In this document: in pieces, positions 1 to 59,920 of the stretch | Position numbering within the stretch: the first letter of the stretch is position 1 | Layout: the number at the start of each line of letters is the position of its first letter | Assembly (NCBI GenBank): GCA_036262535.1 | Contig: DATAIS010000003.1 | Location: 1-59,920, forward strand | DNA: 59,920 bases | Direction of reading: 5' to 3' | DNA from: Gemmatimonadaceae bacterium | Lineage (GTDB): Bacteria > Gemmatimonadota > Gemmatimonadetes > Gemmatimonadales > Gemmatimonadaceae | Position numbers and translations under genes: made by a program | Notes under the pieces: model-generated | Databases searched by the model: none | Told to the model about the DNA's origin: nothing | Seen by the model: only the letters and a program-made list of their open reading frames with translations

Positions 1-125
1 CGCGGTAGGTCGCTTACGTGTTACGCACCCGTTCGCCGGTGACCCATTGCTGGGCCCCCTCGACTTGCATGTGTTAAGCACGCCGCCAGCGTTCGTCCTG
101 AGCCAGGATCAAACTCTCCAAGAGG
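1..125 (-). rRNA. rrs: 16S ribosomal RNA, 5' end only (gene continues off the left edge)
   Basis: The reverse complement reads TTGGAGAGTTTGATCCTGGCTCAGGACGAACGCTGGCGGCGTGCTTAACACATGCAAGTCGAG...GGTGCGTAACACGTAAG. This is the universal 27F primer region and 5' domain of bacterial 16S rRNA. The mature 5' end is placed by analogy with E. coli, +/-5 nt. Confidence 0.9.
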
Positions 126-323
126 TTTGAAATAGCTCTACTCGAACCGCTGTCTCACGCTGTCGCATAAGACAGCGCGTCCGAATCACTTATTGAATGA
201 TCAGGTCTGAACTCTCCCCTCGGGCCCTGTCAGACTCCGAGGATCAGCGAGTCCGCCTCGCACATCCGTGATCCCAAACTTCGATTGTCAATCAGCTTGA
301 GCCGCTTTCCGCGGCAGCCTTCA

Positions 324-352
324 ATTCTAACCTGGCTCGAAGTCCGAGTCAA
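324..352 (-). promoter_or_regulatory. rRNA operon promoter P2 (sigma-70 type)
   Basis: Minus strand reads TTGACT (352-347), a 17-nt spacer, then TAGAAT (329-324), about 200 nt upstream of the 16S 5' end. Coordinates are anchored on ORF 327..773. Confidence 0.65.
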
Positions 353-432
353 GCAGTGCGGCCCAACTTCGCCGCGTCCTTCCACCCCGCTCAGCTCGCC
401 ACGCTCCTAGCGTGTTTCCGAGCAAGCTTTCA

Positions 433-461
433 ATTCTAGCCGCTCCGGACCCGAAGTTCAA
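433..461 (-). promoter_or_regulatory. rRNA operon promoter P1 (sigma-70 type), tandem with P2
   Basis: Minus strand reads TTGAAC (461-456), a 17-nt spacer, then TAGAAT (438-433), 109 nt upstream of P2. The flanks are similar (CAATTCTA core repeated). Coordinates are anchored on ORF 412..639. Confidence 0.6.
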
Positions 462-619
462 GTGGCTCCGGGACCCGCTTCGTCCGGCGGGGACGACCTG
501 GTACAGGCCATCACCCTCGAGGTTCCCCCTCCGAGGACGCGCTCCGACACGATATCTTCGGGCTGAGCTCGCGTTGGAGGGTCCGTCAAACCGCCGCACG
601 GTGATGGCACTGAGTCGAT

Positions 620-2590
620 ATGCAGAATCGCTGGGCTGACGAGGCCGCCGCACGACATGGCGCCGACCCCCTGTCGATGCGCGTGTATTCATCGCGGCTG
701 CTCGGATCCGAGTCCTCGCTCGTCCTCCACGGTGGCGGAAATACGTCGGTGAAGGCGACCGCGCTCGATCCATTCGGGACGACGCACGACGTGCTGTACG
801 TGAAGGGCAGCGGCTGGGATCTCGCGACGATCGAGCCGCAGGGGTTCGCGCCCGTCCGCCTGGACCTCCTGCGCCGACTCTCCGAGCTGCCGTCGCTCGC
901 CGACTCGGCCCTCGTGCGCGCGCAGCGAAGCGCGCTGCTCGATCCGGGCGCGCCCGACCCGAGCATCGAAGCCGTGCTGCACGCGATGATCCCCTTCGCG
1001 TACGTCGATCACACGCATGCCGACGCGGTCGTGGCGATCACCAACACGCCTAACGGCGAGGAACACGCGCGCGCCGCATTCGGACCGCGAGTGCTCCTCG
1101 TGCCGTACGTGATGCCGGGATTCAAGCTCGCACGGACCGTCGGCGACATGACACGATCGATCGACTGGGAGGGCTGCGACGGACTGATTCTCCTGGGCCA
1201 CGGCATCTTCACCTGGGGATCGAGCGCCAGGGCCAGCTATGACGCCATGATCCGTCTCGTCACCGCGGCCGAGGAATACCTCGATGCGCGTGGTGCGTTT
1301 CGCTCCGTGCGCCGCTCCGAGTGTGGCGCCGGGGATCTCGTCACCCTCGCACGCCTCCGCCGCGAGGTCTCGGAGCTGGCAGGCCGGCCGCTCGTCGCGC
1401 GGCTGAATCAGTCGGCGGAAGCATGCGGCTTCGCCGCACACGAGAAGGTCGACAGCATCGCTGCCCGCGGTCCGGTGACGCCGGACCACATCATTCGCAC
1501 CAAGCGGGTGCCCCTCATTTTCGGCGACGAGCCTGCCGATGCGGCGATGAGCTACCGGGACGCGTACGGCGACTACTTCCGACGCCACGCCGACGGGAGC
1601 CTGACGATGCTCGACCCCGCGCCGCGGTGGGCGGTGTGGCGCGATCGCGGAGTCATCGCGTTCGGACCCACCGTCGCCGACGCGAACGTCGTCCACGACA
1701 TCGCGGAGCACACCGTCGCCGTCATCCAGTGGGCGGAGGTCCTGGGCGGCTGGTGCGCACTCTCCGAGTCCGACCTCTTCGCGGTCGAGTACTGGGAGCT
1801 CGAGCAGGCAAAGCTCAGGAAGCGGGGCTCGGGACGCCCCCTCGACGGTCGTGTGGCGTTCGTGACCGGCGCGGCGAGCGGGATCGGCCGCGCCGTCGCC
1901 CACGAGCTCTCACGGCAGGGCGCCGCCGTGGTCGGCGCAGACATCCGCGGCGTCCCCTCCGATCAGGAAACGCCGACCTGTCGACATTTCGTCTGCGACG
2001 TGACGAAGGCGTCGGACGTAGCCCGTGCGGTGGGCGAGACCGTCCGGCAATTCGGCGGATTGGACATCCTCGTGAGCAACGCGGGTGTGTTCCCCAGGTC
2101 CGCGCGCATCGAGGAGATGGACGAGTCGCTGTGGCAGGACGCGCTGGCCATCAACCTCACCAGCCACCAACGGGTCCTGCAGGCCTGCATCCCGTACCTC
2201 CGTCATGGCGTCGAGCCGTCGGTGGTCGTGATCGGTTCGAAGAACGTGCCGGCACCGGGTCTCGGGCAGGCTGCCTATTCCGCCAGCAAGGCGGGGCTCA
2301 CTCAACTCGCACGGGTCGCGGCGCTCGAGCTGGCCGCCGACGGGATTCGAGTGAACGTGCTTCACCCCAATGCCGTGTTCGACACCGGCGCGTGGACCCC
2401 CGAGGTCCTCGCGGCGCGGGCCGCGGCCTATGGCGTGTCGGTGGAGGAGTACAAGCACAACAATCTCCTCGGGGTCGAAGTCGCCGCGCACGACGTCGCC
2501 CTGGCCGTAGCGGCGCTCGCCGGTCCGAGCTTTCGTCGCACCACCGGCGCGCAGATTCCCATCGACGGCGGTAACGATCGCGTGATCTGA
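620..2590 (+). CDS. Bifunctional class II aldolase/adducin-domain and short-chain dehydrogenase (SDR) fusion protein
   Basis: 656-aa ORF. The N-terminal roughly 400 aa are class-II-aldolase-like (HGGGNTS, DHTHAD metal-ligand region). The C-terminal roughly 250 aa are SDR, with the TGAASGIGRA Rossmann motif and YSASKAG catalytic motif. Confidence 0.85.
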   Translation: MQNRWADEAAARHGADPLSMRVYSSRLLGSESSLVLHGGGNTSVKATALDPFGTTHDVLYVKGSGWDLATIEPQGFAPVRLDLLRRLSELPSLADSALVRAQRSALLDPGAPDPSIEAVLHAMIPFAYVDHTHADAVVAITNTPNGEEHARAAFGPRVLLVPYVMPGFKLARTVGDMTRSIDWEGCDGLILLGHGIFTWGSSARASYDAMIRLVTAAEEYLDARGAFRSVRRSECGAGDLVTLARLRREVSELAGRPLVARLNQSAEACGFAAHEKVDSIAARGPVTPDHIIRTKRVPLIFGDEPADAAMSYRDAYGDYFRRHADGSLTMLDPAPRWAVWRDRGVIAFGPTVADANVVHDIAEHTVAVIQWAEVLGGWCALSESDLFAVEYWELEQAKLRKRGSGRPLDGRVAFVTGAASGIGRAVAHELSRQGAAVVGADIRGVPSDQETPTCRHFVCDVTKASDVARAVGETVRQFGGLDILVSNAGVFPRSARIEEMDESLWQDALAINLTSHQRVLQACIPYLRHGVEPSVVVIGSKNVPAPGLGQAAYSASKAGLTQLARVAALELAADGIRVNVLHPNAVFDTGAWTPEVLAARAAAYGVSVEEYKHNNLLGVEVAAHDVALAVAALAGPSFRRTTGAQIPIDGGNDRVI

Positions 2591-2731
2591 TCCGGCTGGC
2601 CGATGGCTTCCCCTCCACCCGGCGCTTGCGAGGCCGTAACTTGGAGCAGCTGTCCGGCTGGGAGGGTCGTCGCCAGAGCAGCATCTCTTGCCGGGCGTAT
2701 TCAGCGTCCCTGCAGTTCCGTGGTGGTGATA

Positions 2732-3781
2732 ATGTCCGCAACGCAGTTCAGAGAGTCCCTCTCCCAGGCGGCGCCGGCGCCAACCGCGTCCGAGACCGGC
2801 CCGCGCCTTCACCGAGCCGCGTCACTCGAGCATCCGGAACGGAACCCGGGAGTTCCCCTCGACCTCGACGTCGTCCGCGCGATCCGCGTGAACCGGAGCG
2901 CGGTCGAGCGGCGAGCGGCCACGATCCCCACGCGCCGTACGGTCAAGAAGGAGTGGCAGGCGGCGTGGCTGCTGCGGGCGATCACGCTGATGGACCTGAC
3001 GACGCTCTCCGGCGACGACACTCCGGGAACGGTGCGCCGCCTGTGCGCCAAGGCACGACGACCGCTGCGCGACGACCTGGTGCGGTCACTGGGCGTCGAG
3101 GAGCTCGGGATCACCGTCGGCGCCGTCTGTGTCTATCACGCCCTGGTGCCGACGGCGGTCGAGGCGCTCGCAGGTACGCAGATCCCCGTGGCGGCCGTGT
3201 CGACCGGGTTCCCCGCCGGCCTGAGCCCGATCGAGGAGCGCATCGCCGAGATCCACGCGTCGGTGGCCGCGGGAGCGCGCGAGATCGACATCGTCATAAC
3301 GCGCGCGCACGTCCTCACCGGCAACTGGGAGGCGCTCTACGACGAGGTGCGCCGCTTCCGCGAAGCATGCGGCGAAGCCCACATGAAGGCGATTCTCGCC
3401 ACCGGGGAGCTCGCGACGCTCGGCAACGTCGCTCGCGCCAGCACGGTTGCAATGCAGGCCGGCGCAGACTTCATCAAGACGTCGACGGGAAAGGAAGGAG
3501 TGAACGCCACCCTTCCCTTCGCCCTCGTCATGTGCCGGATGATCCGCGAATATCACGAGCGCACCGGATACGCGATCGGGTTCAAGCCGGCGGGCGGCAT
3601 TCGCTCGGCGAAGCAGGCGCTCGAGTTCATGTACGTGATGAAGGAAGAGCTTGGCGACCGCTGGCTCCGCGCCGACTTGTTCCGATTCGGCGCCAGCGCG
3701 CTGCTCACCGATATCGAGCGGCAGCTCGAGCACTTCGTGACCGGCCGGTACGCGGCGGCGTACCGGATGCCGATGCCTTGA
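2732..3781 (+). CDS. deoC: Deoxyribose-phosphate aldolase, long (DERA-like) form
   Basis: ORF 2603..3781 trimmed to Met44 (ATG 2732). It has the Schiff-base lysine context DFIKTSTGK, an LTTLSGDDT motif, and FKPAGGIR near the C-terminus. The start choice is uncertain. Confidence 0.8.
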   Translation: MSATQFRESLSQAAPAPTASETGPRLHRAASLEHPERNPGVPLDLDVVRAIRVNRSAVERRAATIPTRRTVKKEWQAAWLLRAITLMDLTTLSGDDTPGTVRRLCAKARRPLRDDLVRSLGVEELGITVGAVCVYHALVPTAVEALAGTQIPVAAVSTGFPAGLSPIEERIAEIHASVAAGAREIDIVITRAHVLTGNWEALYDEVRRFREACGEAHMKAILATGELATLGNVARASTVAMQAGADFIKTSTGKEGVNATLPFALVMCRMIREYHERTGYAIGFKPAGGIRSAKQALEFMYVMKEELGDRWLRADLFRFGASALLTDIERQLEHFVTGRYAAAYRMPMP

Positions 3782-3788
3782 GGAAGAC

Positions 3789-6227
3789 ATGACCTCCGTT
3801 TCAGAGATCTTCGAGACGATGGAGTATGGTCCCGCTCCCGAGTCGGACGCGGAGGCTCGCCGCTGGCTCGCCTCGCATCACGGTGAGTTCGGGCATTTCA
3901 TCGGCGGCGAGTGGACCGCTCCGAGGGAGACGTTCGAAGTCATCGATCCCTCCACCGGCGGCGCGCTCGCGCGGGTCTCGCAGGGTACGAAGGCGGACGT
4001 CGACGCGGCCGTGGCGGCCGCGAAGCGGGCGTACCCCGCGTGGAGCGGGCTTACCGGCCACGCGCGGGCGCGTCACCTGTACGCGCTCGCGCGCGAGGTG
4101 CAGAAGCACTCGCGCCTCCTGGCCGTCGTCGAGACGATGGACAACGGCAAGTCGGTCCGCGAGACGCGGGACCTCGACATCCCCCTCGTCGCTCGCCACT
4201 TCTACCACCACGCGGGCTGGGCGCAGCTCTTCGAGAGCGAGTTCGCCGGCTATACATCGATCGGCGTGGTCGGCCAGATCATCCCTTGGAACTTCCCGCT
4301 GCTCATGCTGGCGTGGAAGGTCGCGCCGGCGCTCGCGGCAGGGAACACGGTGGTGCTCAAGCCGGCGGAGTTCACGCCGCTCACTGCCCTGCTCTTCGCG
4401 GAGATCGCTGCCGGAGCAGGGATACCAGCGGGTGTGCTCAACATCGTGACCGGCGATGGTGAGACCGGGAAGCTCATCGTCGACCACGACGACGTCGACA
4501 AGATCGCCTTCACCGGATCGACCGAGGTCGGGCGCATCATCCGCCGCGCGACGGCGGGGAGCGGGAAGAAGCTGTCCCTCGAGCTGGGCGGCAAGAGCCC
4601 GTTCATCGTCTACGACGACGCCGATCTCGACAGCGTGGTCGAGGGGGTCGTGGACGCCATCTGGTTCAACCAGGGGCAGGTGTGCTGCGCCGGGTCGCGG
4701 CTGCTCGTGCAGGAAGGAATCGCCGAGCGTCTGGTCGGGAAGCTGCGCGCGCGGATGGAGAAGCTCCGCATCGGCAAGCCGCTCGACAAGGCGATCGACA
4801 TGGGAGCGATCGTCGCGCCGGTGCAGCTCGAGCGGATCAGGGGGCTCGTGCAGCGTGGTGTCGACGAGGGAGCCTCGATGTGGCAGCCGTCGTGGGCCTG
4901 CCCGACCGAGGGATGCTTCTACCCGCCGACGCTGTTCACCGACGTTCAGCCGTCATCGACGATCGCGCAGGTGGAGATCTTCGGCCCCGTGCTCGTGACG
5001 ATGACGTTCCGGACGCCGGAGGAGTCGGTCGCGCTCGCGAACAACACGCCTTACGGTCTCGCGGCGAGCATCTGGACGGAGAGCATCAATCTCGCGCTCG
5101 ACATCGCGCCGAAGATCAAGGCGGGTGTCGTCTGGATCAACTCGACCAACCTGTTCGACGCGTCGAGCGGGTTTGGTGGGTATCGGGAGAGCGGCTTCGG
5201 GCGCGAGGGTGGACGCGAAGGGATGTGGGGGTACGTGAAGCCCGACGAGGCCGGGACGAATCGCGATGACCGCGACAAAGGCACGTCACGCTCGGCAACG
5301 CGCAGGAACGGACGCAAGACTGGTGCGTCGGCCCGCGCCGCACGCGCCGGTGACGGCCGCGGCGAGGCCAGCGCGCTCCCTTCGATCAACCGCACGCCCA
5401 AGCTCTTCATCGGTGGGAAGCAGACCCGCCCCGACCAGGGGTACGTCCGCGCGATTCACTCCCCACACGGTGACGTGCTCGGCGAGGTGGGCGAAGGGAA
5501 TCGCAAGGACGTTCGTAACGCCGTCGAGGCCGCGCACACGGCGTGGAAGAGCTGGGGGAAGGCCACCGGCCATCTGCGTGCCCAGATCCTGTACTACATC
5601 GCCGAAAACCTCGCCGCGCGTGCCGACGAATTCGCGCAGCGCATCGGCGCGCAGACCGGCTGCGGGAGCGATGAGGCCGCGCGCGAGGTAGACATCTCGA
5701 TCTCGCGGCTCTTCACCTACGCCGCCTGGGCCGACAAGTACGACGGTGCCGTTCACAACGTTCCGATCCGAGGGGTCGCGCTGGCGATGAACGAACCGAT
5801 CGGGGTCATCGGCATCGCCTGCCCCGCCGAGCATCCGCTGCTCGGCTTCGTCTCCCTCGTGGCGCCGGCGATCGCGACGGGAAACGCGGTGGTGGCGATC
5901 CCGTCCGAGGCTCACCCTCTGTCAGCGACCGACTTCTACAGCGTGCTCGAGACGTCCGACGTGCCCGCGGGAGTCGTGAACATCGTCACCGGCGCGACTG
6001 ACGCGCTCTCGCGGGTGCTCGCCGAGCACGATGACGTGGAGGCGGTGTGGTATTTCGGCGGTGCCGAGGGGGTGAAGAAGGTGGAGGAGGCTTCGGCGGT
6101 CAACATGAAGCGCACCTGGGCTACGTGGGAGCGCCGGGACTGGCTCGATGCGCGGCACGGCGAAGGTCGCGAGTTCCTGCGCGAGGCGACGCAGGTGAAG
6201 AACATCTGGGTGCCTTACGGCGAGTGA
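3789..6227 (+). CDS. Aldehyde dehydrogenase fused to a second, truncated ALDH-like domain
   Basis: 812-aa ORF. Residues 1 to about 490 form a complete ALDH (ELGGKSP, QGQVCCAGSR catalytic Cys, EIFGPV). An Arg/Gly-rich linker follows. The last roughly 290 aa resemble only the N-terminal NAD-binding half of an ALDH (KLFIGGK..., IPSEAHPLS, NIVTG) and show no catalytic Cys motif. Confidence 0.8.
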   Translation: MTSVSEIFETMEYGPAPESDAEARRWLASHHGEFGHFIGGEWTAPRETFEVIDPSTGGALARVSQGTKADVDAAVAAAKRAYPAWSGLTGHARARHLYALAREVQKHSRLLAVVETMDNGKSVRETRDLDIPLVARHFYHHAGWAQLFESEFAGYTSIGVVGQIIPWNFPLLMLAWKVAPALAAGNTVVLKPAEFTPLTALLFAEIAAGAGIPAGVLNIVTGDGETGKLIVDHDDVDKIAFTGSTEVGRIIRRATAGSGKKLSLELGGKSPFIVYDDADLDSVVEGVVDAIWFNQGQVCCAGSRLLVQEGIAERLVGKLRARMEKLRIGKPLDKAIDMGAIVAPVQLERIRGLVQRGVDEGASMWQPSWACPTEGCFYPPTLFTDVQPSSTIAQVEIFGPVLVTMTFRTPEESVALANNTPYGLAASIWTESINLALDIAPKIKAGVVWINSTNLFDASSGFGGYRESGFGREGGREGMWGYVKPDEAGTNRDDRDKGTSRSATRRNGRKTGASARAARAGDGRGEASALPSINRTPKLFIGGKQTRPDQGYVRAIHSPHGDVLGEVGEGNRKDVRNAVEAAHTAWKSWGKATGHLRAQILYYIAENLAARADEFAQRIGAQTGCGSDEAAREVDISISRLFTYAAWADKYDGAVHNVPIRGVALAMNEPIGVIGIACPAEHPLLGFVSLVAPAIATGNAVVAIPSEAHPLSATDFYSVLETSDVPAGVVNIVTGATDALSRVLAEHDDVEAVWYFGGAEGVKKVEEASAVNMKRTWATWERRDWLDARHGEGREFLREATQVKNIWVPYGE

Positions 6228-6245
6228 CACAGAAGTGAGATAGAA

Positions 6246-6278
6246 GCGAAAAGGCCGCCTGAAAGGCGGCCTTTTCGC
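6246..6278. terminator. Bidirectional stem-loop terminator between the ALDH gene and the tRNA operon
   Basis: GCGAAAAGGCCGCC-TGAA-AGGCGGCCTTTTCGC is a perfect GC-rich hairpin. It has an A-tract on one side and a T-tract on the other, so it can terminate both convergent transcripts. Confidence 0.8.
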
Positions 6279-6297
6279 TTCGTCTTTCTCTTGTCGA

Positions 6298-6370
6298 TGC
6301 GCCGTGTAGGAATCGAACCTACAACCTAGTGATTAAGAGTCACTTGCTCTGCCAATTGAGCTAACGGCGC
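6298..6370 (-). tRNA. tRNA-Lys (anticodon CTT)
   Basis: Reverse complement: GCGCCGT-TA-GCTC-AATTGGC-AGAGC-A-AGTGA-CTCTTAA-TCACT-AGGTT-GTAGG-TTCGATT-CCTAC-ACGGCGC-A. The cloverleaf is complete. No CCA is encoded. Confidence 0.9.
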
Positions 6371-6428
6371 CTACTCGGGCTTCATATGCCGCCGGTTGAG
6401 CTGACGGCGCGTGTTTTTCAGGAGAGGC

Positions 6429-6505
6429 TGGCGCGCCAGGAGGGACTCGAACCCCCGACCCACAGCTTAGAAGGCTGTTGCTCTATCCACCTGAGCTACT
6501 GGCGC
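6429..6505 (-). tRNA. tRNA-Arg (anticodon TCT)
   Basis: Reverse complement: GCGCCAG-TA-GCTC-AGGTGGAT-AGAGC-A-ACAGC-CTTCTAA-GCTGT-GGGTC-GGGGG-TTCGAGT-CCCTC-CTGGCGC-G-CCA. The cloverleaf is complete with an encoded CCA. Confidence 0.9.
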
Positions 6506-6543
6506 TTCACTCGCGGCGGGTTGGCTGAACGCCACCTGCCAGG

Positions 6544-6617
6544 TCGGGGCGCCCGGATTTGAACCGGGGACCTCCTGCTCCCAAAGCAGGCGCGATACCA
6601 GGCTACGCTACGCCCCG
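6544..6617 (-). tRNA. tRNA-Pro (anticodon GGG)
   Basis: The reverse complement starts with CGGGGCG as the 5' acceptor strand. It has the anticodon arm CTGCT-TTGGGAG-CAGGA, the T arm CCCGG-TTCAAAT-CCGGG, the 3' acceptor strand CGCCCCG, and discriminator A. Confidence 0.88.
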
Positions 6618-6628
6618 CTGAGCTCAGA

Positions 6629-6657
6629 ATTCTAACCGGGACCGACAGTTAGGTCAA
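6629..6657 (-). promoter_or_regulatory. Promoter of the tRNA-Pro/Arg/Lys operon
   Basis: Minus strand reads TTGACC (6657-6652, overlapping the last codons of rdgB), a 17-nt spacer that contains the rdgB stop codon, then TAGAAT (6634-6629). The -10 box ends 11 nt upstream of the mature tRNA-Pro 5' end. Confidence 0.65.
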
Positions 6658-7293
6658 CGGCGCGAGGGGGTCCGCGCCCGACGCGAGCGCGTCGATCAGG
6701 GCGCGGAATGCGCGGCCCCGATGGCTGATTCGCTCCTTCTCCGCGATCGACGCCTCGCCGAAGGTTCGCCCCAGCTCGTCCGACAGAAAGTGCGCGTCAT
6801 AGCCGAAGCCGCCGGTACCGGCCGGCTGGTCGACGATCCGCCCCGGCGTCTCGCCGCGCCGCACCAGCTCCCGCGAGCCGTCGACGAACGCGGCCGCGCA
6901 GACGAAGCGCGCGCGGCGGTCACCGGCCCCGCGGAGGGCGGCGACGAGCTTCGCGTTGTTCGCCGCGTCGAGCGCGGAACCGGCAAGATCCTCTCGACCG
7001 CTGTAGCGCTTGCTCCGCACCCCCGGCAGCCCGCCTAACGTGTCGACCTCGAGCCCGGAATCGTCGGCGAGGGCGGGCAGCCCCGTCCGCCCATGGAACC
7101 AGCGCGCCTTCGCGAGGGCATTTTCCTCGAAGGTCGGCCACTGCTCCACCTCGTCTTCAGCGGGATCCACCGCGAGGCCGAGCGATTCGGGGGTGACGAG
7201 CCAGATGGCGAGTGGCGCGAGGAGCGCCTCCAGCTCGCGCTGCTTGCCGCGGTTTCGCGTCGCGACGAGGAGTCGCGGCGGCAGGTCAGCCAC
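6649..7293 (-). CDS. rdgB: Non-canonical purine NTP pyrophosphatase (XTP/dITP diphosphatase, HAM1/RdgB family)
   Basis: 214 aa. N-terminus [17 protein letters not shown]. Also [19 protein letters not shown] and GGFGYD motifs typical of RdgB. Confidence 0.85.
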
Positions 7294-8008
7294 CGCCGAG
7301 GGCAGCGCGCTGCGCGGCGTCGAGCCGCGCGATCCCCGCCGCAGCGAGGTCGAGCAACCGGTCGAGATGCGCGCGGTCGAAGGTGCCTTGCTCCCCCGTT
7401 CCCTGCACCTCGACGAAGCGCTGCTCGCTGCTCATGACGACGTTCATGTCGACGTCCGCGGCCACGTCCTCGACGTACTCGAGGTCGAGCCGCGGCTCAC
7501 CGCCGACGATGCCGACGCTCACCGCGGCGACGCGTCGCTTGACCGGCGAGCGGGAGAGGCGCCCGCTGCGCACCATCCAGTCGAAGGCATCCACCACGGC
7601 GACGCTGGCCCCCGTGATCGCCGCGGTGCGCGTTCCCCCGTCGGCCTGGAGCACGTCGCAGTCGATCTTGAGGGTGAACTCGCCGAAGGAGAAGTCGTCG
7701 AGCATCGCGCGGACGCTGCGGCCGATGAGGCGCTGGATCTCCTGCGTCCGGCCGCCGAGGCGCTCGCGCTCGCGGGGGGTCCGGGTCAGCGTCGCGCGCG
7801 GAAGCATGGAGTACTCCGCGGTGAGCCATCCCTCCCCCTTGCCACGCTTCCAGCCCGGAACTCCGTCCTCGACGCTCACCGTGCAGAGAACGCGCGTCGC
7901 GCCGAACGCGACGAGGCACGAGCCCTCGGCATAAGGCGCCGCGCGGCGCTCGAGCGTGATCGGCCGCAGGCTGTCGGCGGCGCGGCCTCCCGGGCGCGCT
8001 TCAGCCAT
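7286..8008 (-). CDS. rph: Ribonuclease PH
   Basis: 240 aa. [42 protein letters not shown] and [19 protein letters not shown] are hallmark RNase PH segments. It overlaps the rdgB start by 8 nt. Confidence 0.92.
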
Positions 8009-8492
8009 CGCCGCGCACCCCGCGCAGTCGCTCGATTATTCCCGTCGTGGACTGCCCCGGTGTGAGTGGAACGATCACGCACTGCCCACCCCACGATCGG
8101 ACATCGGCGGCGCCGACGACGGTGTCGGGTGAATAGTCGCCTCCCTTCACGATCACGTCGGGACGCAGGTAGCGCACGAGCTCCAGCGGTGTGTCCTCCT
8201 CGAAGACGGTCACAACGTCCACGGTCTCCAACGCAGCGAGCACGTAGGCGCGCTCGGCTTCCGATCGGACCGGGCGCTCGGGCCCCTTGAGCCTCCGGAC
8301 TGAAGCGTCGCTGTTGAGGCCGACCACGAGCGCGTCGCCGGTCGCGCGCGCTCCGCGGAGCACATCGACGTGGCCAGGGTGCAGGAGGTCGAAGACGCCG
8401 TTGGTGAAGGCGACGCGTCCGGCTCGCCCTTCACGCCAGCGCGCCGCCGCTTTCCAGCTCATGATCTTGCGCGCCGGGTCGAAGTCGCTCAA
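8001..8492 (-). CDS. D-glycero-beta-D-manno-heptose 1-phosphate adenylyltransferase (RfaE/HldE domain II type cytidylyltransferase-fold protein)
   Basis: 163 aa. [17 protein letters not shown] (HxGH), [23 protein letters not shown] and KGGDY closely follow the E. coli HldE C-terminal domain as I recall it. Confidence 0.75.
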
Positions 8493-8848
8493 AAACGCGC
8501 CTCGGCCCGCGGCTGGAAATGAATCTCGCGCACGAAGAGCGGGAGCTCGACTCGCTCGTAGTAGTCGGCGACGAGCACGACCGAGGCGTCGCGGCGACGG
8601 ATCTGTACCTGGTGCGCTCCATCGGGGAGGCCGAGCGAGTCGGCAGCCGATCTGAGTCGGGCGCGGATCGAGTCGTCAGGGAGGCGGTTCGCGAAGCGCG
8701 CTGTCTGCGCCATCGAGTCCTGGAAGCGGTAATAGCGGAGGTAGACCTCACCGACGTTGACGGCGAAGTAGCCGGCGGCGACGACGATGAGAAGGATGAC
8801 GAGGCAGCCGAGAGTGCTACGACCCGAGCGGCCGCCAGCGGTCACCAT
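8489..8848 (-). CDS. Hypothetical membrane-anchored protein
   Basis: 119-aa ORF with one N-terminal TM helix ([18 protein letters not shown]). It is translationally coupled (4-nt overlap) to the upstream gene. No family recognised. Confidence 0.5.
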
Positions 8849-9357
8849 TGCGACTGGGCTCCGTCGATGACGTCGTTGACGAGTCGCTGGAGCGCGACGC
8901 GCCGGCCGTTAGGCTCGGCGCCTTCGTTGTACTCGCCTTCGGCGATGAGCCCGCGACGCTCCCAGAGGACGCGGCCCGTCTTCTGGTCCACGATCTCGAT
9001 GTCGCAGACGATCTGCAGCTTGCGGCGGGCCGACGTCGGCTGCCGCCCGACGGCGGCGAAGGCGATCGGGATGTCGGGCTCGTAACGGACGAGCGTTCCG
9101 CGAACGACCGCGTCGGCTCTCGCCTCGGGAGCGTCGCGGAGCCCCAGCCGCGACTGCATCTCGCGGCGCAGCGACTCCCAGACCTCGCGCTGGAGCTCGG
9201 GCTGTGGCGTCTCGTTCTCGAACGGGAGCACGGCGACGGTGCGGACGTGCTCGGGCAGGCCACCACCGGCGAACCCGTACGGCCAGCACGCGCCGACGAC
9301 GAGCGTCAGCAGCGCGAGCGCGAGGCTCCAGCCGCTATGGAGTCCAGATCGACGCAT
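8842..9357 (-). CDS. LptE-like outer-membrane lipoprotein (putative LPS-assembly lipoprotein)
   Basis: 171 aa. A signal peptide ends in LVVGAC. It is followed by YGFAGGGLPEHVRTVAVLPFENET, which matches the LptE-family N-terminal pattern (C-x-Y-x-F-x-G...I/V-x-T-I/V-x-V-x-x-F-x-N). Family assignment is from memory. Confidence 0.55.
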   Translation of the reverse strand: MRRSGLHSGWSLALALLTLVVGACWPYGFAGGGLPEHVRTVAVLPFENETPQPELQREVWESLRREMQSRLGLRDAPEARADAVVRGTLVRYEPDIPIAFAAVGRQPTSARRKLQIVCDIEIVDQKTGRVLWERRGLIAEGEYNEGAEPNGRRVALQRLVNDVIDGAQSQW

Positions 9358-9967
9358 CGAACGCGAGATTGGTATCCACCCGCTTCACTGTGATATCGAG
9401 CGATCGCCGCCCCGTCGCGTCGTAATATCGCACGCGCGTCTCGTCGCGTCGATCCACCGACTGGATGATCCGGCCGTCGGTGATACGCTCGAGGCGCCGC
9501 AACCGGCCCGCGGCGACGGTGACACGCCAGATCTCGCCACGCCCGACGTCGGCGCGGAGGGTGTCGCCCTCGAGGCGGGCGTTCGTGTCCGGCAACGCGG
9601 GGACGGCCAGCCGCCCGACCGCGGCCCACAGCATCGGCGGCGACGGAACGAGCCGACGGACCATATCGGGACCGGGCGCGCGCAGCTCGTTGCCGATGAG
9701 CGCGGCGGCCCCGGAGCCGAGTCCGCCGCCGAGGAACAGATCGAGCCGCGCGCTGTCCGGCGAAGCGACGCGAAGCGCACCCTCGCCGCGTGCCTGCATA
9801 TCCGGATCCTCGTAGCTCCAGTCGAAGACCCAGCGGGTGTGTCCCGGCGGCGCCTCGAGGCTCGGCAATGGAACGCGCGTCGGCGTGCCGGTGAGTGGGG
9901 GCGCCTTCGGCAGGCAGGACGCCGCGAGCGCGATGCTCGCAGCCGCGAGAGCGATGGTACGCCTCAT
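9335..9967 (-). CDS. Hypothetical lipoprotein
   Basis: 210 aa with a lipoprotein signal (ALAASC). No confident family; possibly a LolB/DUF4292-like fold. Confidence 0.5.
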   Translation of the reverse strand: MRRTIALAAASIALAASCLPKAPPLTGTPTRVPLPSLEAPPGHTRWVFDWSYEDPDMQARGEGALRVASPDSARLDLFLGGGLGSGAAALIGNELRAPGPDMVRRLVPSPPMLWAAVGRLAVPALPDTNARLEGDTLRADVGRGEIWRVTVAAGRLRRLERITDGRIIQSVDRRDETRVRYYDATGRRSLDITVKRVDTNLAFDASIWTP

Positions 9968-12003
9968 CTGACGATGATGATATCGCTGATGCGGTCGCCC
10001 TGGACGAGGGCGTCCATCGCGTCGAAGCCGCCGACGACACGCGCGAAGATCGTATAACGCGCGTCGAGATGCGGCTGCGGCGACAGCGTCAGGAAATACT
10101 GGCTGCCACCGGTGTCGGGGCCGGAGAGCGCCATCCCGACCGCGCCGCGCGAGTAGCGCTGGAGGTTCAGCTCGTCCCGGATCGCGTATCCCGGCCCCCC
10201 ATTGCCGTCGCCGCGGGGATCGCCGTCCTGAGCGACGAAGTTCGGGACGACGCGATGGAAGCGCACGTTGCGGTAATACCCCGAGCGCGCAAGCCGGACG
10301 AAGTTCTCGACGGTGAGCGGGGCGTCCTCACCCAGCAGCTCGAGCTCGATCGGACCACGCTCGCTGACGATGCGCGCAAGGCGGGGGCGGCCTTCGAGCG
10401 TCGGCACGACGTACTCGCGCACGACACCGGCGTACCAGCCGCGGGGGCGCTCGACACCTTCGACGCCGGGCCAGTGAGCGAGCGGGGGGACCCCGCGCGC
10501 GGGCGCACGGACGAGGGGATCGTCGGATGGCGGGAGGGCACGAAGCGCGGCGAGCGCCGAGTCGGCGAACGCCGCGCTGTCGCGGCGCCACGCGTTGGCG
10601 ACGTACTGGATGGCGGCGATCCGCGCGTCGTTGCCCGAATCGCGGGCGGCCAGGCGGTAGCTCGCGAGCACCGCGGGTACTTCGGCCGCGCGCGCGCTGT
10701 CCGCCAGCGCGAGGATGGCGGTGGCGCGAACGAAGAAATCGGAATCTTCCACGGCCGCGAGGACCGCCGCGCGGCGCGCCTCGCGCTCCGACGCGGAATC
10801 GAGCGCGGCCGCGACTGCGGCGACCGCGGACTGCCTGACGCGCGGGTCGGCATCGGTGAGGAGCGGCCGCGCGATACGCTCGAGTGTTTCGACGCGCGGT
10901 GCTCCGGCGGCGGCGTCGGCGAGCGCAGCGCGCATCCGCCAGTCCGAGGCACGGAGCCAGTCATCCTGGGCCGCGAGCTGAAAGCCGGAACGCGTTGCCG
11001 ATTCGAGGAGGCTGCGGCGGAACATCAGGGACGTGTCGGCTCGCCAGAGCGCGGTCCACAGCTCGGCGGAGACGTTTCGCCCCGCGAGCGCCTGCGCCGC
11101 GGCAATGCGAACGTTGGCGTCCGGATCCTGCGCACCGCGGCCGAGCGTCGGAATCTCGCCGTCGCCGAAGGTCGCGAGCGATCGGAGCGCGTTGATGCGA
11201 ACGTGCGGCTCGGCGTCGCTGGCGAGGCGTCGCAGCGCGGCCATCGCGGAAGCGGCGAGCGAATCTCCGACGACGCCGGCAGTCAGGGCGCGCGCGATCT
11301 GAGCGCGCAGCTCCGCCGGCGAGCACTCGTAGTATCCGGCACCCCCTGAGGGGGCGGACGTGCGCGTGTCCTGGAGCGATGCAAGCAGCGCCCGGGCGCC
11401 TGCCGCGACGCGAGGACGCGACAGCGCGTACGCTGCCGCCCAACGAACGCACGCGCTCGAATGGGACAGCAGTGCCGAGATCTCGGCCGCGGGGACCGGA
11501 CGGAGCTTGGCCGCGCCGCGGAGCAGCTCGCCGGCGGTGGCGTCGTTCGTCGTGCGGAGGTGGCCGACGATCGCTGCGCGGGCCGGCTCGCCGATCTCTC
11601 CGAGGGCGAAGGCAGCCTGCACGGCGACCGAGGGGACGCCATCGAGCGCAGCTTCGAGCGCCGGGATGCTCGCCGTGTCACGCAGCATGCCGAGCGCGAA
11701 GGCGGCGCGCGCCGCAACGCCGGTGTCTGCGTCGGTGAGTAGTGCGCGCAGCGCTGGCGCGGCGGCACGCGTCTTCGTCTGGCCGATGGCGAGCGTCGCG
11801 GCGCGCCGAAGCGGGACGCTCGATGCGCGCGTGCCCGCGAGGAAGACGCTGGTATCGGCGCGTCGCGCATCGGCGGCGGCCAGGACCTGTGCGTACGCCG
11901 CGACGTCGCTCGACGCGAAGGGTCCGAGGGAACCGCCCCCGGACGCGCATCCGACGACGCCCGCCAGCGCTGCGGTGCCGACGAGCCGGAGAGCGTTGCT
12001 CAC
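9964..12003 (-). CDS. Lipoprotein with N-terminal HEAT/PBS-lyase-type repeats and a C-terminal cyclophilin-type peptidyl-prolyl cis-trans isomerase domain
   Basis: The C-terminal roughly 165 aa (PLTVENFVRLARSGYYRNVRFHRVVPNFVAQDGDP...GSQYFLTL...FARVVGGFDAMD) are a clear cyclophilin domain. Upstream are many Ala/Leu/Arg-rich HEAT-like repeats (VRWAAAYALSR, RIAAAQALAG). The start is set at GTG 12003, 1 nt after the thioesterase stop, giving MSNALRLVGTAALAGVVGC (lipobox). The ORF-track start 12126 would overlap the upstream gene. Confidence 0.75.
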   Translation of the reverse strand: MSNALRLVGTAALAGVVGCASGGGSLGPFASSDVAAYAQVLAAADARRADTSVFLAGTRASSVPLRRAATLAIGQTKTRAAAPALRALLTDADTGVAARAAFALGMLRDTASIPALEAALDGVPSVAVQAAFALGEIGEPARAAIVGHLRTTNDATAGELLRGAAKLRPVPAAEISALLSHSSACVRWAAAYALSRPRVAAGARALLASLQDTRTSAPSGGAGYYECSPAELRAQIARALTAGVVGDSLAASAMAALRRLASDAEPHVRINALRSLATFGDGEIPTLGRGAQDPDANVRIAAAQALAGRNVSAELWTALWRADTSLMFRRSLLESATRSGFQLAAQDDWLRASDWRMRAALADAAAGAPRVETLERIARPLLTDADPRVRQSAVAAVAAALDSASEREARRAAVLAAVEDSDFFVRATAILALADSARAAEVPAVLASYRLAARDSGNDARIAAIQYVANAWRRDSAAFADSALAALRALPPSDDPLVRAPARGVPPLAHWPGVEGVERPRGWYAGVVREYVVPTLEGRPRLARIVSERGPIELELLGEDAPLTVENFVRLARSGYYRNVRFHRVVPNFVAQDGDPRGDGNGGPGYAIRDELNLQRYSRGAVGMALSGPDTGGSQYFLTLSPQPHLDARYTIFARVVGGFDAMDALVQGDRISDIIIVR

Positions 12004-12004
12004 G

Positions 12005-12439
12005 TCAGCGCAGGTCGCGCTCGAGAAGCGCGCGCGTCTCATCGGGAAGCCTGACCGGACGCCCATTGCGATCGATCGAGACGAGCGAAGTCGAGGCGGT
12101 CGCAAGCCGGGTCGAGGTCTGCGCATTCGTTATGACATAGTCGAAGGTCACGGAGCGCGATCGAACGTCGCGCAGCGTCGTCTCGACGCGAACGAGGTCG
12201 TCGTACCGTGCGGATGCATGATAGCGCAGGGACGCCTCCGACACCGCCAATGCCGTCCCCGCGCGCTCCAGCTCCGCATAGTTGGCGCCGCGCGATCCGA
12301 GGTAATCCGTTCGCCCCATGTCGCACCAGACGAGGTAGTTCGCGTGATACACCACCCCCATCTGGTCCGTTTCCGCATAGCGGACGCGGAGCTCGAGGAC
12401 CTGCGACGCAGGGGTCGATCCGCGGGCGTTCTGAGCCAT
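12005..12439 (-). CDS. Acyl-CoA thioesterase, YbgC/4HBT hot-dog family
   Basis: ORF 12005..13126 trimmed to MAQNARG (ATG 12439), 144 aa. LRVRYAETDQMGVVYHANYLVW is the 4HBT/YbgC signature region. The upstream part of the ORF runs antisense through lpxH. Confidence 0.8.
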   Translation of the reverse strand: MAQNARGSTPASQVLELRVRYAETDQMGVVYHANYLVWCDMGRTDYLGSRGANYAELERAGTALAVSEASLRYHASARYDDLVRVETTLRDVRSRSVTFDYVITNAQTSTRLATASTSLVSIDRNGRPVRLPDETRALLERDLR

Positions 12440-12491
12440 TGCTCCCGGTTCGGGATAGTGTGGTGCGCGAAGATGAGTGCTGCTGCCGGGT

Positions 12492-12520
12492 TTGGAAAGC
12501 CCCGGGACCACGAGTAGAAT
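12492..12520 (+). promoter_or_regulatory. Promoter of the lpxH-like gene; predicts a leaderless mRNA
   Basis: TTGGAA (12492-12497), a 17-nt spacer, then TAGAAT (12515-12520). The GTG start codon at 12527 lies exactly 7 nt after the -10 box. No Shine-Dalgarno sequence is present. Confidence 0.55.
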
Positions 12521-12526
12521 GTTCGC

Positions 12527-13312
12527 GTGCTCCCCGGACCCTGCTACATCATCTCCGACGCGCATCTCGGCGCTGGCACCGCTGATCTCGAGCGGCGCGT
12601 CGTCGCGTTCCTTCATTCGCTGCGCGGCCGTGCCGGATCGGTCGTCGTCAACGGCGACCTTTTCGACTTCTGGTTCGAGTGGCGGACGGTGGTGCCGCGG
12701 CGCGGGATCCGCGCCGCGGTCGCATTGGCCGACCTGCGCGACGCCGGAGTGGACGTGCTCTGGATCGCGGGGAATCACGACTGCTGGGGAGGTGAGGTCC
12801 TGCGCGAGGACTTCGGGCTCGCGTACCACGTGGGTCCCTGGGAGGGACGCATCGCCGGCTGGAAGACGCGCATCGAGCATGGCGACGGACTGCGGGACGA
12901 GGAGGATCGAAAGTATCGACGGCTGCGGACGTTGCTCCGGCATCCGTGGTCGGTCCGTGCATTCCGTGCCCTGCACCCGGACCTCGGAAGCAGGCTCGCG
13001 AGCGGCAGCTCGCACGCGAGCCGCGTCCACCGCGCCCGCGACGGCGGCGCGGGGTTGCGCGGAGTGGCGATGGAGGCGCTCGCGCGCGACGAGACGCTCG
13101 ATCTCGTCGTCTTCGGACACTCGCACGTGCCGGCGCTGGAGCGCGCGCCCTCCGGAGGCATCTACGCAAATGCCGGCTCGTGGCTCGACGCCCCGACCTT
13201 CATCCGCGTCGCCGCGGAGCGCGTCGAGCTCTGTCGGTGGGACGGGTCAGCCGAGGGTGTGCGTCTCGACGCCGTGGATCGGCGCGCCGAGAAATCGCTC
13301 GGCCATCCGTAG
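12527..13312 (+). CDS. lpxH: UDP-2,3-diacylglucosamine diphosphatase-like metallophosphoesterase (LpxH family)
   Basis: 261 aa. ISDAHLG, NGDLFDFWFEW, GNHDCW, HGD and FGHSH calcineurin-type motifs occur in LpxH order. Confidence 0.7.
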   Translation: MLPGPCYIISDAHLGAGTADLERRVVAFLHSLRGRAGSVVVNGDLFDFWFEWRTVVPRRGIRAAVALADLRDAGVDVLWIAGNHDCWGGEVLREDFGLAYHVGPWEGRIAGWKTRIEHGDGLRDEEDRKYRRLRTLLRHPWSVRAFRALHPDLGSRLASGSSHASRVHRARDGGAGLRGVAMEALARDETLDLVVFGHSHVPALERAPSGGIYANAGSWLDAPTFIRVAAERVELCRWDGSAEGVRLDAVDRRAEKSLGHP

Positions 13313-14050
13313 GAACTGCTGCGGCGCATCCGACGCCACCCAGTCGCGCGTCGGCCGTCCGTTGCGCGGCGCGAGCAGTCCGCGCTCCTCGAGGACGCGC
13401 CTCGTCTCCGCGGCCGTCTGCTCCGCGCTATCGATGAGCGCGACGCCGGAGCCGAGCACCTCGGCAATGAGCGGCTTGAGCAACGGGTAGTGGGTGCATC
13501 CGAGCACGAGGGCTTCCACGTGCTCGGCGGCGAAAGGAGCCAGGTACTCGTCGGCGACGAGCCGCGTCGCGCGGTGATCGAGCCACCCTTCCTCGACGAG
13601 GGGGACGAACAGCGGACAGGCGCGGGCGACGATGCGCGTCTCCGGGGCGAGGGCGCGGATGGCGCGCTCGTACGCGCCGGACTGGATCGTGCCGAGCGTT
13701 CCGATGACGCCGATCTTGCCGCGCGATGCCGCTACGGCGGCTCGCGCGCCCGGCTCGACGACGCCGATCACGGGAATCGGCTGCTCCTCGCGTAGCGCCG
13801 ACAGCGCGTGTGCGGTGGCGGTGTTGCAGGCGACGACCACCGCTTTCACCCCGCGGTCGCGAAGGTAGCTCGTGATCTCGCGGCTGTAGCGCCGGACGGT
13901 GTCGGGGGACTTCGGCCCGTACGGCACCCTCGCCGTGTCGCCGAAGTAGATGATGCTCTCGTCGGGGAGCTGGCGCATCAGCTCGCGCGCGACGGTGAGG
14001 CCGCCGATCCCCGAATCGAAGACGCCGATCGGCGCCGACGGGCTCACCAT
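13247..14050 (-). CDS. murI: Glutamate racemase
   Basis: ORF 13247..14668 trimmed to MVSPSAPIGVFDSGIGGLTV (ATG 14050), 267 aa. DSGIGGL, ACNTA and GCTHYP are the MurI catalytic motifs. Confidence 0.9.
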   Translation of the reverse strand: MVSPSAPIGVFDSGIGGLTVARELMRQLPDESIIYFGDTARVPYGPKSPDTVRRYSREITSYLRDRGVKAVVVACNTATAHALSALREEQPIPVIGVVEPGARAAVAASRGKIGVIGTLGTIQSGAYERAIRALAPETRIVARACPLFVPLVEEGWLDHRATRLVADEYLAPFAAEHVEALVLGCTHYPLLKPLIAEVLGSGVALIDSAEQTAAETRRVLEERGLLAPRNGRPTRDWVASDAPQQFLRMAERFLGAPIHGVETHTLG

Positions 14051-14643
14051 TGCAGCTTCGCTGCGATGGTGAGCCTGCCGTGGGACCCGGGAGCGACGGT
14101 GACGTCGGTGGGGACGTCCCAGAGGTTGGCGGCGACGTAGGCGTCGGCGCCGGCGAGGAAGTGGTTCACGATGACGAGGGTCAGCCAGTCTTCGACGAAG
14201 CTGCGGCGCGGGCCGATACGCGAGCGGGCGCGCTGCGCGATCGGCGAGAGCGCTCGCACCGCGGTGACTGTCGTTCCGCTGGTGTCGTAACGGACCACCA
14301 CGCTGTCGTAGGCGAGCCGGCGCGCGGCGCGGAGGTCCTGCGCGGACTTGGCGAGCATCGCGAGCGCGCCCGCCTCGGTGGCGACGAAGATCGCGCCGGC
14401 GGTCGGCCGGTCGAGGATCGACTGCGCGCTGCCGGGAATGGCGAGGGAGTAGAGAAAGGCGCGGCGGGGCGTGATCGGCGGGGCGGGCGCGGGGCGCGGG
14501 ACCGCGAGCACGGGAGCACGCACGGGCCCGCGCGCGGTCGTGTCCGGGACCTGGGCGCCTAACGTCCCCGCGCCGAGGCCCGCGGCGAGGACCGCGATCG
14601 CGGCGAGGCCGCGCTGGCGGGAGCGTGTGGGAATCGAACCCAC
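14044..14643 (-). CDS. Hypothetical secreted/membrane protein (DUF5683-like); start uncertain
   Basis: Frame of ORF 14044..15090. It has a signal-like LAAIAVLAAGLGAGTLGA followed by FLYSLAIPGSAQ and a hydrophobic C-terminal region. The only plausible start I can find downstream of selD is GTG 14643, which lies inside the T-arm of tRNA-Sec. Confidence 0.4.
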   Translation of the reverse strand: MGSIPTRSRQRGLAAIAVLAAGLGAGTLGAQVPDTTARGPVRAPVLAVPRPAPAPPITPRRAFLYSLAIPGSAQSILDRPTAGAIFVATEAGALAMLAKSAQDLRAARRLAYDSVVVRYDTSGTTVTAVRALSPIAQRARSRIGPRRSFVEDWLTLVIVNHFLAGADAYVAANLWDVPTDVTVAPGSHGRLTIAAKLQW

Positions 14644-14711
14644 CCAACCCGCGCGAGGCGGGTCGCAACAGTTTTGAAGACTGAGGAAGCCACCAGGCCC
14701 CATGCGCCCCC
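14615..14711 (-). tRNA. selC: tRNA-Sec (selenocysteine tRNA, anticodon TCA)
   Basis: 97 nt: GGGGGCGC-AT-GGGGCC-TGGT-GGCTTC-C-TCAGT-CTTCAAA-ACTGT-TG-CGACCCGC-CTCGC-GCGGGTTG-G-GTGGG-TTCGATT-CCCAC-ACGCTCCC-G-CCA. It has an 8-position acceptor stem (7 pairs plus a terminal C/A mismatch) and a 6-bp D stem with a 4-nt loop. The CUUCAAA anticodon loop is identical to that of E. coli selC. It also has an 8-bp extra arm and a 5-bp T stem. It sits 15 nt downstream of selD. Confidence 0.85.
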
Positions 14712-14726
14712 TGCGCGCGGATTCCT

Positions 14727-15764
14727 TCATGCGAGAACGATCTCGAACCGGCCTCGCGGCTCGACCTCGCCGACCACGACAGCCGACGATACGCTCGAAA
14801 GATAGCCGGACAGCGCGGGCGCCGGCACGGCGACGAGGAGGCCGCCCGACGTCTGTGGATCGACGAAGAGCGCGCGCTCCTCGTCGCCGGCGCGCCCCCA
14901 GTCGACGACCCCCTCCACGAAGGCGGCGTTGCGATCCGCGCCGCCGGTGCGAGCCCCCGCGGCGAGGGCCTCGCGCGTGCCGTCGATGATCGGCACCGCG
15001 GCGCGCTCGAATCGGAGCGTGACGTTGCTCGCGCGCGCGATGTGCGACGCGTGCCCGAGCAGCCCGAAGCCGGTCACGTCGGTCGCGCAACGCGATCCCG
15101 CCGCGACGGCGGCCCGACTCGCGGCGTCGTTGAGTGTCGTCATCGCCGCGATCATCGCCGAATGCGGCCCTGCCGCGAGCGTCCCCCGCTTCGCGGCCGT
15201 CGCGAGGATGCCTGTCCCGAGCGGCTTGGTGAGCACGAGGACGTCACCGGGCGCCGCGGCGGCGTTGGTGAGGATCCGTCGCGGGTCGACGCGGCCGGTG
15301 ACGGCGAGCCCGTACTTGATCTCGTCGTCGGTGACGGTGTGCCCTCCGACGATGAAGGCGCCCGCCTCGTGCACCTTGTCCTGTCCCCCGCGAAGGATCT
15401 CCGAGAGCACCTCGATCGGCAGCTTTCCCGCGGGAAAGGCCGCGATGTTGAGCGCGGTGAGTGGCTCGCCGCCCATGGCATAGACGTCGGAGAGCGCGTT
15501 CGCCGCGGCCACCTGGCCGAAGGTGTACGGGTCGTCGACGATCGGCGCGAAGAAGTCCACCGTCTGCACGAGCGCGAGATCGTCGGACACGCGAAAGACG
15601 CCCGCGTCGTCGAAGGTCTCGCTACCGACGAGGAGGCGAGGATCGGTGCGTCGCGGCAGCGGCGCGAGGGCGGACTTGAGGTCACCCGGACCCATCTTGG
15701 AGGCTCAACCCGCGCAGCGCGCGAACTGCGTCAACTGGAACAGTCGCTCGCGGGTGTCGCTCAT
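14727..15764 (-). CDS. selD: Selenide, water dikinase (selenophosphate synthetase), selenocysteine-containing form with in-frame UGA
   Basis: ORF 14727..15695 (MGPGDLK...) and the last 19 codons of ORF 15705..16433 (MSDTRERLFQLTQFARCAG) are in the same frame. They are separated only by TGA 15707-15705. The joined LTQFARCAG-U-ASKMGPGDL aligns with E. coli SelD LTQYSHGAG-C-GCKISPKVL, placing Sec at the catalytic Cys17 position. The total of 345 aa compares with 347 aa for E. coli SelD, as I recall it. Confidence 0.85.
15705..15707 (-). other. UGA selenocysteine recoding codon inside selD
   Basis: TGA is in frame between ...CAG and ASKMGPGDL, at the position of the active-site Cys/Sec of SelD. 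A small hairpin GGGUC-CGGGU-GACCU (15693-15679) begins 12 nt downstream and is a candidate SECIS. Confidence 0.75.
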
Positions 15765-15784
15765 GGGCGGGGTGGCTGGAGTGC

Positions 15785-16168
15785 CTAACGGAGCGCGGCG
15801 ACGGCCTCGATCTCGACGAGCACGCCGCGCGGAAGGCCCGCCGCCTGCACGGTCGAGCGGGCGGGACGCGTATCGCCGAAGGCGCGCGCGTAGACCTCGT
15901 TCATGCGCGGGAAGTCCGCCATGTCGGCGAGGAAGACCGTCGTCTTCACCACGTCGCGGAACGAGACGCCCGCCGCCTCGAGGATCGCGGCGAGGTTGGC
16001 GAGGACCCGCTCCGTCTGCGCGACGACGTCGCCGGCGACCACCTGGCCGCTCGCCGGATCGAGCGCGATCTGGCCCGCGGTGAAGAGAAAACCGTTCGCG
16101 GCGACGGCCTGCGAATATGGGCCGATCGCGGCGGGGGCATTGCTGGTGTGAATCGTCTTCGTGCTCAC
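15785..16168 (-). CDS. ridA: RidA family reactive-intermediate (enamine/imine) deaminase (YjgF/L-PSP)
   Basis: 127 aa. APAAIGPYSQAV...FTAGQIALDP...TTVFLADMADF...ARSTVQAAGLPRGVLVEIE is the classic RidA pattern. Confidence 0.88.
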   Translation of the reverse strand: MSTKTIHTSNAPAAIGPYSQAVAANGFLFTAGQIALDPASGQVVAGDVVAQTERVLANLAAILEAAGVSFRDVVKTTVFLADMADFPRMNEVYARAFGDTRPARSTVQAAGLPRGVLVEIEAVAALR

Positions 16169-16204
16169 GGTGCTCCCGGGTTGTCGTGCGCCTCCGTCCG
16201 CATA

Positions 16205-16978
16205 CTACCGGGGGGCGCGAAGGTTGAAAAGCCGCCGCGCATTCTCGGCGGTCTGCGCGGCGAGGTCGCCGGGGTTCACCCCGCGCACGGCGGCGAGGTG
16301 CGCGACGGTGCGCGGGACGAAGCCGGGCTCGTTGCGCTTGCCACGATGCGGTACAGGCGCGAGGTACGGCGCGTCCGACTCGACGAGAAGCCGGTCGCCG
16401 GGCACGAGACGAAGCAGCTCGACGTCGTCCCACTTCCGGAAGGTGACGATGCCGCTGAAGGAGATCATCCAGCCGGCGTCGAGCCCCGTACGGGCCAGCG
16501 CGTGCGACCCGGTGAAGCAGTGCAGCACTCCGCGGACGCCTTTGCGCCCCGCGTCGGCGACGAGCTGCGCGGTGTCGGCTTCCGCCTCACGGGTGTGCGC
16601 GACGACCGGCCGTCCCGCCTCCCGCGCGATGTCGAGCTGCGCCGCGAAGGCGTGCCGCTGTCGCTCGCGCGGAGAGTGGTCGTAGTGGTAGTCGAGCCCA
16701 CATTCGCCGACGGCGACCGCACCGCGGTCGATCATCTCCCGGATCGCGGGAACCGCGGTTGCCTCGTCGAAGCCGGCCGCATCGTGGGGATGGATGCCGG
16801 CGGTGAACCAGAGGAACCCCGGCTGCGCCGACGCGAGGAGACGCGCCCGGTCGGCGGCGGCGAGCGATTCGCCGATGCAGACGATGCCGTCGAGGCCCGC
16901 CTCGCGCGCCCGCGCGATCACTTCCTCACGGTCGGTATCGAAGGCCGGGTCCGCGAGGTGCGCGTGACTGTCGATCAT
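16205..16978 (-). CDS. tatD: TatD family metal-dependent hydrolase (DNase)
   Basis: 257 aa. MIDSHAHL, GECGLDYHY, HTREA, VLHCFTG and ESDAPYL motifs. Confidence 0.88.
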   Translation of the reverse strand: MIDSHAHLADPAFDTDREEVIARAREAGLDGIVCIGESLAAADRARLLASAQPGFLWFTAGIHPHDAAGFDEATAVPAIREMIDRGAVAVGECGLDYHYDHSPRERQRHAFAAQLDIAREAGRPVVAHTREAEADTAQLVADAGRKGVRGVLHCFTGSHALARTGLDAGWMISFSGIVTFRKWDDVELLRLVPGDRLLVESDAPYLAPVPHRGKRNEPGFVPRTVAHLAAVRGVNPGDLAAQTAENARRLFNLRAPR

Positions 16979-17024
16979 GGCGCGGAAAGCAGCGCCGCCG
17001 CGCGGGTGCGCGGCGGCGGAGGGC

Positions 17025-18044
17025 TCAACGCTTGGTCGCCGGGGTGACGGCTGGCCCGCGCTGCGAGGCGGCCGCCGGCGTGCGCGGACGCGTCGCTTGT
17101 GGCGGAGTGGCCGTGGAGGAACCCTCCGTATGCGCGCGTGGCCACTTGTGGTTGATCAGCAGCAGGAGCGGGGAGGCAACGTAGATCGAGCTGATCGTGC
17201 CGATCGTGATGCCGAACAGCAGTACGAGCGCGAACGGACGCAACACCGGGCCGCCGAGCAGCGCGAGGGCGAGGAGACAGGCGAGCACCGTCGTACCCGT
17301 CATCACCGTTCGCGGCAGCGTCTCGTTCACGGCGCGATTGAGCAGCTCGCGCATGTTGATCTTCGAGCGCGTCCGGAGCAGCTCGCGGACGCGGTCGAAC
17401 ACCACGACCGTGTCGGAGAGCGAATAACCGATGACGGTGAGGATCGCGCCGACGAGAAAGAGGTTGATCTCGAGGTCGAGGTACTTGATGAACGCGAAGA
17501 CGGCGAGGATGTCGTGCACGTTCGCGAGCACGGCCGCGAGACCGAAGCGCCACTCGAAGCGGATCGCGAGGTAGATCAGCGACACACCGAACGAGATGAG
17601 CAGCGCGATGAGCGCCTTGCGCACCAGCTCCGAGCTGACGCGCGCCCCGATGGCTTCACTGCCGAGGATCCTGAACGCCCCCGCGCCGAAGCGCGCGGCG
17701 AGGGCGGCCTGGATCTGGTTCGAGACCGACCCCGCACCGCGGCCCACCTGCTCCGCGTGCGCCCGCTCCTGAGCGCGGACGACGATGTCCCGCGGCGAGC
17801 CGAAGGTCTGGACTTCAGTGTTCTCGAGCCCCGCATCGGTGAGCGCCTGGCGGACGTCGCCGACGTTCGGTGCCTTCTCGAACTGCAGCTGCACGAGCGT
17901 GCCGCCGGTGAACTCGATACCGAACCTGAAGCCCGAGACGGCGATCCAGACGATCGCCGGCAGCAGGAAGATCGTCAGCGCGATCGTGACCGGCTTCCAC
18001 AGACGGATGAAGTCGATCCTGGTGTCGTGAAGGATGCGCAGCAT
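17025..18044 (-). CDS. secF: Protein translocase subunit SecF
   Basis: ORF 17025..18248 trimmed to MLRILHDTRIDFIRLWKP (ATG 18044, sharing one base with the secD stop). It has a typical SecF TM topology and GYSLSDTVVVFDR and TLPRT motifs. Confidence 0.88.
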   Translation of the reverse strand: MLRILHDTRIDFIRLWKPVTIALTIFLLPAIVWIAVSGFRFGIEFTGGTLVQLQFEKAPNVGDVRQALTDAGLENTEVQTFGSPRDIVVRAQERAHAEQVGRGAGSVSNQIQAALAARFGAGAFRILGSEAIGARVSSELVRKALIALLISFGVSLIYLAIRFEWRFGLAAVLANVHDILAVFAFIKYLDLEINLFLVGAILTVIGYSLSDTVVVFDRVRELLRTRSKINMRELLNRAVNETLPRTVMTGTTVLACLLALALLGGPVLRPFALVLLFGITIGTISSIYVASPLLLLINHKWPRAHTEGSSTATPPQATRPRTPAAASQRGPAVTPATKR

Positions 18045-19708
18045 CAGATGCTCAGAGGTTGGGCGCCGCGCGAGCGGTCGAGCCACAGCAGGAAGAGCGT
18101 GCGAACCACGAACACCGAGCTGATGATCGACGAGGCGACACCCGCCATCAGCGTCACGGCGAAGCCCTGGACCGGGCCGGTGCCGTACTGATACAGGACT
18201 GCCGCCGTCAGCGCGGTGACGACGTGCGTATCGACGATGGCGCCCCACGAATGCCTGAAGCCTTCGTCGATGGAGGTGCGCACCGTCTTGCCGCGTGCGA
18301 GCTCCTCACGGATGCGCTCGAACTGGAGGAAGTTCGCGTCCACCGCCATGCCGATCGAGAGGATGAAGCCGGCGATGCCGGGGAGGGTCAGCGTCGCATC
18401 GAGCGCGGCGAGGAAGGCCAGCGTCGAGAGCGCGTAGAAAAACAACCCAGCCACCGCGAGGAAGCCCGAGAACCGATAGTAGATGACCATGATCAGGATG
18501 ACCAGCGCGAGGCCGAGCAGGCCCGCCTGGACTCCCTTGCGCACCGCATCCTGACCGAGGCTCGGCCCGATGGTGCGAACCTCGGCGATGCGGAGCGGCG
18601 TCGGCAATGCGCCGGCGCGGAGGACCAGGGCGAGATCCTGCGCGGCCTGGAGGTCGCGGCGACCCATGGTGATCTGGCCACGCGTGCTGATCGCGCTCTG
18701 GATGACCGGCGGGCGGCCCATGACCCGCTGATCGAGAACGATCGCCATGTAGTTCCCGATGTTGCGCTGCGTCTGCTGCTTGAACTGCGTTCCGCCTTCG
18801 TTGCTCAGCTGGAACTGAACGAGGGTGCCCTCGATCGGGTCCTGCTGCGGCTTGGCGTCGATGATCGAGCTGCCGGTGATGATCGGCTCGGCGTCGAGGA
18901 CATAAAGCGTCCGGAACGTCCGCCCGCCGACGACGAGGGAGTCGCTGCTCCAGCGGAGCACCTTGCGCGGCGGGAGCGCCGACTGGATTTCGGGGCGCTG
19001 GATGAGCGCGTCGATGCGCGCGAACTGATCGCTGGGGACGAGATACTCACCCGGCATGTCGCCCTTCTGGATGACGCTCGAAAAGACGCCGCCCGTCGCG
19101 ACGGCGGCGGAGTCGCGCGTCGAGTCCGCACCTGTGCGCCTGGTCGTGTCGGTTCCGAGGAGGCCGCCGAGCACGCCAGCGGTGCCGGTGGAGGGCTGCT
19201 GCGCGCCCGTCTTCGCCGGATTCGAAGCGACTACGGCGCCTCCGCCGAACTGCCGAGCCGCGGCGTCGAGCCGGCCAAGCGACCGCTCGAGCGCATTCGT
19301 CTTGTCGGTGATCTGGAACTCGAGATAGGCCGACTTCTGGAGGATCTCTTCGGCGCGGCTCGGATCATCGATTCCGGGGAGCTCGACGACGATCCGGTCG
19401 TCTCCGACGCGCTGGACGACGGGCTCGGCGACGCCGAACTGGTCGACGCGCGTCCGGACGACCTTGAGCGCCTTGTCGAGCGCTTCCGACTTGTCGGTCA
19501 CCGTGCCCTTCGACTCATCCACCTCGAGCGCGACGTGGACGCCGCCGGCGAGGTCGAGGCCGCGCTTGAGGGGCACGCGCTTGCGTTCCACGAAGGTGAA
19601 GTTGCCGTCGCGATCGCGAACGCGCTCGGTCACCGTGCGCGGCCACAGCGCGTACACGGACAGAAGGATGAGGGCGGCGATCAGCCCGATGCGCCACTTC
19701 AGACTCAT
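18044..19708 (-). CDS. secD: Protein translocase subunit SecD
   Basis: 554 aa. LGLDLAGGVHV, a periplasmic domain, then a C-terminal RND-like 6-TM module (GIAGFILSIGMAVDANFL). Confidence 0.9.
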   Translation of the reverse strand: MSLKWRIGLIAALILLSVYALWPRTVTERVRDRDGNFTFVERKRVPLKRGLDLAGGVHVALEVDESKGTVTDKSEALDKALKVVRTRVDQFGVAEPVVQRVGDDRIVVELPGIDDPSRAEEILQKSAYLEFQITDKTNALERSLGRLDAAARQFGGGAVVASNPAKTGAQQPSTGTAGVLGGLLGTDTTRRTGADSTRDSAAVATGGVFSSVIQKGDMPGEYLVPSDQFARIDALIQRPEIQSALPPRKVLRWSSDSLVVGGRTFRTLYVLDAEPIITGSSIIDAKPQQDPIEGTLVQFQLSNEGGTQFKQQTQRNIGNYMAIVLDQRVMGRPPVIQSAISTRGQITMGRRDLQAAQDLALVLRAGALPTPLRIAEVRTIGPSLGQDAVRKGVQAGLLGLALVILIMVIYYRFSGFLAVAGLFFYALSTLAFLAALDATLTLPGIAGFILSIGMAVDANFLQFERIREELARGKTVRTSIDEGFRHSWGAIVDTHVVTALTAAVLYQYGTGPVQGFAVTLMAGVASSIISSVFVVRTLFLLWLDRSRGAQPLSI

Positions 19709-19712
19709 GCGA

Positions 19713-20696
19713 CTACTGTTGGGGGGTAAACGATCCGGTGGAACTAGGAAAGGTACGGGGGGCTCCGGAGGCAGTCAACGCGCGACGAGCGGCAACTTCA
19801 TCGCGCCGAAGCTGCTCGACGAGGGCCTGTGGCGACTCGAAGCGCGTCGTGTCGCGCAGGCGGGCGACGAAATCGAGCCGGACCGTCGTGTCGTACCAGT
19901 CTCCGCTCGCGTCGAAGAGGTGCGCTTCGAGCACCCGCTCCTCCTCGCCGAAGGTCGGGCGGGGGCCGAGGTTCATCATCCCGCCGAAGGCGCCGTTCCG
20001 CGTTTGCGCTCTGACTGCATACACCCCTTCCGGCGGAAGGAGCTTCCGCGGCGACGGCGGCTCGAGATTCAGGGTCCGGAAGCCGAGGTCGCGTCCGCGC
20101 CGCGCTCCGCGGACGACGCGGCCACTCACCGAATAGAGGCGACCGAGCGCTGCCGCCGCGCGCTGGAGGTCGCCACCGGCGAGCGAGCGCCGGATGAACG
20201 TCGACGAGATGGGGCGATCGTCGCCGGCACTCACGGGGGGAACGACCTCGACGCGGAAGCCGCGCCGCGCGCCGAGCGCCTGAAGCACCTCGGTGTCTCC
20301 GGAGCGGCCGCGGCCGAAGCCGTGATCGTGACCGATGAGCAGCTCGCGCATCGAGTACCGCTCCTGGAGCAGCGCGACGAACTCCTCCGCGCCGAGTCTG
20401 CTCAGGCCGTGCGTGAACGGGATGACGACGAGGTGCTCGATCCCGCTCTCGGCGATGATCTCGAGCTTCTCGTCACCGACTGTGAGAAGCGCGGGCGCGG
20501 CCCGCGGGTTCACGACCTCGAGCGGGTGCGGATCGAAGGTGACGACCACGCTGGTGAGAGAAGTCGCGCGAGCGCGCGCGACGACCCGCGAGAGTACGTC
20601 GAGATGGCCGAGGTGCACTCCGTCGAAGGTTCCGACGGTGACGACGGCGCCGCCGGCGAGCCCCGGCAGCGCGTCGGGGATGCGACGGTCACGCAT
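19713..20696 (-). CDS. ribF: Bifunctional riboflavin kinase / FMN adenylyltransferase
   Basis: ORF 19713..21044 trimmed to MRDRRIP (ATG 20696), 327 aa. GTFDGVHLGH, FDPHP, SST.IR and the C-terminal riboflavin kinase segment (GFRTLNL...GVYAV...MNLGPRPTF). Confidence 0.88.
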   Translation of the reverse strand: MRDRRIPDALPGLAGGAVVTVGTFDGVHLGHLDVLSRVVARARATSLTSVVVTFDPHPLEVVNPRAAPALLTVGDEKLEIIAESGIEHLVVIPFTHGLSRLGAEEFVALLQERYSMRELLIGHDHGFGRGRSGDTEVLQALGARRGFRVEVVPPVSAGDDRPISSTFIRRSLAGGDLQRAAAALGRLYSVSGRVVRGARRGRDLGFRTLNLEPPSPRKLLPPEGVYAVRAQTRNGAFGGMMNLGPRPTFGEEERVLEAHLFDASGDWYDTTVRLDFVARLRDTTRFESPQALVEQLRRDEVAARRALTASGAPRTFPSSTGSFTPQQ

Positions 20697-21546
20697 CGGC
20701 GAACACCACGCGCGGACGCCACTCGTCGGCGTCGCGCTCGGCGAGGGCGAGCAACGCCCCATCGGGCGCGAGAAGCGCGACGCGCGCGCTCGCCGACTCG
20801 GCGGGGATCGGATTGCCGTGTGCAACGCGTGAGGCAGCGCCCTCCGCGAGCACGCGCCGCTCGAGATCCGGCAGCGCGTCGAGCGCGGGCCGAAGCGCCT
20901 CCGCGGACAGCTCGGCGACGGCTGCTGCGTCGCTGACCGAGAACGGCCCGCTCGCCGTCCGCCGGAGCGCGACGAGGTGGGCGGCGCTCCCCGAGAGCTC
21001 GCCGAGATCGCGCGCCAGGGCGCGGACGTAGGTGCCGCCCCCACAGACGATCGTCACGTCACATTCCTCGCCGCGCCAGGCGCGCAGCCGCCAGCTGTCG
21101 ACGCGGACGCGAACGGGCGCGAGGTCGAGAGGCGCGCCGCGACGCGCCGCGGTGTATGCGCGCGTGCCGCCGACCTGCTTCGCCGAATATGCCGGCGGAC
21201 GCTGCTCGATCACGCCGGTGAGGGCGAGCATTCCGCGCTCGACCGCGGCGCGGTCGGGGAGAGGAGCCTCGGAGACGACGGCGCCGGTGAGGTCGTCGGT
21301 GTCGGTCGCGCTGCCGAAGCGTATCGTCGCCTCGTAGACCTTCGGCTCACCGGGGATGAAGGAGATGAGTCGGGTCGCCTTCCCGACGAGGAGTACGAGC
21401 AGCCCGGTGGCGAAGGGGTCGAGGGTTCCGGCATGGCCGACGCGGCGCTCGCGCAACGCGTGCCGCGCGCGATCGACCACGTCGTGGGACGTCATCCCCG
21501 CCGGCTTGTCGACGAGGAGAAGGCCTTCATGCGCCGTCCGCCCCAT
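20689..21546 (-). CDS. truB: tRNA pseudouridine(55) synthase
   Basis: ORF 20689..21831 trimmed to MGRTAHEGLLLVDKPAGMTSHD (ATG 21546), 285 aa. Catalytic HAGTLDPFATGLL motif. Confidence 0.88.
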   Translation of the reverse strand: MGRTAHEGLLLVDKPAGMTSHDVVDRARHALRERRVGHAGTLDPFATGLLVLLVGKATRLISFIPGEPKVYEATIRFGSATDTDDLTGAVVSEAPLPDRAAVERGMLALTGVIEQRPPAYSAKQVGGTRAYTAARRGAPLDLAPVRVRVDSWRLRAWRGEECDVTIVCGGGTYVRALARDLGELSGSAAHLVALRRTASGPFSVSDAAAVAELSAEALRPALDALPDLERRVLAEGAASRVAHGNPIPAESASARVALLAPDGALLALAERDADEWRPRVVFADA

Positions 21547-21946
21547 CGTCAGGCGAGGTGTTCCCTGCCCCCCGAGCGGGATTCTCGCGGGGTGGCGAGC
21601 TCTCGCGAATCTGGTTGAGCAGGGTGTCGATACGTGCCGCGCGCGCGACGCTCTCGTCGGGCACGAACCGGACTTCCGGCGCCACGCGCAGACGCAGCGA
21701 GCGCGCGAGGCGCGAGCGCAGGTGCCCCTGCACGCTCTCGAGTCCCTCGAAGGTGGATCCGCGTTCTTCCTCCGAGCCGAGGACGCTGACGAAGATCTTC
21801 GCGAAGCGCAGGTCACCGGTGACGTCCACACCAGTCACGGTGACCATCGCCGTCACGCGCGGGTCCTTGACCCCCTCCGCGAGGAAACGCGCGGTCTCCT
21901 CGCGGATCGCTTCGGCGACGCGGTCCGCCCGCCGGTGCTGCGCCAC
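21527..21946 (-). CDS. rbfA: Ribosome-binding factor A
   Basis: 139 aa. RRADRVAEAIREE...DPRV..VTVTGVDVTGDLRFAKIFVS is the RbfA KH-like pattern, in the canonical position between infB and truB. Confidence 0.85.
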   Translation of the reverse strand: MAQHRRADRVAEAIREETARFLAEGVKDPRVTAMVTVTGVDVTGDLRFAKIFVSVLGSEEERGSTFEGLESVQGHLRSRLARSLRLRVAPEVRFVPDESVARAARIDTLLNQIRESSPPRENPARGAGNTSPDDGADGA

Positions 21947-21949
21947 GAA

Positions 21950-24700
21950 CTAGCTCGCCGAGCCGGCGAGAGTGCGCGCGATCTCCTCGGTCCGGTAGCA
22001 CTCGATGACGTCGCCGACCTTGATGTCGTTGAAGTTCTCGATGCCGATACCGCACTCGAATCCTTCGCGCACCTCGCGCACGTCGTCCTTGAACCGGCGC
22101 AGCGAGCTGATGGTGCCGTCGTACACCTCGACGCCGTCGCGAATGACGCGGACGCGACCCTGGCGATTGATGACGCCGCTGCGCACCGAGCAGCCGGCGA
22201 TGACTCCGATGCGCGGAACCTTGAAGGTCTCGCGAACCTCGGCCTCGCCGAAGACGACTTCCTTCTCCTCCGGGCGGAGCAGCCCCTCGAGCGCCGACCG
22301 AACGTCCGCCACCGCCTCGTAGATGATGCGGTAAAGCTTGATGTCCACGCCCTCGCGCTCGGCGGCGTTGCGGGCGTTGTTGTCGGGCCTGACGTGGAAG
22401 CCGATGATGATCGCCCCCGACGCGCGCGCGAGGAGGATGTCACTCTCCGTGATCGCGCCGACGCCGCGGTGGATGATCTCGACCTGGACCTCGTTCGTCG
22501 ACAGCTGCTGGAGCGCGTCGGCGAGCGCCTCGGCGGGACCGCCCTGGTCCGCCTTGATGAGAATGCGCAGCGTCCGCGCTTCGCCCGACGCGGTCTTCGC
22601 CATGAAGTCCTCGAGCGTGACGACGGCGCCGCGGGTGATGCGACGGCTCTTCGCCTCGCGATCGAGCCGCTGGCGCCGCTGGGCGACGTCGCGGGCGTCG
22701 GTCGCGTCCTCGACGACGATGAGCTGGTCGCCGGCCATCGGAACACCCTCGATGCCGAGCACCTGCACCGGGATGGCGGGACCGGCCTTCTTGACCGTGC
22801 GCCCACGCTCATCGAGGAGCGCGCGCACGCGGCCCGAGTACATGCCGCAGATGAAGTCGTCACCGACGCTGAGGGTGCCGTTCTGGACGAGCACCGTCGC
22901 GACGGGACCCTTCCCCGGATCGAGCTGTGCCTCGACGACCGTACCGGTCGCCCGCCGATTCGGGTTCGCCTTGAGGTCGAGGATCTCCGACTGGAGCAGG
23001 ATCTGCTCGAGGAGCGTATCGATCCCTGTCCCCTTCTTCGCCGAGATCTCCGAGTGGAGCGTCTGGCCGCCGAACTGCTCGAGCACGACGCCGTGCTGGA
23101 GCAGGTCCTGGGTGACCTTCATCGGGTTGGCCTGCGGCAGATCGATCTTGTTGATCGCGACGATGATCGGCACGCCCGCATTCTTCGCGTGCGAGATCGC
23201 CTCGATCGTCTGCGGCATGACCGCGTCGTCCGCGGCCACGACGAGTACGACGATGTCGGTCACTTCGGCGCCGCGCGCGCGCATCGCGGTGAACGCCTCG
23301 TGACCCGGCGTGTCGAGGAAGGTGATCTGCTTCCCACCGCCGACGGTGACGTGATAGGCGCCGATGTGCTGCGTGATGCCACCCGCCTCCCCCGCGACGA
23401 CGTTCGCCTTGCGGATGTAGTCGAGCAGCGACGTCTTGCCGTGGTCGACGTGGCCCATGATCGTGACGACCGGTGGGCGCGACTCGAGCTCCTCGGCCGT
23501 GTCGGCGACCTGCTCTTCGGCCTCGGCCTGATACTCGTCCTCGCGGACGGCCTGGAAGCCGAACTCGCCGGCGATGAGGTCGATCTGGTCGAAGTCGAGT
23601 CGCTGGTTGATCGTCACCATGAAGCCGAGGTTCTTGAAGGCGAAGGCGACGATCTCGGTCGGCGTGATCTTGAGGATCTGCGCGAGCTCGCTGACCGTGA
23701 TGAACTCGTTGACGCGGACTGTCTTCCGCTCCTTCTCAGCCGCGGCGGCGCGCTGCGCCTCGAGCTCCTCGCGGTTGGTCTCGTCGCGGCGCGGCGCGCC
23801 CTTGCGGCCGACCGGGCCACGCATGGTGGACAGCGTCCGCGAGATGTTCGACTGCACGGCTTCCTGATCGACCTGACCACGCTTCCCCTTCTTGCGGCGA
23901 CCGCGGTCGCGCTCGCCCATCGAAGGCGGAGTGGCCGTCCCTGCGCCACCGCCGCCGCCGCCACCACCGGTCCGCGCGTCGCGCGGGGGCGGGTATCCGC
24001 CGGGCTGCGCGGACGCGATCGGGCGCGGAGGGAGGAAGCGAGCGGACGCCGGCATCGGCTTCTGCCGCGGCGCGCCCGGAACGATCGGGCGAGGGCGCGG
24101 AGCCGCGCTCGGCGCAGCAGCCTGCGGGACGGCGGGCTCTCCCCCGTCCTCGGCCGCAGGAGCCGCGGCGGCGGCCGCCTCCTGCTGGGCGCGACGCAGC
24201 GCCTCGCGCTCCTCCTCGAGACGACGGCGCGCCTCTTCGGCCGCGCGTCGGTCGGCCTCGAGCGCGGCCTGACGTTCGGCTTCGGCGCGCTCCGCCTCAC
24301 GGCGCGTCGCCTCGAGCGCTGCCTGACGCTCCGCCTCTGCTGCCGCTTCGGCCGCTGCGGCCGCTGCGGCGCTCTCGACGTCCGCCGCCTTGCGACGGCG
24401 ACGCACGGGACTGTCGGCGTCCGCGACCGGCGCGGGCGTCGGTGCGACGACCACCTTCTCGGGCGCGGCGACGGGGGCCGCAGCGCTGCGGCGGCGGGCC
24501 GCCTTGGCCGGCGCGGCCGGCTTCTCGGCGCGCGCGCGCTTCTCACGCTCCCAGCGTGCGCGGATGCGCGCCACCTGGTCGTCGGTGAGTGGGCTGATGT
24601 GGCTGCGGACCGGGATGTCCATCCCGCGTAGCAGCGTGACCACTTCGTCGGCGCTGATCCCGAACTCGCCTGCCAATTCGTTGACGCGAAGCTTGCTCAA
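21950..24700 (-). CDS. infB: Translation initiation factor IF-2
   Basis: 916 aa. An Ala/Arg/Glu-rich N-terminal region, then the GTPase domain (GHVDHGKTSLLD, DTPGH, NKID) and C-terminal IF-2 domains. Confidence 0.95.
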   Translation of the reverse strand: MSKLRVNELAGEFGISADEVVTLLRGMDIPVRSHISPLTDDQVARIRARWEREKRARAEKPAAPAKAARRRSAAAPVAAPEKVVVAPTPAPVADADSPVRRRRKAADVESAAAAAAAEAAAEAERQAALEATRREAERAEAERQAALEADRRAAEEARRRLEEEREALRRAQQEAAAAAAPAAEDGGEPAVPQAAAPSAAPRPRPIVPGAPRQKPMPASARFLPPRPIASAQPGGYPPPRDARTGGGGGGGGAGTATPPSMGERDRGRRKKGKRGQVDQEAVQSNISRTLSTMRGPVGRKGAPRRDETNREELEAQRAAAAEKERKTVRVNEFITVSELAQILKITPTEIVAFAFKNLGFMVTINQRLDFDQIDLIAGEFGFQAVREDEYQAEAEEQVADTAEELESRPPVVTIMGHVDHGKTSLLDYIRKANVVAGEAGGITQHIGAYHVTVGGGKQITFLDTPGHEAFTAMRARGAEVTDIVVLVVAADDAVMPQTIEAISHAKNAGVPIIVAINKIDLPQANPMKVTQDLLQHGVVLEQFGGQTLHSEISAKKGTGIDTLLEQILLQSEILDLKANPNRRATGTVVEAQLDPGKGPVATVLVQNGTLSVGDDFICGMYSGRVRALLDERGRTVKKAGPAIPVQVLGIEGVPMAGDQLIVVEDATDARDVAQRRQRLDREAKSRRITRGAVVTLEDFMAKTASGEARTLRILIKADQGGPAEALADALQQLSTNEVQVEIIHRGVGAITESDILLARASGAIIIGFHVRPDNNARNAAEREGVDIKLYRIIYEAVADVRSALEGLLRPEEKEVVFGEAEVRETFKVPRIGVIAGCSVRSGVINRQGRVRVIRDGVEVYDGTISSLRRFKDDVREVREGFECGIGIENFNDIKVGDVIECYRTEEIARTLAGSAS

Positions 24701-25038
24701 GCCTTCCTCCTAGTGGGCGACCGGGGCGCGCGCTCCTCGCGCGCCGACGATACGCCTTCCACGAGCTCGCGAATCCCACGCGCGAGCGTCCCATCCACGA
24801 TGCCGACCGCCGCCGCGGACTCGCGTCCAACGGCATCGCCCAGCTCCGCCGCCGAGAGAACCTCGGCGAAGCGGACCCGGCGCGCGTTCAGCAGCGGGAG
24901 CACCTTCTCCCGACTGTTGTGTGACGCGTCCGGGGCGACCATCGCGTACGCAAGCCGATTCTTCACCGCGGCGATCCGCACCTGCTCAACTCCGACTATG
25001 ACGTTGCGTCCGCGCATGCCGAGACCGATGAGGCGCAT
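24697..25038 (-). CDS. L7Ae/L30e-family RNA-binding protein (YlxQ-like)
   Basis: ORF 24697..25638 trimmed to MRLIGLGMRGRNVIVGVEQV (ATG 25038), with an alternative GTG at 25065. It is L7Ae-like (G..V.G...V......K..L..A.D.S) and occupies the canonical nusA-ylxQ-infB position. No ylxR/DUF448 gene is seen. Confidence 0.65.
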   Translation of the reverse strand: MRLIGLGMRGRNVIVGVEQVRIAAVKNRLAYAMVAPDASHNSREKVLPLLNARRVRFAEVLSAAELGDAVGRESAAAVGIVDGTLARGIRELVEGVSSAREERAPRSPTRRKA

Positions 25039-25067
25039 CAGCTTGACGCGGACGTCCTGCTCCACCG

Positions 25068-26399
25068 TTATACCTTGGCGGGCGATCCCGTGTCGCCCTC
25101 GTCGTCGCCACCACCTTCTTCGGTGAGCTGATCGATCATGTTCATGATGCGATCCGCTTCGGCGGGGGCGATGCCTGGAAGCTTGAGGAAGTCGTCGCGC
25201 TCGAGATCGATGATGTCGTTCAGCGTGCGATAGCCCGCCTCGGCGAGCACCGCGACCGTCGCCGGCGGGAAGCCGTCGATCTCGGAGAGCTTCACGTCGA
25301 CTTCCGTGTCCGCACCCGGGAGCGGAGCGAACACGCCCTCGGCGCCGCGCTCCATCCACTCGCGGCTCGAGAAGAGGTCGATCTTCCAGCCCGTGAGCTC
25401 GGACGCGAGGCGCACGTTCTGGCCGTTGCGGCCGATGGCCAGCGAGAGCTGGTCGTCGTCGACGACGGCCTGAACGGTCTTCGTCGCCGGATCGCTGAAG
25501 ACGCGCGCGACGCGCGCGGGCGCCAGCGCCAGCTTCGCGAAACGCTCCGGGTCGGAGGACCAGGGGACGATGTCGATGCGCTCGCCACCGAGCTCGTTGA
25601 CCACGGCCTGCACGCGCGAGCCCTTGAGGCCGACGCACGCGCCGACCGGATCGATCGAGTCGTCGCGCGAGAAGACGGCGATCTTCGAGCGGCTGCCGAC
25701 CTCGCGAGCGGCGGCCCGGATCTCGACGATCCCCTGCTGGATCTCGGGGACCTCGAGCTTGAAGAGCGCCTTCACGAACATCGGGTCGGATCGGCTGAGA
25801 ATGAGCCGCGGTCCCTTCGGGGTCTCCTCGACGCGCTTGAGGACGGCGCGGATCGGCTCACCCTGATGGAAGTGCTCGCGATGATTCTGCTCGCGGTAGG
25901 GGATGATCGCCTCCGCTTCGCGGAACTTGTTGAGCATGACCACCAGCTTGCCGCGCTCGATCTGCTGGATCTCGCCCGAGAGCAGCTCGCCGACGCGAGA
26001 CGAGAACTCGTCGCGGATGCGGGTGCGCTCGCCCTCACGGACGCGCTGGATGATGCGCTGCTTCGCGGCCTGCACCGCGGCACGGCCAAAGACGGCGAAG
26101 TCGACCGGCTCCTCCATCTGATCGCCGACCTCGAAGCCGTCGTCGTAAAAGCGCGCCTCCTCGAGAGCGATCTCGCGCGCCGGATCGCTCACGGCCTCGA
26201 CGACGGTCTTGAGGACGACGATGCGGATCTCGCCGCGTCCGTCGTCGATGTTGACCTCAGCCTGCACGGTCGGGCCGTACTTCTTCGCCAGCGCGGCGTA
26301 GATGCCGTCCTGGAGAAGTCCGTGAAGCTCGGACCGATCGAGCTGCTTGACGTTCGACAGCTCGCGGAACGAAGCGAGAATCTCTGTTGAGCTGACCAT
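25068..26399 (-). CDS. nusA: Transcription termination/antitermination factor NusA
   Basis: 443 aa. N-terminal domain, S1 domain, two KH domains (GACVGLKGSRVQAV, IGRNGQNVRLAS) and a C-terminal HhH-type repeat. Confidence 0.93.
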   Translation of the reverse strand: MVSSTEILASFRELSNVKQLDRSELHGLLQDGIYAALAKKYGPTVQAEVNIDDGRGEIRIVVLKTVVEAVSDPAREIALEEARFYDDGFEVGDQMEEPVDFAVFGRAAVQAAKQRIIQRVREGERTRIRDEFSSRVGELLSGEIQQIERGKLVVMLNKFREAEAIIPYREQNHREHFHQGEPIRAVLKRVEETPKGPRLILSRSDPMFVKALFKLEVPEIQQGIVEIRAAAREVGSRSKIAVFSRDDSIDPVGACVGLKGSRVQAVVNELGGERIDIVPWSSDPERFAKLALAPARVARVFSDPATKTVQAVVDDDQLSLAIGRNGQNVRLASELTGWKIDLFSSREWMERGAEGVFAPLPGADTEVDVKLSEIDGFPPATVAVLAEAGYRTLNDIIDLERDDFLKLPGIAPAEADRIMNMIDQLTEEGGGDDEGDTGSPAKV

Positions 26400-26408
26400 C
26401 CGATCCCT

Positions 26409-26861
26409 CTACCGATTCCAGTGAAATGCCAGACGGGCTTCGCGGACGCCAGCGAGCGGCACCCGTCGCTCGTCACCCTTCGGCATCCGAACGATCGCGA
26501 CGTCCTCCTCCACACCTACTATTTCCACTTCTGCACGGCCGCCGACGTCGTCGCTCACGACGTTCGCCTTGCGGCCGACGAATCGCTTCCAGTCAGCGGC
26601 GCCACGCAGGGGCCGTTCGACCCCGGGCGACGACACCTCCAGCACGTAGCGCGTGCCGACGACGTCGCCGGCGTCGAGCCGCGGCTCGATCGCGCGCGAC
26701 ACGCGTGCGCAGTCGTCCACGGTAACCTGCTCGCCGTCGAGCCGGTCGATCCGCACGTCAACAAGGGGCCGTCCCCTGGTGCCGCCACGCCGAAGTTCGA
26801 CGAGCTCGTATCCGAGCCCCTCAACCTCTTTGCGGACAACGTCTTCCAGGAGGTCGTTCAT
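26409..26861 (-). CDS. rimP: Ribosome maturation factor RimP
   Basis: ORF 26409..26915 trimmed to MNDLLEDVVRKEVEGLGYELVEL (ATG 26861), 150 aa. The ORF-track N-terminal extension reads through the leader terminator hairpin. Confidence 0.85.
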   Translation of the reverse strand: MNDLLEDVVRKEVEGLGYELVELRRGGTRGRPLVDVRIDRLDGEQVTVDDCARVSRAIEPRLDAGDVVGTRYVLEVSSPGVERPLRGAADWKRFVGRKANVVSDDVGGRAEVEIVGVEEDVAIVRMPKGDERRVPLAGVREARLAFHWNR

Positions 26862-26881
26862 GTCGAATCTAGGCCCCCGCC

Positions 26882-26917
26882 AAGAAACAAAAAATGTGGG
26901 GAGCCTCCCCCACATTT
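26882..26917 (-). terminator. Intrinsic terminator (attenuator candidate) in the rimP-nusA-infB leader
   Basis: Minus strand reads AAATGTGGGG-GAGGCT-CCCCACATTT (26917-26892, a 10-bp perfect stem). It is followed immediately by TTTGTTTCTT (26891-26882). The structure ends 21 nt upstream of the rimP ATG. Confidence 0.75.
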
Positions 26918-26952
26918 CACGCGCGGCCGGCCTGCTTTCCGCGCTGGTTGGG

Positions 26953-26981
26953 AATCTAGTCGCGCCCGGGGGCTACGGCAA
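26953..26981 (-). promoter_or_regulatory. Candidate promoter of the rimP-nusA-infB operon
   Basis: Minus strand reads TTGCCG (26981-26976), a 17-nt spacer containing the pgeF TAG stop, then TAGATT (26958-26953). It sits upstream of the leader terminator. Confidence 0.5.
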
Positions 26982-27710
26982 GCTCCGCGAGCTGCGTGGG
27001 GCGAGGAGCACGCCGAGCTGGCGGCCGGTGTCTCCGGCGCGATGCGAGAAGAAGCGGTCGTTGTTGCAACGCGTGCAGCAGTCGCTGACGGTGATCTCGT
27101 TGACGCCGCGCCCCCGCGCATGCGAGGCGATCAGCGCCCGCAGGTCGACAGTGGCAGGGCGGTCCACCGAGCGGCCGGTCAGCCGACCGTAGACGTCCGG
27201 GCTCACCTCGTAGCAGCGCCCGCAGATCGCCGGGCCGAGGTGGATCACGAGCTCTCCCGGCGCGCACTGCTCGGCTTCGAGGAGGGCAATGGCGCGCTCG
27301 ACGATGCGCGCCTCGGTGCCTTTCCACCCGGAGTGAAGGAGGGCCGTTGGCCCGCGCGGATGGGCGATGAACACCGGCACGCAGTCGGCGATCGTCACGG
27401 CGAGCGCCGTCCCGGTGAAGGGCGCGAGGTGACCGTCGGCGTCGTCCGATCTCAGCCACCCCGTCCAGCCAGGCGCATGGCGGATGACGGTGTCCCCATG
27501 GACCTGCTTCGCGGTCGCGAGTCGCGCCTCCCCCAGAAATTCCCGGAGCGCCGACCACCGCCCCATCACCTCCGACACAGGCTCGTCGCCGTGGGTGCCG
27601 AAGGTGCCGAAGGCCCGCTTGGTGGTGAAGGCGACGACGCCCAGTGCCGCGAACCCGGGCGCGAGCTCGCGCGCCTCGGCCGATCCCAGCGGGAGCGCCG
27701 CCGCGGTCAC
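26973..27710 (-). CDS. pgeF: Peptidoglycan editing factor PgeF (YfiH/DUF152 laccase-domain protein)
   Basis: ORF 26973..28028 trimmed to GTG 27710 (GTGA overlap with the murA stop), 245 aa. QVHG, ADC.P, HSGWKGT and CGRCYEV motifs. Confidence 0.8.
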
Positions 27711-29014
27711 GTCCGCCGGTCGTCGACGCGCTCGATCTTCGCGCCCAGCGCGCGCAGCCGCTCGTCGATCCGCTCGTAGCCGCGCTCGATCTGCCCGACG
27801 TTGTTGATCGTGCTCGTGCCGCGGGCGCAGAGTGCGGCGAGGAGCATCGCCATGCCGGCGCGGATGTCGGGGGACTCGACCGTCGACGCGGTGAGCTGCG
27901 TCGGCCCGGAGATGATCGCGCGATGCGGGTCGCAGAGGACGATGCGCGCCCCCATGCCGACGAGCTTGTCGACGAAGAACATCCGCGACTCGAACATCTT
28001 CTCGAACATGAGGATCATGCCGCGGCACTGGGTCGCGGTGACGATCGCGATGCTCATGACGTCGGCGGGAAACGCGGGCCAGGGCTGGTCCTCGAGCTTC
28101 GGCACCGCGCCGCCGAGGTCGGCCACGATCTCCATCTCCTGGCTCGCGGGGACGACGAGGTCACCGCCATCCACCTCGCAGTGAACACCGAGCCGCTCGA
28201 AGCCCATCCGGATCGAGCGAAGGTGCTCGACGCCCGCCTGCTCGATGCGGATCGGCGACTTGGTCACGGCGGCGAGGCCGATGAAGGAACCGACCTCGAT
28301 GTGGTCCGGGCCGATGCGGTGGGTCGCGCCGTGAAGGCTGCGGCCGCCGTGGATGGTGACGCGATTCGTGCCGATCCCCTCGATCTGCGCGCCGAGGGCG
28401 ACGAGGAAGTGGCAGAGATCCTGGACGTGCGGCTCGCAGGCGGCGTTGCCAAGGACCGTCGTGCCCGCCGCGGCGACGGCGGCGGTGATCGCGTTCTCGG
28501 TCGCGGTCACGCTCGGCTCGTCGAGGAAGATGTCGGCGCCGCGGAGGCCCGACGTCCTGAACTCGAAGTTGCGGCCGACCTTGTGGGTCGCGCCGAGCTG
28601 CTCGAGGGCGAGGAAGTGGGTGTCGAGCCGGCGACGGCCGATGACGTCGCCCCCGGGCGGCGGGAGGGTGACCTGCCCGCAGCGGGCGAGGAGGGGCGCG
28701 GCGAGCAGGATGGCGCCGCGGATCTTCTTGCAGAGGGCAGGATCGAGGTCCGCGGCGCGGACCTCTTCGGCATGGATGCGGAGCGTGTTGCGCGCGGTCC
28801 ACTCGGCGCCGGCGCCGACCGACTTCACCAGCTCGACGAGCGTCTCGACGTCGCGGATGCGCGGGACGTTCTCGAGGATGACCGGCTCCGGTGAGAGCAG
28901 CGAGGCGGCGACGATGGGGAGGGCGGCATTCTTGTTCCCCGAAGGGCGGATCGTGCCGGAGAGGCGATGCCCTCCCTCGACGATGTACTGAAGTGCCGGC
29001 GAAGCAGAACCCAT
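27707..29014 (-). CDS. murA: UDP-N-acetylglucosamine 1-carboxyvinyltransferase
   Basis: ORF 27707..29074 trimmed to [34 protein letters not shown] (ATG 29014), 435 aa. The typical MurA N-terminus and an inside-out alpha/beta barrel repeat pattern are present. Confidence 0.92.
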
Positions 29015-29201
29015 TGCGAGTGAGACCGTGAAAAAGTGACGCGAAGGATGGACAGGCGCTGGACGCCGACGCAAGCCGGCTCGTCACGGCGTGCGCGAGG
29101 TCACGGGCCTGGCGGCGCGCCCGGCCCGTGGCGGGAGCGGCACGGAGCGCGTACGATTGCCCCGGCAGGCTCGGCTGGCCTCACCTTTGCACGTTGCCCG
29201 G

Positions 29202-29849
29202 ATGATGAACGGGATCACGGACGTGGGGGCGCTGCTGCTGCAGGTCGCGCAGAGCTCCGACACGCTGCTCATGAAGACGGTGAACTCGCGCGGGTGGTTC
29301 GAGCAGCTCACGGCCATCGCCAGTGGGCTGGTCTCGATCTCCCTGCTCGTGCTGACCGTGGCGCTCGTCCCGGCGGCGTGGAACTTCAGGAAGAGCTACA
29401 AGAAGATCAATCACCTGCTCGACCGCGTGTACGCGGACGTGAACCCGCTCGTCAAGCACGCCAGCACCATCGCCGACAACCTCGATTACATCACGACGTC
29501 TGTGCGCGTGGACATCCAGCGCGTGAACCAGACGATCGCGGCCGCGAACCAGCGGCTGCGCGAGGCGGTGGACATGACCGAGACGCGGCTGCAGGAGTTC
29601 AACGCGCTCCTCAAGGTGGTGCAGCAGGAGGCGGAGGAGACGTTCGTGTCGACGGCGTCGGTGGTGCGCGGTGTGCGGAAGGGGATCGAATCACTCGAGG
29701 ACGAAGATGGGGCCCGGACCACCGCGCACCTGGCGCGGGGCGGGAGCGACGACGACTGGATCGAAGGGGGAGATGATGGCTACGAGCGTGAGACCACGGC
29801 CGCGGACCGGCGGGCCGGCCCGCGCATCCGGCCGCGCGACATCGGGTGA
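29202..29849 (+). CDS. Hypothetical membrane protein with a coiled-coil region (DUF948-like)
   Basis: ORF 29091..29849 trimmed to MMNGITD (ATG 29202). It has one TM helix (IASGLVSISLLVLTVALVPAAW), a long helical segment and an acidic tail. Family assignment is tentative and there is no SD upstream. Confidence 0.45.
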   Translation: MMNGITDVGALLLQVAQSSDTLLMKTVNSRGWFEQLTAIASGLVSISLLVLTVALVPAAWNFRKSYKKINHLLDRVYADVNPLVKHASTIADNLDYITTSVRVDIQRVNQTIAAANQRLREAVDMTETRLQEFNALLKVVQQEAEETFVSTASVVRGVRKGIESLEDEDGARTTAHLARGGSDDDWIEGGDDGYERETTAADRRAGPRIRPRDIG

Positions 29850-30237
29850 CGATGCGCGCGAGCAGCAGTTCGACCTTCTCACCGCTGCGCTGATCGGTGT
29901 CGCCATCGGCGTCGGCACGACGCTGCTCCTGCGGCGCGGCCCCGGCGGATCGCGGCCTGTGGTGCCTCTGCTGCGTGCGGCAGGAAAGGGCGCGAAGTGG
30001 GCGGGCGTCTTCGGGCTCCGCGGCGCGAAGGCAGGCGCGCGGGGGGCGGGACGCGGGGCGAAGTGGGTCGCCGACAAGGGCGAGGACCTCTGGGAGCGCT
30101 TCCCCGCGGACGAGATCGGCGAGAGCGTGGGCGAGTTCCTCGACGACGCGCGCGAGCGGATCAGCGACACGGTCGAGTCGGAGCTTCAGGATCTTCGCAA
30201 GGCCATTCGCAGGCAGCGCCGCAAGCTCGGCGTCTGA
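29773..30237 (+). CDS. Hypothetical small membrane protein (Gly/Ala/Lys-rich, C-terminal amphipathic helix)
   Basis: ORF 29671..30237 trimmed to MMATSV (ATG 29773), preceded by GAAGGGGGAG (SD-like). It has the TM helix LLTAALIGVAIGVGTTLLL and overlaps the upstream ORF by 77 nt in another frame. Confidence 0.45.
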   Translation: MMATSVRPRPRTGGPARASGRATSGDDAREQQFDLLTAALIGVAIGVGTTLLLRRGPGGSRPVVPLLRAAGKGAKWAGVFGLRGAKAGARGAGRGAKWVADKGEDLWERFPADEIGESVGEFLDDARERISDTVESELQDLRKAIRRQRRKLGV

Positions 30238-31172
30238 ATTGGAGAAGGCAGGTGGAGGGCGCGCGGGTCTCTCGCGCGCCCTTCGCGTGTTCGGCACCGT
30301 CGCCGTCGCGCTGCTCCTGATCGCGCTCTTCCCGAGCGACGCGTGGGCCTGGACGCCGGGGACGCACATCCTGCTCAGCGAGGCGGTGCTGCGCGCGGCC
30401 TCGTCGCTCCCGCCCGCCGTGGCCGCGCTCCTCCAGGCATTCCCCTACGACTTCCTCTACGGGTCGATCGCAGCCGACACGAGCATCGCCAAGAAGTACG
30501 CGGCGCCGGGGCGGCACTGCCACGCCTGGCATGTGGGGTTCGAGATCCACGAGGAGGCGCGCGACGAGCCGCTGCGCGCCTTCGCGTTAGGCTACCTGAC
30601 GCACCTCGCCGCCGACGTCGTCGCGCACAACTGGTTCGTTCCGCGGCAGCTCGCGGTCGCCTCGCGCACGGCAGGGCTCGGGCACAGCTACTGGGAGAGC
30701 CGCTTCGAGGCGCACCTCGGCGAGGGGCTGGGGCGGCGCGCGCGCGAGGTCATCCTCCTCGACCACGCACGCTCCGACGAGCTGCTCGACCGCGTGCTGA
30801 GCCCGACGATCTTCAGCACCGCGACCAACCGCCGGATCTTCCGCGGGATGGTGTACGTCACGGACACCGAGTCGTGGCAGCGCGTGTTCAAGGTCGCGAA
30901 GGAGATGAGCCGCCACGACCTCCCCGACCCGGTGGTCGACCGGTACACGCGCTATGCGTACGACTACGTGATGGACCTGCTGGTGCGGCTGGACCGCTCC
31001 GAGCCGTTCCGTCACGATCCGAGCGGGGAGGAGCCGCTGCAGCTCGCGAAGCGCATCCGGCGCCAGACGTTAGGCGCCGGCGGCGGGGGGATCGACGCGC
31101 TGATCGACGAGGCGGAGCGGCACTTCGCGATGCCGGCCAGTGCGCTCGACTACGCCGGGCGCGCCGAAGGGC

Positions 31173-32614
<1,442 letters not shown>

Positions 32615-32618
<4 letters not shown>

Positions 32619-34069
32619 CGGTGCGCCTCCTCGCCGAGCGCGTTCTCGAGCGCATACGCGACGGCGAACATCCGCGCCTCGTCGAAGTGGCCGGCGAGCA
32701 GCTGCGCGCCGACGGGCAGACCCTCGATGCGCCCGACGGGCAGCGACATCCCGGGAACGCCGGCGAGGTTCGCCGTCGCCGTGAAGATGTCGCTCAGGTA
32801 CATCTCGTACGGGTCGGCCTTCGCGCCGAATGGAAACGCGGTCGTGGGCGTCGTCGGGGTCAGCAGCACGTGCACGCCGCTGGCGAAGACGCTCCTGAAG
32901 TCGTCGGCGATGAGGCTCCGCACCTGCTGCGCCTTGCGATAATAGGCGTCGTAGTAGCCGGCGGAGAGCACGTAGGTGCCGAGCAGGATGCGGCGCGTGA
33001 CCTCGGGCCCGAAGCCGCGCGAGCGCGTCGCCTCGTAGGTCGCGACGAGCCCCGGCGCCGGGACGCGGAGCCCGTAGCGCACGCCGTCGAAGCGCGCGAG
33101 GTTGGACGACGCCTCCGCCGGCGCCACGATGTAGTAGACCGGGATCGCGAGATCGGTGTGCGGCAGCGAGACGTCGCGGATCTCGGCGCCTCGCTCGCGA
33201 AGGAGCTCGATGGCGCGCTCGCACTTCTCGCGGATGCGCGCGTCGAGCGACTCCGGGAAGTACTCGCGCGGGCGGCCGATGACGACGCCGGTGAGCGAGG
33301 CATCGCGGGCATCGGCATAGCGGGCGACGGGCACTGACGCCGACGTCGAGTCCATGACGTCGCGTCCGGCGATGACCTGGAGGCCCAACGCCGCGTCGTC
33401 CACGGTGCGGCCGAAGACTCCTATCTGATCGAGTGACGATGCGAACGCCACGAGCCCGTAGCGCGAGACGCGGCCGTAGGTCGGCTTGACGCCGACGATG
33501 CCACAGAATGCCGCCGGCTGCCTGACGCTGCCGCCCGTCTCCGAGCCGAGCGCGATCGGGACCATTCCCGCGGCGACGACGGCCGCGGAGCCTCCCGAGG
33601 ATCCCCCGGGCACGCGGGAGGGATCGATCGGATTCCGCGCCGGGCCGAAGGCGCTGTTCTCCGTGGACGAGCCCATCGCGAACTCGTCCATGTTCGTCTT
33701 CCCGACCACGGTCGCGCCGGCGGCGCGAAGCCGCGTCACCGCCGTGGCCTCGAAGGGGCTGACGTAGCCCTCGAGGATTCGCGACCCGCAGCTCGTCGGC
33801 AGCTCGAGGGTCGCGATGTTGTCCTTCACCGCGATCGGGACGCCGGCGAGAAGCCCGCGGTCGACCTGGGTGTCGTCGCCGACGACGCGCTCGCGCGCCT
33901 GCTCGGTGGCGCGTGTCCGGTCGGTCCAGAGGAGCGCGTTGAGCCCGCCGGCGCCGACGCCGGCGGCGTCGCCGCGGGCGAACGCCTCACGGACAGCCTG
34001 GTCGGGCGCGAGCTTGCCGGCGACGACCTGCGTGGCGATCGACCGCGCCGTGGGAGCGACGGTGCTCAC
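32615..34069 (-). CDS. gatA: Glu-tRNA(Gln) amidotransferase subunit A
   Basis: 484 aa with the amidase signature GGSSGGSAAVVAAG and KDNI motif. Confidence 0.93.
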
Positions 34070-34380
34070 GCGGTTTCCTCCGCAGCGTCGTCGTGCGTCG
34101 CGAGGCGCGGCACGATGAGGAATCCGTCCCGCGTGGCGGGCGCGAACGACTCGATCGGGTGCGCGAGCGGTACGGGCTCACCGCCGTCCTCGCGCAGCGG
34201 CGTCCCGGCCGCGCCGACTCCCTCCGTCGCCGCGACACCGGTGGTGTCGACCTTTCCGAGCACGTCCATGTGCTCGAGGATGCCGTTGAGCTGGGCGACG
34301 AGCTGCGGGAGGCGCTCCTCGGAGACACCGAGGCGCGCCAGCTTCGCGACGTGCAGGACGTCAGATACGTTGACCGACAT
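34066..34380 (-). CDS. gatC: Asp/Glu-tRNA amidotransferase subunit C
   Basis: 104 aa. VLHVAKLARL...E...L...L..IL.H...L..VDT pattern, immediately upstream of gatA with a 4-nt overlap. Confidence 0.85.
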   Translation of the reverse strand: MSVNVSDVLHVAKLARLGVSEERLPQLVAQLNGILEHMDVLGKVDTTGVAATEGVGAAGTPLREDGGEPVPLAHPIESFAPATRDGFLIVPRLATHDDAAEETA

Positions 34381-36645
34381 TCACTCCCATCCGCGTTCGA
34401 GGGCGGCGTAGGCGACGACGAGCTTCTTGCGTCCGATCGACTCGTCGTCGAAATCCACGGTGACCTTGGTCTCGCGACCCGTCCCAGAGAGCTCGGCGAT
34501 GGTCCCGCTGCCGAAGCGCGCGTGCTTCACGCGCTCGCCCTTCACGAATCGCGGCGTGTCCTGCGAAGCCTCGACGTCGGCGTCCTGCGGCGCGGGCCGG
34601 CGCGCGAAGCCGCCGACGGGGGAGCCAGGGCGCCGCATCGACGGCGACTGGGGAAGCACGGTGCGTCCGGTCGCGCGGAGGCGCATCGTCGCCCGCGTCT
34701 CGACGAGCGTCGGCGGGATCGGCGTCAGGAAGCTCGACGGGATCGACGGCATCGTCTCGCCGTTGCGGCGCCGGCTGCGTGCATGGGTGAGGAAGAGCTT
34801 CTCCTCGGCGCGCGTGACGGCGACGTAGCAGAGCCGGCGCTCCTCCTCCAGCAGCTTCGGATCGTCGAAGGCGCGCGCGAGCGGGAAGAGGCCGTCCTCG
34901 AGCCCGGTCACGAAGACGAGCGGGAACTCCAGCCCCTTGGCGTTGTGCACCGTCATCAGCGTGATCGCATCCGCTTCCGGGTCGAGCTTGTCGAGGTCGG
35001 CGACGAGCGAGGCACGCTGCAGGAAGTGCTCGAGCGGCGTGAGTCCCACTTCCCCGCCCTCCTCGATCACCGCCTCGGCCGCGCCGGTCACCAGCTCGCG
35101 GACGTTCTCGATCCGCTCCTCGCCTTCGGGCCCTTCGGCGCGGAGATGCTCGACGTAGCGGATCGCGTCGATGAGATCGCGCAGGATCTCGTCGACGCTC
35201 TCGGTGCGTGCCCGCTCGCGAAAGCGCGCGACGGTGCCGGCGAAGTCGCCGAGCGCCGCGCGCGCGGCCGGGCGCATTCCCTCGAGGAGATCGGCGCGCG
35301 TCGCGGCCGCCAGCAGTGGGATGCCCGCTGTACGCGCACGGTCGGCGAGCATCTCGATGCTCGCCTCGCCGAGTCCGCGCTTCGGGACAGCGACGGCACG
35401 GCGAAACGCCTCGTCGTCGGCGGGGTTCGCGACCAGCTTGAGGTACGCCATGAGGTCGCGGATCTCGCGACGATCGTAGAAGCGCACCGCGCCGATGAGC
35501 CGATAGGGCAAGGCGTGGCGGCGCAGCGCTTCCTCCATCGGGCGGCTCTGCGCGTTGGTGCGATAGAGGATCGCGACGTCGCGCAGCGCGATGCCGGCGC
35601 GCGGGCCGCGCCGCTCGAGGATCTCCTCGACCACCGAGTCGGCCTCGTCGCGGTCGTCCATCGCGCCGACCACGGTTACCGGCTCCCCCTCGGGACGCGT
35701 CGCGCGCAGCGTCTTGCCGCGCCGTTCGCTGTTCGGCGCGATGACGGCATTCGCGACGCGCAGGATCGAGGGCGTCGAGCGGTAGTTCTCCTCGAGGCGA
35801 ACGACCTGGGCGTTCGGAAAGTCCTTCTCGAAGTCGAGGATGTTGCGGATGTCGGCGCCGCGCCAGCCGTAGATCGACTGGTCGTCGTCACCGACGACGC
35901 AGACGTTCTGGTGCAGCGAGCCGAGCATCTTCACGAACTGGTACTGCGCGTGGTTCGTGTCCTGATATTCGTCGACGAGGATGAACTGGAAGCGGGCGCG
36001 AAGCTCGTCGAGGTAGGCGGGGTTCTCGCGCAGCATGCGCACGGGGAGCACGAGGAGGTCGTCGAAGTCCACCGCGTTGGCGCCGCGATACGCCGCCTCG
36101 AGGTCGCCGTACACCATCGCGACTGCCCGCGAGAAGGGGTCGGCGGCGAGCTTCGCGTACTCCGCGGGATCGACGAGCGCATTCTTCGCGCTCGAGATCG
36201 CGCCATGTACGGCCCTGGGCGTGAACTGCTTCGAGGAGATCGAGCGCCGCTCCATCACGCGCTTCACGACGCCGAGCTGGTCGTCCTCGTCGTAGATCGT
36301 GAAGTTGCGGTCGCGCCCGACGAGAAAGGGAGTCGCGCGGAGCAGCCGGGCGCCGACGGCGTGGAAGGTGCCCATCCACATCCCGGAAGGCTCCTCGCCG
36401 AGGAGGCGCGCGACGCGCGAGCGCATCTCACCCGCGGCCTTGTTGGTGAAGGTGACGGCGAGAATGAGGCGCGGATCGACGCCATGGTGCCCGATGAGCC
36501 GCGCGATGCGAGTCGTGAGCACGCGCGTCTTCCCCGACCCGGCGCCGGCGAGGACGAGGAGCGGGCCCTCGAAGTGAACGACGGCCTCGCGTTGCGCGGG
36601 ATTGAGGCCGGAGAGGAGCGTGTCGTCGGCGAGCGTGGGCATCAC
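34381..36645 (-). CDS. pcrA: ATP-dependent DNA helicase, UvrD/PcrA family
   Basis: 754 aa. GAGSGKT (motif I), DEYQDTN (II), VGDDDQSIYGWRGA (III), TVHNAKGLEF (V), YVAVTRA (VI) and the C-terminal Tudor-like VKHARFGSGTI segment. Confidence 0.92.
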   Translation of the reverse strand: MMPTLADDTLLSGLNPAQREAVVHFEGPLLVLAGAGSGKTRVLTTRIARLIGHHGVDPRLILAVTFTNKAAGEMRSRVARLLGEEPSGMWMGTFHAVGARLLRATPFLVGRDRNFTIYDEDDQLGVVKRVMERRSISSKQFTPRAVHGAISSAKNALVDPAEYAKLAADPFSRAVAMVYGDLEAAYRGANAVDFDDLLVLPVRMLRENPAYLDELRARFQFILVDEYQDTNHAQYQFVKMLGSLHQNVCVVGDDDQSIYGWRGADIRNILDFEKDFPNAQVVRLEENYRSTPSILRVANAVIAPNSERRGKTLRATRPEGEPVTVVGAMDDRDEADSVVEEILERRGPRAGIALRDVAILYRTNAQSRPMEEALRRHALPYRLIGAVRFYDRREIRDLMAYLKLVANPADDEAFRRAVAVPKRGLGEASIEMLADRARTAGIPLLAAATRADLLEGMRPAARAALGDFAGTVARFRERARTESVDEILRDLIDAIRYVEHLRAEGPEGEERIENVRELVTGAAEAVIEEGGEVGLTPLEHFLQRASLVADLDKLDPEADAITLMTVHNAKGLEFPLVFVTGLEDGLFPLARAFDDPKLLEEERRLCYVAVTRAEEKLFLTHARSRRRNGETMPSIPSSFLTPIPPTLVETRATMRLRATGRTVLPQSPSMRRPGSPVGGFARRPAPQDADVEASQDTPRFVKGERVKHARFGSGTIAELSGTGRETKVTVDFDDESIGRKKLVVAYAALERGWE

Positions 36646-37781
36646 TCAAAGATAATCTCGAACGTCGCTCCCCGATCCGTGGGCACGAGCCGCAGCGTCC
36701 CGCCATGCCAGTCGCGCACGATGCGTCGCGCGAGTGGAAGGCCGATCCCCCAGCCGCCGGGCTTCGTCGTGAAGCCGGCGTCGAAGACACGCTTCCGGAG
36801 CTCCCGCGGAACTCCCGGCCCATCGTCCGATATGCGAACCACCGCGCCTTCGGGGATGACCTCGACGGCGAGGACGATCTCGCCGCCGCGTCCGCCGAGT
36901 GCGTCCACCGAGTTCTTCACGATCGCCTCGAGCGCCCACTCCAGCAGGACCGGATCGCCGTCGATGGTGACCGTTTCTTCCGGGAGGCTCGTCCGCACCC
37001 GCACGGCGCGCGCGAGCGTCGGCACGCGCGCGGCGAAGTAGCGGGCGACCCGGTCCACGAGCGCGGCAAGGTCCACCGGCTCGGCACGCCGTGGCCGGCC
37101 GATGCGCTCGAAGCGATGCGCCACGCGCTCGAGGCGCTCGACGTCGCCGCGCATGAGCACCGCGGTCTCGCGCGCGCCGTCGCCGGCGTCGCGTTCCTCG
37201 AGAAGCTCGAGCCATCCGCGAAGGCTGGAGAGCGGCGTTCCCAGCTGGTGCGCCGACTCGCGCGCCATCCCCGCCCAGATGCGGTCGCGGTCGGCGCGCG
37301 CCCGGCTCCGGAGTACGGCGACGCCCGCCACGAGGAGGATCGCGAGCGTCGCGCCCTGGAGGAATGGGTAGAGCTGGAGCCCCCGGACGAGCGGCGTGTC
37401 GCCGACGTGCACCATCCCGACGCGCGGGACGATGATGGGATCGTTGGCCCGGTCGAGCGTCGCGACGTACTCGCGGACCCGCGGATCCCAGGGCTCGGCA
37501 TCGAAGGGGAGGTTCGCGGCCGCCGTGGGCGTGCCGTCGGGGGCGGTTACGATCAGCGGGACGCCGGACTCACGAATCTCCTCCGCGAGGTCGAGCAGCG
37601 CGGCGGTGCCGTTGGTGTCGCCGGGCGCTCCGAGTGCGCGGTAGACCTGCGCGTACATCCGCGCGCCGCGCTTCGCTTCACGCCGCAGCTCGTTGACGAC
37701 GCGCTGGGTGTATGTCGCCCACCACGCCAGCAGCAGCGCGAGGCCGGCCACCACGAGCACGACCGGCGCGCGGCGCCGCAT
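36642..37781 (-). CDS. Sensor histidine kinase (two TM helices, periplasmic loop, HisKA and HATPase_c domains)
   Basis: 379 aa. H-box ESAHQLGTPLSSLRGWLELL, N-box KNSVDA, and G-boxes DDGPGV and GGWGIGL. No adjacent response regulator. Confidence 0.85.
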   Translation of the reverse strand: MRRRAPVVLVVAGLALLLAWWATYTQRVVNELRREAKRGARMYAQVYRALGAPGDTNGTAALLDLAEEIRESGVPLIVTAPDGTPTAAANLPFDAEPWDPRVREYVATLDRANDPIIVPRVGMVHVGDTPLVRGLQLYPFLQGATLAILLVAGVAVLRSRARADRDRIWAGMARESAHQLGTPLSSLRGWLELLEERDAGDGARETAVLMRGDVERLERVAHRFERIGRPRRAEPVDLAALVDRVARYFAARVPTLARAVRVRTSLPEETVTIDGDPVLLEWALEAIVKNSVDALGGRGGEIVLAVEVIPEGAVVRISDDGPGVPRELRKRVFDAGFTTKPGGWGIGLPLARRIVRDWHGGTLRLVPTDRGATFEIIFE

Positions 37782-37784
37782 CGT

Positions 37785-39056
37785 TCAGCGCAGAACGTCC
37801 GTCCCGAGGTAGGGCCGAAGCGCCTCGGGAACGCGGACCGATCCGTCAGGCTGCTGGTGGTGCTCGAGAAGTCCGATGATCGTGCGCGGGAAGGCCACCC
37901 CGGATCCGTTCAGCGTGTGAACGAAGCGCGGCTTCTCCCCCGGAGCCGGCCGGTAGCGGATGTTCGCCCGGCGCGCCTGGAAGTCGAGGAAGTTCGAGCA
38001 CGAGGAGACCTCGAGCCACTTGCCGACGCCCGGCGCCCAGATCTCCAGGTCGTACGTCTTCGCGCTCGCGAAGCCCGTGTCGCCCGCGGCGAGCAGGAGA
38101 ACCCGGTACGGCAGCTCGAGGAGCTGGAGGACCCGCTCCGCCTGACGCGTGAGGAGCTCGTGCTGCTCGGCGCTCTGCTCCGGCGTCGTGAAGCGCACCA
38201 GCTCGACCTTGTCGAACTGGTGTACGCGAATGAGCCCACGCGTATCCTTGCCCGCGGCGCCGGCCTCCCGGCGAAAGCATGGGCTGTAGCCGGTGATCCC
38301 CTTCGGAAGCTGCCCGGCGTCGAGAATCTCGTCGCGGAGGAGGTTGGTGATCGGGACCTCGGCGGTGGGAACGAGAAACATTCCCCCTCCGTCGACGCCG
38401 TACATGTCGTCCTCGAACTTCGGCAGCTGCCCGGTGCCGAACATCGACGCGCGATTCACCACGAACGGCACCCACGCCTCCTCGTAGTCGTGCTCGCGGA
38501 GGTGGAGGTCGATCATGAAGTTCATGAGCGCGCGCACGAGACGCGGCCCGTTCCCGCGGAGGACGACGAAGCCGGACCCGGAGATCCTGGCGCCGCGGGC
38601 GAGGTCGAGGATGCCCAGCTTCTCGCCGAGCTCCCAGTGCGGGACGACGGCCTCCGCGCGCGGCGTTCCCCAGCTGCGGACGACGGTGTTCGCCTCCTCG
38701 CCGCCGAGCGGGACGTCGGGCAGCGTGACGTTAGGCAGCTCGGCGAGCAGCGACTGGATGCTGCCCTCCATGGTGGCGAGCTCGCGATCGAGGCGGCCAA
38801 TCTCCTCGCCGAGGGCGCGGCCGGTCGCGACGAGCTCGGTCGCGTCCTCGCCGGCGCGCTTCCGGCGCGCGACTTCCTGGCTCGACGCGTTGCGCGCCGC
38901 CTTGCGCTCCTCGAGCGCCTGGATCGTCAGCCGACGGTCGCGGTCGAGCTCGACCAGGCGGTCGAGCGTCGGTCCGAGGCTGTCGATCCTGCCGCGGCGC
39001 TCCATCCCGCTGCGGAGCGCCTCCAGTCCCTCGCGGATGGCGCGGAGGTCGTGCAT
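37785..39056 (-). CDS. serS: Serine--tRNA ligase
   Basis: 423 aa. An N-terminal coiled-coil arm and class II motifs (FRREAGAAGKDTRGLIRVHQF, GSGVAFPRT). Confidence 0.93.
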   Translation of the reverse strand: MHDLRAIREGLEALRSGMERRGRIDSLGPTLDRLVELDRDRRLTIQALEERKAARNASSQEVARRKRAGEDATELVATGRALGEEIGRLDRELATMEGSIQSLLAELPNVTLPDVPLGGEEANTVVRSWGTPRAEAVVPHWELGEKLGILDLARGARISGSGFVVLRGNGPRLVRALMNFMIDLHLREHDYEEAWVPFVVNRASMFGTGQLPKFEDDMYGVDGGGMFLVPTAEVPITNLLRDEILDAGQLPKGITGYSPCFRREAGAAGKDTRGLIRVHQFDKVELVRFTTPEQSAEQHELLTRQAERVLQLLELPYRVLLLAAGDTGFASAKTYDLEIWAPGVGKWLEVSSCSNFLDFQARRANIRYRPAPGEKPRFVHTLNGSGVAFPRTIIGLLEHHQQPDGSVRVPEALRPYLGTDVLR

Positions 39057-39057
39057 G

Positions 39058-39645
39058 CTAGCGACGCGGAACCTGGCCCGGCTTCAGCTCGCGAAAACCG
39101 CAGTTCGGATCGACCACGCCGTGCAGGAAGATCTTCCGTTCCGCGGCCTTCACGCTGTCGACGACGAGCTTCGCGTATACGTCGACGGTGGCGATGTTGG
39201 TCGGGTTGCAGAAGTTGTACTTCGTGACGAGGTACACCGGCTCGCCGACGTCGACCGTGTCCGGGGTGTTGTAGCGGTAGGTCCCCGGCCGCTGCTCCGG
39301 GGCGATGTACATCTGCTCGAAGGGAGCATCGCCGGGGGCGATGCCGAGCACGCAACCCGCGCAGCGCGTGACGTACGACGCCGGGTAGATCACGACGCGG
39401 CCCGCCGGCGTCAGGTCGAGCACCGCGTCGTAGCCGCTCTCGCGAACCTCCAGTGCCTGCATCGTGGTGATGAACAGGCCGCTCTCCTCGTTCACGAGGC
39501 TTCCCGTGAAGGGCGTGACCCTGACCTTGCTCTCGATGGTACTGTAGCTCGCCTTCGGAGCGAACGCGTCCTTGCAGGCGAGCGCGGCGAGCGTGACGAA
39601 GGCGCCGACGGCGAAGAAGCCGAGCGTGCGGCGGTTTGCGGGCAT
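39058..39645 (-). CDS. Hypothetical lipoprotein (Cys-containing)
   Basis: ORF 39058..40113 trimmed to MPANRRTLGFFAVGAFVTLAALAC (ATG 39645, lipobox LAAC), 195 aa. No family recognised. Confidence 0.55.
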   Translation of the reverse strand: MPANRRTLGFFAVGAFVTLAALACKDAFAPKASYSTIESKVRVTPFTGSLVNEESGLFITTMQALEVRESGYDAVLDLTPAGRVVIYPASYVTRCAGCVLGIAPGDAPFEQMYIAPEQRPGTYRYNTPDTVDVGEPVYLVTKYNFCNPTNIATVDVYAKLVVDSVKAAERKIFLHGVVDPNCGFRELKPGQVPRR

Positions 39646-39681
39646 GGATGGCGGATTGCGGGCGGCTGCGAAGCGAGGCGT

Positions 39682-39710
39682 AGAATACCGTCGCGCACGA
39701 GAGACTTCAA
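39682..39710 (-). promoter_or_regulatory. Candidate promoter for the lipoprotein-serS transcription unit
   Basis: Minus strand reads TTGAAG (39710-39705), a 17-nt spacer, then TATTCT (39687-39682). Confidence 0.45.
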
Positions 39711-39724
39711 GCGATTGGCGCTGC

Positions 39725-39753
39725 TTGACTTCGCTCGCTCCGATTCCTACCTT
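39725..39753 (+). promoter_or_regulatory. Candidate promoter for the Roadblock/receiver cluster
   Basis: TTGACT (39725-39730), a 17-nt spacer, then TACCTT (39748-39753), 25 nt upstream of ATG 39778. The -10 box is weak. Confidence 0.4.
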
Positions 39754-39777
39754 CGCACGTCCATTTCCGGAGCGAGA

Positions 39778-40131
39778 ATGCCCACCATCCGCGACCTCGT
39801 CGGCGCCATCCGACAGCGTGAAGGCGTCGAGGCCGCGATAGTGCTCGGCCGCGACGGATTGCTGATCGACAGCCAGGCGCTGCCCAACCTCGACGCCGAG
39901 CACATCGCCGCGCACATCCCGTCGATCATCAACGCCGCCGAGGAGCTGGCGACGGCGGCGAAGCGCGGCGAGCTCGTGACGAGCGTTCTCGAATACGGGC
40001 GGGGGTACGCAATCGTCTCGGTCCTCTCGGCCGAGGCGCTGCTCCTGGTGCTGGTGCAGTCCAACGCCGACGTCGGCAAGCTGCTCTTCGAGCTCCGACG
40101 CAACCGGCAGCACATCGCGGCTCTCGTCTGA
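39778..40131 (+). CDS. Roadblock/LC7 (MglB-like) domain protein
   Basis: C-terminal 117 aa of ORF 38515..40131, starting MPTIRDLVGAIRQREGVEAAIVLGRDGLLIDS. This is the typical Roadblock/LC7 pattern. Confidence 0.7.
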   Translation: MPTIRDLVGAIRQREGVEAAIVLGRDGLLIDSQALPNLDAEHIAAHIPSIINAAEELATAAKRGELVTSVLEYGRGYAIVSVLSAEALLLVLVQSNADVGKLLFELRRNRQHIAALV

Positions 40132-40136
40132 CAGCC

Positions 40137-40535
40137 ATGCAACAGTGCCATGTGCTCGTCGCCGACGACGAGCCGCACATCGGGCGCATCATCAAGATGA
40201 AGCTCGAGCAGGGCCCCTTCCGGGTCACGCTCGCCTATGATGGCCAGGAGGCGCTCGACGTCCTCGAGCAGAACGACGACATCGGCCTCGTCCTGCTCGA
40301 CGTGATGATGCCGCGGCTGACGGGGCTCGACGTCCTGTCGCGGATGCGCGCCGACGACCGGTGGAAGGAAGTGCCGGCGATCGTCCTCACCGCCGCGGGT
40401 CAGGAGGTGCAGCAGCGCCGCGCCCTGTCGCTCGGCGCGAGCGAGTTCCTGACCAAGCCGTTCTCGCCGAAGAAGCTGTTCGCGCGCGCCGCCGAGCTGG
40501 CGGGCGTCGCGCCCGACGCCGTCGACGCTGAATGA
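40137..40535 (+). CDS. Single-domain response regulator (CheY-like receiver)
   Basis: 132 aa. Acidic pocket DDE, phospho-acceptor LLDVMMP, T at LTAAG, and K at LTKPF. Confidence 0.88.
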   Translation: MQQCHVLVADDEPHIGRIIKMKLEQGPFRVTLAYDGQEALDVLEQNDDIGLVLLDVMMPRLTGLDVLSRMRADDRWKEVPAIVLTAAGQEVQQRRALSLGASEFLTKPFSPKKLFARAAELAGVAPDAVDAE

Positions 40536-41563
40536 AGCGCTGGGCGGTCGTCCTCGCCGGAGGCGTCGGTACGCGCTTCTGGCCGCTCAGCACACCGGCC
40601 CGCCCGAAGCAGCTCCTGCCGTTGGTCGACGACGCGCCGCTGCTGCGCAACACGCTCGATCGGCTCGCACCGCTCGTCGAGCCGGAGCGCACGCTCGTCC
40701 TCACCAACGCGTCGCTCACCGAACCAATCCGCGACCTCGCCTCCGAGCTCCCTCGCGGTAACGTGATCGCGGAGCCGCGTCCCGCGGGGACGGCGGCGGC
40801 GCTCGCGTACGCCGCGACGGAGATCGAGCGGCGGGACGGTGGTGAGGCGGTGATGATCTGTGTTCACGCCGACTGGGCGGTGGGCGTCCCCGAGGAGTTC
40901 CGGCGGCGACTCGCTCAGGCCGCCGACCTGGCGGCGCGACGTCACGCGCTCGTCACCGTCGGCATCGTACCGACGCGTCCCGATCCGGGGTTCGGCTACA
41001 TCCAGCCGGGCGAGCCGATCGAGGGCGACGCTCGCCGCGTCGCGCGCTTCGTGGAGAAGCCCGACCGCGCGCGGGCGGAGCAGATGGTGAGCCAGGGCTA
41101 CCTGTGGAACTCGGGGATCTTCGTCTGGCGTGCGGGTGACCTGCTCGACGAGATCAGGAAGCACACCCCGGAGGTTGCCGGCGCTCTGGAGCATGCGGGG
41201 GATGCGCAGAAATTCTTCGCCGCCGCGAAGAGCGTCTCGGTGGACGTCGGCGTCCTGGAGCGGAGCGACCGTGTGATCGTGGTGCCCGGAGACTTCGCGT
41301 GGGACGACGTCGGGACGTGGGCGGCGCTGCTTCGCGTGCGGCAGCTCGACGACCGGGAGAACGCGACGCGCGGCGCGGTGCACATGCTCGACGCGTCGCG
41401 GAACGTGATTCACGCCGAGGGTGGGGCCGTCGTCCTCTATGGGGTGTCGGACCTCGTGGTGGTCGTGCGTGAGGGGCTCACCGTGGTGACGACGGTCGAT
41501 CGTGCGGCAGAGCTGAAGACCCTCATCGAGGCGTTGCCGGCGGACATTCGCGACCGCGCATGA
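40532..41563 (+). CDS. Mannose-1-phosphate guanylyltransferase-like sugar nucleotidyltransferase
   Basis: 343 aa. N-terminal VLAGGVGTRFWPLS and FVEKPD motifs of the ManC/CpsB nucleotidyltransferase domain. No C-terminal isomerase domain. Confidence 0.75.
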   Translation: MKRWAVVLAGGVGTRFWPLSTPARPKQLLPLVDDAPLLRNTLDRLAPLVEPERTLVLTNASLTEPIRDLASELPRGNVIAEPRPAGTAAALAYAATEIERRDGGEAVMICVHADWAVGVPEEFRRRLAQAADLAARRHALVTVGIVPTRPDPGFGYIQPGEPIEGDARRVARFVEKPDRARAEQMVSQGYLWNSGIFVWRAGDLLDEIRKHTPEVAGALEHAGDAQKFFAAAKSVSVDVGVLERSDRVIVVPGDFAWDDVGTWAALLRVRQLDDRENATRGAVHMLDASRNVIHAEGGAVVLYGVSDLVVVVREGLTVVTTVDRAAELKTLIEALPADIRDRA

Positions 41564-42756
41564 CGGCGCTCGTCCTCTACGACGATGCGCAGGCACGGAG
41601 CTTCGAGCCGTTCGCGCTGACGCGGCCGATCTCCGAGCTGCGCGCTGGTGCGCTGCTGACGCGCGAGAGGTGGGAGCGCGCGAGCGGCGAGGGTGCCGCT
41701 GGCTTCCTCGCCGCGACGCATCTCTCCGACTTCGACGATCCCGGCGCGCCGCGCGCGCTCGCCGTCATCCCCCGCGGCGCGCTCGTCGCCAACTCGCGCT
41801 TCGCACCGGCGCTCGACACGCGAGCCTCGCCCGGGGCGGCGCGCTACGTCTCGGCCGGGCGCACGGTCGCGGTGCGAGTCGATGCGGAGATCGCGGCGGC
41901 GGAGATGCGCGATGGCACGCGACCACTCGACGAGCTGCCGGTCGCACGCGGCGAGACCGTCGAGCTCCGCGGGTGGTGGCTCGACGACGTCTGGAGCTAC
42001 GTCGGGCTCCTCTCGCAGATGCTCGCGTCCGACACGGTGGTGCTCGGCGCGGAGATGCGCCGGGTCGGCAAGGACGAGACGACGATCGTCGGCGACAAAG
42101 CGGTGTACGTGGAGGACGGCGTGACGATCGAGCCGCACGCGTGCTTCGAGACGACGAGCGGGGCCGTAGTGCTCCGCCGTCGGGCAACCGTGCAGGCGTT
42201 CACGCGCGTCGTGGGCCCCTGCTATGTTGGGGAGGCCTCGCTCGTGACGACGGACCGCGTGTCCGGATGCTCGATCGGACCGCACTGCAAGGTGCACGGC
42301 GAGATGAGCAGCACGGTGGTGCTCGGCTACGCGAACAAGGGTCACACGGGGTTCGTGGGACACTCGTACCTGGGTGAGTGGACCAACCTCGGCGCTGGCA
42401 CCACGACGAGCAACCTCAAGAACACCTACGGGCCGGTGCGCGTCTGGACCCCGCGCGGGATGCGCGACACCGGGCTGCAGTATCTGGGAAGCCTGATCGG
42501 CGACCACGCGCGGACGGGGATCAACCTGTCGCTGACCACGGGCACCGTGGTGGGCGCGGGTGCGAACGTGTTCGGGCGGATGCCGCCGAAGGTCGTCCCG
42601 CCGTTCGCGTGGGGAGAGGCAGGAGAGTTCGCGACGTACGACGTCGAGAAGTTCATCGAGGTGGCGGCCCGGGTGATGGCGCGCCGCGCAGTGGCATTGA
42701 GCGAGCGCGAGCGGCAGCATCTGGCTGCGGCGCACGGGGCACGGTGGATGGCGTGA
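41560..42756 (+). CDS. Putative sugar nucleotidyltransferase with a C-terminal left-handed beta-helix (GlmU-like, NTP_transf_4-type)
   Basis: 398 aa. N-terminal LYDD...FEPFALTRPISELRAGALLTRERWE resembles the 'putative sugar nucleotidyl transferase' family. The C-terminal half shows hexapeptide repeats (GPHCKVHGEMSSTVVLGYANKGHTGFVGHSYLGEWTNLGAGT). Confidence 0.6.
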   Translation: MTALVLYDDAQARSFEPFALTRPISELRAGALLTRERWERASGEGAAGFLAATHLSDFDDPGAPRALAVIPRGALVANSRFAPALDTRASPGAARYVSAGRTVAVRVDAEIAAAEMRDGTRPLDELPVARGETVELRGWWLDDVWSYVGLLSQMLASDTVVLGAEMRRVGKDETTIVGDKAVYVEDGVTIEPHACFETTSGAVVLRRRATVQAFTRVVGPCYVGEASLVTTDRVSGCSIGPHCKVHGEMSSTVVLGYANKGHTGFVGHSYLGEWTNLGAGTTTSNLKNTYGPVRVWTPRGMRDTGLQYLGSLIGDHARTGINLSLTTGTVVGAGANVFGRMPPKVVPPFAWGEAGEFATYDVEKFIEVAARVMARRAVALSERERQHLAAAHGARWMA

Positions 42757-43571
42757 GAGTCTGGTCGTTAGGCAGCGGAAGCAAGGGGAACGCGCTCGTC
42801 GTCGAGTGCGGAGACACGCGCGTGCTCGTCGACGCCGGCTTTCCGGCGCGCACGCTCGCGGGGCGCATGCGCGCGGTCGGGATCGAGCCGGGGTCGATCT
42901 CGGCGTGCCTGCTCACGCACGAGCACACCGATCACACTCGGGGCGCCGCCCGCGCCTGGCGGCGCTGGCGGTGGCCGCTCTACGCCACCGCGGGGACGAT
43001 CAGCGAGAGCGTCGAGCTGGCCGGGACGCCGGTGACGCAGGTCGAGGGAGGGACGACGTTCAGCGTCGGCCGGGCCGACCTGACGCCGGTGGCGATCTCG
43101 CACGACGCCACCGACCCGATCGGCGTGGTGGTGACTGACCGTGCCTCGGGAGCGCGCGCGGCCATCGTGTATGATCTCGGTTGCGTCACCAATCCGGTCC
43201 GCGACGCCGTGCGCGACGTGGACCTGATGGTCATCGAGGCGAACCACGACGAGGGGATGCTGCGGACCGGTCCCTACCCGCTCTATCTGCAGCGCCGGAT
43301 CGCGAGCCGCACCGGGCACCTCAGCAACCGTGACGCCGCCGCGCTCTGCGCCGACGTCGCGCATCGCGGGCTGCAGCACGTCGTGCTCGCCCACCTCAGC
43401 GAGAACAACAACGATCAGCAGGTCGCCCGCGCGACGGTGACCGAGGCGCTGGGGCGCACGCGCTTCCGCGGCACGGTGACGGCGGCGCCGCAGCATGGCC
43501 CTGTCGGCCCCTTCTGTCCCGGGACGGCGGTATCGCGCGCCAGGGTCGAGCAGCTCCAGCTCGCGTTCTGA
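42753..43571 (+). CDS. MBL-fold metallo-hydrolase
   Basis: Frame of ORF 42378..43571, starting at GTG 42753 (GTGA overlap with the upstream stop) or GTG 42744. LLTHEHTDHTRG (HxHxDH) and later HLS motifs. Confidence 0.75.
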   Translation: MRVWSLGSGSKGNALVVECGDTRVLVDAGFPARTLAGRMRAVGIEPGSISACLLTHEHTDHTRGAARAWRRWRWPLYATAGTISESVELAGTPVTQVEGGTTFSVGRADLTPVAISHDATDPIGVVVTDRASGARAAIVYDLGCVTNPVRDAVRDVDLMVIEANHDEGMLRTGPYPLYLQRRIASRTGHLSNRDAAALCADVAHRGLQHVVLAHLSENNNDQQVARATVTEALGRTRFRGTVTAAPQHGPVGPFCPGTAVSRARVEQLQLAF

Positions 43572-43587
43572 ACTGGCGGGCAAACGA

Positions 43588-43618
43588 AAGCGGCGCGGGA
43601 GAATCTCCCGCGCCGCTT
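43588..43618. terminator. Stem-loop terminator between the convergent MBL gene and groEL
   Basis: AAGCGGCGCGGGAG-AAT-CTCCCGCGCCGCTT is a 13-14 bp GC-rich hairpin. On the minus strand it is followed by TCGTTTG. U-tracts are weak on both strands. Confidence 0.6.
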
Positions 43619-43642
43619 CGCCTGTCTCTCCGTCGGTGAGGC

Positions 43643-45412
<1,770 letters not shown>

Positions 45413-45417
45413 GCTCT

Positions 45418-45720
45418 TCAGCCGACGACGGCGAGGACGTCGGACTCGCGGAGGATCAGGACCTGATCGCCGTCGAGGGTGACCTCGGTGCCGCTGTACT
45501 TCCCGTAGAGCACCTTGTCGCCGACCTTGAGCTCCATCGGCACGCGCTTGCCTTCCTCAAAGCGGCCGGGGCCCACGGCGATGATCTCACCCTGCTGCGG
45601 CTTCTCCTTCGCGGTGTCGGGGATGTAAAGCCCGCCGCGCATCTGCTCCGCCTCCTCCAGCGCCTTGACCACGACGCGGTCGGCCAGGGGGGTGAACTTG
45701 GTAGCCGTCTTGTTGGCCAT
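45418..45720 (-). CDS. groS: Co-chaperonin GroES
   Basis: 100 aa. PLADRVVVK...[35 protein letters not shown] lies upstream. Confidence 0.95.
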
Positions 45721-45763
45721 CGTCCCTCCTCTATCGGTTCAGGGGTACGAAAATGAAAGTTGT

Positions 45764-45790
45764 TTAGCACTCGTCTCTCGGGAGTGCTAA
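45764..45790 (-). promoter_or_regulatory. CIRCE operator (HrcA binding site)
   Basis: TTAGCACTC-N9-GAGTGCTAA is a perfect match to the CIRCE consensus inverted repeat. It lies between the groES promoter -10 box and the groES SD. Confidence 0.9.
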
Positions 45791-45798
45791 CAGGCGTA

Positions 45799-45828
45799 AG
45801 TCTACGCTGGTTCCCGGGGGCAGGTCAA
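45799..45828 (-). promoter_or_regulatory. groESL promoter (sigma-70 type)
   Basis: Minus strand reads TTGACC (45828-45823), an 18-nt spacer, then TAGACT (45804-45799). CIRCE starts 8 nt downstream of the -10 box. Confidence 0.65.
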
Positions 45829-45882
45829 GAGGCCCGGCGCCGCCGAGCAACAGCCTGACCCTGGAACTTCCAAATTGTTGTT

Positions 45883-46704
45883 TTATTTGCGCTTACGACC
45901 CGATGGGCGAGCTGTGCTCGAGGGCTTGGTAGCGCCCGCCATGTATCCATAGGCGAGACGGATCCCGTGGAGCGTGAGCAGCGGCTCGACACGCTCGAAG
46001 CTCCTGCACAACGGCTGGAACATGTGCGCGAGACCGCCCGTCGCGACGCACGTTGGACGGCGGCCCCCGGGCCACTCGGCGCGGACGCGCGCGACCATGC
46101 CGTCGATCGCATCGGCGTTGTAGAGCACCACCCCCGCCTGGATGCACTCCTCGGTGCGCGTCCCGATCGCGCGCTTCGGGGCGACGAGCTCCGTCGCCGG
46201 CAGCTTGGCCGTCTTGAGCGTGAGCATGTCGGCGGCGGTCCTGATCCCCGGGGAGATCGCTCCGCCGATGAAGGCGCCGTCCTTCGTCACGCAGTCGAAG
46301 GTCGTCGCCGTCCCGAGATCGACGACGACGACGTCACCGCCGATCAGCTCCTTGGCGGCGAGGGTGTTCGCGATGCGATCTGCCCCGACGGTCATCGGCT
46401 CGTCGACTTCGAGCGCGATCGGTAGCGGGGATCTCGCGTCGATGACGAGCGGCTCGACGCCGAGCCAGCGCTTCGCCGCCGCGGTGATCGGCGCCGTGAC
46501 AGCGGGGACCACGGACGCGAGCGCCGCACCCTCGATCGCGCGGAGCTCGATCCCCGAGCCGACGACCAGCGAGTGCAACAGCGCCCCGAGCTCGTCCTGC
46601 GTCCGCTTTGCGTCGGTGACGAGGCGCCAGTGCGCGCGCTCCCGCTCCCCCTCGAAGAGAGCGACCGTCGTCTCGGTGTTGCCGACATCGAAGGCGAGTA
46701 TCAT
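45883..46704 (-). CDS. coaX: Type III pantothenate kinase
   Basis: ORF 45883..47397 trimmed to MILAFDVGNTETTVALF (ATG 46704, ATGA overlap with the birA stop), 273 aa. DVGNT, GADR and DLGTATTFD motifs. Confidence 0.9.
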   Translation of the reverse strand: MILAFDVGNTETTVALFEGERERAHWRLVTDAKRTQDELGALLHSLVVGSGIELRAIEGAALASVVPAVTAPITAAAKRWLGVEPLVIDARSPLPIALEVDEPMTVGADRIANTLAAKELIGGDVVVVDLGTATTFDCVTKDGAFIGGAISPGIRTAADMLTLKTAKLPATELVAPKRAIGTRTEECIQAGVVLYNADAIDGMVARVRAEWPGGRRPTCVATGGLAHMFQPLCRSFERVEPLLTLHGIRLAYGYMAGATKPSSTARPSGRKRK

Positions 46705-47468
46705 GCGTCCTCCCTGAAGATCAGCGATCCCGAGCGACAGCCGCGGACGACGCCGTCGTCGCCGCGCACGAGCAGCTCTCCGGTGCGCGAGATGCCCTCG
46801 ATGCGCCCAGCGGCCGGCGCGGTCGCGAGCCGCGTGCGCGCGACGTCGCGCGGCTCGATCGCGGCCATCTCGGCGTCGGACAGGTGTCCGCTCGCAGCGG
46901 CCGCGGACGCAACGGCGGGGAGCAGTGCGTCGAGCACCTCGAGCCGGGTGACGTCGTCCGGCAGCGCCGCGGCGGAGATTCCCGGCGCCGGCCTGGCGTT
47001 GATGCCGATGCCGATCGCCACCCATTCCGGCGAGCCCTCGCGCCAGCGGGCCTCGACGAGGATCCCGCCCAGCTTCGCGCCGCCCACGAGCAGGTCGTTC
47101 GGCCATTTGATGCCGATCGCACGCCCGGCGAGCGGCTCGAGCGCGCGCGCGGCGGCGAGCCCGATCCGCAGCGACAGAACCTCGAGCGCGCCGGCGTCCC
47201 GCGGGCGCTCGATCGCGGTGACCCATACCCCCTGACCCGGCGCCGACGTCCAGCGCTTCCCCGCCCTGCCGCGCCCCGCGGTCTGCTCGTCGGCGAGCAC
47301 GACGCTCCCGGCAAGGGCACCGTCGGCCGCCAGCTCGTGCGCGACGTCCATCGTGCTCGTCGTTCGCGCCATCGCGACGACGAGCGGCCGTCGCCACCTC
47401 GCGGCGAGAACGGCCGCGTCGACGCCGTCGTATCGGCCCTCTGACGTGCGCGCGGCGGCGACGCTCAC
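46701..47468 (-). CDS. birA: Biotin--[acetyl-CoA-carboxylase] ligase (no N-terminal HTH repressor domain evident)
   Basis: Frame of ORF 46701..47582, starting at GTG 47468 (GTGA overlap with the uppP stop). GRGRAGKRWTSAPG and KWPND motifs. Confidence 0.8.
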   Translation of the reverse strand: MSVAAARTSEGRYDGVDAAVLAARWRRPLVVAMARTTSTMDVAHELAADGALAGSVVLADEQTAGRGRAGKRWTSAPGQGVWVTAIERPRDAGALEVLSLRIGLAAARALEPLAGRAIGIKWPNDLLVGGAKLGGILVEARWREGSPEWVAIGIGINARPAPGISAAALPDDVTRLEVLDALLPAVASAAAASGHLSDAEMAAIEPRDVARTRLATAPAAGRIEGISRTGELLVRGDDGVVRGCRSGSLIFREDA

Positions 47469-48268
47469 GAGCGCGTCGCGGCGAGCACGAGCACCACGAT
47501 GCCGAGCAGCACGCGATAGACGGCGAAGATCCCGTAGCTGTGGCGGGCCACGTAGCGGAGCAGCACCGCGATCGCCAGCCACGCGCTCGCCGCGGCGGCG
47601 ACGATGCCGACGACGATCGGCGCCAGGTCGTCCGCGGCCGCGATCGCGGCGGGGACTTCCTTGGCGGCGGCGGCGGCGGTGATCGGCATGCTCATGAGGA
47701 AGCTGAACACGGCCGCGGCCTCACGCGAGAAGCCTAACGCGCGGCCGGCGGTGATCGTCGATCCGGAGCGCGACACGCCGGGCACGAGCGCGAATGCCTG
47801 CGCGATGCCGAAGGTCAGCGCCTGCGGCCAGCGCATCTCGTCGAGCGACCGCGCCTGGGGTGCCCATCGGTCCGCGGCCCAGAGAAGGATGCCCATCACG
47901 ATCAGCGATGTGGCGATCACGTATGGGGAGCGAAGCACCGTCTCCGCGTAGTCCGCGACCAGCACGCCGGCGATCGCTCCGGGAATCGTCGCCAGGACGA
48001 GGAACAGAACGCGCCGCTCCTCCGGAGTCTCGACGCGCCGCTTTCGCAGGATGGCGAACGCGCTGCGTGCGAGGCGCACCCAGGCATCGCGGAAGAACCA
48101 GATCACGGCCGCGAGGGTGCCGAGGTGCAGCGCGACGTCGACGGCGAGGCCGGGGTCCGGCCAGCCAAGCAGCCAGGGCGCGAGCGCGAGGTGCGCGGAG
48201 CTGCTCACGGGAAGGAACTCGGTCAGCCCCTGGATGACGCCGAGCACCAGCGCCTGGAAGACGGTCAT
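47465..48268 (-). CDS. uppP: Undecaprenyl-diphosphate phosphatase
   Basis: 267 aa. GLTEFLPVSSSAHL and PGVSRSGSTI motifs, polytopic membrane protein. Confidence 0.92.
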   Translation of the reverse strand: MTVFQALVLGVIQGLTEFLPVSSSAHLALAPWLLGWPDPGLAVDVALHLGTLAAVIWFFRDAWVRLARSAFAILRKRRVETPEERRVLFLVLATIPGAIAGVLVADYAETVLRSPYVIATSLIVMGILLWAADRWAPQARSLDEMRWPQALTFGIAQAFALVPGVSRSGSTITAGRALGFSREAAAVFSFLMSMPITAAAAAKEVPAAIAAADDLAPIVVGIVAAAASAWLAIAVLLRYVARHSYGIFAVYRVLLGIVVLVLAATRS

Positions 48269-49131
48269 TCGAAGAGAAGCGGGCGCCGGGCGAGGAGGAG
48301 CGCGGCCATGGAGACGATCATCGCGAGCTTGAACAGTAGTGGCGCCCCCGTCCGCCTCGCCACCACGCGGCGCGCGGCGAGCGCGCAGAGCACGAAGGCG
48401 GGCACCAGCAACAGCGGCAGGCGCGGCGCCGCGCGCGAGAGGCGCACCGCGCCATACACGAACACGGCCAGCGCGAAGAGCACCGCGACCGGCGCGAGCC
48501 AGCGCGGCGCCGCCGTGCCGAGCGTCGTGCGATGCGCGGCGTCACCGATCGCGTCGTCCAGGTCCTTCGCCACCTCGCGCGCGAGGTGCAGCGGCGCGGC
48601 CACCGCGGCGAGCGCGATGCCCGCCCGCGGGTTGCCGACGCTCGCCGCGCCATACGCGAACGGCAGCGACGCCAGCGCGGCTACGGTCACGTTGCCCGGT
48701 ACTCCGGTGCGCGCGAGCCAGCGGTTGTAGGCGGCCATCGCGATCAGCACCAGTGGCGCGGCATTGAGGAGGCCGGGAAGACCGCTGAACGAGGATGCGG
48801 CGATGGCGACGAACGCCCCGGCGATCGCGACGATGCTCGCCGCGCGCCTCGTGAGCACACCCGTCGGGATGGGGCGGTCTGGGTGCGCGACGCGGTCGAT
48901 CTCGGCGTCGTGAGCGTCGTTGTCGGCGTTCGCGAACGCGGTGAAGCCCAGCGCCGCGAGCGCGGCCCACCCGGTAGCTTCGGAGACGGCTCCGCTGGCC
49001 CAGATCGCCCCGACCACGACGCCCAGCGCCGCGATGAGCGCGTTCTGCCAGCGAACGAGCGTCGCGAGGGCGCGGAGCCGCGCACCGGGACCGGGACGCG
49101 CCTCCGGCGGGGACGCCGGGACGTCAGACAT
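48265..49131 (-). CDS. UbiA-family prenyltransferase
   Basis: 288 aa, 8-9 TM helices, Asp-rich motif NADNDAHDAEID. The substrate cannot be assigned from sequence alone. Confidence 0.7.
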   Translation of the reverse strand: MSDVPASPPEARPGPGARLRALATLVRWQNALIAALGVVVGAIWASGAVSEATGWAALAALGFTAFANADNDAHDAEIDRVAHPDRPIPTGVLTRRAASIVAIAGAFVAIAASSFSGLPGLLNAAPLVLIAMAAYNRWLARTGVPGNVTVAALASLPFAYGAASVGNPRAGIALAAVAAPLHLAREVAKDLDDAIGDAAHRTTLGTAAPRWLAPVAVLFALAVFVYGAVRLSRAAPRLPLLLVPAFVLCALAARRVVARRTGAPLLFKLAMIVSMAALLLARRPLLFE

Positions 49132-50251
49132 TCGCCATGTAGAAGCGCTCGTATTGCTCGACGATCTCGTCGCGCGAGAAGCGCTGGCGTGCGTCGTCGG
49201 CGGCGGCGGCGCTCATGCGCTCCCACCGCGCTCGATCGCTCAGCAGCTCGAGGGCCGTGTCCGCCATCCCCTGCACGTCTCCGACGGGACAGAGCGCGCC
49301 CGTCTCGCCCTCGCGCACGACCTCTACGAGCCCGCCGGCGCGACTGCCGACCACGGGAACTCCCGAGGCGAGCGCCTCGAGTGCGCTGAGCCCGAACGAC
49401 TCGCTCTGCGAGGGCAGCAGGAACAGATCGGCCTCGGCGAGCAGGGGGGCGACGATGTCGAGCTTCCCGAGGAAGTAGACGTCGCGCTCGACGCCCAGCC
49501 GGCGCGCCTCGGCTTCGGCGTCGACGCGATCGGGGCCGTCGCCGATCATGACGAGGACCGACGGCATCCGCTCGTGCACCCGCGCGAAGATGCCGACGAC
49601 GTCGCGCACACGCTTCACGGGACGGAAGTTCGAGACGTGCATGAGCACGCTCCGGTCCGCGCCGATCTGCGGGCGCAGCGTCGGCGCGTAGTGGGTGCGG
49701 TCGTAGACCTGCGGGTCAACGAAGTTGTGAATGACCTCGATGCGGCAGCCCGTACAGCCGAAGGCGCGCTGCGTCTCGTCGCGCAGGTACTCCGAGACCG
49801 CCGTCAGCCCGTTGGAGCGCTCGATCGAGAACTTCGTGATCGCGTGGAACGACGGGTCCTGGCCGACGATGGTGATGTCGGTGCCATGCAGCGTAGTCAC
49901 GACGCGGAGGTCGCGGCCGTGTTCGGCGGCGAGCATCTCCTTCGCGATCCATGCGCTCGTCGCATGCGGGATGGCGTAGTGGCAGTGCAGTACGTCGAGG
50001 TCGTGCGCGCGCGCGACCTCGTGCATGCGCACCGCGAGCGCGAGATCGTAAGGCGGGTACTCGAAGAGCGGATAGCGGCCGACGTCCACCTCGTGGAAGT
50101 AGACCCGCGGCAGGAAGCTCGGGAGCCTGAACGGCTGCTGGTAGGTGACGAAATGCACCTCATGACCGCGGGCCGCGAGCGCGATGCCGAGCTCGGTCGC
50201 GACGGCGCCGGAGCCGCCGTACGTCGGATAGCAGGTGATGCCGATCTTCAT
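49124..50251 (-). CDS. bshA: GT4 glycosyltransferase, BshA-like (N-acetyl-alpha-D-glucosaminyl L-malate synthase type)
   Basis: ORF 49124..50272 trimmed to MKIGITCYPTYGGSGAVATELGIALAARGHEVHFVTY (ATG 50251, ATGA overlap with the miaA stop). This N-terminus is very characteristic of BshA as I recall it. E..FGLS.LEA motif near the C-terminus. Confidence 0.6.
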   Translation of the reverse strand: MKIGITCYPTYGGSGAVATELGIALAARGHEVHFVTYQQPFRLPSFLPRVYFHEVDVGRYPLFEYPPYDLALAVRMHEVARAHDLDVLHCHYAIPHATSAWIAKEMLAAEHGRDLRVVTTLHGTDITIVGQDPSFHAITKFSIERSNGLTAVSEYLRDETQRAFGCTGCRIEVIHNFVDPQVYDRTHYAPTLRPQIGADRSVLMHVSNFRPVKRVRDVVGIFARVHERMPSVLVMIGDGPDRVDAEAEARRLGVERDVYFLGKLDIVAPLLAEADLFLLPSQSESFGLSALEALASGVPVVGSRAGGLVEVVREGETGALCPVGDVQGMADTALELLSDRARWERMSAAAADDARQRFSRDEIVEQYERFYMANV

Positions 50252-51162
50252 GCCGCCTCCCCTCTCCACCACCGGTCCGCTCGCGCCGCGGCATCGGGGG
50301 CCGCTGGATCGAGCAGCGTCAGGCGCTCGCGCGGGAGCTGATTCCGCATCCAGGTTCGCTGCCGCTTGGCGTACTGGCGCGTCTCGATCACGATACGCTC
50401 TCGCGCGCGCTCGAGCGATGTGCGATCGACCACTGCCTCACGAAGCGCCTCGTACCCCGCCGCGTTCCAGGCCGGTGCCTCGGAGGGGACGTCGGCGAGG
50501 AGCGAGCGCACCTCGTCGGCCCAGCCGGCCGCCAGCATTCGATCCACGCGCGTCTCGATCCTTTCGCGGAGCGACGCGCCGGGGTCGACGACAAGATAAC
50601 GCGCCTCGTGCCGCGGCGGCCGCGCCGCGCTCCGGTGAAGCGCCGACAGCGGACGACCGGTGAGCAGCGCGACTTCGATCGTCCGCAGCAGCTGCGCGCG
50701 GCCGAGGTGCGACCGCGCGGGATCGAGCACGATGCACCACCGCCGCAGCTCCGCGACCGAGAGCTGAGCGAGGTAGCGCTCGAGCCCACGCCGGCGTTCG
50801 GGGTCGAGCAGTGGCTCCTCGAAGAGCGGCGCGAAGAGCGCCCGCAGGTAGAAGCCGGTGCCGCCGACCACTACCACCTCGCGCCGCGCGGCCCGTGCGC
50901 GATCGATGGCCGCGTCCGCGTGCGCCGCCCACGCTGCGGCCGAGAATCGCGCGGTCGGCTCGGCGATGTCGATGCCGACGTGTGGCACGCGCCGCCGCTC
51001 CTCTGCGGTCGGCTTCGCGGTGCCGATGTCGAAGCGGCGGTAGACCTGGCGCGAATCGGCGCTGATCAACACCGCACCGTAGCGCTCAGCGAGGTCGAGC
51101 GCGATCGCCGACTTCCCGGCCGCGGTCGGGCCGGTGATGACGCGGATGTCAGCGTCGACCAA
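50248..51162 (-). CDS. miaA: tRNA dimethylallyltransferase
   Basis: 304 aa. P-loop GPTAAGKS, DSRQVYR, HH.IDI-like region. Confidence 0.9.
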   Translation of the reverse strand: MVDADIRVITGPTAAGKSAIALDLAERYGAVLISADSRQVYRRFDIGTAKPTAEERRRVPHVGIDIAEPTARFSAAAWAAHADAAIDRARAARREVVVVGGTGFYLRALFAPLFEEPLLDPERRRGLERYLAQLSVAELRRWCIVLDPARSHLGRAQLLRTIEVALLTGRPLSALHRSAARPPRHEARYLVVDPGASLRERIETRVDRMLAAGWADEVRSLLADVPSEAPAWNAAGYEALREAVVDRTSLERARERIVIETRQYAKRQRTWMRNQLPRERLTLLDPAAPDAAARADRWWRGEAA

Positions 51163-52891
51163 AGCGGCGCTCGACCTCGTCCCAGCCGATGCGAACGATC
51201 GTCGCCCGTCCGTGCACGTCGTGCGCGGGAAGCGTCGTGCGCGCGAGCGCGACGTAGAGGGCGCGCATCTCGTCGAGCGAGAGCGCGTCCCCGCCCTTGA
51301 TCGCCGCCTTGCACGCGACCGTCGCGGCGAGCCGCTCGTGCGTCGCGGCGGTGCCGGCGACCCGATCGCCGGTCAGCGCGTCGAGCGTCTCGCGCAGGCA
51401 GCGCTCGGCGTCGAAGCGCGGGTGCGGCATCGGCACGGCGCGCACGAGCAAGGTGTGGCCACCGAAGCCCTCGACGTCGAAGCCGAGGCGCTCCAGCATG
51501 TCGCGGTTCTGCTCGAATGCCTCCGACTCGGCGGGGCCGAGATGCAGCGTCATCGGGAAGAGCAGCCTCTGCGCCGGCGCCTCACCGCGCTCGAGCGCGC
51601 CGAGGAAGCGCTCGTAGAGCACACGCTCGTGCGCCGAGTGCTGGTCGATGAGGACGATTCCCTGCTCGTGCTCGAAGCAGAGATAGGTGCGGGCCCACTG
51701 CACGAGCGTCGGGATCTCGATCGGCTGTTCCGCGGCTTCAGGGGCTGCGGTGGCCGGCGCGCCGTCCGGTTCCGCCGTGAACAGGGGTCCCGCCTCGTCC
51801 GGGTCGCCGCGAGAGCGCAGCGTGTCGACGTCGAGGGGCGTGGCATCGGAAGCGGTCACCGCTCCACCCTGCCACCAGCTGCGGGCGCCGATCGTCGCCG
51901 CGGCCTCCATCGTGCCTAACGCGCGGCGCACCGCCCGCTCGACGATGCGCTCGACCTCCCAGCGCTCGCGAAAGCGGACCTCGGCCTTGGCCGGATGGAC
52001 GTTGACGTCGACGTCGGCGCCGGGCATGGTGATCGAGAGAAGGATCGTCGGTCGGACGCCGGCGGGGATCGTCGAGCGATAGGCGGCCTCGGCGGCGCGA
52101 ACCAGCCCCGGGTCGCGGATCGCGCGGCCATTCACCGCGAGGAAGACGCGGCGGCCTCCGGTGCCGACGTCCTGCGGGCTCTCGACGAGTCCCTCGACGC
52201 GGACCGGTCCCGCCACGTCGTCCACTGCGACGAGCCGCTCGGCGGCGTTTCCGCCCCAGAGCGCGGCGACGCGCGCACGCAGTGACGACGCCGGCGGGAG
52301 CGCGAGCGCCTGACGGCCGTCGTGTGTCACGGTGAGCCGCACCTCGCGCCGGGCGAGCGCGACCAGGGTCAGCGTCTCGACGATCGCGCGCCACTCGGAG
52401 CGCGAACCCCGCATGAACTTGAGGCGCGCGGGCGCGTTGTAGAACAGCGAACCGACGGTGACGGTGGTGCCGCGGCGACGCGCGACGTCGCCGACGCTGA
52501 CGACGGTGCCGCCCGCGGCCTCGACGCGCGTTCCCGCGCCGTCGGTCGCGGACGTTTCGATGAGGAGCTTCGACACGGAGCAGATCGCGGGGAGCGCCTC
52601 GCCCCGGAAGCCGAAGCTGCGCACGGCGACGAGGTCAGAGGCGAGGCGGATCTTCGAGGTCGCGTGGCGGGAGAGGGCGAGCGTCGCATCGTCGCGCTCC
52701 ATGCCGCCGCCGTCGTCGCTGACGCGGATCCTGCTGCGTCCCCCCTCGTCGACCTCGACGTCGATCGAGGTCGCTCCCGCATCGAGGGCGTTCTCGACGA
52801 GCTCCTTCACCACCGAGGCCGGGCGCTCGACGACCTCGCCCGCCGCGATCTGGTCGGCTACTGCGCTGGGAAGGATCGCGATGCGCGGCAC
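51149..52891 (-). CDS. mutL: DNA mismatch repair protein MutL
   Basis: 580 aa. IAAGEVVERPASVVKELVENALDAGA (GHKL ATPase) and FGFRGEAL, plus the C-terminal dimerisation/endonuclease-type domain (DQHSAHERVLYE). Confidence 0.92.
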   Translation of the reverse strand: MPRIAILPSAVADQIAAGEVVERPASVVKELVENALDAGATSIDVEVDEGGRSRIRVSDDGGGMERDDATLALSRHATSKIRLASDLVAVRSFGFRGEALPAICSVSKLLIETSATDGAGTRVEAAGGTVVSVGDVARRRGTTVTVGSLFYNAPARLKFMRGSRSEWRAIVETLTLVALARREVRLTVTHDGRQALALPPASSLRARVAALWGGNAAERLVAVDDVAGPVRVEGLVESPQDVGTGGRRVFLAVNGRAIRDPGLVRAAEAAYRSTIPAGVRPTILLSITMPGADVDVNVHPAKAEVRFRERWEVERIVERAVRRALGTMEAAATIGARSWWQGGAVTASDATPLDVDTLRSRGDPDEAGPLFTAEPDGAPATAAPEAAEQPIEIPTLVQWARTYLCFEHEQGIVLIDQHSAHERVLYERFLGALERGEAPAQRLLFPMTLHLGPAESEAFEQNRDMLERLGFDVEGFGGHTLLVRAVPMPHPRFDAERCLRETLDALTGDRVAGTAATHERLAATVACKAAIKGGDALSLDEMRALYVALARTTLPAHDVHGRATIVRIGWDEVERRFGRR

Positions 52892-52939
52892 GGCGGAAAC
52901 GTCGCCGGACGCACCGCCGCGGTCAACCGCGCGGCGGGT

Positions 52940-55315
52940 TCAGTCGCGCGCGATCGTTCGCAGCTGGTCGCTCTCGATCCAGCCGACGTCGCGGTTCACC
53001 GCCGCGACCTGCGCCCATGCTCCCTCGCGGCGCACGACGCGCACGACCTCGCCAGTACGAACGGCCGCCCCGGGGTCCGCTGCCAGCGACGGGAGGGCGT
53101 GCAGAGTGCTCTGGCTGGCGACGACGGCGAGGGAGCGGGCGGCCAGCCGCTCGTCGGCGAGGATGTAGATCGCGGCGAGCGCGCCGGCGATCCCGAAGCC
53201 CGCGTACGCCCACGCGGTGCGTGAGCGCTCGTGCCAGAGGATGCGCCCCGCCACGGCGAGCCAGGCGAGCCACCACACGACGAGCGCGGCGACAGCGAGG
53301 GGGGCGAGCGGGAGTGGCGGCACCCAGGCCAGCGCGCCGCGCGCGGGACCGGGGGTGAGGTCGAGCCGCTCGCGCAGCTCGCCATCGAGCGGCGCAAGGC
53401 GGAGCGCGTGGTGCCAGTCGCGAACCGCGTCGACGGTGTCGCCGTTCATCCACGATGCAGTCCCGGCGTTCGCGAGCGCGTCGACGCTGCGCGGGCCGAG
53501 CGCGGCGACCGAGTCGAAGCGCGCCGCGGCGAGCGCGTACTGGCGGGCGTCGTATGCGGCGACCGCATCGGAGAAGATCGCGCCGGCGCTGTCGCGCGCC
53601 GCCGCACCGGCGGCGACGACACCCGCGCAGAGCGCGATCACGAGCAGCGCCGACGGCGGGCGGAGGACGACGCGCGGGCGGGCCTCGCGCTCGACGTCGC
53701 GGAGCATGGTGCAGGCGCGCGCGGCCGCGTCGCGGACGGTGCGGTGTCGCGGCGAGTAGCTCGCATCGGCGAGCTCCTCGAGGAACGCGGTCGCGCGCGA
53801 CGCCGTCGTCGCCGAGACCCCGGCATGGCGCAGGGCACGAAGCAGCTGCTCGCTGCGCGCGAAGTCGGCCGGATGCGCGACGCCGCGCTCGATGAGCGCC
53901 CGCTCGAGGAGCCGGCGTGCCGCCGCGGCCGACGCGCCGCGGCTCCGCCGCAGTGCGCGGAGCCTCACCGCGGCGCCGACCGCGCGCGGGGCACGACGTC
54001 CGCGCCTCGCGAGCGCGGCGGTGAGCGCGGGGAGTGGCGCGAGCGCGGCGACGATCGCGAAGCCGGGATGCGTCGGCAACGGAGCGGGAGCGGCGGGACG
54101 GAGCACGCGCCTGATCGACAACGGCGCGGCACGGGCGCTATCGACGTTCGTGCCGTGCGCGAGCGCGCCGGGAGCGACGAAGAGGGTCTCCGGGTCGGTC
54201 TGCGCCAGCTCGTACCGTGCGCTCTGCGGGTTCCAGTAGGGATATCGCAGAGCGGGAATCTCCTGCGCTCCGGACTGGCGCGGCGTGAGGATCCAGTCGA
54301 ACTCCTTGGCGCCGCGTACCCGTCTCGCGGCGGTGTCGATGCGCACCCGCTCGTCGCCCGCAACCAGTCCCGCCCATGGAATCACGACGCGCGGACGGGG
54401 GAGCAGCTTCATGTTCCCCTCCCCCTCCACGCGCATCGTGAGCAGGAGCGGATCGCCGACGCGCGCCCCCGCGGTGTCGGCGCGCGCGGCGGCTGTGAAC
54501 TCGCCGACCGCGCCCGCGAAGTCCTCCGGACGACCGTCCTGCGGGAGCTCGCGCGCCACGACCGCCGCCGCGTCACTCCGGGTCTCGCGCCGCTCGGACC
54601 CGGCGAAGAACCCGGCACCGACGGACATCGCGTACGAGAGCTGCGCCGGCGACAGCTCGTGCCGGCCGGCGGCGAGCGGGAAGACCGCGCGCTCGTAGAC
54701 GAGGACGTCGAAGCATCGCGTGCCGACACGCCTGCGGATCGTCCGTCGTGACGACGCAGGGAAATCATACGCCATGAGGGCGTTGAGCTGCGGCGGAACG
54801 AAATTCGGGTTGCCGCGCAGCTTGTCGCGCGCCTCGGGACTGATGAAGACGCCGACCTGATAGGTCGCCTGCTCCCCGACCCACACGGTGTCGGGCGCGA
54901 TCATGGAGCGCATCGACACGTCGGCGCCGCTGTCGAGCTGCGCACGAGCGACGATCGCCGGCGTCGCCGAGGTATCGTCGCCGGCCACGACAACAGTGGC
55001 GCGCCGGCTGCGTGCGCGGACGCGCCCGGAGCGAAGCTCGAACGCCGGCAGCGTGTAGCGGCCAGGCCGCTCGACGAGCAGCGTGAGCACGACGTCGGTG
55101 AGGCTCCAGCGCCGGCCGTCGACGTCGGTGGACGACTGCGTCGTCGCGCGGGAGCCGACGAGCGTGAAGGGCCGGACGTCGGGCGCGACGAGCTGGGGCG
55201 CGGCGATGCCCCGCGCCGAGCCGATGATGGCGACGGTGAAGGGCTCGCAGGCGCGAACCGTGTCGGCGACGGCGACGGAGACGGTGAGCTGCGCCGCGAC
55301 GAAGAGCGTTACCAA
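52940..55315 (-). CDS. BatD-like protein fused to a BatE-like TPR, TM and SH3 C-terminal module
   Basis: Frame of ORF 52940..56017. The start is set at TTG 55315, overlapping the upstream stop, because there is no in-frame ATG nearby. The N-terminal roughly 450 aa are BatD-like. The C-terminal part has a TPR segment (AYDARQYALAAARFDSV), two TM helices and an SH3-like end (GEVVRVVRREGAWAQVAAVNRDVGWIESDQL). Confidence 0.6.
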   Translation of the reverse strand: MVTLFVAAQLTVSVAVADTVRACEPFTVAIIGSARGIAAPQLVAPDVRPFTLVGSRATTQSSTDVDGRRWSLTDVVLTLLVERPGRYTLPAFELRSGRVRARSRRATVVVAGDDTSATPAIVARAQLDSGADVSMRSMIAPDTVWVGEQATYQVGVFISPEARDKLRGNPNFVPPQLNALMAYDFPASSRRTIRRRVGTRCFDVLVYERAVFPLAAGRHELSPAQLSYAMSVGAGFFAGSERRETRSDAAAVVARELPQDGRPEDFAGAVGEFTAAARADTAGARVGDPLLLTMRVEGEGNMKLLPRPRVVIPWAGLVAGDERVRIDTAARRVRGAKEFDWILTPRQSGAQEIPALRYPYWNPQSARYELAQTDPETLFVAPGALAHGTNVDSARAAPLSIRRVLRPAAPAPLPTHPGFAIVAALAPLPALTAALARRGRRAPRAVGAAVRLRALRRSRGASAAAARRLLERALIERGVAHPADFARSEQLLRALRHAGVSATTASRATAFLEELADASYSPRHRTVRDAAARACTMLRDVEREARPRVVLRPPSALLVIALCAGVVAAGAAARDSAGAIFSDAVAAYDARQYALAAARFDSVAALGPRSVDALANAGTASWMNGDTVDAVRDWHHALRLAPLDGELRERLDLTPGPARGALAWVPPLPLAPLAVAALVVWWLAWLAVAGRILWHERSRTAWAYAGFGIAGALAAIYILADERLAARSLAVVASQSTLHALPSLAADPGAAVRTGEVVRVVRREGAWAQVAAVNRDVGWIESDQLRTIARD

Positions 55316-57012
55316 TCCTTCGCTCCCGGCGGCGTCGTCGGCCGTCCTTCCTTCTGCTTGCGCGCCTGCACCTCGCGTTCGTCGCGCGAGGCACTGTTGA
55401 GGATCTGCTCCGCACGCTGCTGCTCGAGCGACCCGGCGGGTTGCGGCTGCGGTCGCGGCTCCCGTGGCGCGGCAGGCGACGGGTCCTCGTTCTGGTCGTT
55501 GCCGCCGCCGCCGCCGCCGCCGCCGCTCTGCTTCTTGCGCAGCGCGAGCTCGTAGTTCCACTTCGCATCCTGGTCGCGCGAGCGGAGGAGCAACACGCGC
55601 TTGTACGCCGCGAGCGCGGCGTCGAGCGCGGGCGCGGCGCTGTCGGCGGGAAGGGCGAGCCCGCGCTTGAGGTGCGCGAGACCGAGATTGAACAGCACGC
55701 GGTAGCGCAGCTCCGGATCCTGGGCCGCGGTGATGCGGTCGAGCAGCGCCGTGGCGCGCCCGAGCGAATCCGCGGCGACGAGCGCCGTCGCCAGATTGTA
55801 GATCATCGTCGGCGACCGATTGCCACCTTCGACGATGCGTCGATAGAGCGCCGCCGCTTCGGCGTACCGTCCCGCACGATAGGCACGCGCCGCGTCGGCC
55901 GCATCGTCCGCGCGGGCGGCGCGCGGCGCGAGGAGGAGCAGCAGTGCGGCCGCGGCCGCCGGTACCGCCGCCGCCGGACCCGGCTGACGTGCGCGGCGTC
56001 GCCGCTCGACGAGCCACGTATCGAGCAGGAGCAGCAGCAGCGCCGGGGCGAGGAACCAGTGGAAGCGCGGTGTGCGCTGTGCCGCGGCCTGCATGGCAAC
56101 GTCCGAGGCACGCAAGGAACGAAGCGCCGACAACACACGCGCCGCCTTGTCAGTCTGTTCCGCGGGAATGAAGGTCCCGCCCGCCGCCTCGGCGGCGGCG
56201 CGCAGGTGCTCCGGCGAGTAGCGGGACACCACGACCTGACCATTCTCGTCGGTCTTGAGTGCCCGGCGCCCCTCGTCGGTCGTGATCGGGATGGTCGCGC
56301 CCTGCGGCGTGCCGAAGCCGACTGTCACCACGGCGATACCTGCCTCCTTCGCGCGTCCCGCGGCCGCGCTCACGTCTTCCATGGGCTCGAACGCCTCCCC
56401 GTCACTGAGGACGACGAGCGCCTTCCCCGCGTCTCCCTGCGACGCCGAGAGGAGGTCCGTGCCCTGGCGGATCGCCCGCGCCAGGGAGCTTCCCGCCTGC
56501 CCGACGATCGACGGATCGAGATTGTCGAGGAAGAGGTCGATCGCCCCTTCGTCGACCGTCATCGGCGTCAGGATGTAGCTGCGACCCGCGAAGGCGATGA
56601 GCCCGACGCGACCTGTCGGGCGTTCCGCGCGCAGGCGCCGCAGCTCCTGCTTCACGCGCTCGAGGCGATTCGGGCGCTCGTCAGTGGCGAGCATGGAGAG
56701 CGACGCATCGACGGCGAGCACGAGGTCGTACCCCTGGACGCGAATCTGGACGCGCTCCCGTCCCCAGCGGGGCCCGGCGAGCGCGACGCCCGCCAGCGTT
56801 GCAGCGAGCCCGATCCGCAACGCGCGCCAGCGACTGGCCTGACGGCGCAGCCCCGGCGGGAGGAGGCGGCGCACGACGCTCTCGGTACCGAGCCGCGCGA
56901 GGCGGACCTCCCGGCGACGCTGGATGCGCAGCGCGAGCACCGCCAGCGCGACGCCGAGGACGACCGCGACGGCGATCATCCATGGCCTGTCGAAGGTCGC
57001 CAGCATCGTCAT
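55309..57012 (-). CDS. VWA-domain protein (BatB-like) fused to a TPR module (BatC-like)
   Basis: ORF 55309..58104 trimmed to MTMLATFDRPWM (ATG 57012, ATGA overlap with the batA stop), 567 aa. It has N-terminal TM helices, MIDAS AVDASLSM and a VWA fold. Then come a TM helix, TPR repeats, and a Gly8 and Pro/Gln/Glu-rich tail. Confidence 0.75.
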   Translation of the reverse strand: MTMLATFDRPWMIAVAVVLGVALAVLALRIQRRREVRLARLGTESVVRRLLPPGLRRQASRWRALRIGLAATLAGVALAGPRWGRERVQIRVQGYDLVLAVDASLSMLATDERPNRLERVKQELRRLRAERPTGRVGLIAFAGRSYILTPMTVDEGAIDLFLDNLDPSIVGQAGSSLARAIRQGTDLLSASQGDAGKALVVLSDGEAFEPMEDVSAAAGRAKEAGIAVVTVGFGTPQGATIPITTDEGRRALKTDENGQVVVSRYSPEHLRAAAEAAGGTFIPAEQTDKAARVLSALRSLRASDVAMQAAAQRTPRFHWFLAPALLLLLLDTWLVERRRRARQPGPAAAVPAAAAALLLLLAPRAARADDAADAARAYRAGRYAEAAALYRRIVEGGNRSPTMIYNLATALVAADSLGRATALLDRITAAQDPELRYRVLFNLGLAHLKRGLALPADSAAPALDAALAAYKRVLLLRSRDQDAKWNYELALRKKQSGGGGGGGGNDQNEDPSPAAPREPRPQPQPAGSLEQQRAEQILNSASRDEREVQARKQKEGRPTTPPGAKDW

Positions 57013-58001
57013 GGCAGCGGCGCCTTCCACGCGAGGAGCGCGAGCTCGAGCGCGATCGCGAGGAGCGCGAGCGACAGCGGCCACGTGTAGCGCTCGGTGA
57101 ACTGCGTGTACGTTCGCGTCTGCACCGGCGCGCGCTCGAGCTGGTCGATGAACTCGAGGGTACGCTCGAGCGCCGCGGCGTCCGTCGCGCGGAAGTAGCG
57201 ACCACCGGTGCCGTTCGCGACTTCGGTGAGGAGCGCGTCGTCGATGCGCACCGGCTGATACTCGAAGCGCAGCCCGCCGATCCCCCGCCCGACCGGGACG
57301 CGCGCCATGCCGACGCTGCCGACGCCGATCGCGTAGATGCGGATCCCGAACGCCTGTGCGGCCTTGCCGGCGGTGCGGGGATCGATCGAGCCGCGATTGT
57401 TCTCGCCGTCGGTGAGGAGAAGGATGACGCGCGACTTCCCCGGCGATCGGCGGAGTCGGTTGGCCGCGGTCGCGATCGCGGTACCGATCGCGGTCCCGTC
57501 CTCCAGCTGGCCCGGCTGGAGGTTCTGCACGCCGGCCATCACCACCGGGTAATCCGTCGTCAGCGGGACCTGGGTCAGCGCCTCGCCGGAGAATGCGACG
57601 AGCCCGATGCGGTCGCTCTTGCGCATGCTCACGAAGCGGCGCACGAGGTCCCGCGCCACCTCGAGCCGGTTCCGCGGCTGGAAATCCTCGGCGAGCATCG
57701 AGCTCGAGATGTCGAAGGCGATCATGATGTCGATCCCCTCCGATGTGATCTGCCGCGAGCTGGCGCCGGTCCGCGGCTGGGCGAGGGCGATGACGAGCCC
57801 CGCCAGCGCGAGATTCCTGAGGATGAAGAGCGCACGCGTGAGCGCACGGCCGGCGCGCGGTCCACGGAGAAGTGTCGGAACGCGCGAGTAGACGATCGCC
57901 GCGGGCCGGGCGCGACGGCGGAGCAGCCACCACACCGGGAGCAGGAGCAGGAGCGGGAGCACCCACGGCACCGCGAACTGGAGCCGGCCGATGCCGATCA
58001 T
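57009..58001 (-). CDS. VWA-domain membrane protein (BatA-like)
   Basis: ORF 57009..58478 trimmed to MIGIGRLQFAVPWVLPLLLLLP (ATG 58001, ATGA overlap), 330 aa. MIDAS AFDISSSM, LLTDGENN and a C-terminal TM helix. Confidence 0.8.
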   Translation of the reverse strand: MIGIGRLQFAVPWVLPLLLLLPVWWLLRRRARPAAIVYSRVPTLLRGPRAGRALTRALFILRNLALAGLVIALAQPRTGASSRQITSEGIDIMIAFDISSSMLAEDFQPRNRLEVARDLVRRFVSMRKSDRIGLVAFSGEALTQVPLTTDYPVVMAGVQNLQPGQLEDGTAIGTAIATAANRLRRSPGKSRVILLLTDGENNRGSIDPRTAGKAAQAFGIRIYAIGVGSVGMARVPVGRGIGGLRFEYQPVRIDDALLTEVANGTGGRYFRATDAAALERTLEFIDQLERAPVQTRTYTQFTERYTWPLSLALLAIALELALLAWKAPLP

Positions 58002-58951
58002 GCCGCCTCCTTGCGCCGTGCGTCGGAGGCCTGCTGCTGCTCGGCGGCAGCGCGCTCGACGTCGCGCACGATGGCGCGCGCGTCGCGTCCGAGCTCGCGC
58101 GCACGCTCGGCCGAGAGCGGGCGCCGTGCGAACTTCACCAGGTCCGCTTCCTCGAGCACCGCGGCGAGCTTCCCGTGCGGGATGAGCTTCGAGGCGCGCA
58201 GGGCGGCGACGAGCTCGGACGACGTCAGGGATGCCCGCGCCTCGGGGAGACGTCGCGCGAGGTAGTCGCGCAGCACGTCCACCATCAGCGCGACGTGACG
58301 CCCTCGCTCGCCGGCATCGACGAGGCCGAGCGCCTCGACGCGCGCGAACTCGCGCTCGGCGAAGAGTATGGCGTCCTCGACCGCGGCATCGCCGCGACGC
58401 TTGCGGCGCCGCCAGAGCCACCAGGCGAGGAGGAGGGCGAGCAGGACGGCGAGGATCACCGGCCACCAGCGCTGCCACCAGGGCACGGGGACGTCGAGTG
58501 GCGGACGCGGCGGCTTGGGGACGTGCAGCGTCGTGTCGGTCGGAAGCACCGACCGCACGTGCACCTGGACGTCGCCTAACGGCACGCGGCGCTCGGCGCC
58601 CCCGAGCCTGACGACGACGTCGCCGAAGCCCGGCGCGAGGTCGCCGACGTCCCAGGCGACGAGCTGGTAGAAGGCAGTCTGCTCGACCACGCCGGGGACC
58701 TCGCGCGGCTGGATGCGCCGCGACGCCGTCGCCTCGAGGGCGCCGCCGCTGTCCGGCCCGGCCGGAAACTCGATCGTCGCACCAGCGGGAGCCTGGACGC
58801 GCACACTCAGCTGGATCGGATCGCCGACGGCGACCGTCTCCGGCCGCACGGCGATGCCAAGCCGCACCGCTGCGAGCTCGTCGCCCTGCGCTTTCGCGAC
58901 GCCAGGGGCGCCGAGCAGGGCGATCATCAGGAAAGCCAGGCGACGCATCAC
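57998..58951 (-). CDS. DUF4381-like membrane protein of the Bat/MoxR operon, with an extra N-terminal secreted domain
   Basis: 317 aa. Signal peptide MMRRLAFLMIALLGAPGVAKA, a roughly 140-aa beta-rich region, and the TM helix WWPVILAVLLALLLAWWLW. The C-terminus (ELVAALRASKL...LEEADLVKFAR) is typical of DUF4381. Confidence 0.6.
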   Translation of the reverse strand: MMRRLAFLMIALLGAPGVAKAQGDELAAVRLGIAVRPETVAVGDPIQLSVRVQAPAGATIEFPAGPDSGGALEATASRRIQPREVPGVVEQTAFYQLVAWDVGDLAPGFGDVVVRLGGAERRVPLGDVQVHVRSVLPTDTTLHVPKPPRPPLDVPVPWWQRWWPVILAVLLALLLAWWLWRRRKRRGDAAVEDAILFAEREFARVEALGLVDAGERGRHVALMVDVLRDYLARRLPEARASLTSSELVAALRASKLIPHGKLAAVLEEADLVKFARRPLSAERARELGRDARAIVRDVERAAAEQQQASDARRKEAA

Positions 58952-59904
58952 CGCCGGCGGCTCCGCGTCGCGCGGTTGCGGAAGAAGCGCATCAGCGGCT
59001 CGACGTAGCCGCTGTCCGTGCGGACGACGATCTCGTCGATCGCGAGCCGGCGCAACAGGCGACGCCGCGCGTTTCGCTCCTCCTCGGTGGCGCGAAGGAA
59101 GCGATCGCGCACGCCGCGGTCGCTCGTGTCCACGTCCACCGTCTCACCCGTCTCGGGATCCACGAAGCGCGCCAGGCCGACGTCGGGAAGCATCCGCTCG
59201 GCGGGATCCTCGACCGAGATCGCGATCACGTCGTGGCGCTGCGCGAGCCGCTTGAGCGGGCGCTCGAGCTCGGCCTCGAGGAAATCCGAGATGACAAAGA
59301 TGATCGTGTGGTGCCGGAGCATCCGCGACAGGTACTGTAGCGCGCCGGCGAGGTCGGTCTTCGTGCCCTTCGGCTCGAAGGCGAGCAGATCGCGGATGAG
59401 TCTGAGTGCCTGACGGCGGCCCTTCCCGGGAGGAACGACGTGCTCCACCTGGTCGGTGAAGAGCATGGCGCCGACGCGGTCGTTGTTGCGCACCGCGGAC
59501 ATGCCGAGCACCGCACCGAGCTCGGTCGCGAGCTCGCTCTTGAAGCGTCCCTGGGTGCCGAAGCGCTCGGAGCCGGAGAGATCGACGGCGAGCATCACCG
59601 TCAGCTCACGCTCCTCGATATAGCGCTTCACGAAGGGACGGCGCATGCGCGCCGTGACGTTCCAGTCGATCGAGCGCACCTCGTCGCCGGGCTGGTACTC
59701 GCGCACCTCGGCGAACTCCATCCCCTGCCCCTTGAAGACGGAGTGGTACTCGCCGCTGAATAGCGAGTTGACGAGCCCACGCGTGCGGAGCTCGATCAGC
59801 TTGACCTGACGCAGGATCTCCGGCGGGACGCGGGCCGGCTTTTCCGGCGCTCCCGTGGCGCGCGCCGCCGTCGCGGCGCGGGACGGAGCGGCGGGTGCGG
59901 TCAC
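58948..59904 (-). CDS. DUF58 domain protein (MoxR-associated, VWA-like)
   Basis: 318 aa, GTG start. GEYHSVFKGQGMEFAEVREYQPGDEVRSIDWNVTAR is the DUF58 signature. A VWA-like segment (VDLSGS) follows. Confidence 0.85.
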   Translation of the reverse strand: MTAPAAPSRAATAARATGAPEKPARVPPEILRQVKLIELRTRGLVNSLFSGEYHSVFKGQGMEFAEVREYQPGDEVRSIDWNVTARMRRPFVKRYIEERELTVMLAVDLSGSERFGTQGRFKSELATELGAVLGMSAVRNNDRVGAMLFTDQVEHVVPPGKGRRQALRLIRDLLAFEPKGTKTDLAGALQYLSRMLRHHTIIFVISDFLEAELERPLKRLAQRHDVIAISVEDPAERMLPDVGLARFVDPETGETVDVDTSDRGVRDRFLRATEEERNARRRLLRRLAIDEIVVRTDSGYVEPLMRFFRNRATRSRRR

Positions 59905-59920
59905 GGCGACTCGATCTTGT

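Follow-up and report, generated by a model that had tools for sequence, protein, structure and literature searches.

This stretch of the genome of an uncultured Gemmatimonadaceae bacterium raises the question of why a single octamer, CGTTAGGC, recurs in one gene after another. The window, meaning the whole 59,920-nucleotide stretch analyzed here, contains 13 exact copies, 6 on the plus strand and 7 on the minus strand. All 13 had been listed, with correct coordinates and strands, in a first-pass annotation, which also judged the G+C content by eye at about 70% (70.4% when measured) and considered the octamer over-represented. The excess is borne out by dinucleotide, Markov and codon-preserving models, which predict only 0.24–0.87 copies. 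Dinucleotide shuffles of the window give an expectation of 0.87, with at most 3 copies in 100 shuffles, and Markov models of order 1 and order 3 give 0.73 and 0.38, respectively. Within coding sequences there are 12 copies compared to 0.26 expected when synonymous codons are shuffled and 0.24 when codon order is shuffled (maximum 3 in 1000). The annotation had allowed that the frequency might not rise above a Markov or codon-aware expectation; in the window, the excess persists under both, and an unbiased 8-mer scan ranks CGTTAGGC first among the outliers.

The word occupies three registers, exactly in the proportions first described. Eight copies read xCG-TTA-GGC and encode Leu-Gly. Six of these lie in the sense direction in the Ham1/rdgB gene (7033..7040, minus strand; ACG-TTA-GGC, Thr-Leu-Gly), twice in a Zn-phospholipase-C-like (PLC-like) gene (30585..30592, plus, GCG-TTA-GGC; 31068..31075, plus, ACG-TTA-GGC), in uppP/BacA (47732..47739, minus, GCG-TTA-GGC), in mutL (51914..51921, minus, GCG-TTA-GGC) and in the DUF4381-like gene of a Bat operon (58574..58581, minus, CCG-TTA-GGC). 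The other two fall in codons 8–10 of an MBL-fold gene (42766..42773, plus, TCG-TTA-GGC) and near the 5′ end of an ORF without a Pfam match (14557..14564, minus, ACG-TTA-GGC). Four copies read G-CCT-AAC-G (Pro-Asn), with the word antisense to an aldolase/SDR gene (1048..1055, minus), an LptE-like gene (8907..8914, plus), gatB (32507..32514, plus) and serS (38729..38736, plus). In the remaining copy, CGT-TAG provides the stop codon of the RidA/L-PSP gene, ridA (15783..15790, minus). Most copies lie in well-supported coding sequences, as had been stated for all of them, but the assignment is uncertain for two: the copy at 42766 lies 10 bp past the stop codon of the upstream gene, and the predicted start of the ORF around 14557 overlaps a tRNA-Sec gene. 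The orientation, initially called mixed but blocky, does form blocks, which follow gene strand, but the consecutive plus copies between 30.5 and 42.8 kb number five rather than six.

TTAGG occurs 14 times in the window, 13 of them within CGTTAGGC. There are 8 TTA codons among approximately 18,900 codons, all inside the word, and all four CCT-AAC dicodons have the flanking G...G, which disposes of the idea that TTA-GGC and CCT-AAC are merely common dicodons. A 13-mer, GACGTTAGGCGCC, is common to three copies, as had been noticed. Among the one-mismatch neighbors, CGTCAGGC has 14 copies, CGTGAGGC has 6 and all others have 0–3. CGTCAGGC is a secondary form enriched in word-bearing genomes, and the second enriched form in the lineage of the window. 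Six of its copies, all on the minus strand, are in the register CGT-CAG-GC, in which the T form would terminate translation (24267..24274, 24321..24328, 38140..38147, 52308..52315, 56837..56844 and 59408..59415). Four others, also on the minus strand, are in the register GTC-AGG, which uses the rare AGG codon (10833..10840, 22387..22394, 33520..33527 and 58606..58613). The rest are at 1599..1606 (minus), 21547..21554 (plus), 37844..37851 (plus) and 50317..50324 (plus).

In CGTTAGGC, a clade of Gemmatimonadaceae that includes the organism of the window and Gemmatirosa kalamazoonensis has a lineage-specific signature word that extends across the genome. Of 94 related loci, 32 have the word in great excess (101 copies in 263 kb) and the remaining 62 (620 kb) have none. 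On plasmid 1 of the cultured Gemmatirosa, where it is the top 8-mer outlier, there are 778 copies in 1.106 Mb compared to 15–39 expected, an excess of about 50-fold. The density is 220–700 per Mb, or one word per 1.4–4.6 kb, and genomes of this clade of soil bacteria contain hundreds to thousands of copies, whatever their genes encode. No earlier description of the word was found in the literature. That the excess reflects chance, codon usage, a common dicodon or an assembly artefact is a virtually negligible prospect. Its sole support is the small sample offered by one window; codon-preserving shuffles give only 0.25 expected copies, the 620 kb of relatives without the word are similar in composition, and the word recurs in independent MAGs, many-sample metagenome contigs and a finished PacBio genome.

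Comparison with relatives shows how individual sites come and go. Where the window has CGTTAGGC, orthologous positions have ordinary codons for the same peptide, and the commonest change between relatives is from CGCTCGGC, with the preferred Leu codon CTC, to CGTTAGGC, a synonymous change. In the PLC-like gene, the 30585 site is present in one relative (L005) but not in another (L004), and the position orthologous to 31068 lacks the word in both. The gatB site at 32507 is common to L005, while L004 reads GCCGAACG; at the serS site (38729), L004 reads CCCGAACG, likewise encoding Pro-Asn. Gains occur in parallel in separate lineages and often require 2–4 substitutions. The word is retained in 60 of 145 comparisons, compared to 32 expected from background conservation. 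Since gains are independent, all frames are used and intergenic DNA is filled, the word is maintained at the level of DNA and not of protein, as the annotation had argued. It is not, however, an intragenic word as described there: the density of CGTTAGGC in Gemmatirosa is higher between genes than in coding DNA.

All six reading frames are used by the word, including both that provide a stop codon. About 10% of the genes on Gemmatirosa plasmid 1 end in it. It contains 79% of TTA codons, and among the sites for [ASPT]-Leu-Gly and for Pro-Asn it encodes 24% and 30%, respectively. Its two orientations are equally used, with strand counts of 54:47 in the syntenic loci. On a complete replicon whose origin and terminus are clear from GC skew, the leading-to-lagging ratio is 406:372 (0.52), and it is 84:76 when intergenic copies are counted by themselves. 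Pairs 100–250 bp apart are scarce (34 observed compared to 73 expected). No information was found in the flanks beyond the 8 bp, and enrichment of one-off variants depends on the position changed. Accumulation of the word tracks the residence time of the DNA. Integron cassette bodies have approximately 1 copy in 33 kb, compared to 0.68 per kb elsewhere; among the longest stretches free of the word are SusC/D loci and a toxin gene, and most such stretches are below the G+C content of the replicon. Bona fide phage contigs of the clade, matched in G+C content, have 0.3–0.8 extra copies per kb.

Among the roles suggested at the outset, a DNA-uptake signal fits best, because the features of the word match those of USS and DUS. 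It is therefore tentatively proposed, as the likeliest reading, that CGTTAGGC may be a self-recognition or uptake tag of the DUS/USS kind, spread by biased transmission. A cell protein would recognize the duplex word in either orientation, and alleles carrying it would be transmitted preferentially, most probably by competent cells that favor conspecific DNA in uptake and then exchange their resident allele for the incoming one by homologous replacement. Molecular drive would pile up the word where it is cheapest, namely at synonymous positions (Ala/Ser/Pro/Thr-Leu-Gly and Pro-Asn), in stop codons and in intergenic DNA, and mutation would erode single copies, so that individual sites come and go from species to species but the word stays fixed. 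From these patterns we infer a reader protein, an uptake step and natural competence in these bacteria.

Like the USS of Pasteurellaceae, including Haemophilus (9-mer core AAGTGCGGT), and the DUS of Neisseriaceae, including Neisseria (GCCGTCTGAA and dialects), the word is short, exact, asymmetric, found in both orientations, lineage-specific and common to related species. Its 220–700 copies per Mb compare with approximately 750 per Mb for USS at saturation (PMC6776037). USS and DUS in coding DNA use the cheapest frames and inflate the encoded peptides (PMC2817400), as does CGTTAGGC. It is also scarce in DNA that was acquired recently and builds up in host phages, as USS do in temperate Pasteurellaceae phages (PMC6776037), and some one-off variants are enriched in each case. 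It differs from both in phylum, in sequence, in having 8 bp without flanking information, and in being made of the rarest codons in a 70% G+C genome. Roughly half of the known uptake sequences sit in terminators (bioRxiv 10.1101/2025.10.24.684340); inverted-repeat terminator hairpins built from CGTTAGGC were looked for and none is formed, unlike the inverted pairs of DUS. This counts against the uptake reading, as does spacing barely more even than random (CV 0.88–1.0).

A sequence-specific process of any kind that acts on resident DNA, for example binding-site selection or biased repair, also predicts most of these patterns. In the former, the word would be the site of an abundant chromosomal protein, kept by ordinary selection without transmission bias; this could be a nucleoid-associated or chromosome-organizing factor, or the word could label DNA as "self" and thereby hold back a host nuclease or defense system, in either orientation. 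A nucleoid-protein site, which the annotation had named, is possible. The sharply defined 8-mer used in both orientations, its higher density in intergenic DNA and the deficit of very close pairs agree with such a site, and phages of the clade carry the word, as expected if it protects DNA in these cells. Nevertheless, this account is unlikely, since approximately 0.2–0.7 sites per kb, each demanding enough selection to maintain the rarest codons, would be a heavy load, single sites are poorly conserved across species, and sister lineages manage without an equivalent word. To our knowledge, no nucleoid protein uses exact asymmetric 8-mers by the thousand. A sequence-specific repair or mutation bias would create and keep the word by converting near-cognates in DNA replicating in these cells, for example through a very-short-patch-type mismatch endonuclease acting together with a cytosine-5 methyltransferase, as proposed for HIP1 (GCGATCGC) of cyanobacteria. 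HIP1 is likewise an over-represented octamer found in coding DNA in any frame and in one phylogenetic group, and its excess, 15- to 300-fold (PMC5861425), is of similar size. Accumulation with residence time, presence in phages, and attC R boxes (near-cognates) that are mostly the exact word in Gemmatirosa but varied in word-negative relatives would also fit. Such a bias is nonetheless rather improbable. HIP1 is a palindrome, as are typical Dcm/Vsr targets, whereas CGTTAGGC is asymmetric, gains that often take several substitutions speak against conversion, and the close-pair deficit is not predicted. Known very-short-patch effects are far weaker than this excess. In addition, HIP1 carries methylation set by dedicated orphan methyltransferases (PMC4390886), whereas the motifs of the Gemmatirosa SMRT methylome are only RGATCY, ATGCAC and CCAGN7TCA (PMC3974934), a result that also contradicts an m6A or m4C form of the methylation or restriction-modification target considered initially, but is compatible with 5mC. 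The function of HIP1, long obscure, has lately been tied to transformation efficiency (bioRxiv 10.1101/2024.09.10.611283).

Two further readings draw on known DNA words. A polar signal, either a RecBCD/AddAB Chi site or an FtsK guide of the KOPS/AIMS kind, is scarcely credible. Chi, KOPS and AIMS (words of 5–8 bp) are also over-represented and asymmetric, with approximately kilobase-scale spacing, and the density of Chi in E. coli is comparable to that of CGTTAGGC. However, a strong skew toward the leading strand is the defining property of Chi and KOPS (0.79–0.91 for KOPS; PMC3384302), and the Chi-like or segregation role that the annotation had raised is excluded by equal orientations, including those of intergenic copies and syntenic loci, and by the lack of replichore skew on the complete replicon, whose leading strand has 52% of the copies. 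The excess is also much larger, and runs against codon preference. The other reading starts from positions 2–8 of the word, GTTAGGC, which form a perfect integron core site (canonically GTTRRRY, inverse RYYYAAC; PMC5027507). The word would be read by IntI or a related tyrosine recombinase, and the chromosome would be strewn with thousands of its core sites (G|TTAGGC), acting as secondary sites for recombination or for the docking of gene cassettes. Gemmatirosa plasmid 1 contains a complete integron, with an intI of 413 bits against TIGR02249 and approximately 84 cassettes/attC sites that have the classical R-box, spacer, L-box and extrahelical-base fold; in about half, the R boxes are exactly GCCTAACG (start) or CGTTAGGC (end). 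Enriched one-off variants in Gemmatirosa retain both GTT and the R/Y pattern (TGTTAGGC, CGTTAGAC, CGTTGGGC and CGTTAGGT), while GTT-breaking variants show no enrichment there. Cassette bodies avoid the word, and where genes stop in it, a cassette at G|TT would presumably spare the upstream gene. Even so, this is a doubtful explanation. Six related integron loci (IntI 63–68% identical, one locus syntenic with Gemmatirosa) have varied R boxes, and the 10 kb of genome that flanks them has 0 copies of CGTTAGGC and at most 1 TTAGG; the integron alone is therefore insufficient for enrichment of the word, which shows none in related integron-bearing genomes. CGTCAGGC, enriched in the lineage of the window, breaks the invariant GTT. 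A covariance model found no attC in the window, and there, as in most of the genome, the word is an isolated 8-mer without the L boxes, spacer and hairpin partner of attC. No IntI reaction is known to make isolated core sites at synonymous positions, and core sites within essential genes should harm rather than be favored. As for the uptake tag, it does not predict the core-site coincidence, which counts against it; the chance of CGTTAGGC matching GTTRRRY is approximately 0.4%, before allowing for other recognizable known motifs.

The word, CGTTAGGC, occurs 13 times in the window, six times on the plus strand and seven times on the minus strand, exactly as the first-pass annotation had counted. 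In this DNA, with a G+C content of 70.4%, the expected number of copies is 0.87 in dinucleotide-preserving shuffles (maximum 3 in 100), 0.73 and 0.38 under first- and third-order Markov models, 0.26 when synonymous codons are shuffled among genes with the proteins kept, and 0.24 when codon order is shuffled within genes (maximum 3 in 1000 for each of the two codon shuffles). The proposed check against codon-preserving shuffles and Markov models therefore sets 13 observed copies against 0.24–0.87 expected, and codon or dicodon bias is ruled out as the cause by the two codon shuffles. An unbiased 8-mer scan of the window ranks the word as the top outlier, 13 of the 14 occurrences of TTAGG lie within it, and 22 of its 24 one-mismatch neighbours are present at 0–3 copies, which makes it a sharply defined word. 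The excess is real and highly non-random. As far as full-text searches show, in which nothing relevant on CGTTAGGC itself was found, the word is previously undescribed.

Independent gene calls and Pfam annotation of the window yield the same registers that had been described for these copies: eight as xCG-TTA-GGC, four as G-CCT-AAC-G and one as a CGT-TAG stop. All eight TTA codons among the approximately 18,900 codons of the window fall within the word, and all four CCT-AAC dicodons carry the flanking G...G, so the copies reflect neither an ordinary background frequency nor dicodons that are common irrespective of their flanks, the two outcomes that the annotation had named as refuting its claim. 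Two of its statements need adjustment. Placement of every copy in a well-supported coding sequence holds except for those at 14557 and 42766, for which the coding assignment is uncertain. The orientation is indeed blocky, with a run of consecutive plus-strand copies between 30.5 and 42.8 kb that numbers five and not six, and the blocks merely track gene strand.

The word is far more extensively documented on plasmid 1 of Gemmatirosa kalamazoonensis KBS708 (NZ_CP007129; analysed over its full 1,106,233 bp), which belongs to a cultured organism with a finished genome. This replicon contains 778 copies (404 on the plus strand and 374 on the minus strand), or 0.70 per kb, compared to 15–39 copies expected, and no other 8-mer of the replicon is nearly as exceptional. 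Plasmid 2 has 20 copies in its first 50 kb. On plasmid 1, 529 copies lie inside called genes and 160 are intergenic, and the density is higher in intergenic DNA (0.74–1.1 per kb) than in coding DNA (0.56 per kb). By two counts, 89 or 94 copies overlap a stop codon, split evenly between CGT-TAG-GC and GCC-TAA-CG, and about one gene in 10 ends in the word. It also encodes 24% of all Ala/Ser/Pro/Thr-Leu-Gly tripeptides and 30% of Pro-Asn dipeptides, and holds 308 of 388 TTA codons. The word thus reshapes codon and stop-codon usage on this replicon, where 79% of TTA codons and some 10% of gene ends fall within it. Because a cultured, fully sequenced carrier exists in KBS708, the mechanism is directly testable.

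Related species carry the word too, and more distant ones lack it. In the species collection, the two genomes nearest to the window are L004 and L005 (approximately 79% nucleotide identity), which are collinear with it over 21.3–42.6 kb, and the top 8-mer outlier of each, found from its own sequence, is again CGTTAGGC, with 7 copies in 21 kb and 8 copies in 12 kb. None was found in the more distant Gemmatimonadota of the collection. A metagenome scan by a conserved neighbouring protein added 80 further soil contigs. Among the resulting 94 Gemmatimonadota loci, 32 carry the word (101 copies in 263 kb, 0.38 per kb), with TTAGG nearly always contained in it, and the other 62 loci, spanning 620 kb, have zero copies. 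In a single-gene tree, carriers fall mainly into one large clade and a smaller group; the tree is weak and no number of origins is claimed. Whatever its mechanism, the word can be used as a marker of clade membership. Single-locus scans of word-negative relatives for alternative "dialect" words reveal no comparable outlier, and pooled scans of this kind are confounded by orthology. Among relatives, the one sign of another enriched word is the palindrome TTGATCAA in a word-negative Gemmatimonadaceae locus (L006, JBBDXZ010000151.1), which reaches 6 when both strands are tallied (about three sites), compared to an expectation of 0.17 in 11.7 kb, in a sample too small for a judgement. A PLSDB protein search with the UvrD of the window gave no Gemmatimonadota match.

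Alignments of orthologous regions show that the word is maintained at the DNA level and turns over. Most word sites are specific to one lineage, and, in line with the earlier claim that the DNA and not the protein is under selection, orthologues of a site usually keep the peptide in ordinary codons. The typical non-word form is CGCTCGGC, which uses CTC, the preferred Leu codon, and is 2–4 positions off. Parallel gains of the word at the same position are seen in non-sister genomes, and at some sites the word is invariant though its flanks have diverged. Words are retained in 60 of 145 pairwise comparisons, which are non-independent, compared to 32 expected from background 8-mer conservation at the same divergence. 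Across metagenomic relatives, the word appears in all four frames without a stop and in both that supply one. Beyond the 8 bp, no sequence information other than codon periodicity was found in 93 metagenomic and 778 Gemmatirosa contexts, which rules out that the word is embedded in a longer repeat or a mobile element.

Variants of the word differ between lineages. In the lineage of the window, the secondary form CGTCAGGC reaches 4.3 times the density found in word-negative relatives (59 versus 29 copies). Its 14 copies in the window (1599–59415) lie mostly in the register CGT-CAG-GC, in which the T form would be a stop codon, or as GTC-AGG, which forces the rare AGG codon and in which the T form would make a doubly rare codon pair. 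In Gemmatirosa, CGTCAGGC is not clearly enriched by Markov expectation, and the enriched variants are TGTTAGGC, AGTTAGGC, CGTTAGAC, CGTTGGGC and CGTTAGGT. It was considered that the word might arise by C-to-T decay of a methylated CGTCAGGC; this is rejected because most gains start from CGCTCGGC and leave the peptide unchanged, and because copies are better conserved than the background.

The word has no strand polarity. The cumulative GC skew of plasmid 1 puts the terminus near 345 kb and the origin near 1,020 kb, where a weak RepA-like ORF adjoins it, and on this complete replicon the ratio of leading to lagging copies is 406:372 (52%, skew 0.52). Strands are also evenly represented among intergenic plasmid 1 copies, which are free of coding constraint (84:76), in syntenic loci (54:47) and in the window (6:7). 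It has been established that KOPS have a leading-strand skew of 0.79–0.91 and that Chi and KOPS are defined by such skew (PMC3384302), so the polar class, comprising Chi and KOPS/AIMS signals, is excluded, and with it the Chi-like or segregation role that the first-pass annotation had listed. The restriction-modification or methylation target on the same list also fares poorly: the published SMRT methylome of Gemmatirosa KBS708 (>100x), which lists the motifs found without discussion of CGTTAGGC, reports three m6A motifs (RGATCY, ATGCAC and CCAGN7TCA), none of which resembles the word, in data that cover m6A and, presumably, m4C only and not 5mC (PMC3974934). An RNA-level signal is rejected because many copies lie between genes and 20–40% of those within genes are antisense, and a bldA-like TTA regulatory codon is rejected on the same grounds. 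Close inverted pairs of the word, which could form hairpins, are absent from the window and related loci.

Accumulation of the word tracks the time that DNA has resided in the clade. Spacing on plasmid 1 is near random (CV 0.88) with a deficit of close pairs (34 versus 73 expected at 100–250 bp). A toxin gene, the putative origin and two SusC/SusD loci are among the longest stretches without the word, most of which, though not the one at the origin, are below the G+C content of the replicon. The two SusC/SusD-type outer-membrane receptor pairs (L167:26302–34202 and L170:4452–11434, at 176–184 and 304–311 kb of plasmid 1) are word-free and low in G+C, which suggests that they were acquired from outside the clade. 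When word positions are cross-checked against attC coordinates, the approximately 80 integron cassette bodies of this plasmid hold about 1 word in about 33 kb, compared to 0.68 per kb elsewhere.

Phages, in turn, can carry the word densely. A scan of viral contigs, which selected them by close word pairs, yielded unrelated tandem repeats for the most part, and 86 of 120 loci had no copy besides the selected pair. Phage fragments of matching G+C have 0.3–0.8 words per kb beyond the selected pair, in a small sample that was selected on the word. Four high-GC IMG/VR contigs have a host-like density: 3300015615_001045 (L197), 3300020577_002214 (L222), 3300020577_001838 (L229) and 3300025917_000032 (L236). 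The genuine phage fragments encode large terminase, tape-measure, tail and DNA polymerase genes, and one or more of these are found in each of L197, L222 and L229; the one ORF of L236 that was tested has no PHROG match. Whatever its mechanism, the word flags recently acquired DNA and could help to assign metagenomic phages to this host clade.

The densest word region of plasmid 1 pointed to repeats of about 97 bp that start with GCCTAACG and end with CGTTAGGC. These fold as classical attC sites, with an R''/R' stem, an unpaired spacer, an L''/L' stem with extrahelical bases and a variable loop, and nine pairs show compensatory changes. Both the attC features and the core consensus GTTRRRY (inverse RYYYAAC) are as previously defined (PMC5027507). 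Since Rfam has no attC family and gives 0 matches on the array, a dedicated covariance model was built, which finds about 84 attC in one orientation at 810.8–856.2 kb. The array ends beside an integron integrase gene at 856,827–857,744, which scores 413 bits against TIGR02249 (cutoff 265). The whole forms a large sedentary integron (L180:10839 to L181:7744, NZ_CP007129 810.8–857.7 kb) in which intI is co-oriented with the cassettes rather than divergent. The cassettes are small ORFs that include toxin-antitoxin and SnoaL-like genes, and two further attC lie about 25 kb from the array (L181:30953 and 31733). The intI gene is close to a Tricorn-protease gene both in Gemmatirosa (L181:6827–11832) and in an unrelated metagenome contig whose flanks lack the word (L188:1409–10996), which suggests that the integron locus is old and vertically inherited in this family.

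The word itself is C + GTTAGGC, so that its positions 2–8 are a perfect integron core site, and it is the commonest R box of Gemmatirosa's own integron. An arbitrary 8-mer has a prior chance of about 0.4% of containing GTTRRRY on one strand or the other, or of a few per cent allowing for other noticeable motifs. This coincidence is improbable enough to keep alive, as an outside chance, a reading in which the copies are genome-wide core sites read by an IntI-family recombinase, with chromosomes, megaplasmids and phages seeded with thousands of G|TTAGGC docking sites. The Gemmatirosa-enriched variants retain GTT and the R/Y pattern, and in about one gene in 10 the stop codon coincides with such a site, where insertion of a promoterless cassette would spare the gene and allow co-transcription. 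However, a covariance search of the window finds no attC at E<=1, and the enriched variant of its lineage breaks GTT. Isolated genomic words have no flanking conservation and no paired R/L-box attC architecture; the recurrent inverted word pairs in Gemmatirosa are attC sites only. Six loci in other genomes have integrases 63–68% identical and attC with varied R boxes, one of them syntenic with Gemmatirosa, yet the 10 kb of ordinary genome beside each intI contains no CGTTAGGC and no more than one TTAGG. Possession of an integron thus does not suffice to explain the word. It is simplest to suppose that the driver of the word also converted near-cognate R boxes in Gemmatirosa. If the recombinase reading were true, it would link integron recombination with the architecture of whole genomes and with the unsolved origin of cassettes and attC sites; in any case, the core-site identity provides a second, sharper hypothesis to test.

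The uptake sequences of naturally competent bacteria (USS/DUS) are found in either orientation at densities of hundreds per Mb, are scarce in mobile elements and accessory DNA and, in the case of DUS, have a sequence-specific receptor, ComP. They occupy the cheapest reading frames and make the peptides they encode twice as frequent (PMC2817400), and they accumulate in the temperate phages of their hosts, up to about 750 per Mb (PMC6776037). The word resembles them in being far above compositional expectation (778 on plasmid 1), in occurring about equally in both orientations without replichore polarity, in being common to related species and absent from distant ones, and in being rich in resident DNA, poor in cassette bodies and present in phages. 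Unlike DUS and many USS, it does not form frequent inverted-repeat terminator pairs. Because its density, orientation, use of frames, sparseness in acquired DNA and presence in phages each have USS/DUS precedent, the word may be a self-recognition tag of this type, which would accumulate through biased transmission of word-bearing alleles. This was among the roles first proposed, and on density, symmetry, clade sharing and residence-time pattern it is the best-supported mechanism, held tentatively at somewhat short of an even chance; with it we infer a reader protein, an uptake step and competence itself. No competence genes occur among the 56 genes of the window, and nothing relevant was found in the literature on competence or uptake sequences in Gemmatimonadota. 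Otherwise, the word could be a selected binding site for an abundant protein, which we consider unlikely, or the product of a repair-driven process of the HIP1 kind, which we consider distinctly unlikely. HIP1, confined to cyanobacteria and unexplained for decades, is to our knowledge the only comparable octamer. It is over-represented 15- to 300-fold (PMC5861425) and is palindromic and methylated, whereas CGTTAGGC is not palindromic and not among the SMRT motifs.

Uptake sequences are so far known in Pasteurellaceae and Neisseriaceae only, two families of Proteobacteria (bioRxiv 10.1101/2025.10.24.684340). The present word would add a third case, independent of these, from Gemmatimonadota, a phylum that is abundant in soil but has been little studied. 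Should the uptake reading hold, uncultured Gemmatimonadaceae of soil undergo natural transformation in which they recognise their own DNA, which would bear on gene flow in soil and on genetic tractability, as the word could be added to constructs.

Several minor features accompany these results. At 1,005,342–1,005,436 of plasmid 1 (L184:5342–5436), seven copies lie in tandem, mostly 12 bp apart (CGTTAGGCGCGG repeated), within a minus-strand ORF in which they would read as an Ala-Pro-Asn-rich linker. The GC-skew minimum and the weak RepA-like ORF lie about 15 kb from this array. The window comes from an uncultured Gemmatimonadaceae bacterium, and its gene content is that of a core chromosome (IF-2, NusA, SecDF, GatCAB, SerS, GroEL/ES, MutL and the Bat operon), and the RNA genes are three tRNAs, one tRNA-Sec and the 5′ end of the 16S rRNA. 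The window begins within the 16S gene, of which 1–124 on the minus strand is the first approximately 130 nt (5′ end of SSU rRNA, 93 bits), a fragment that could place the organism precisely. The selenocysteine tRNA gene (14615–14711, minus strand) overlaps the predicted start of the ORF at 14044–14643, so the true start of this ORF is probably further downstream. At 39778–40535, a Roadblock/LC7 (MglB-like) gene is followed by a single-domain response regulator, adjoining serS and a histidine kinase, and this arrangement is kept on short Logan contigs with identical serS.
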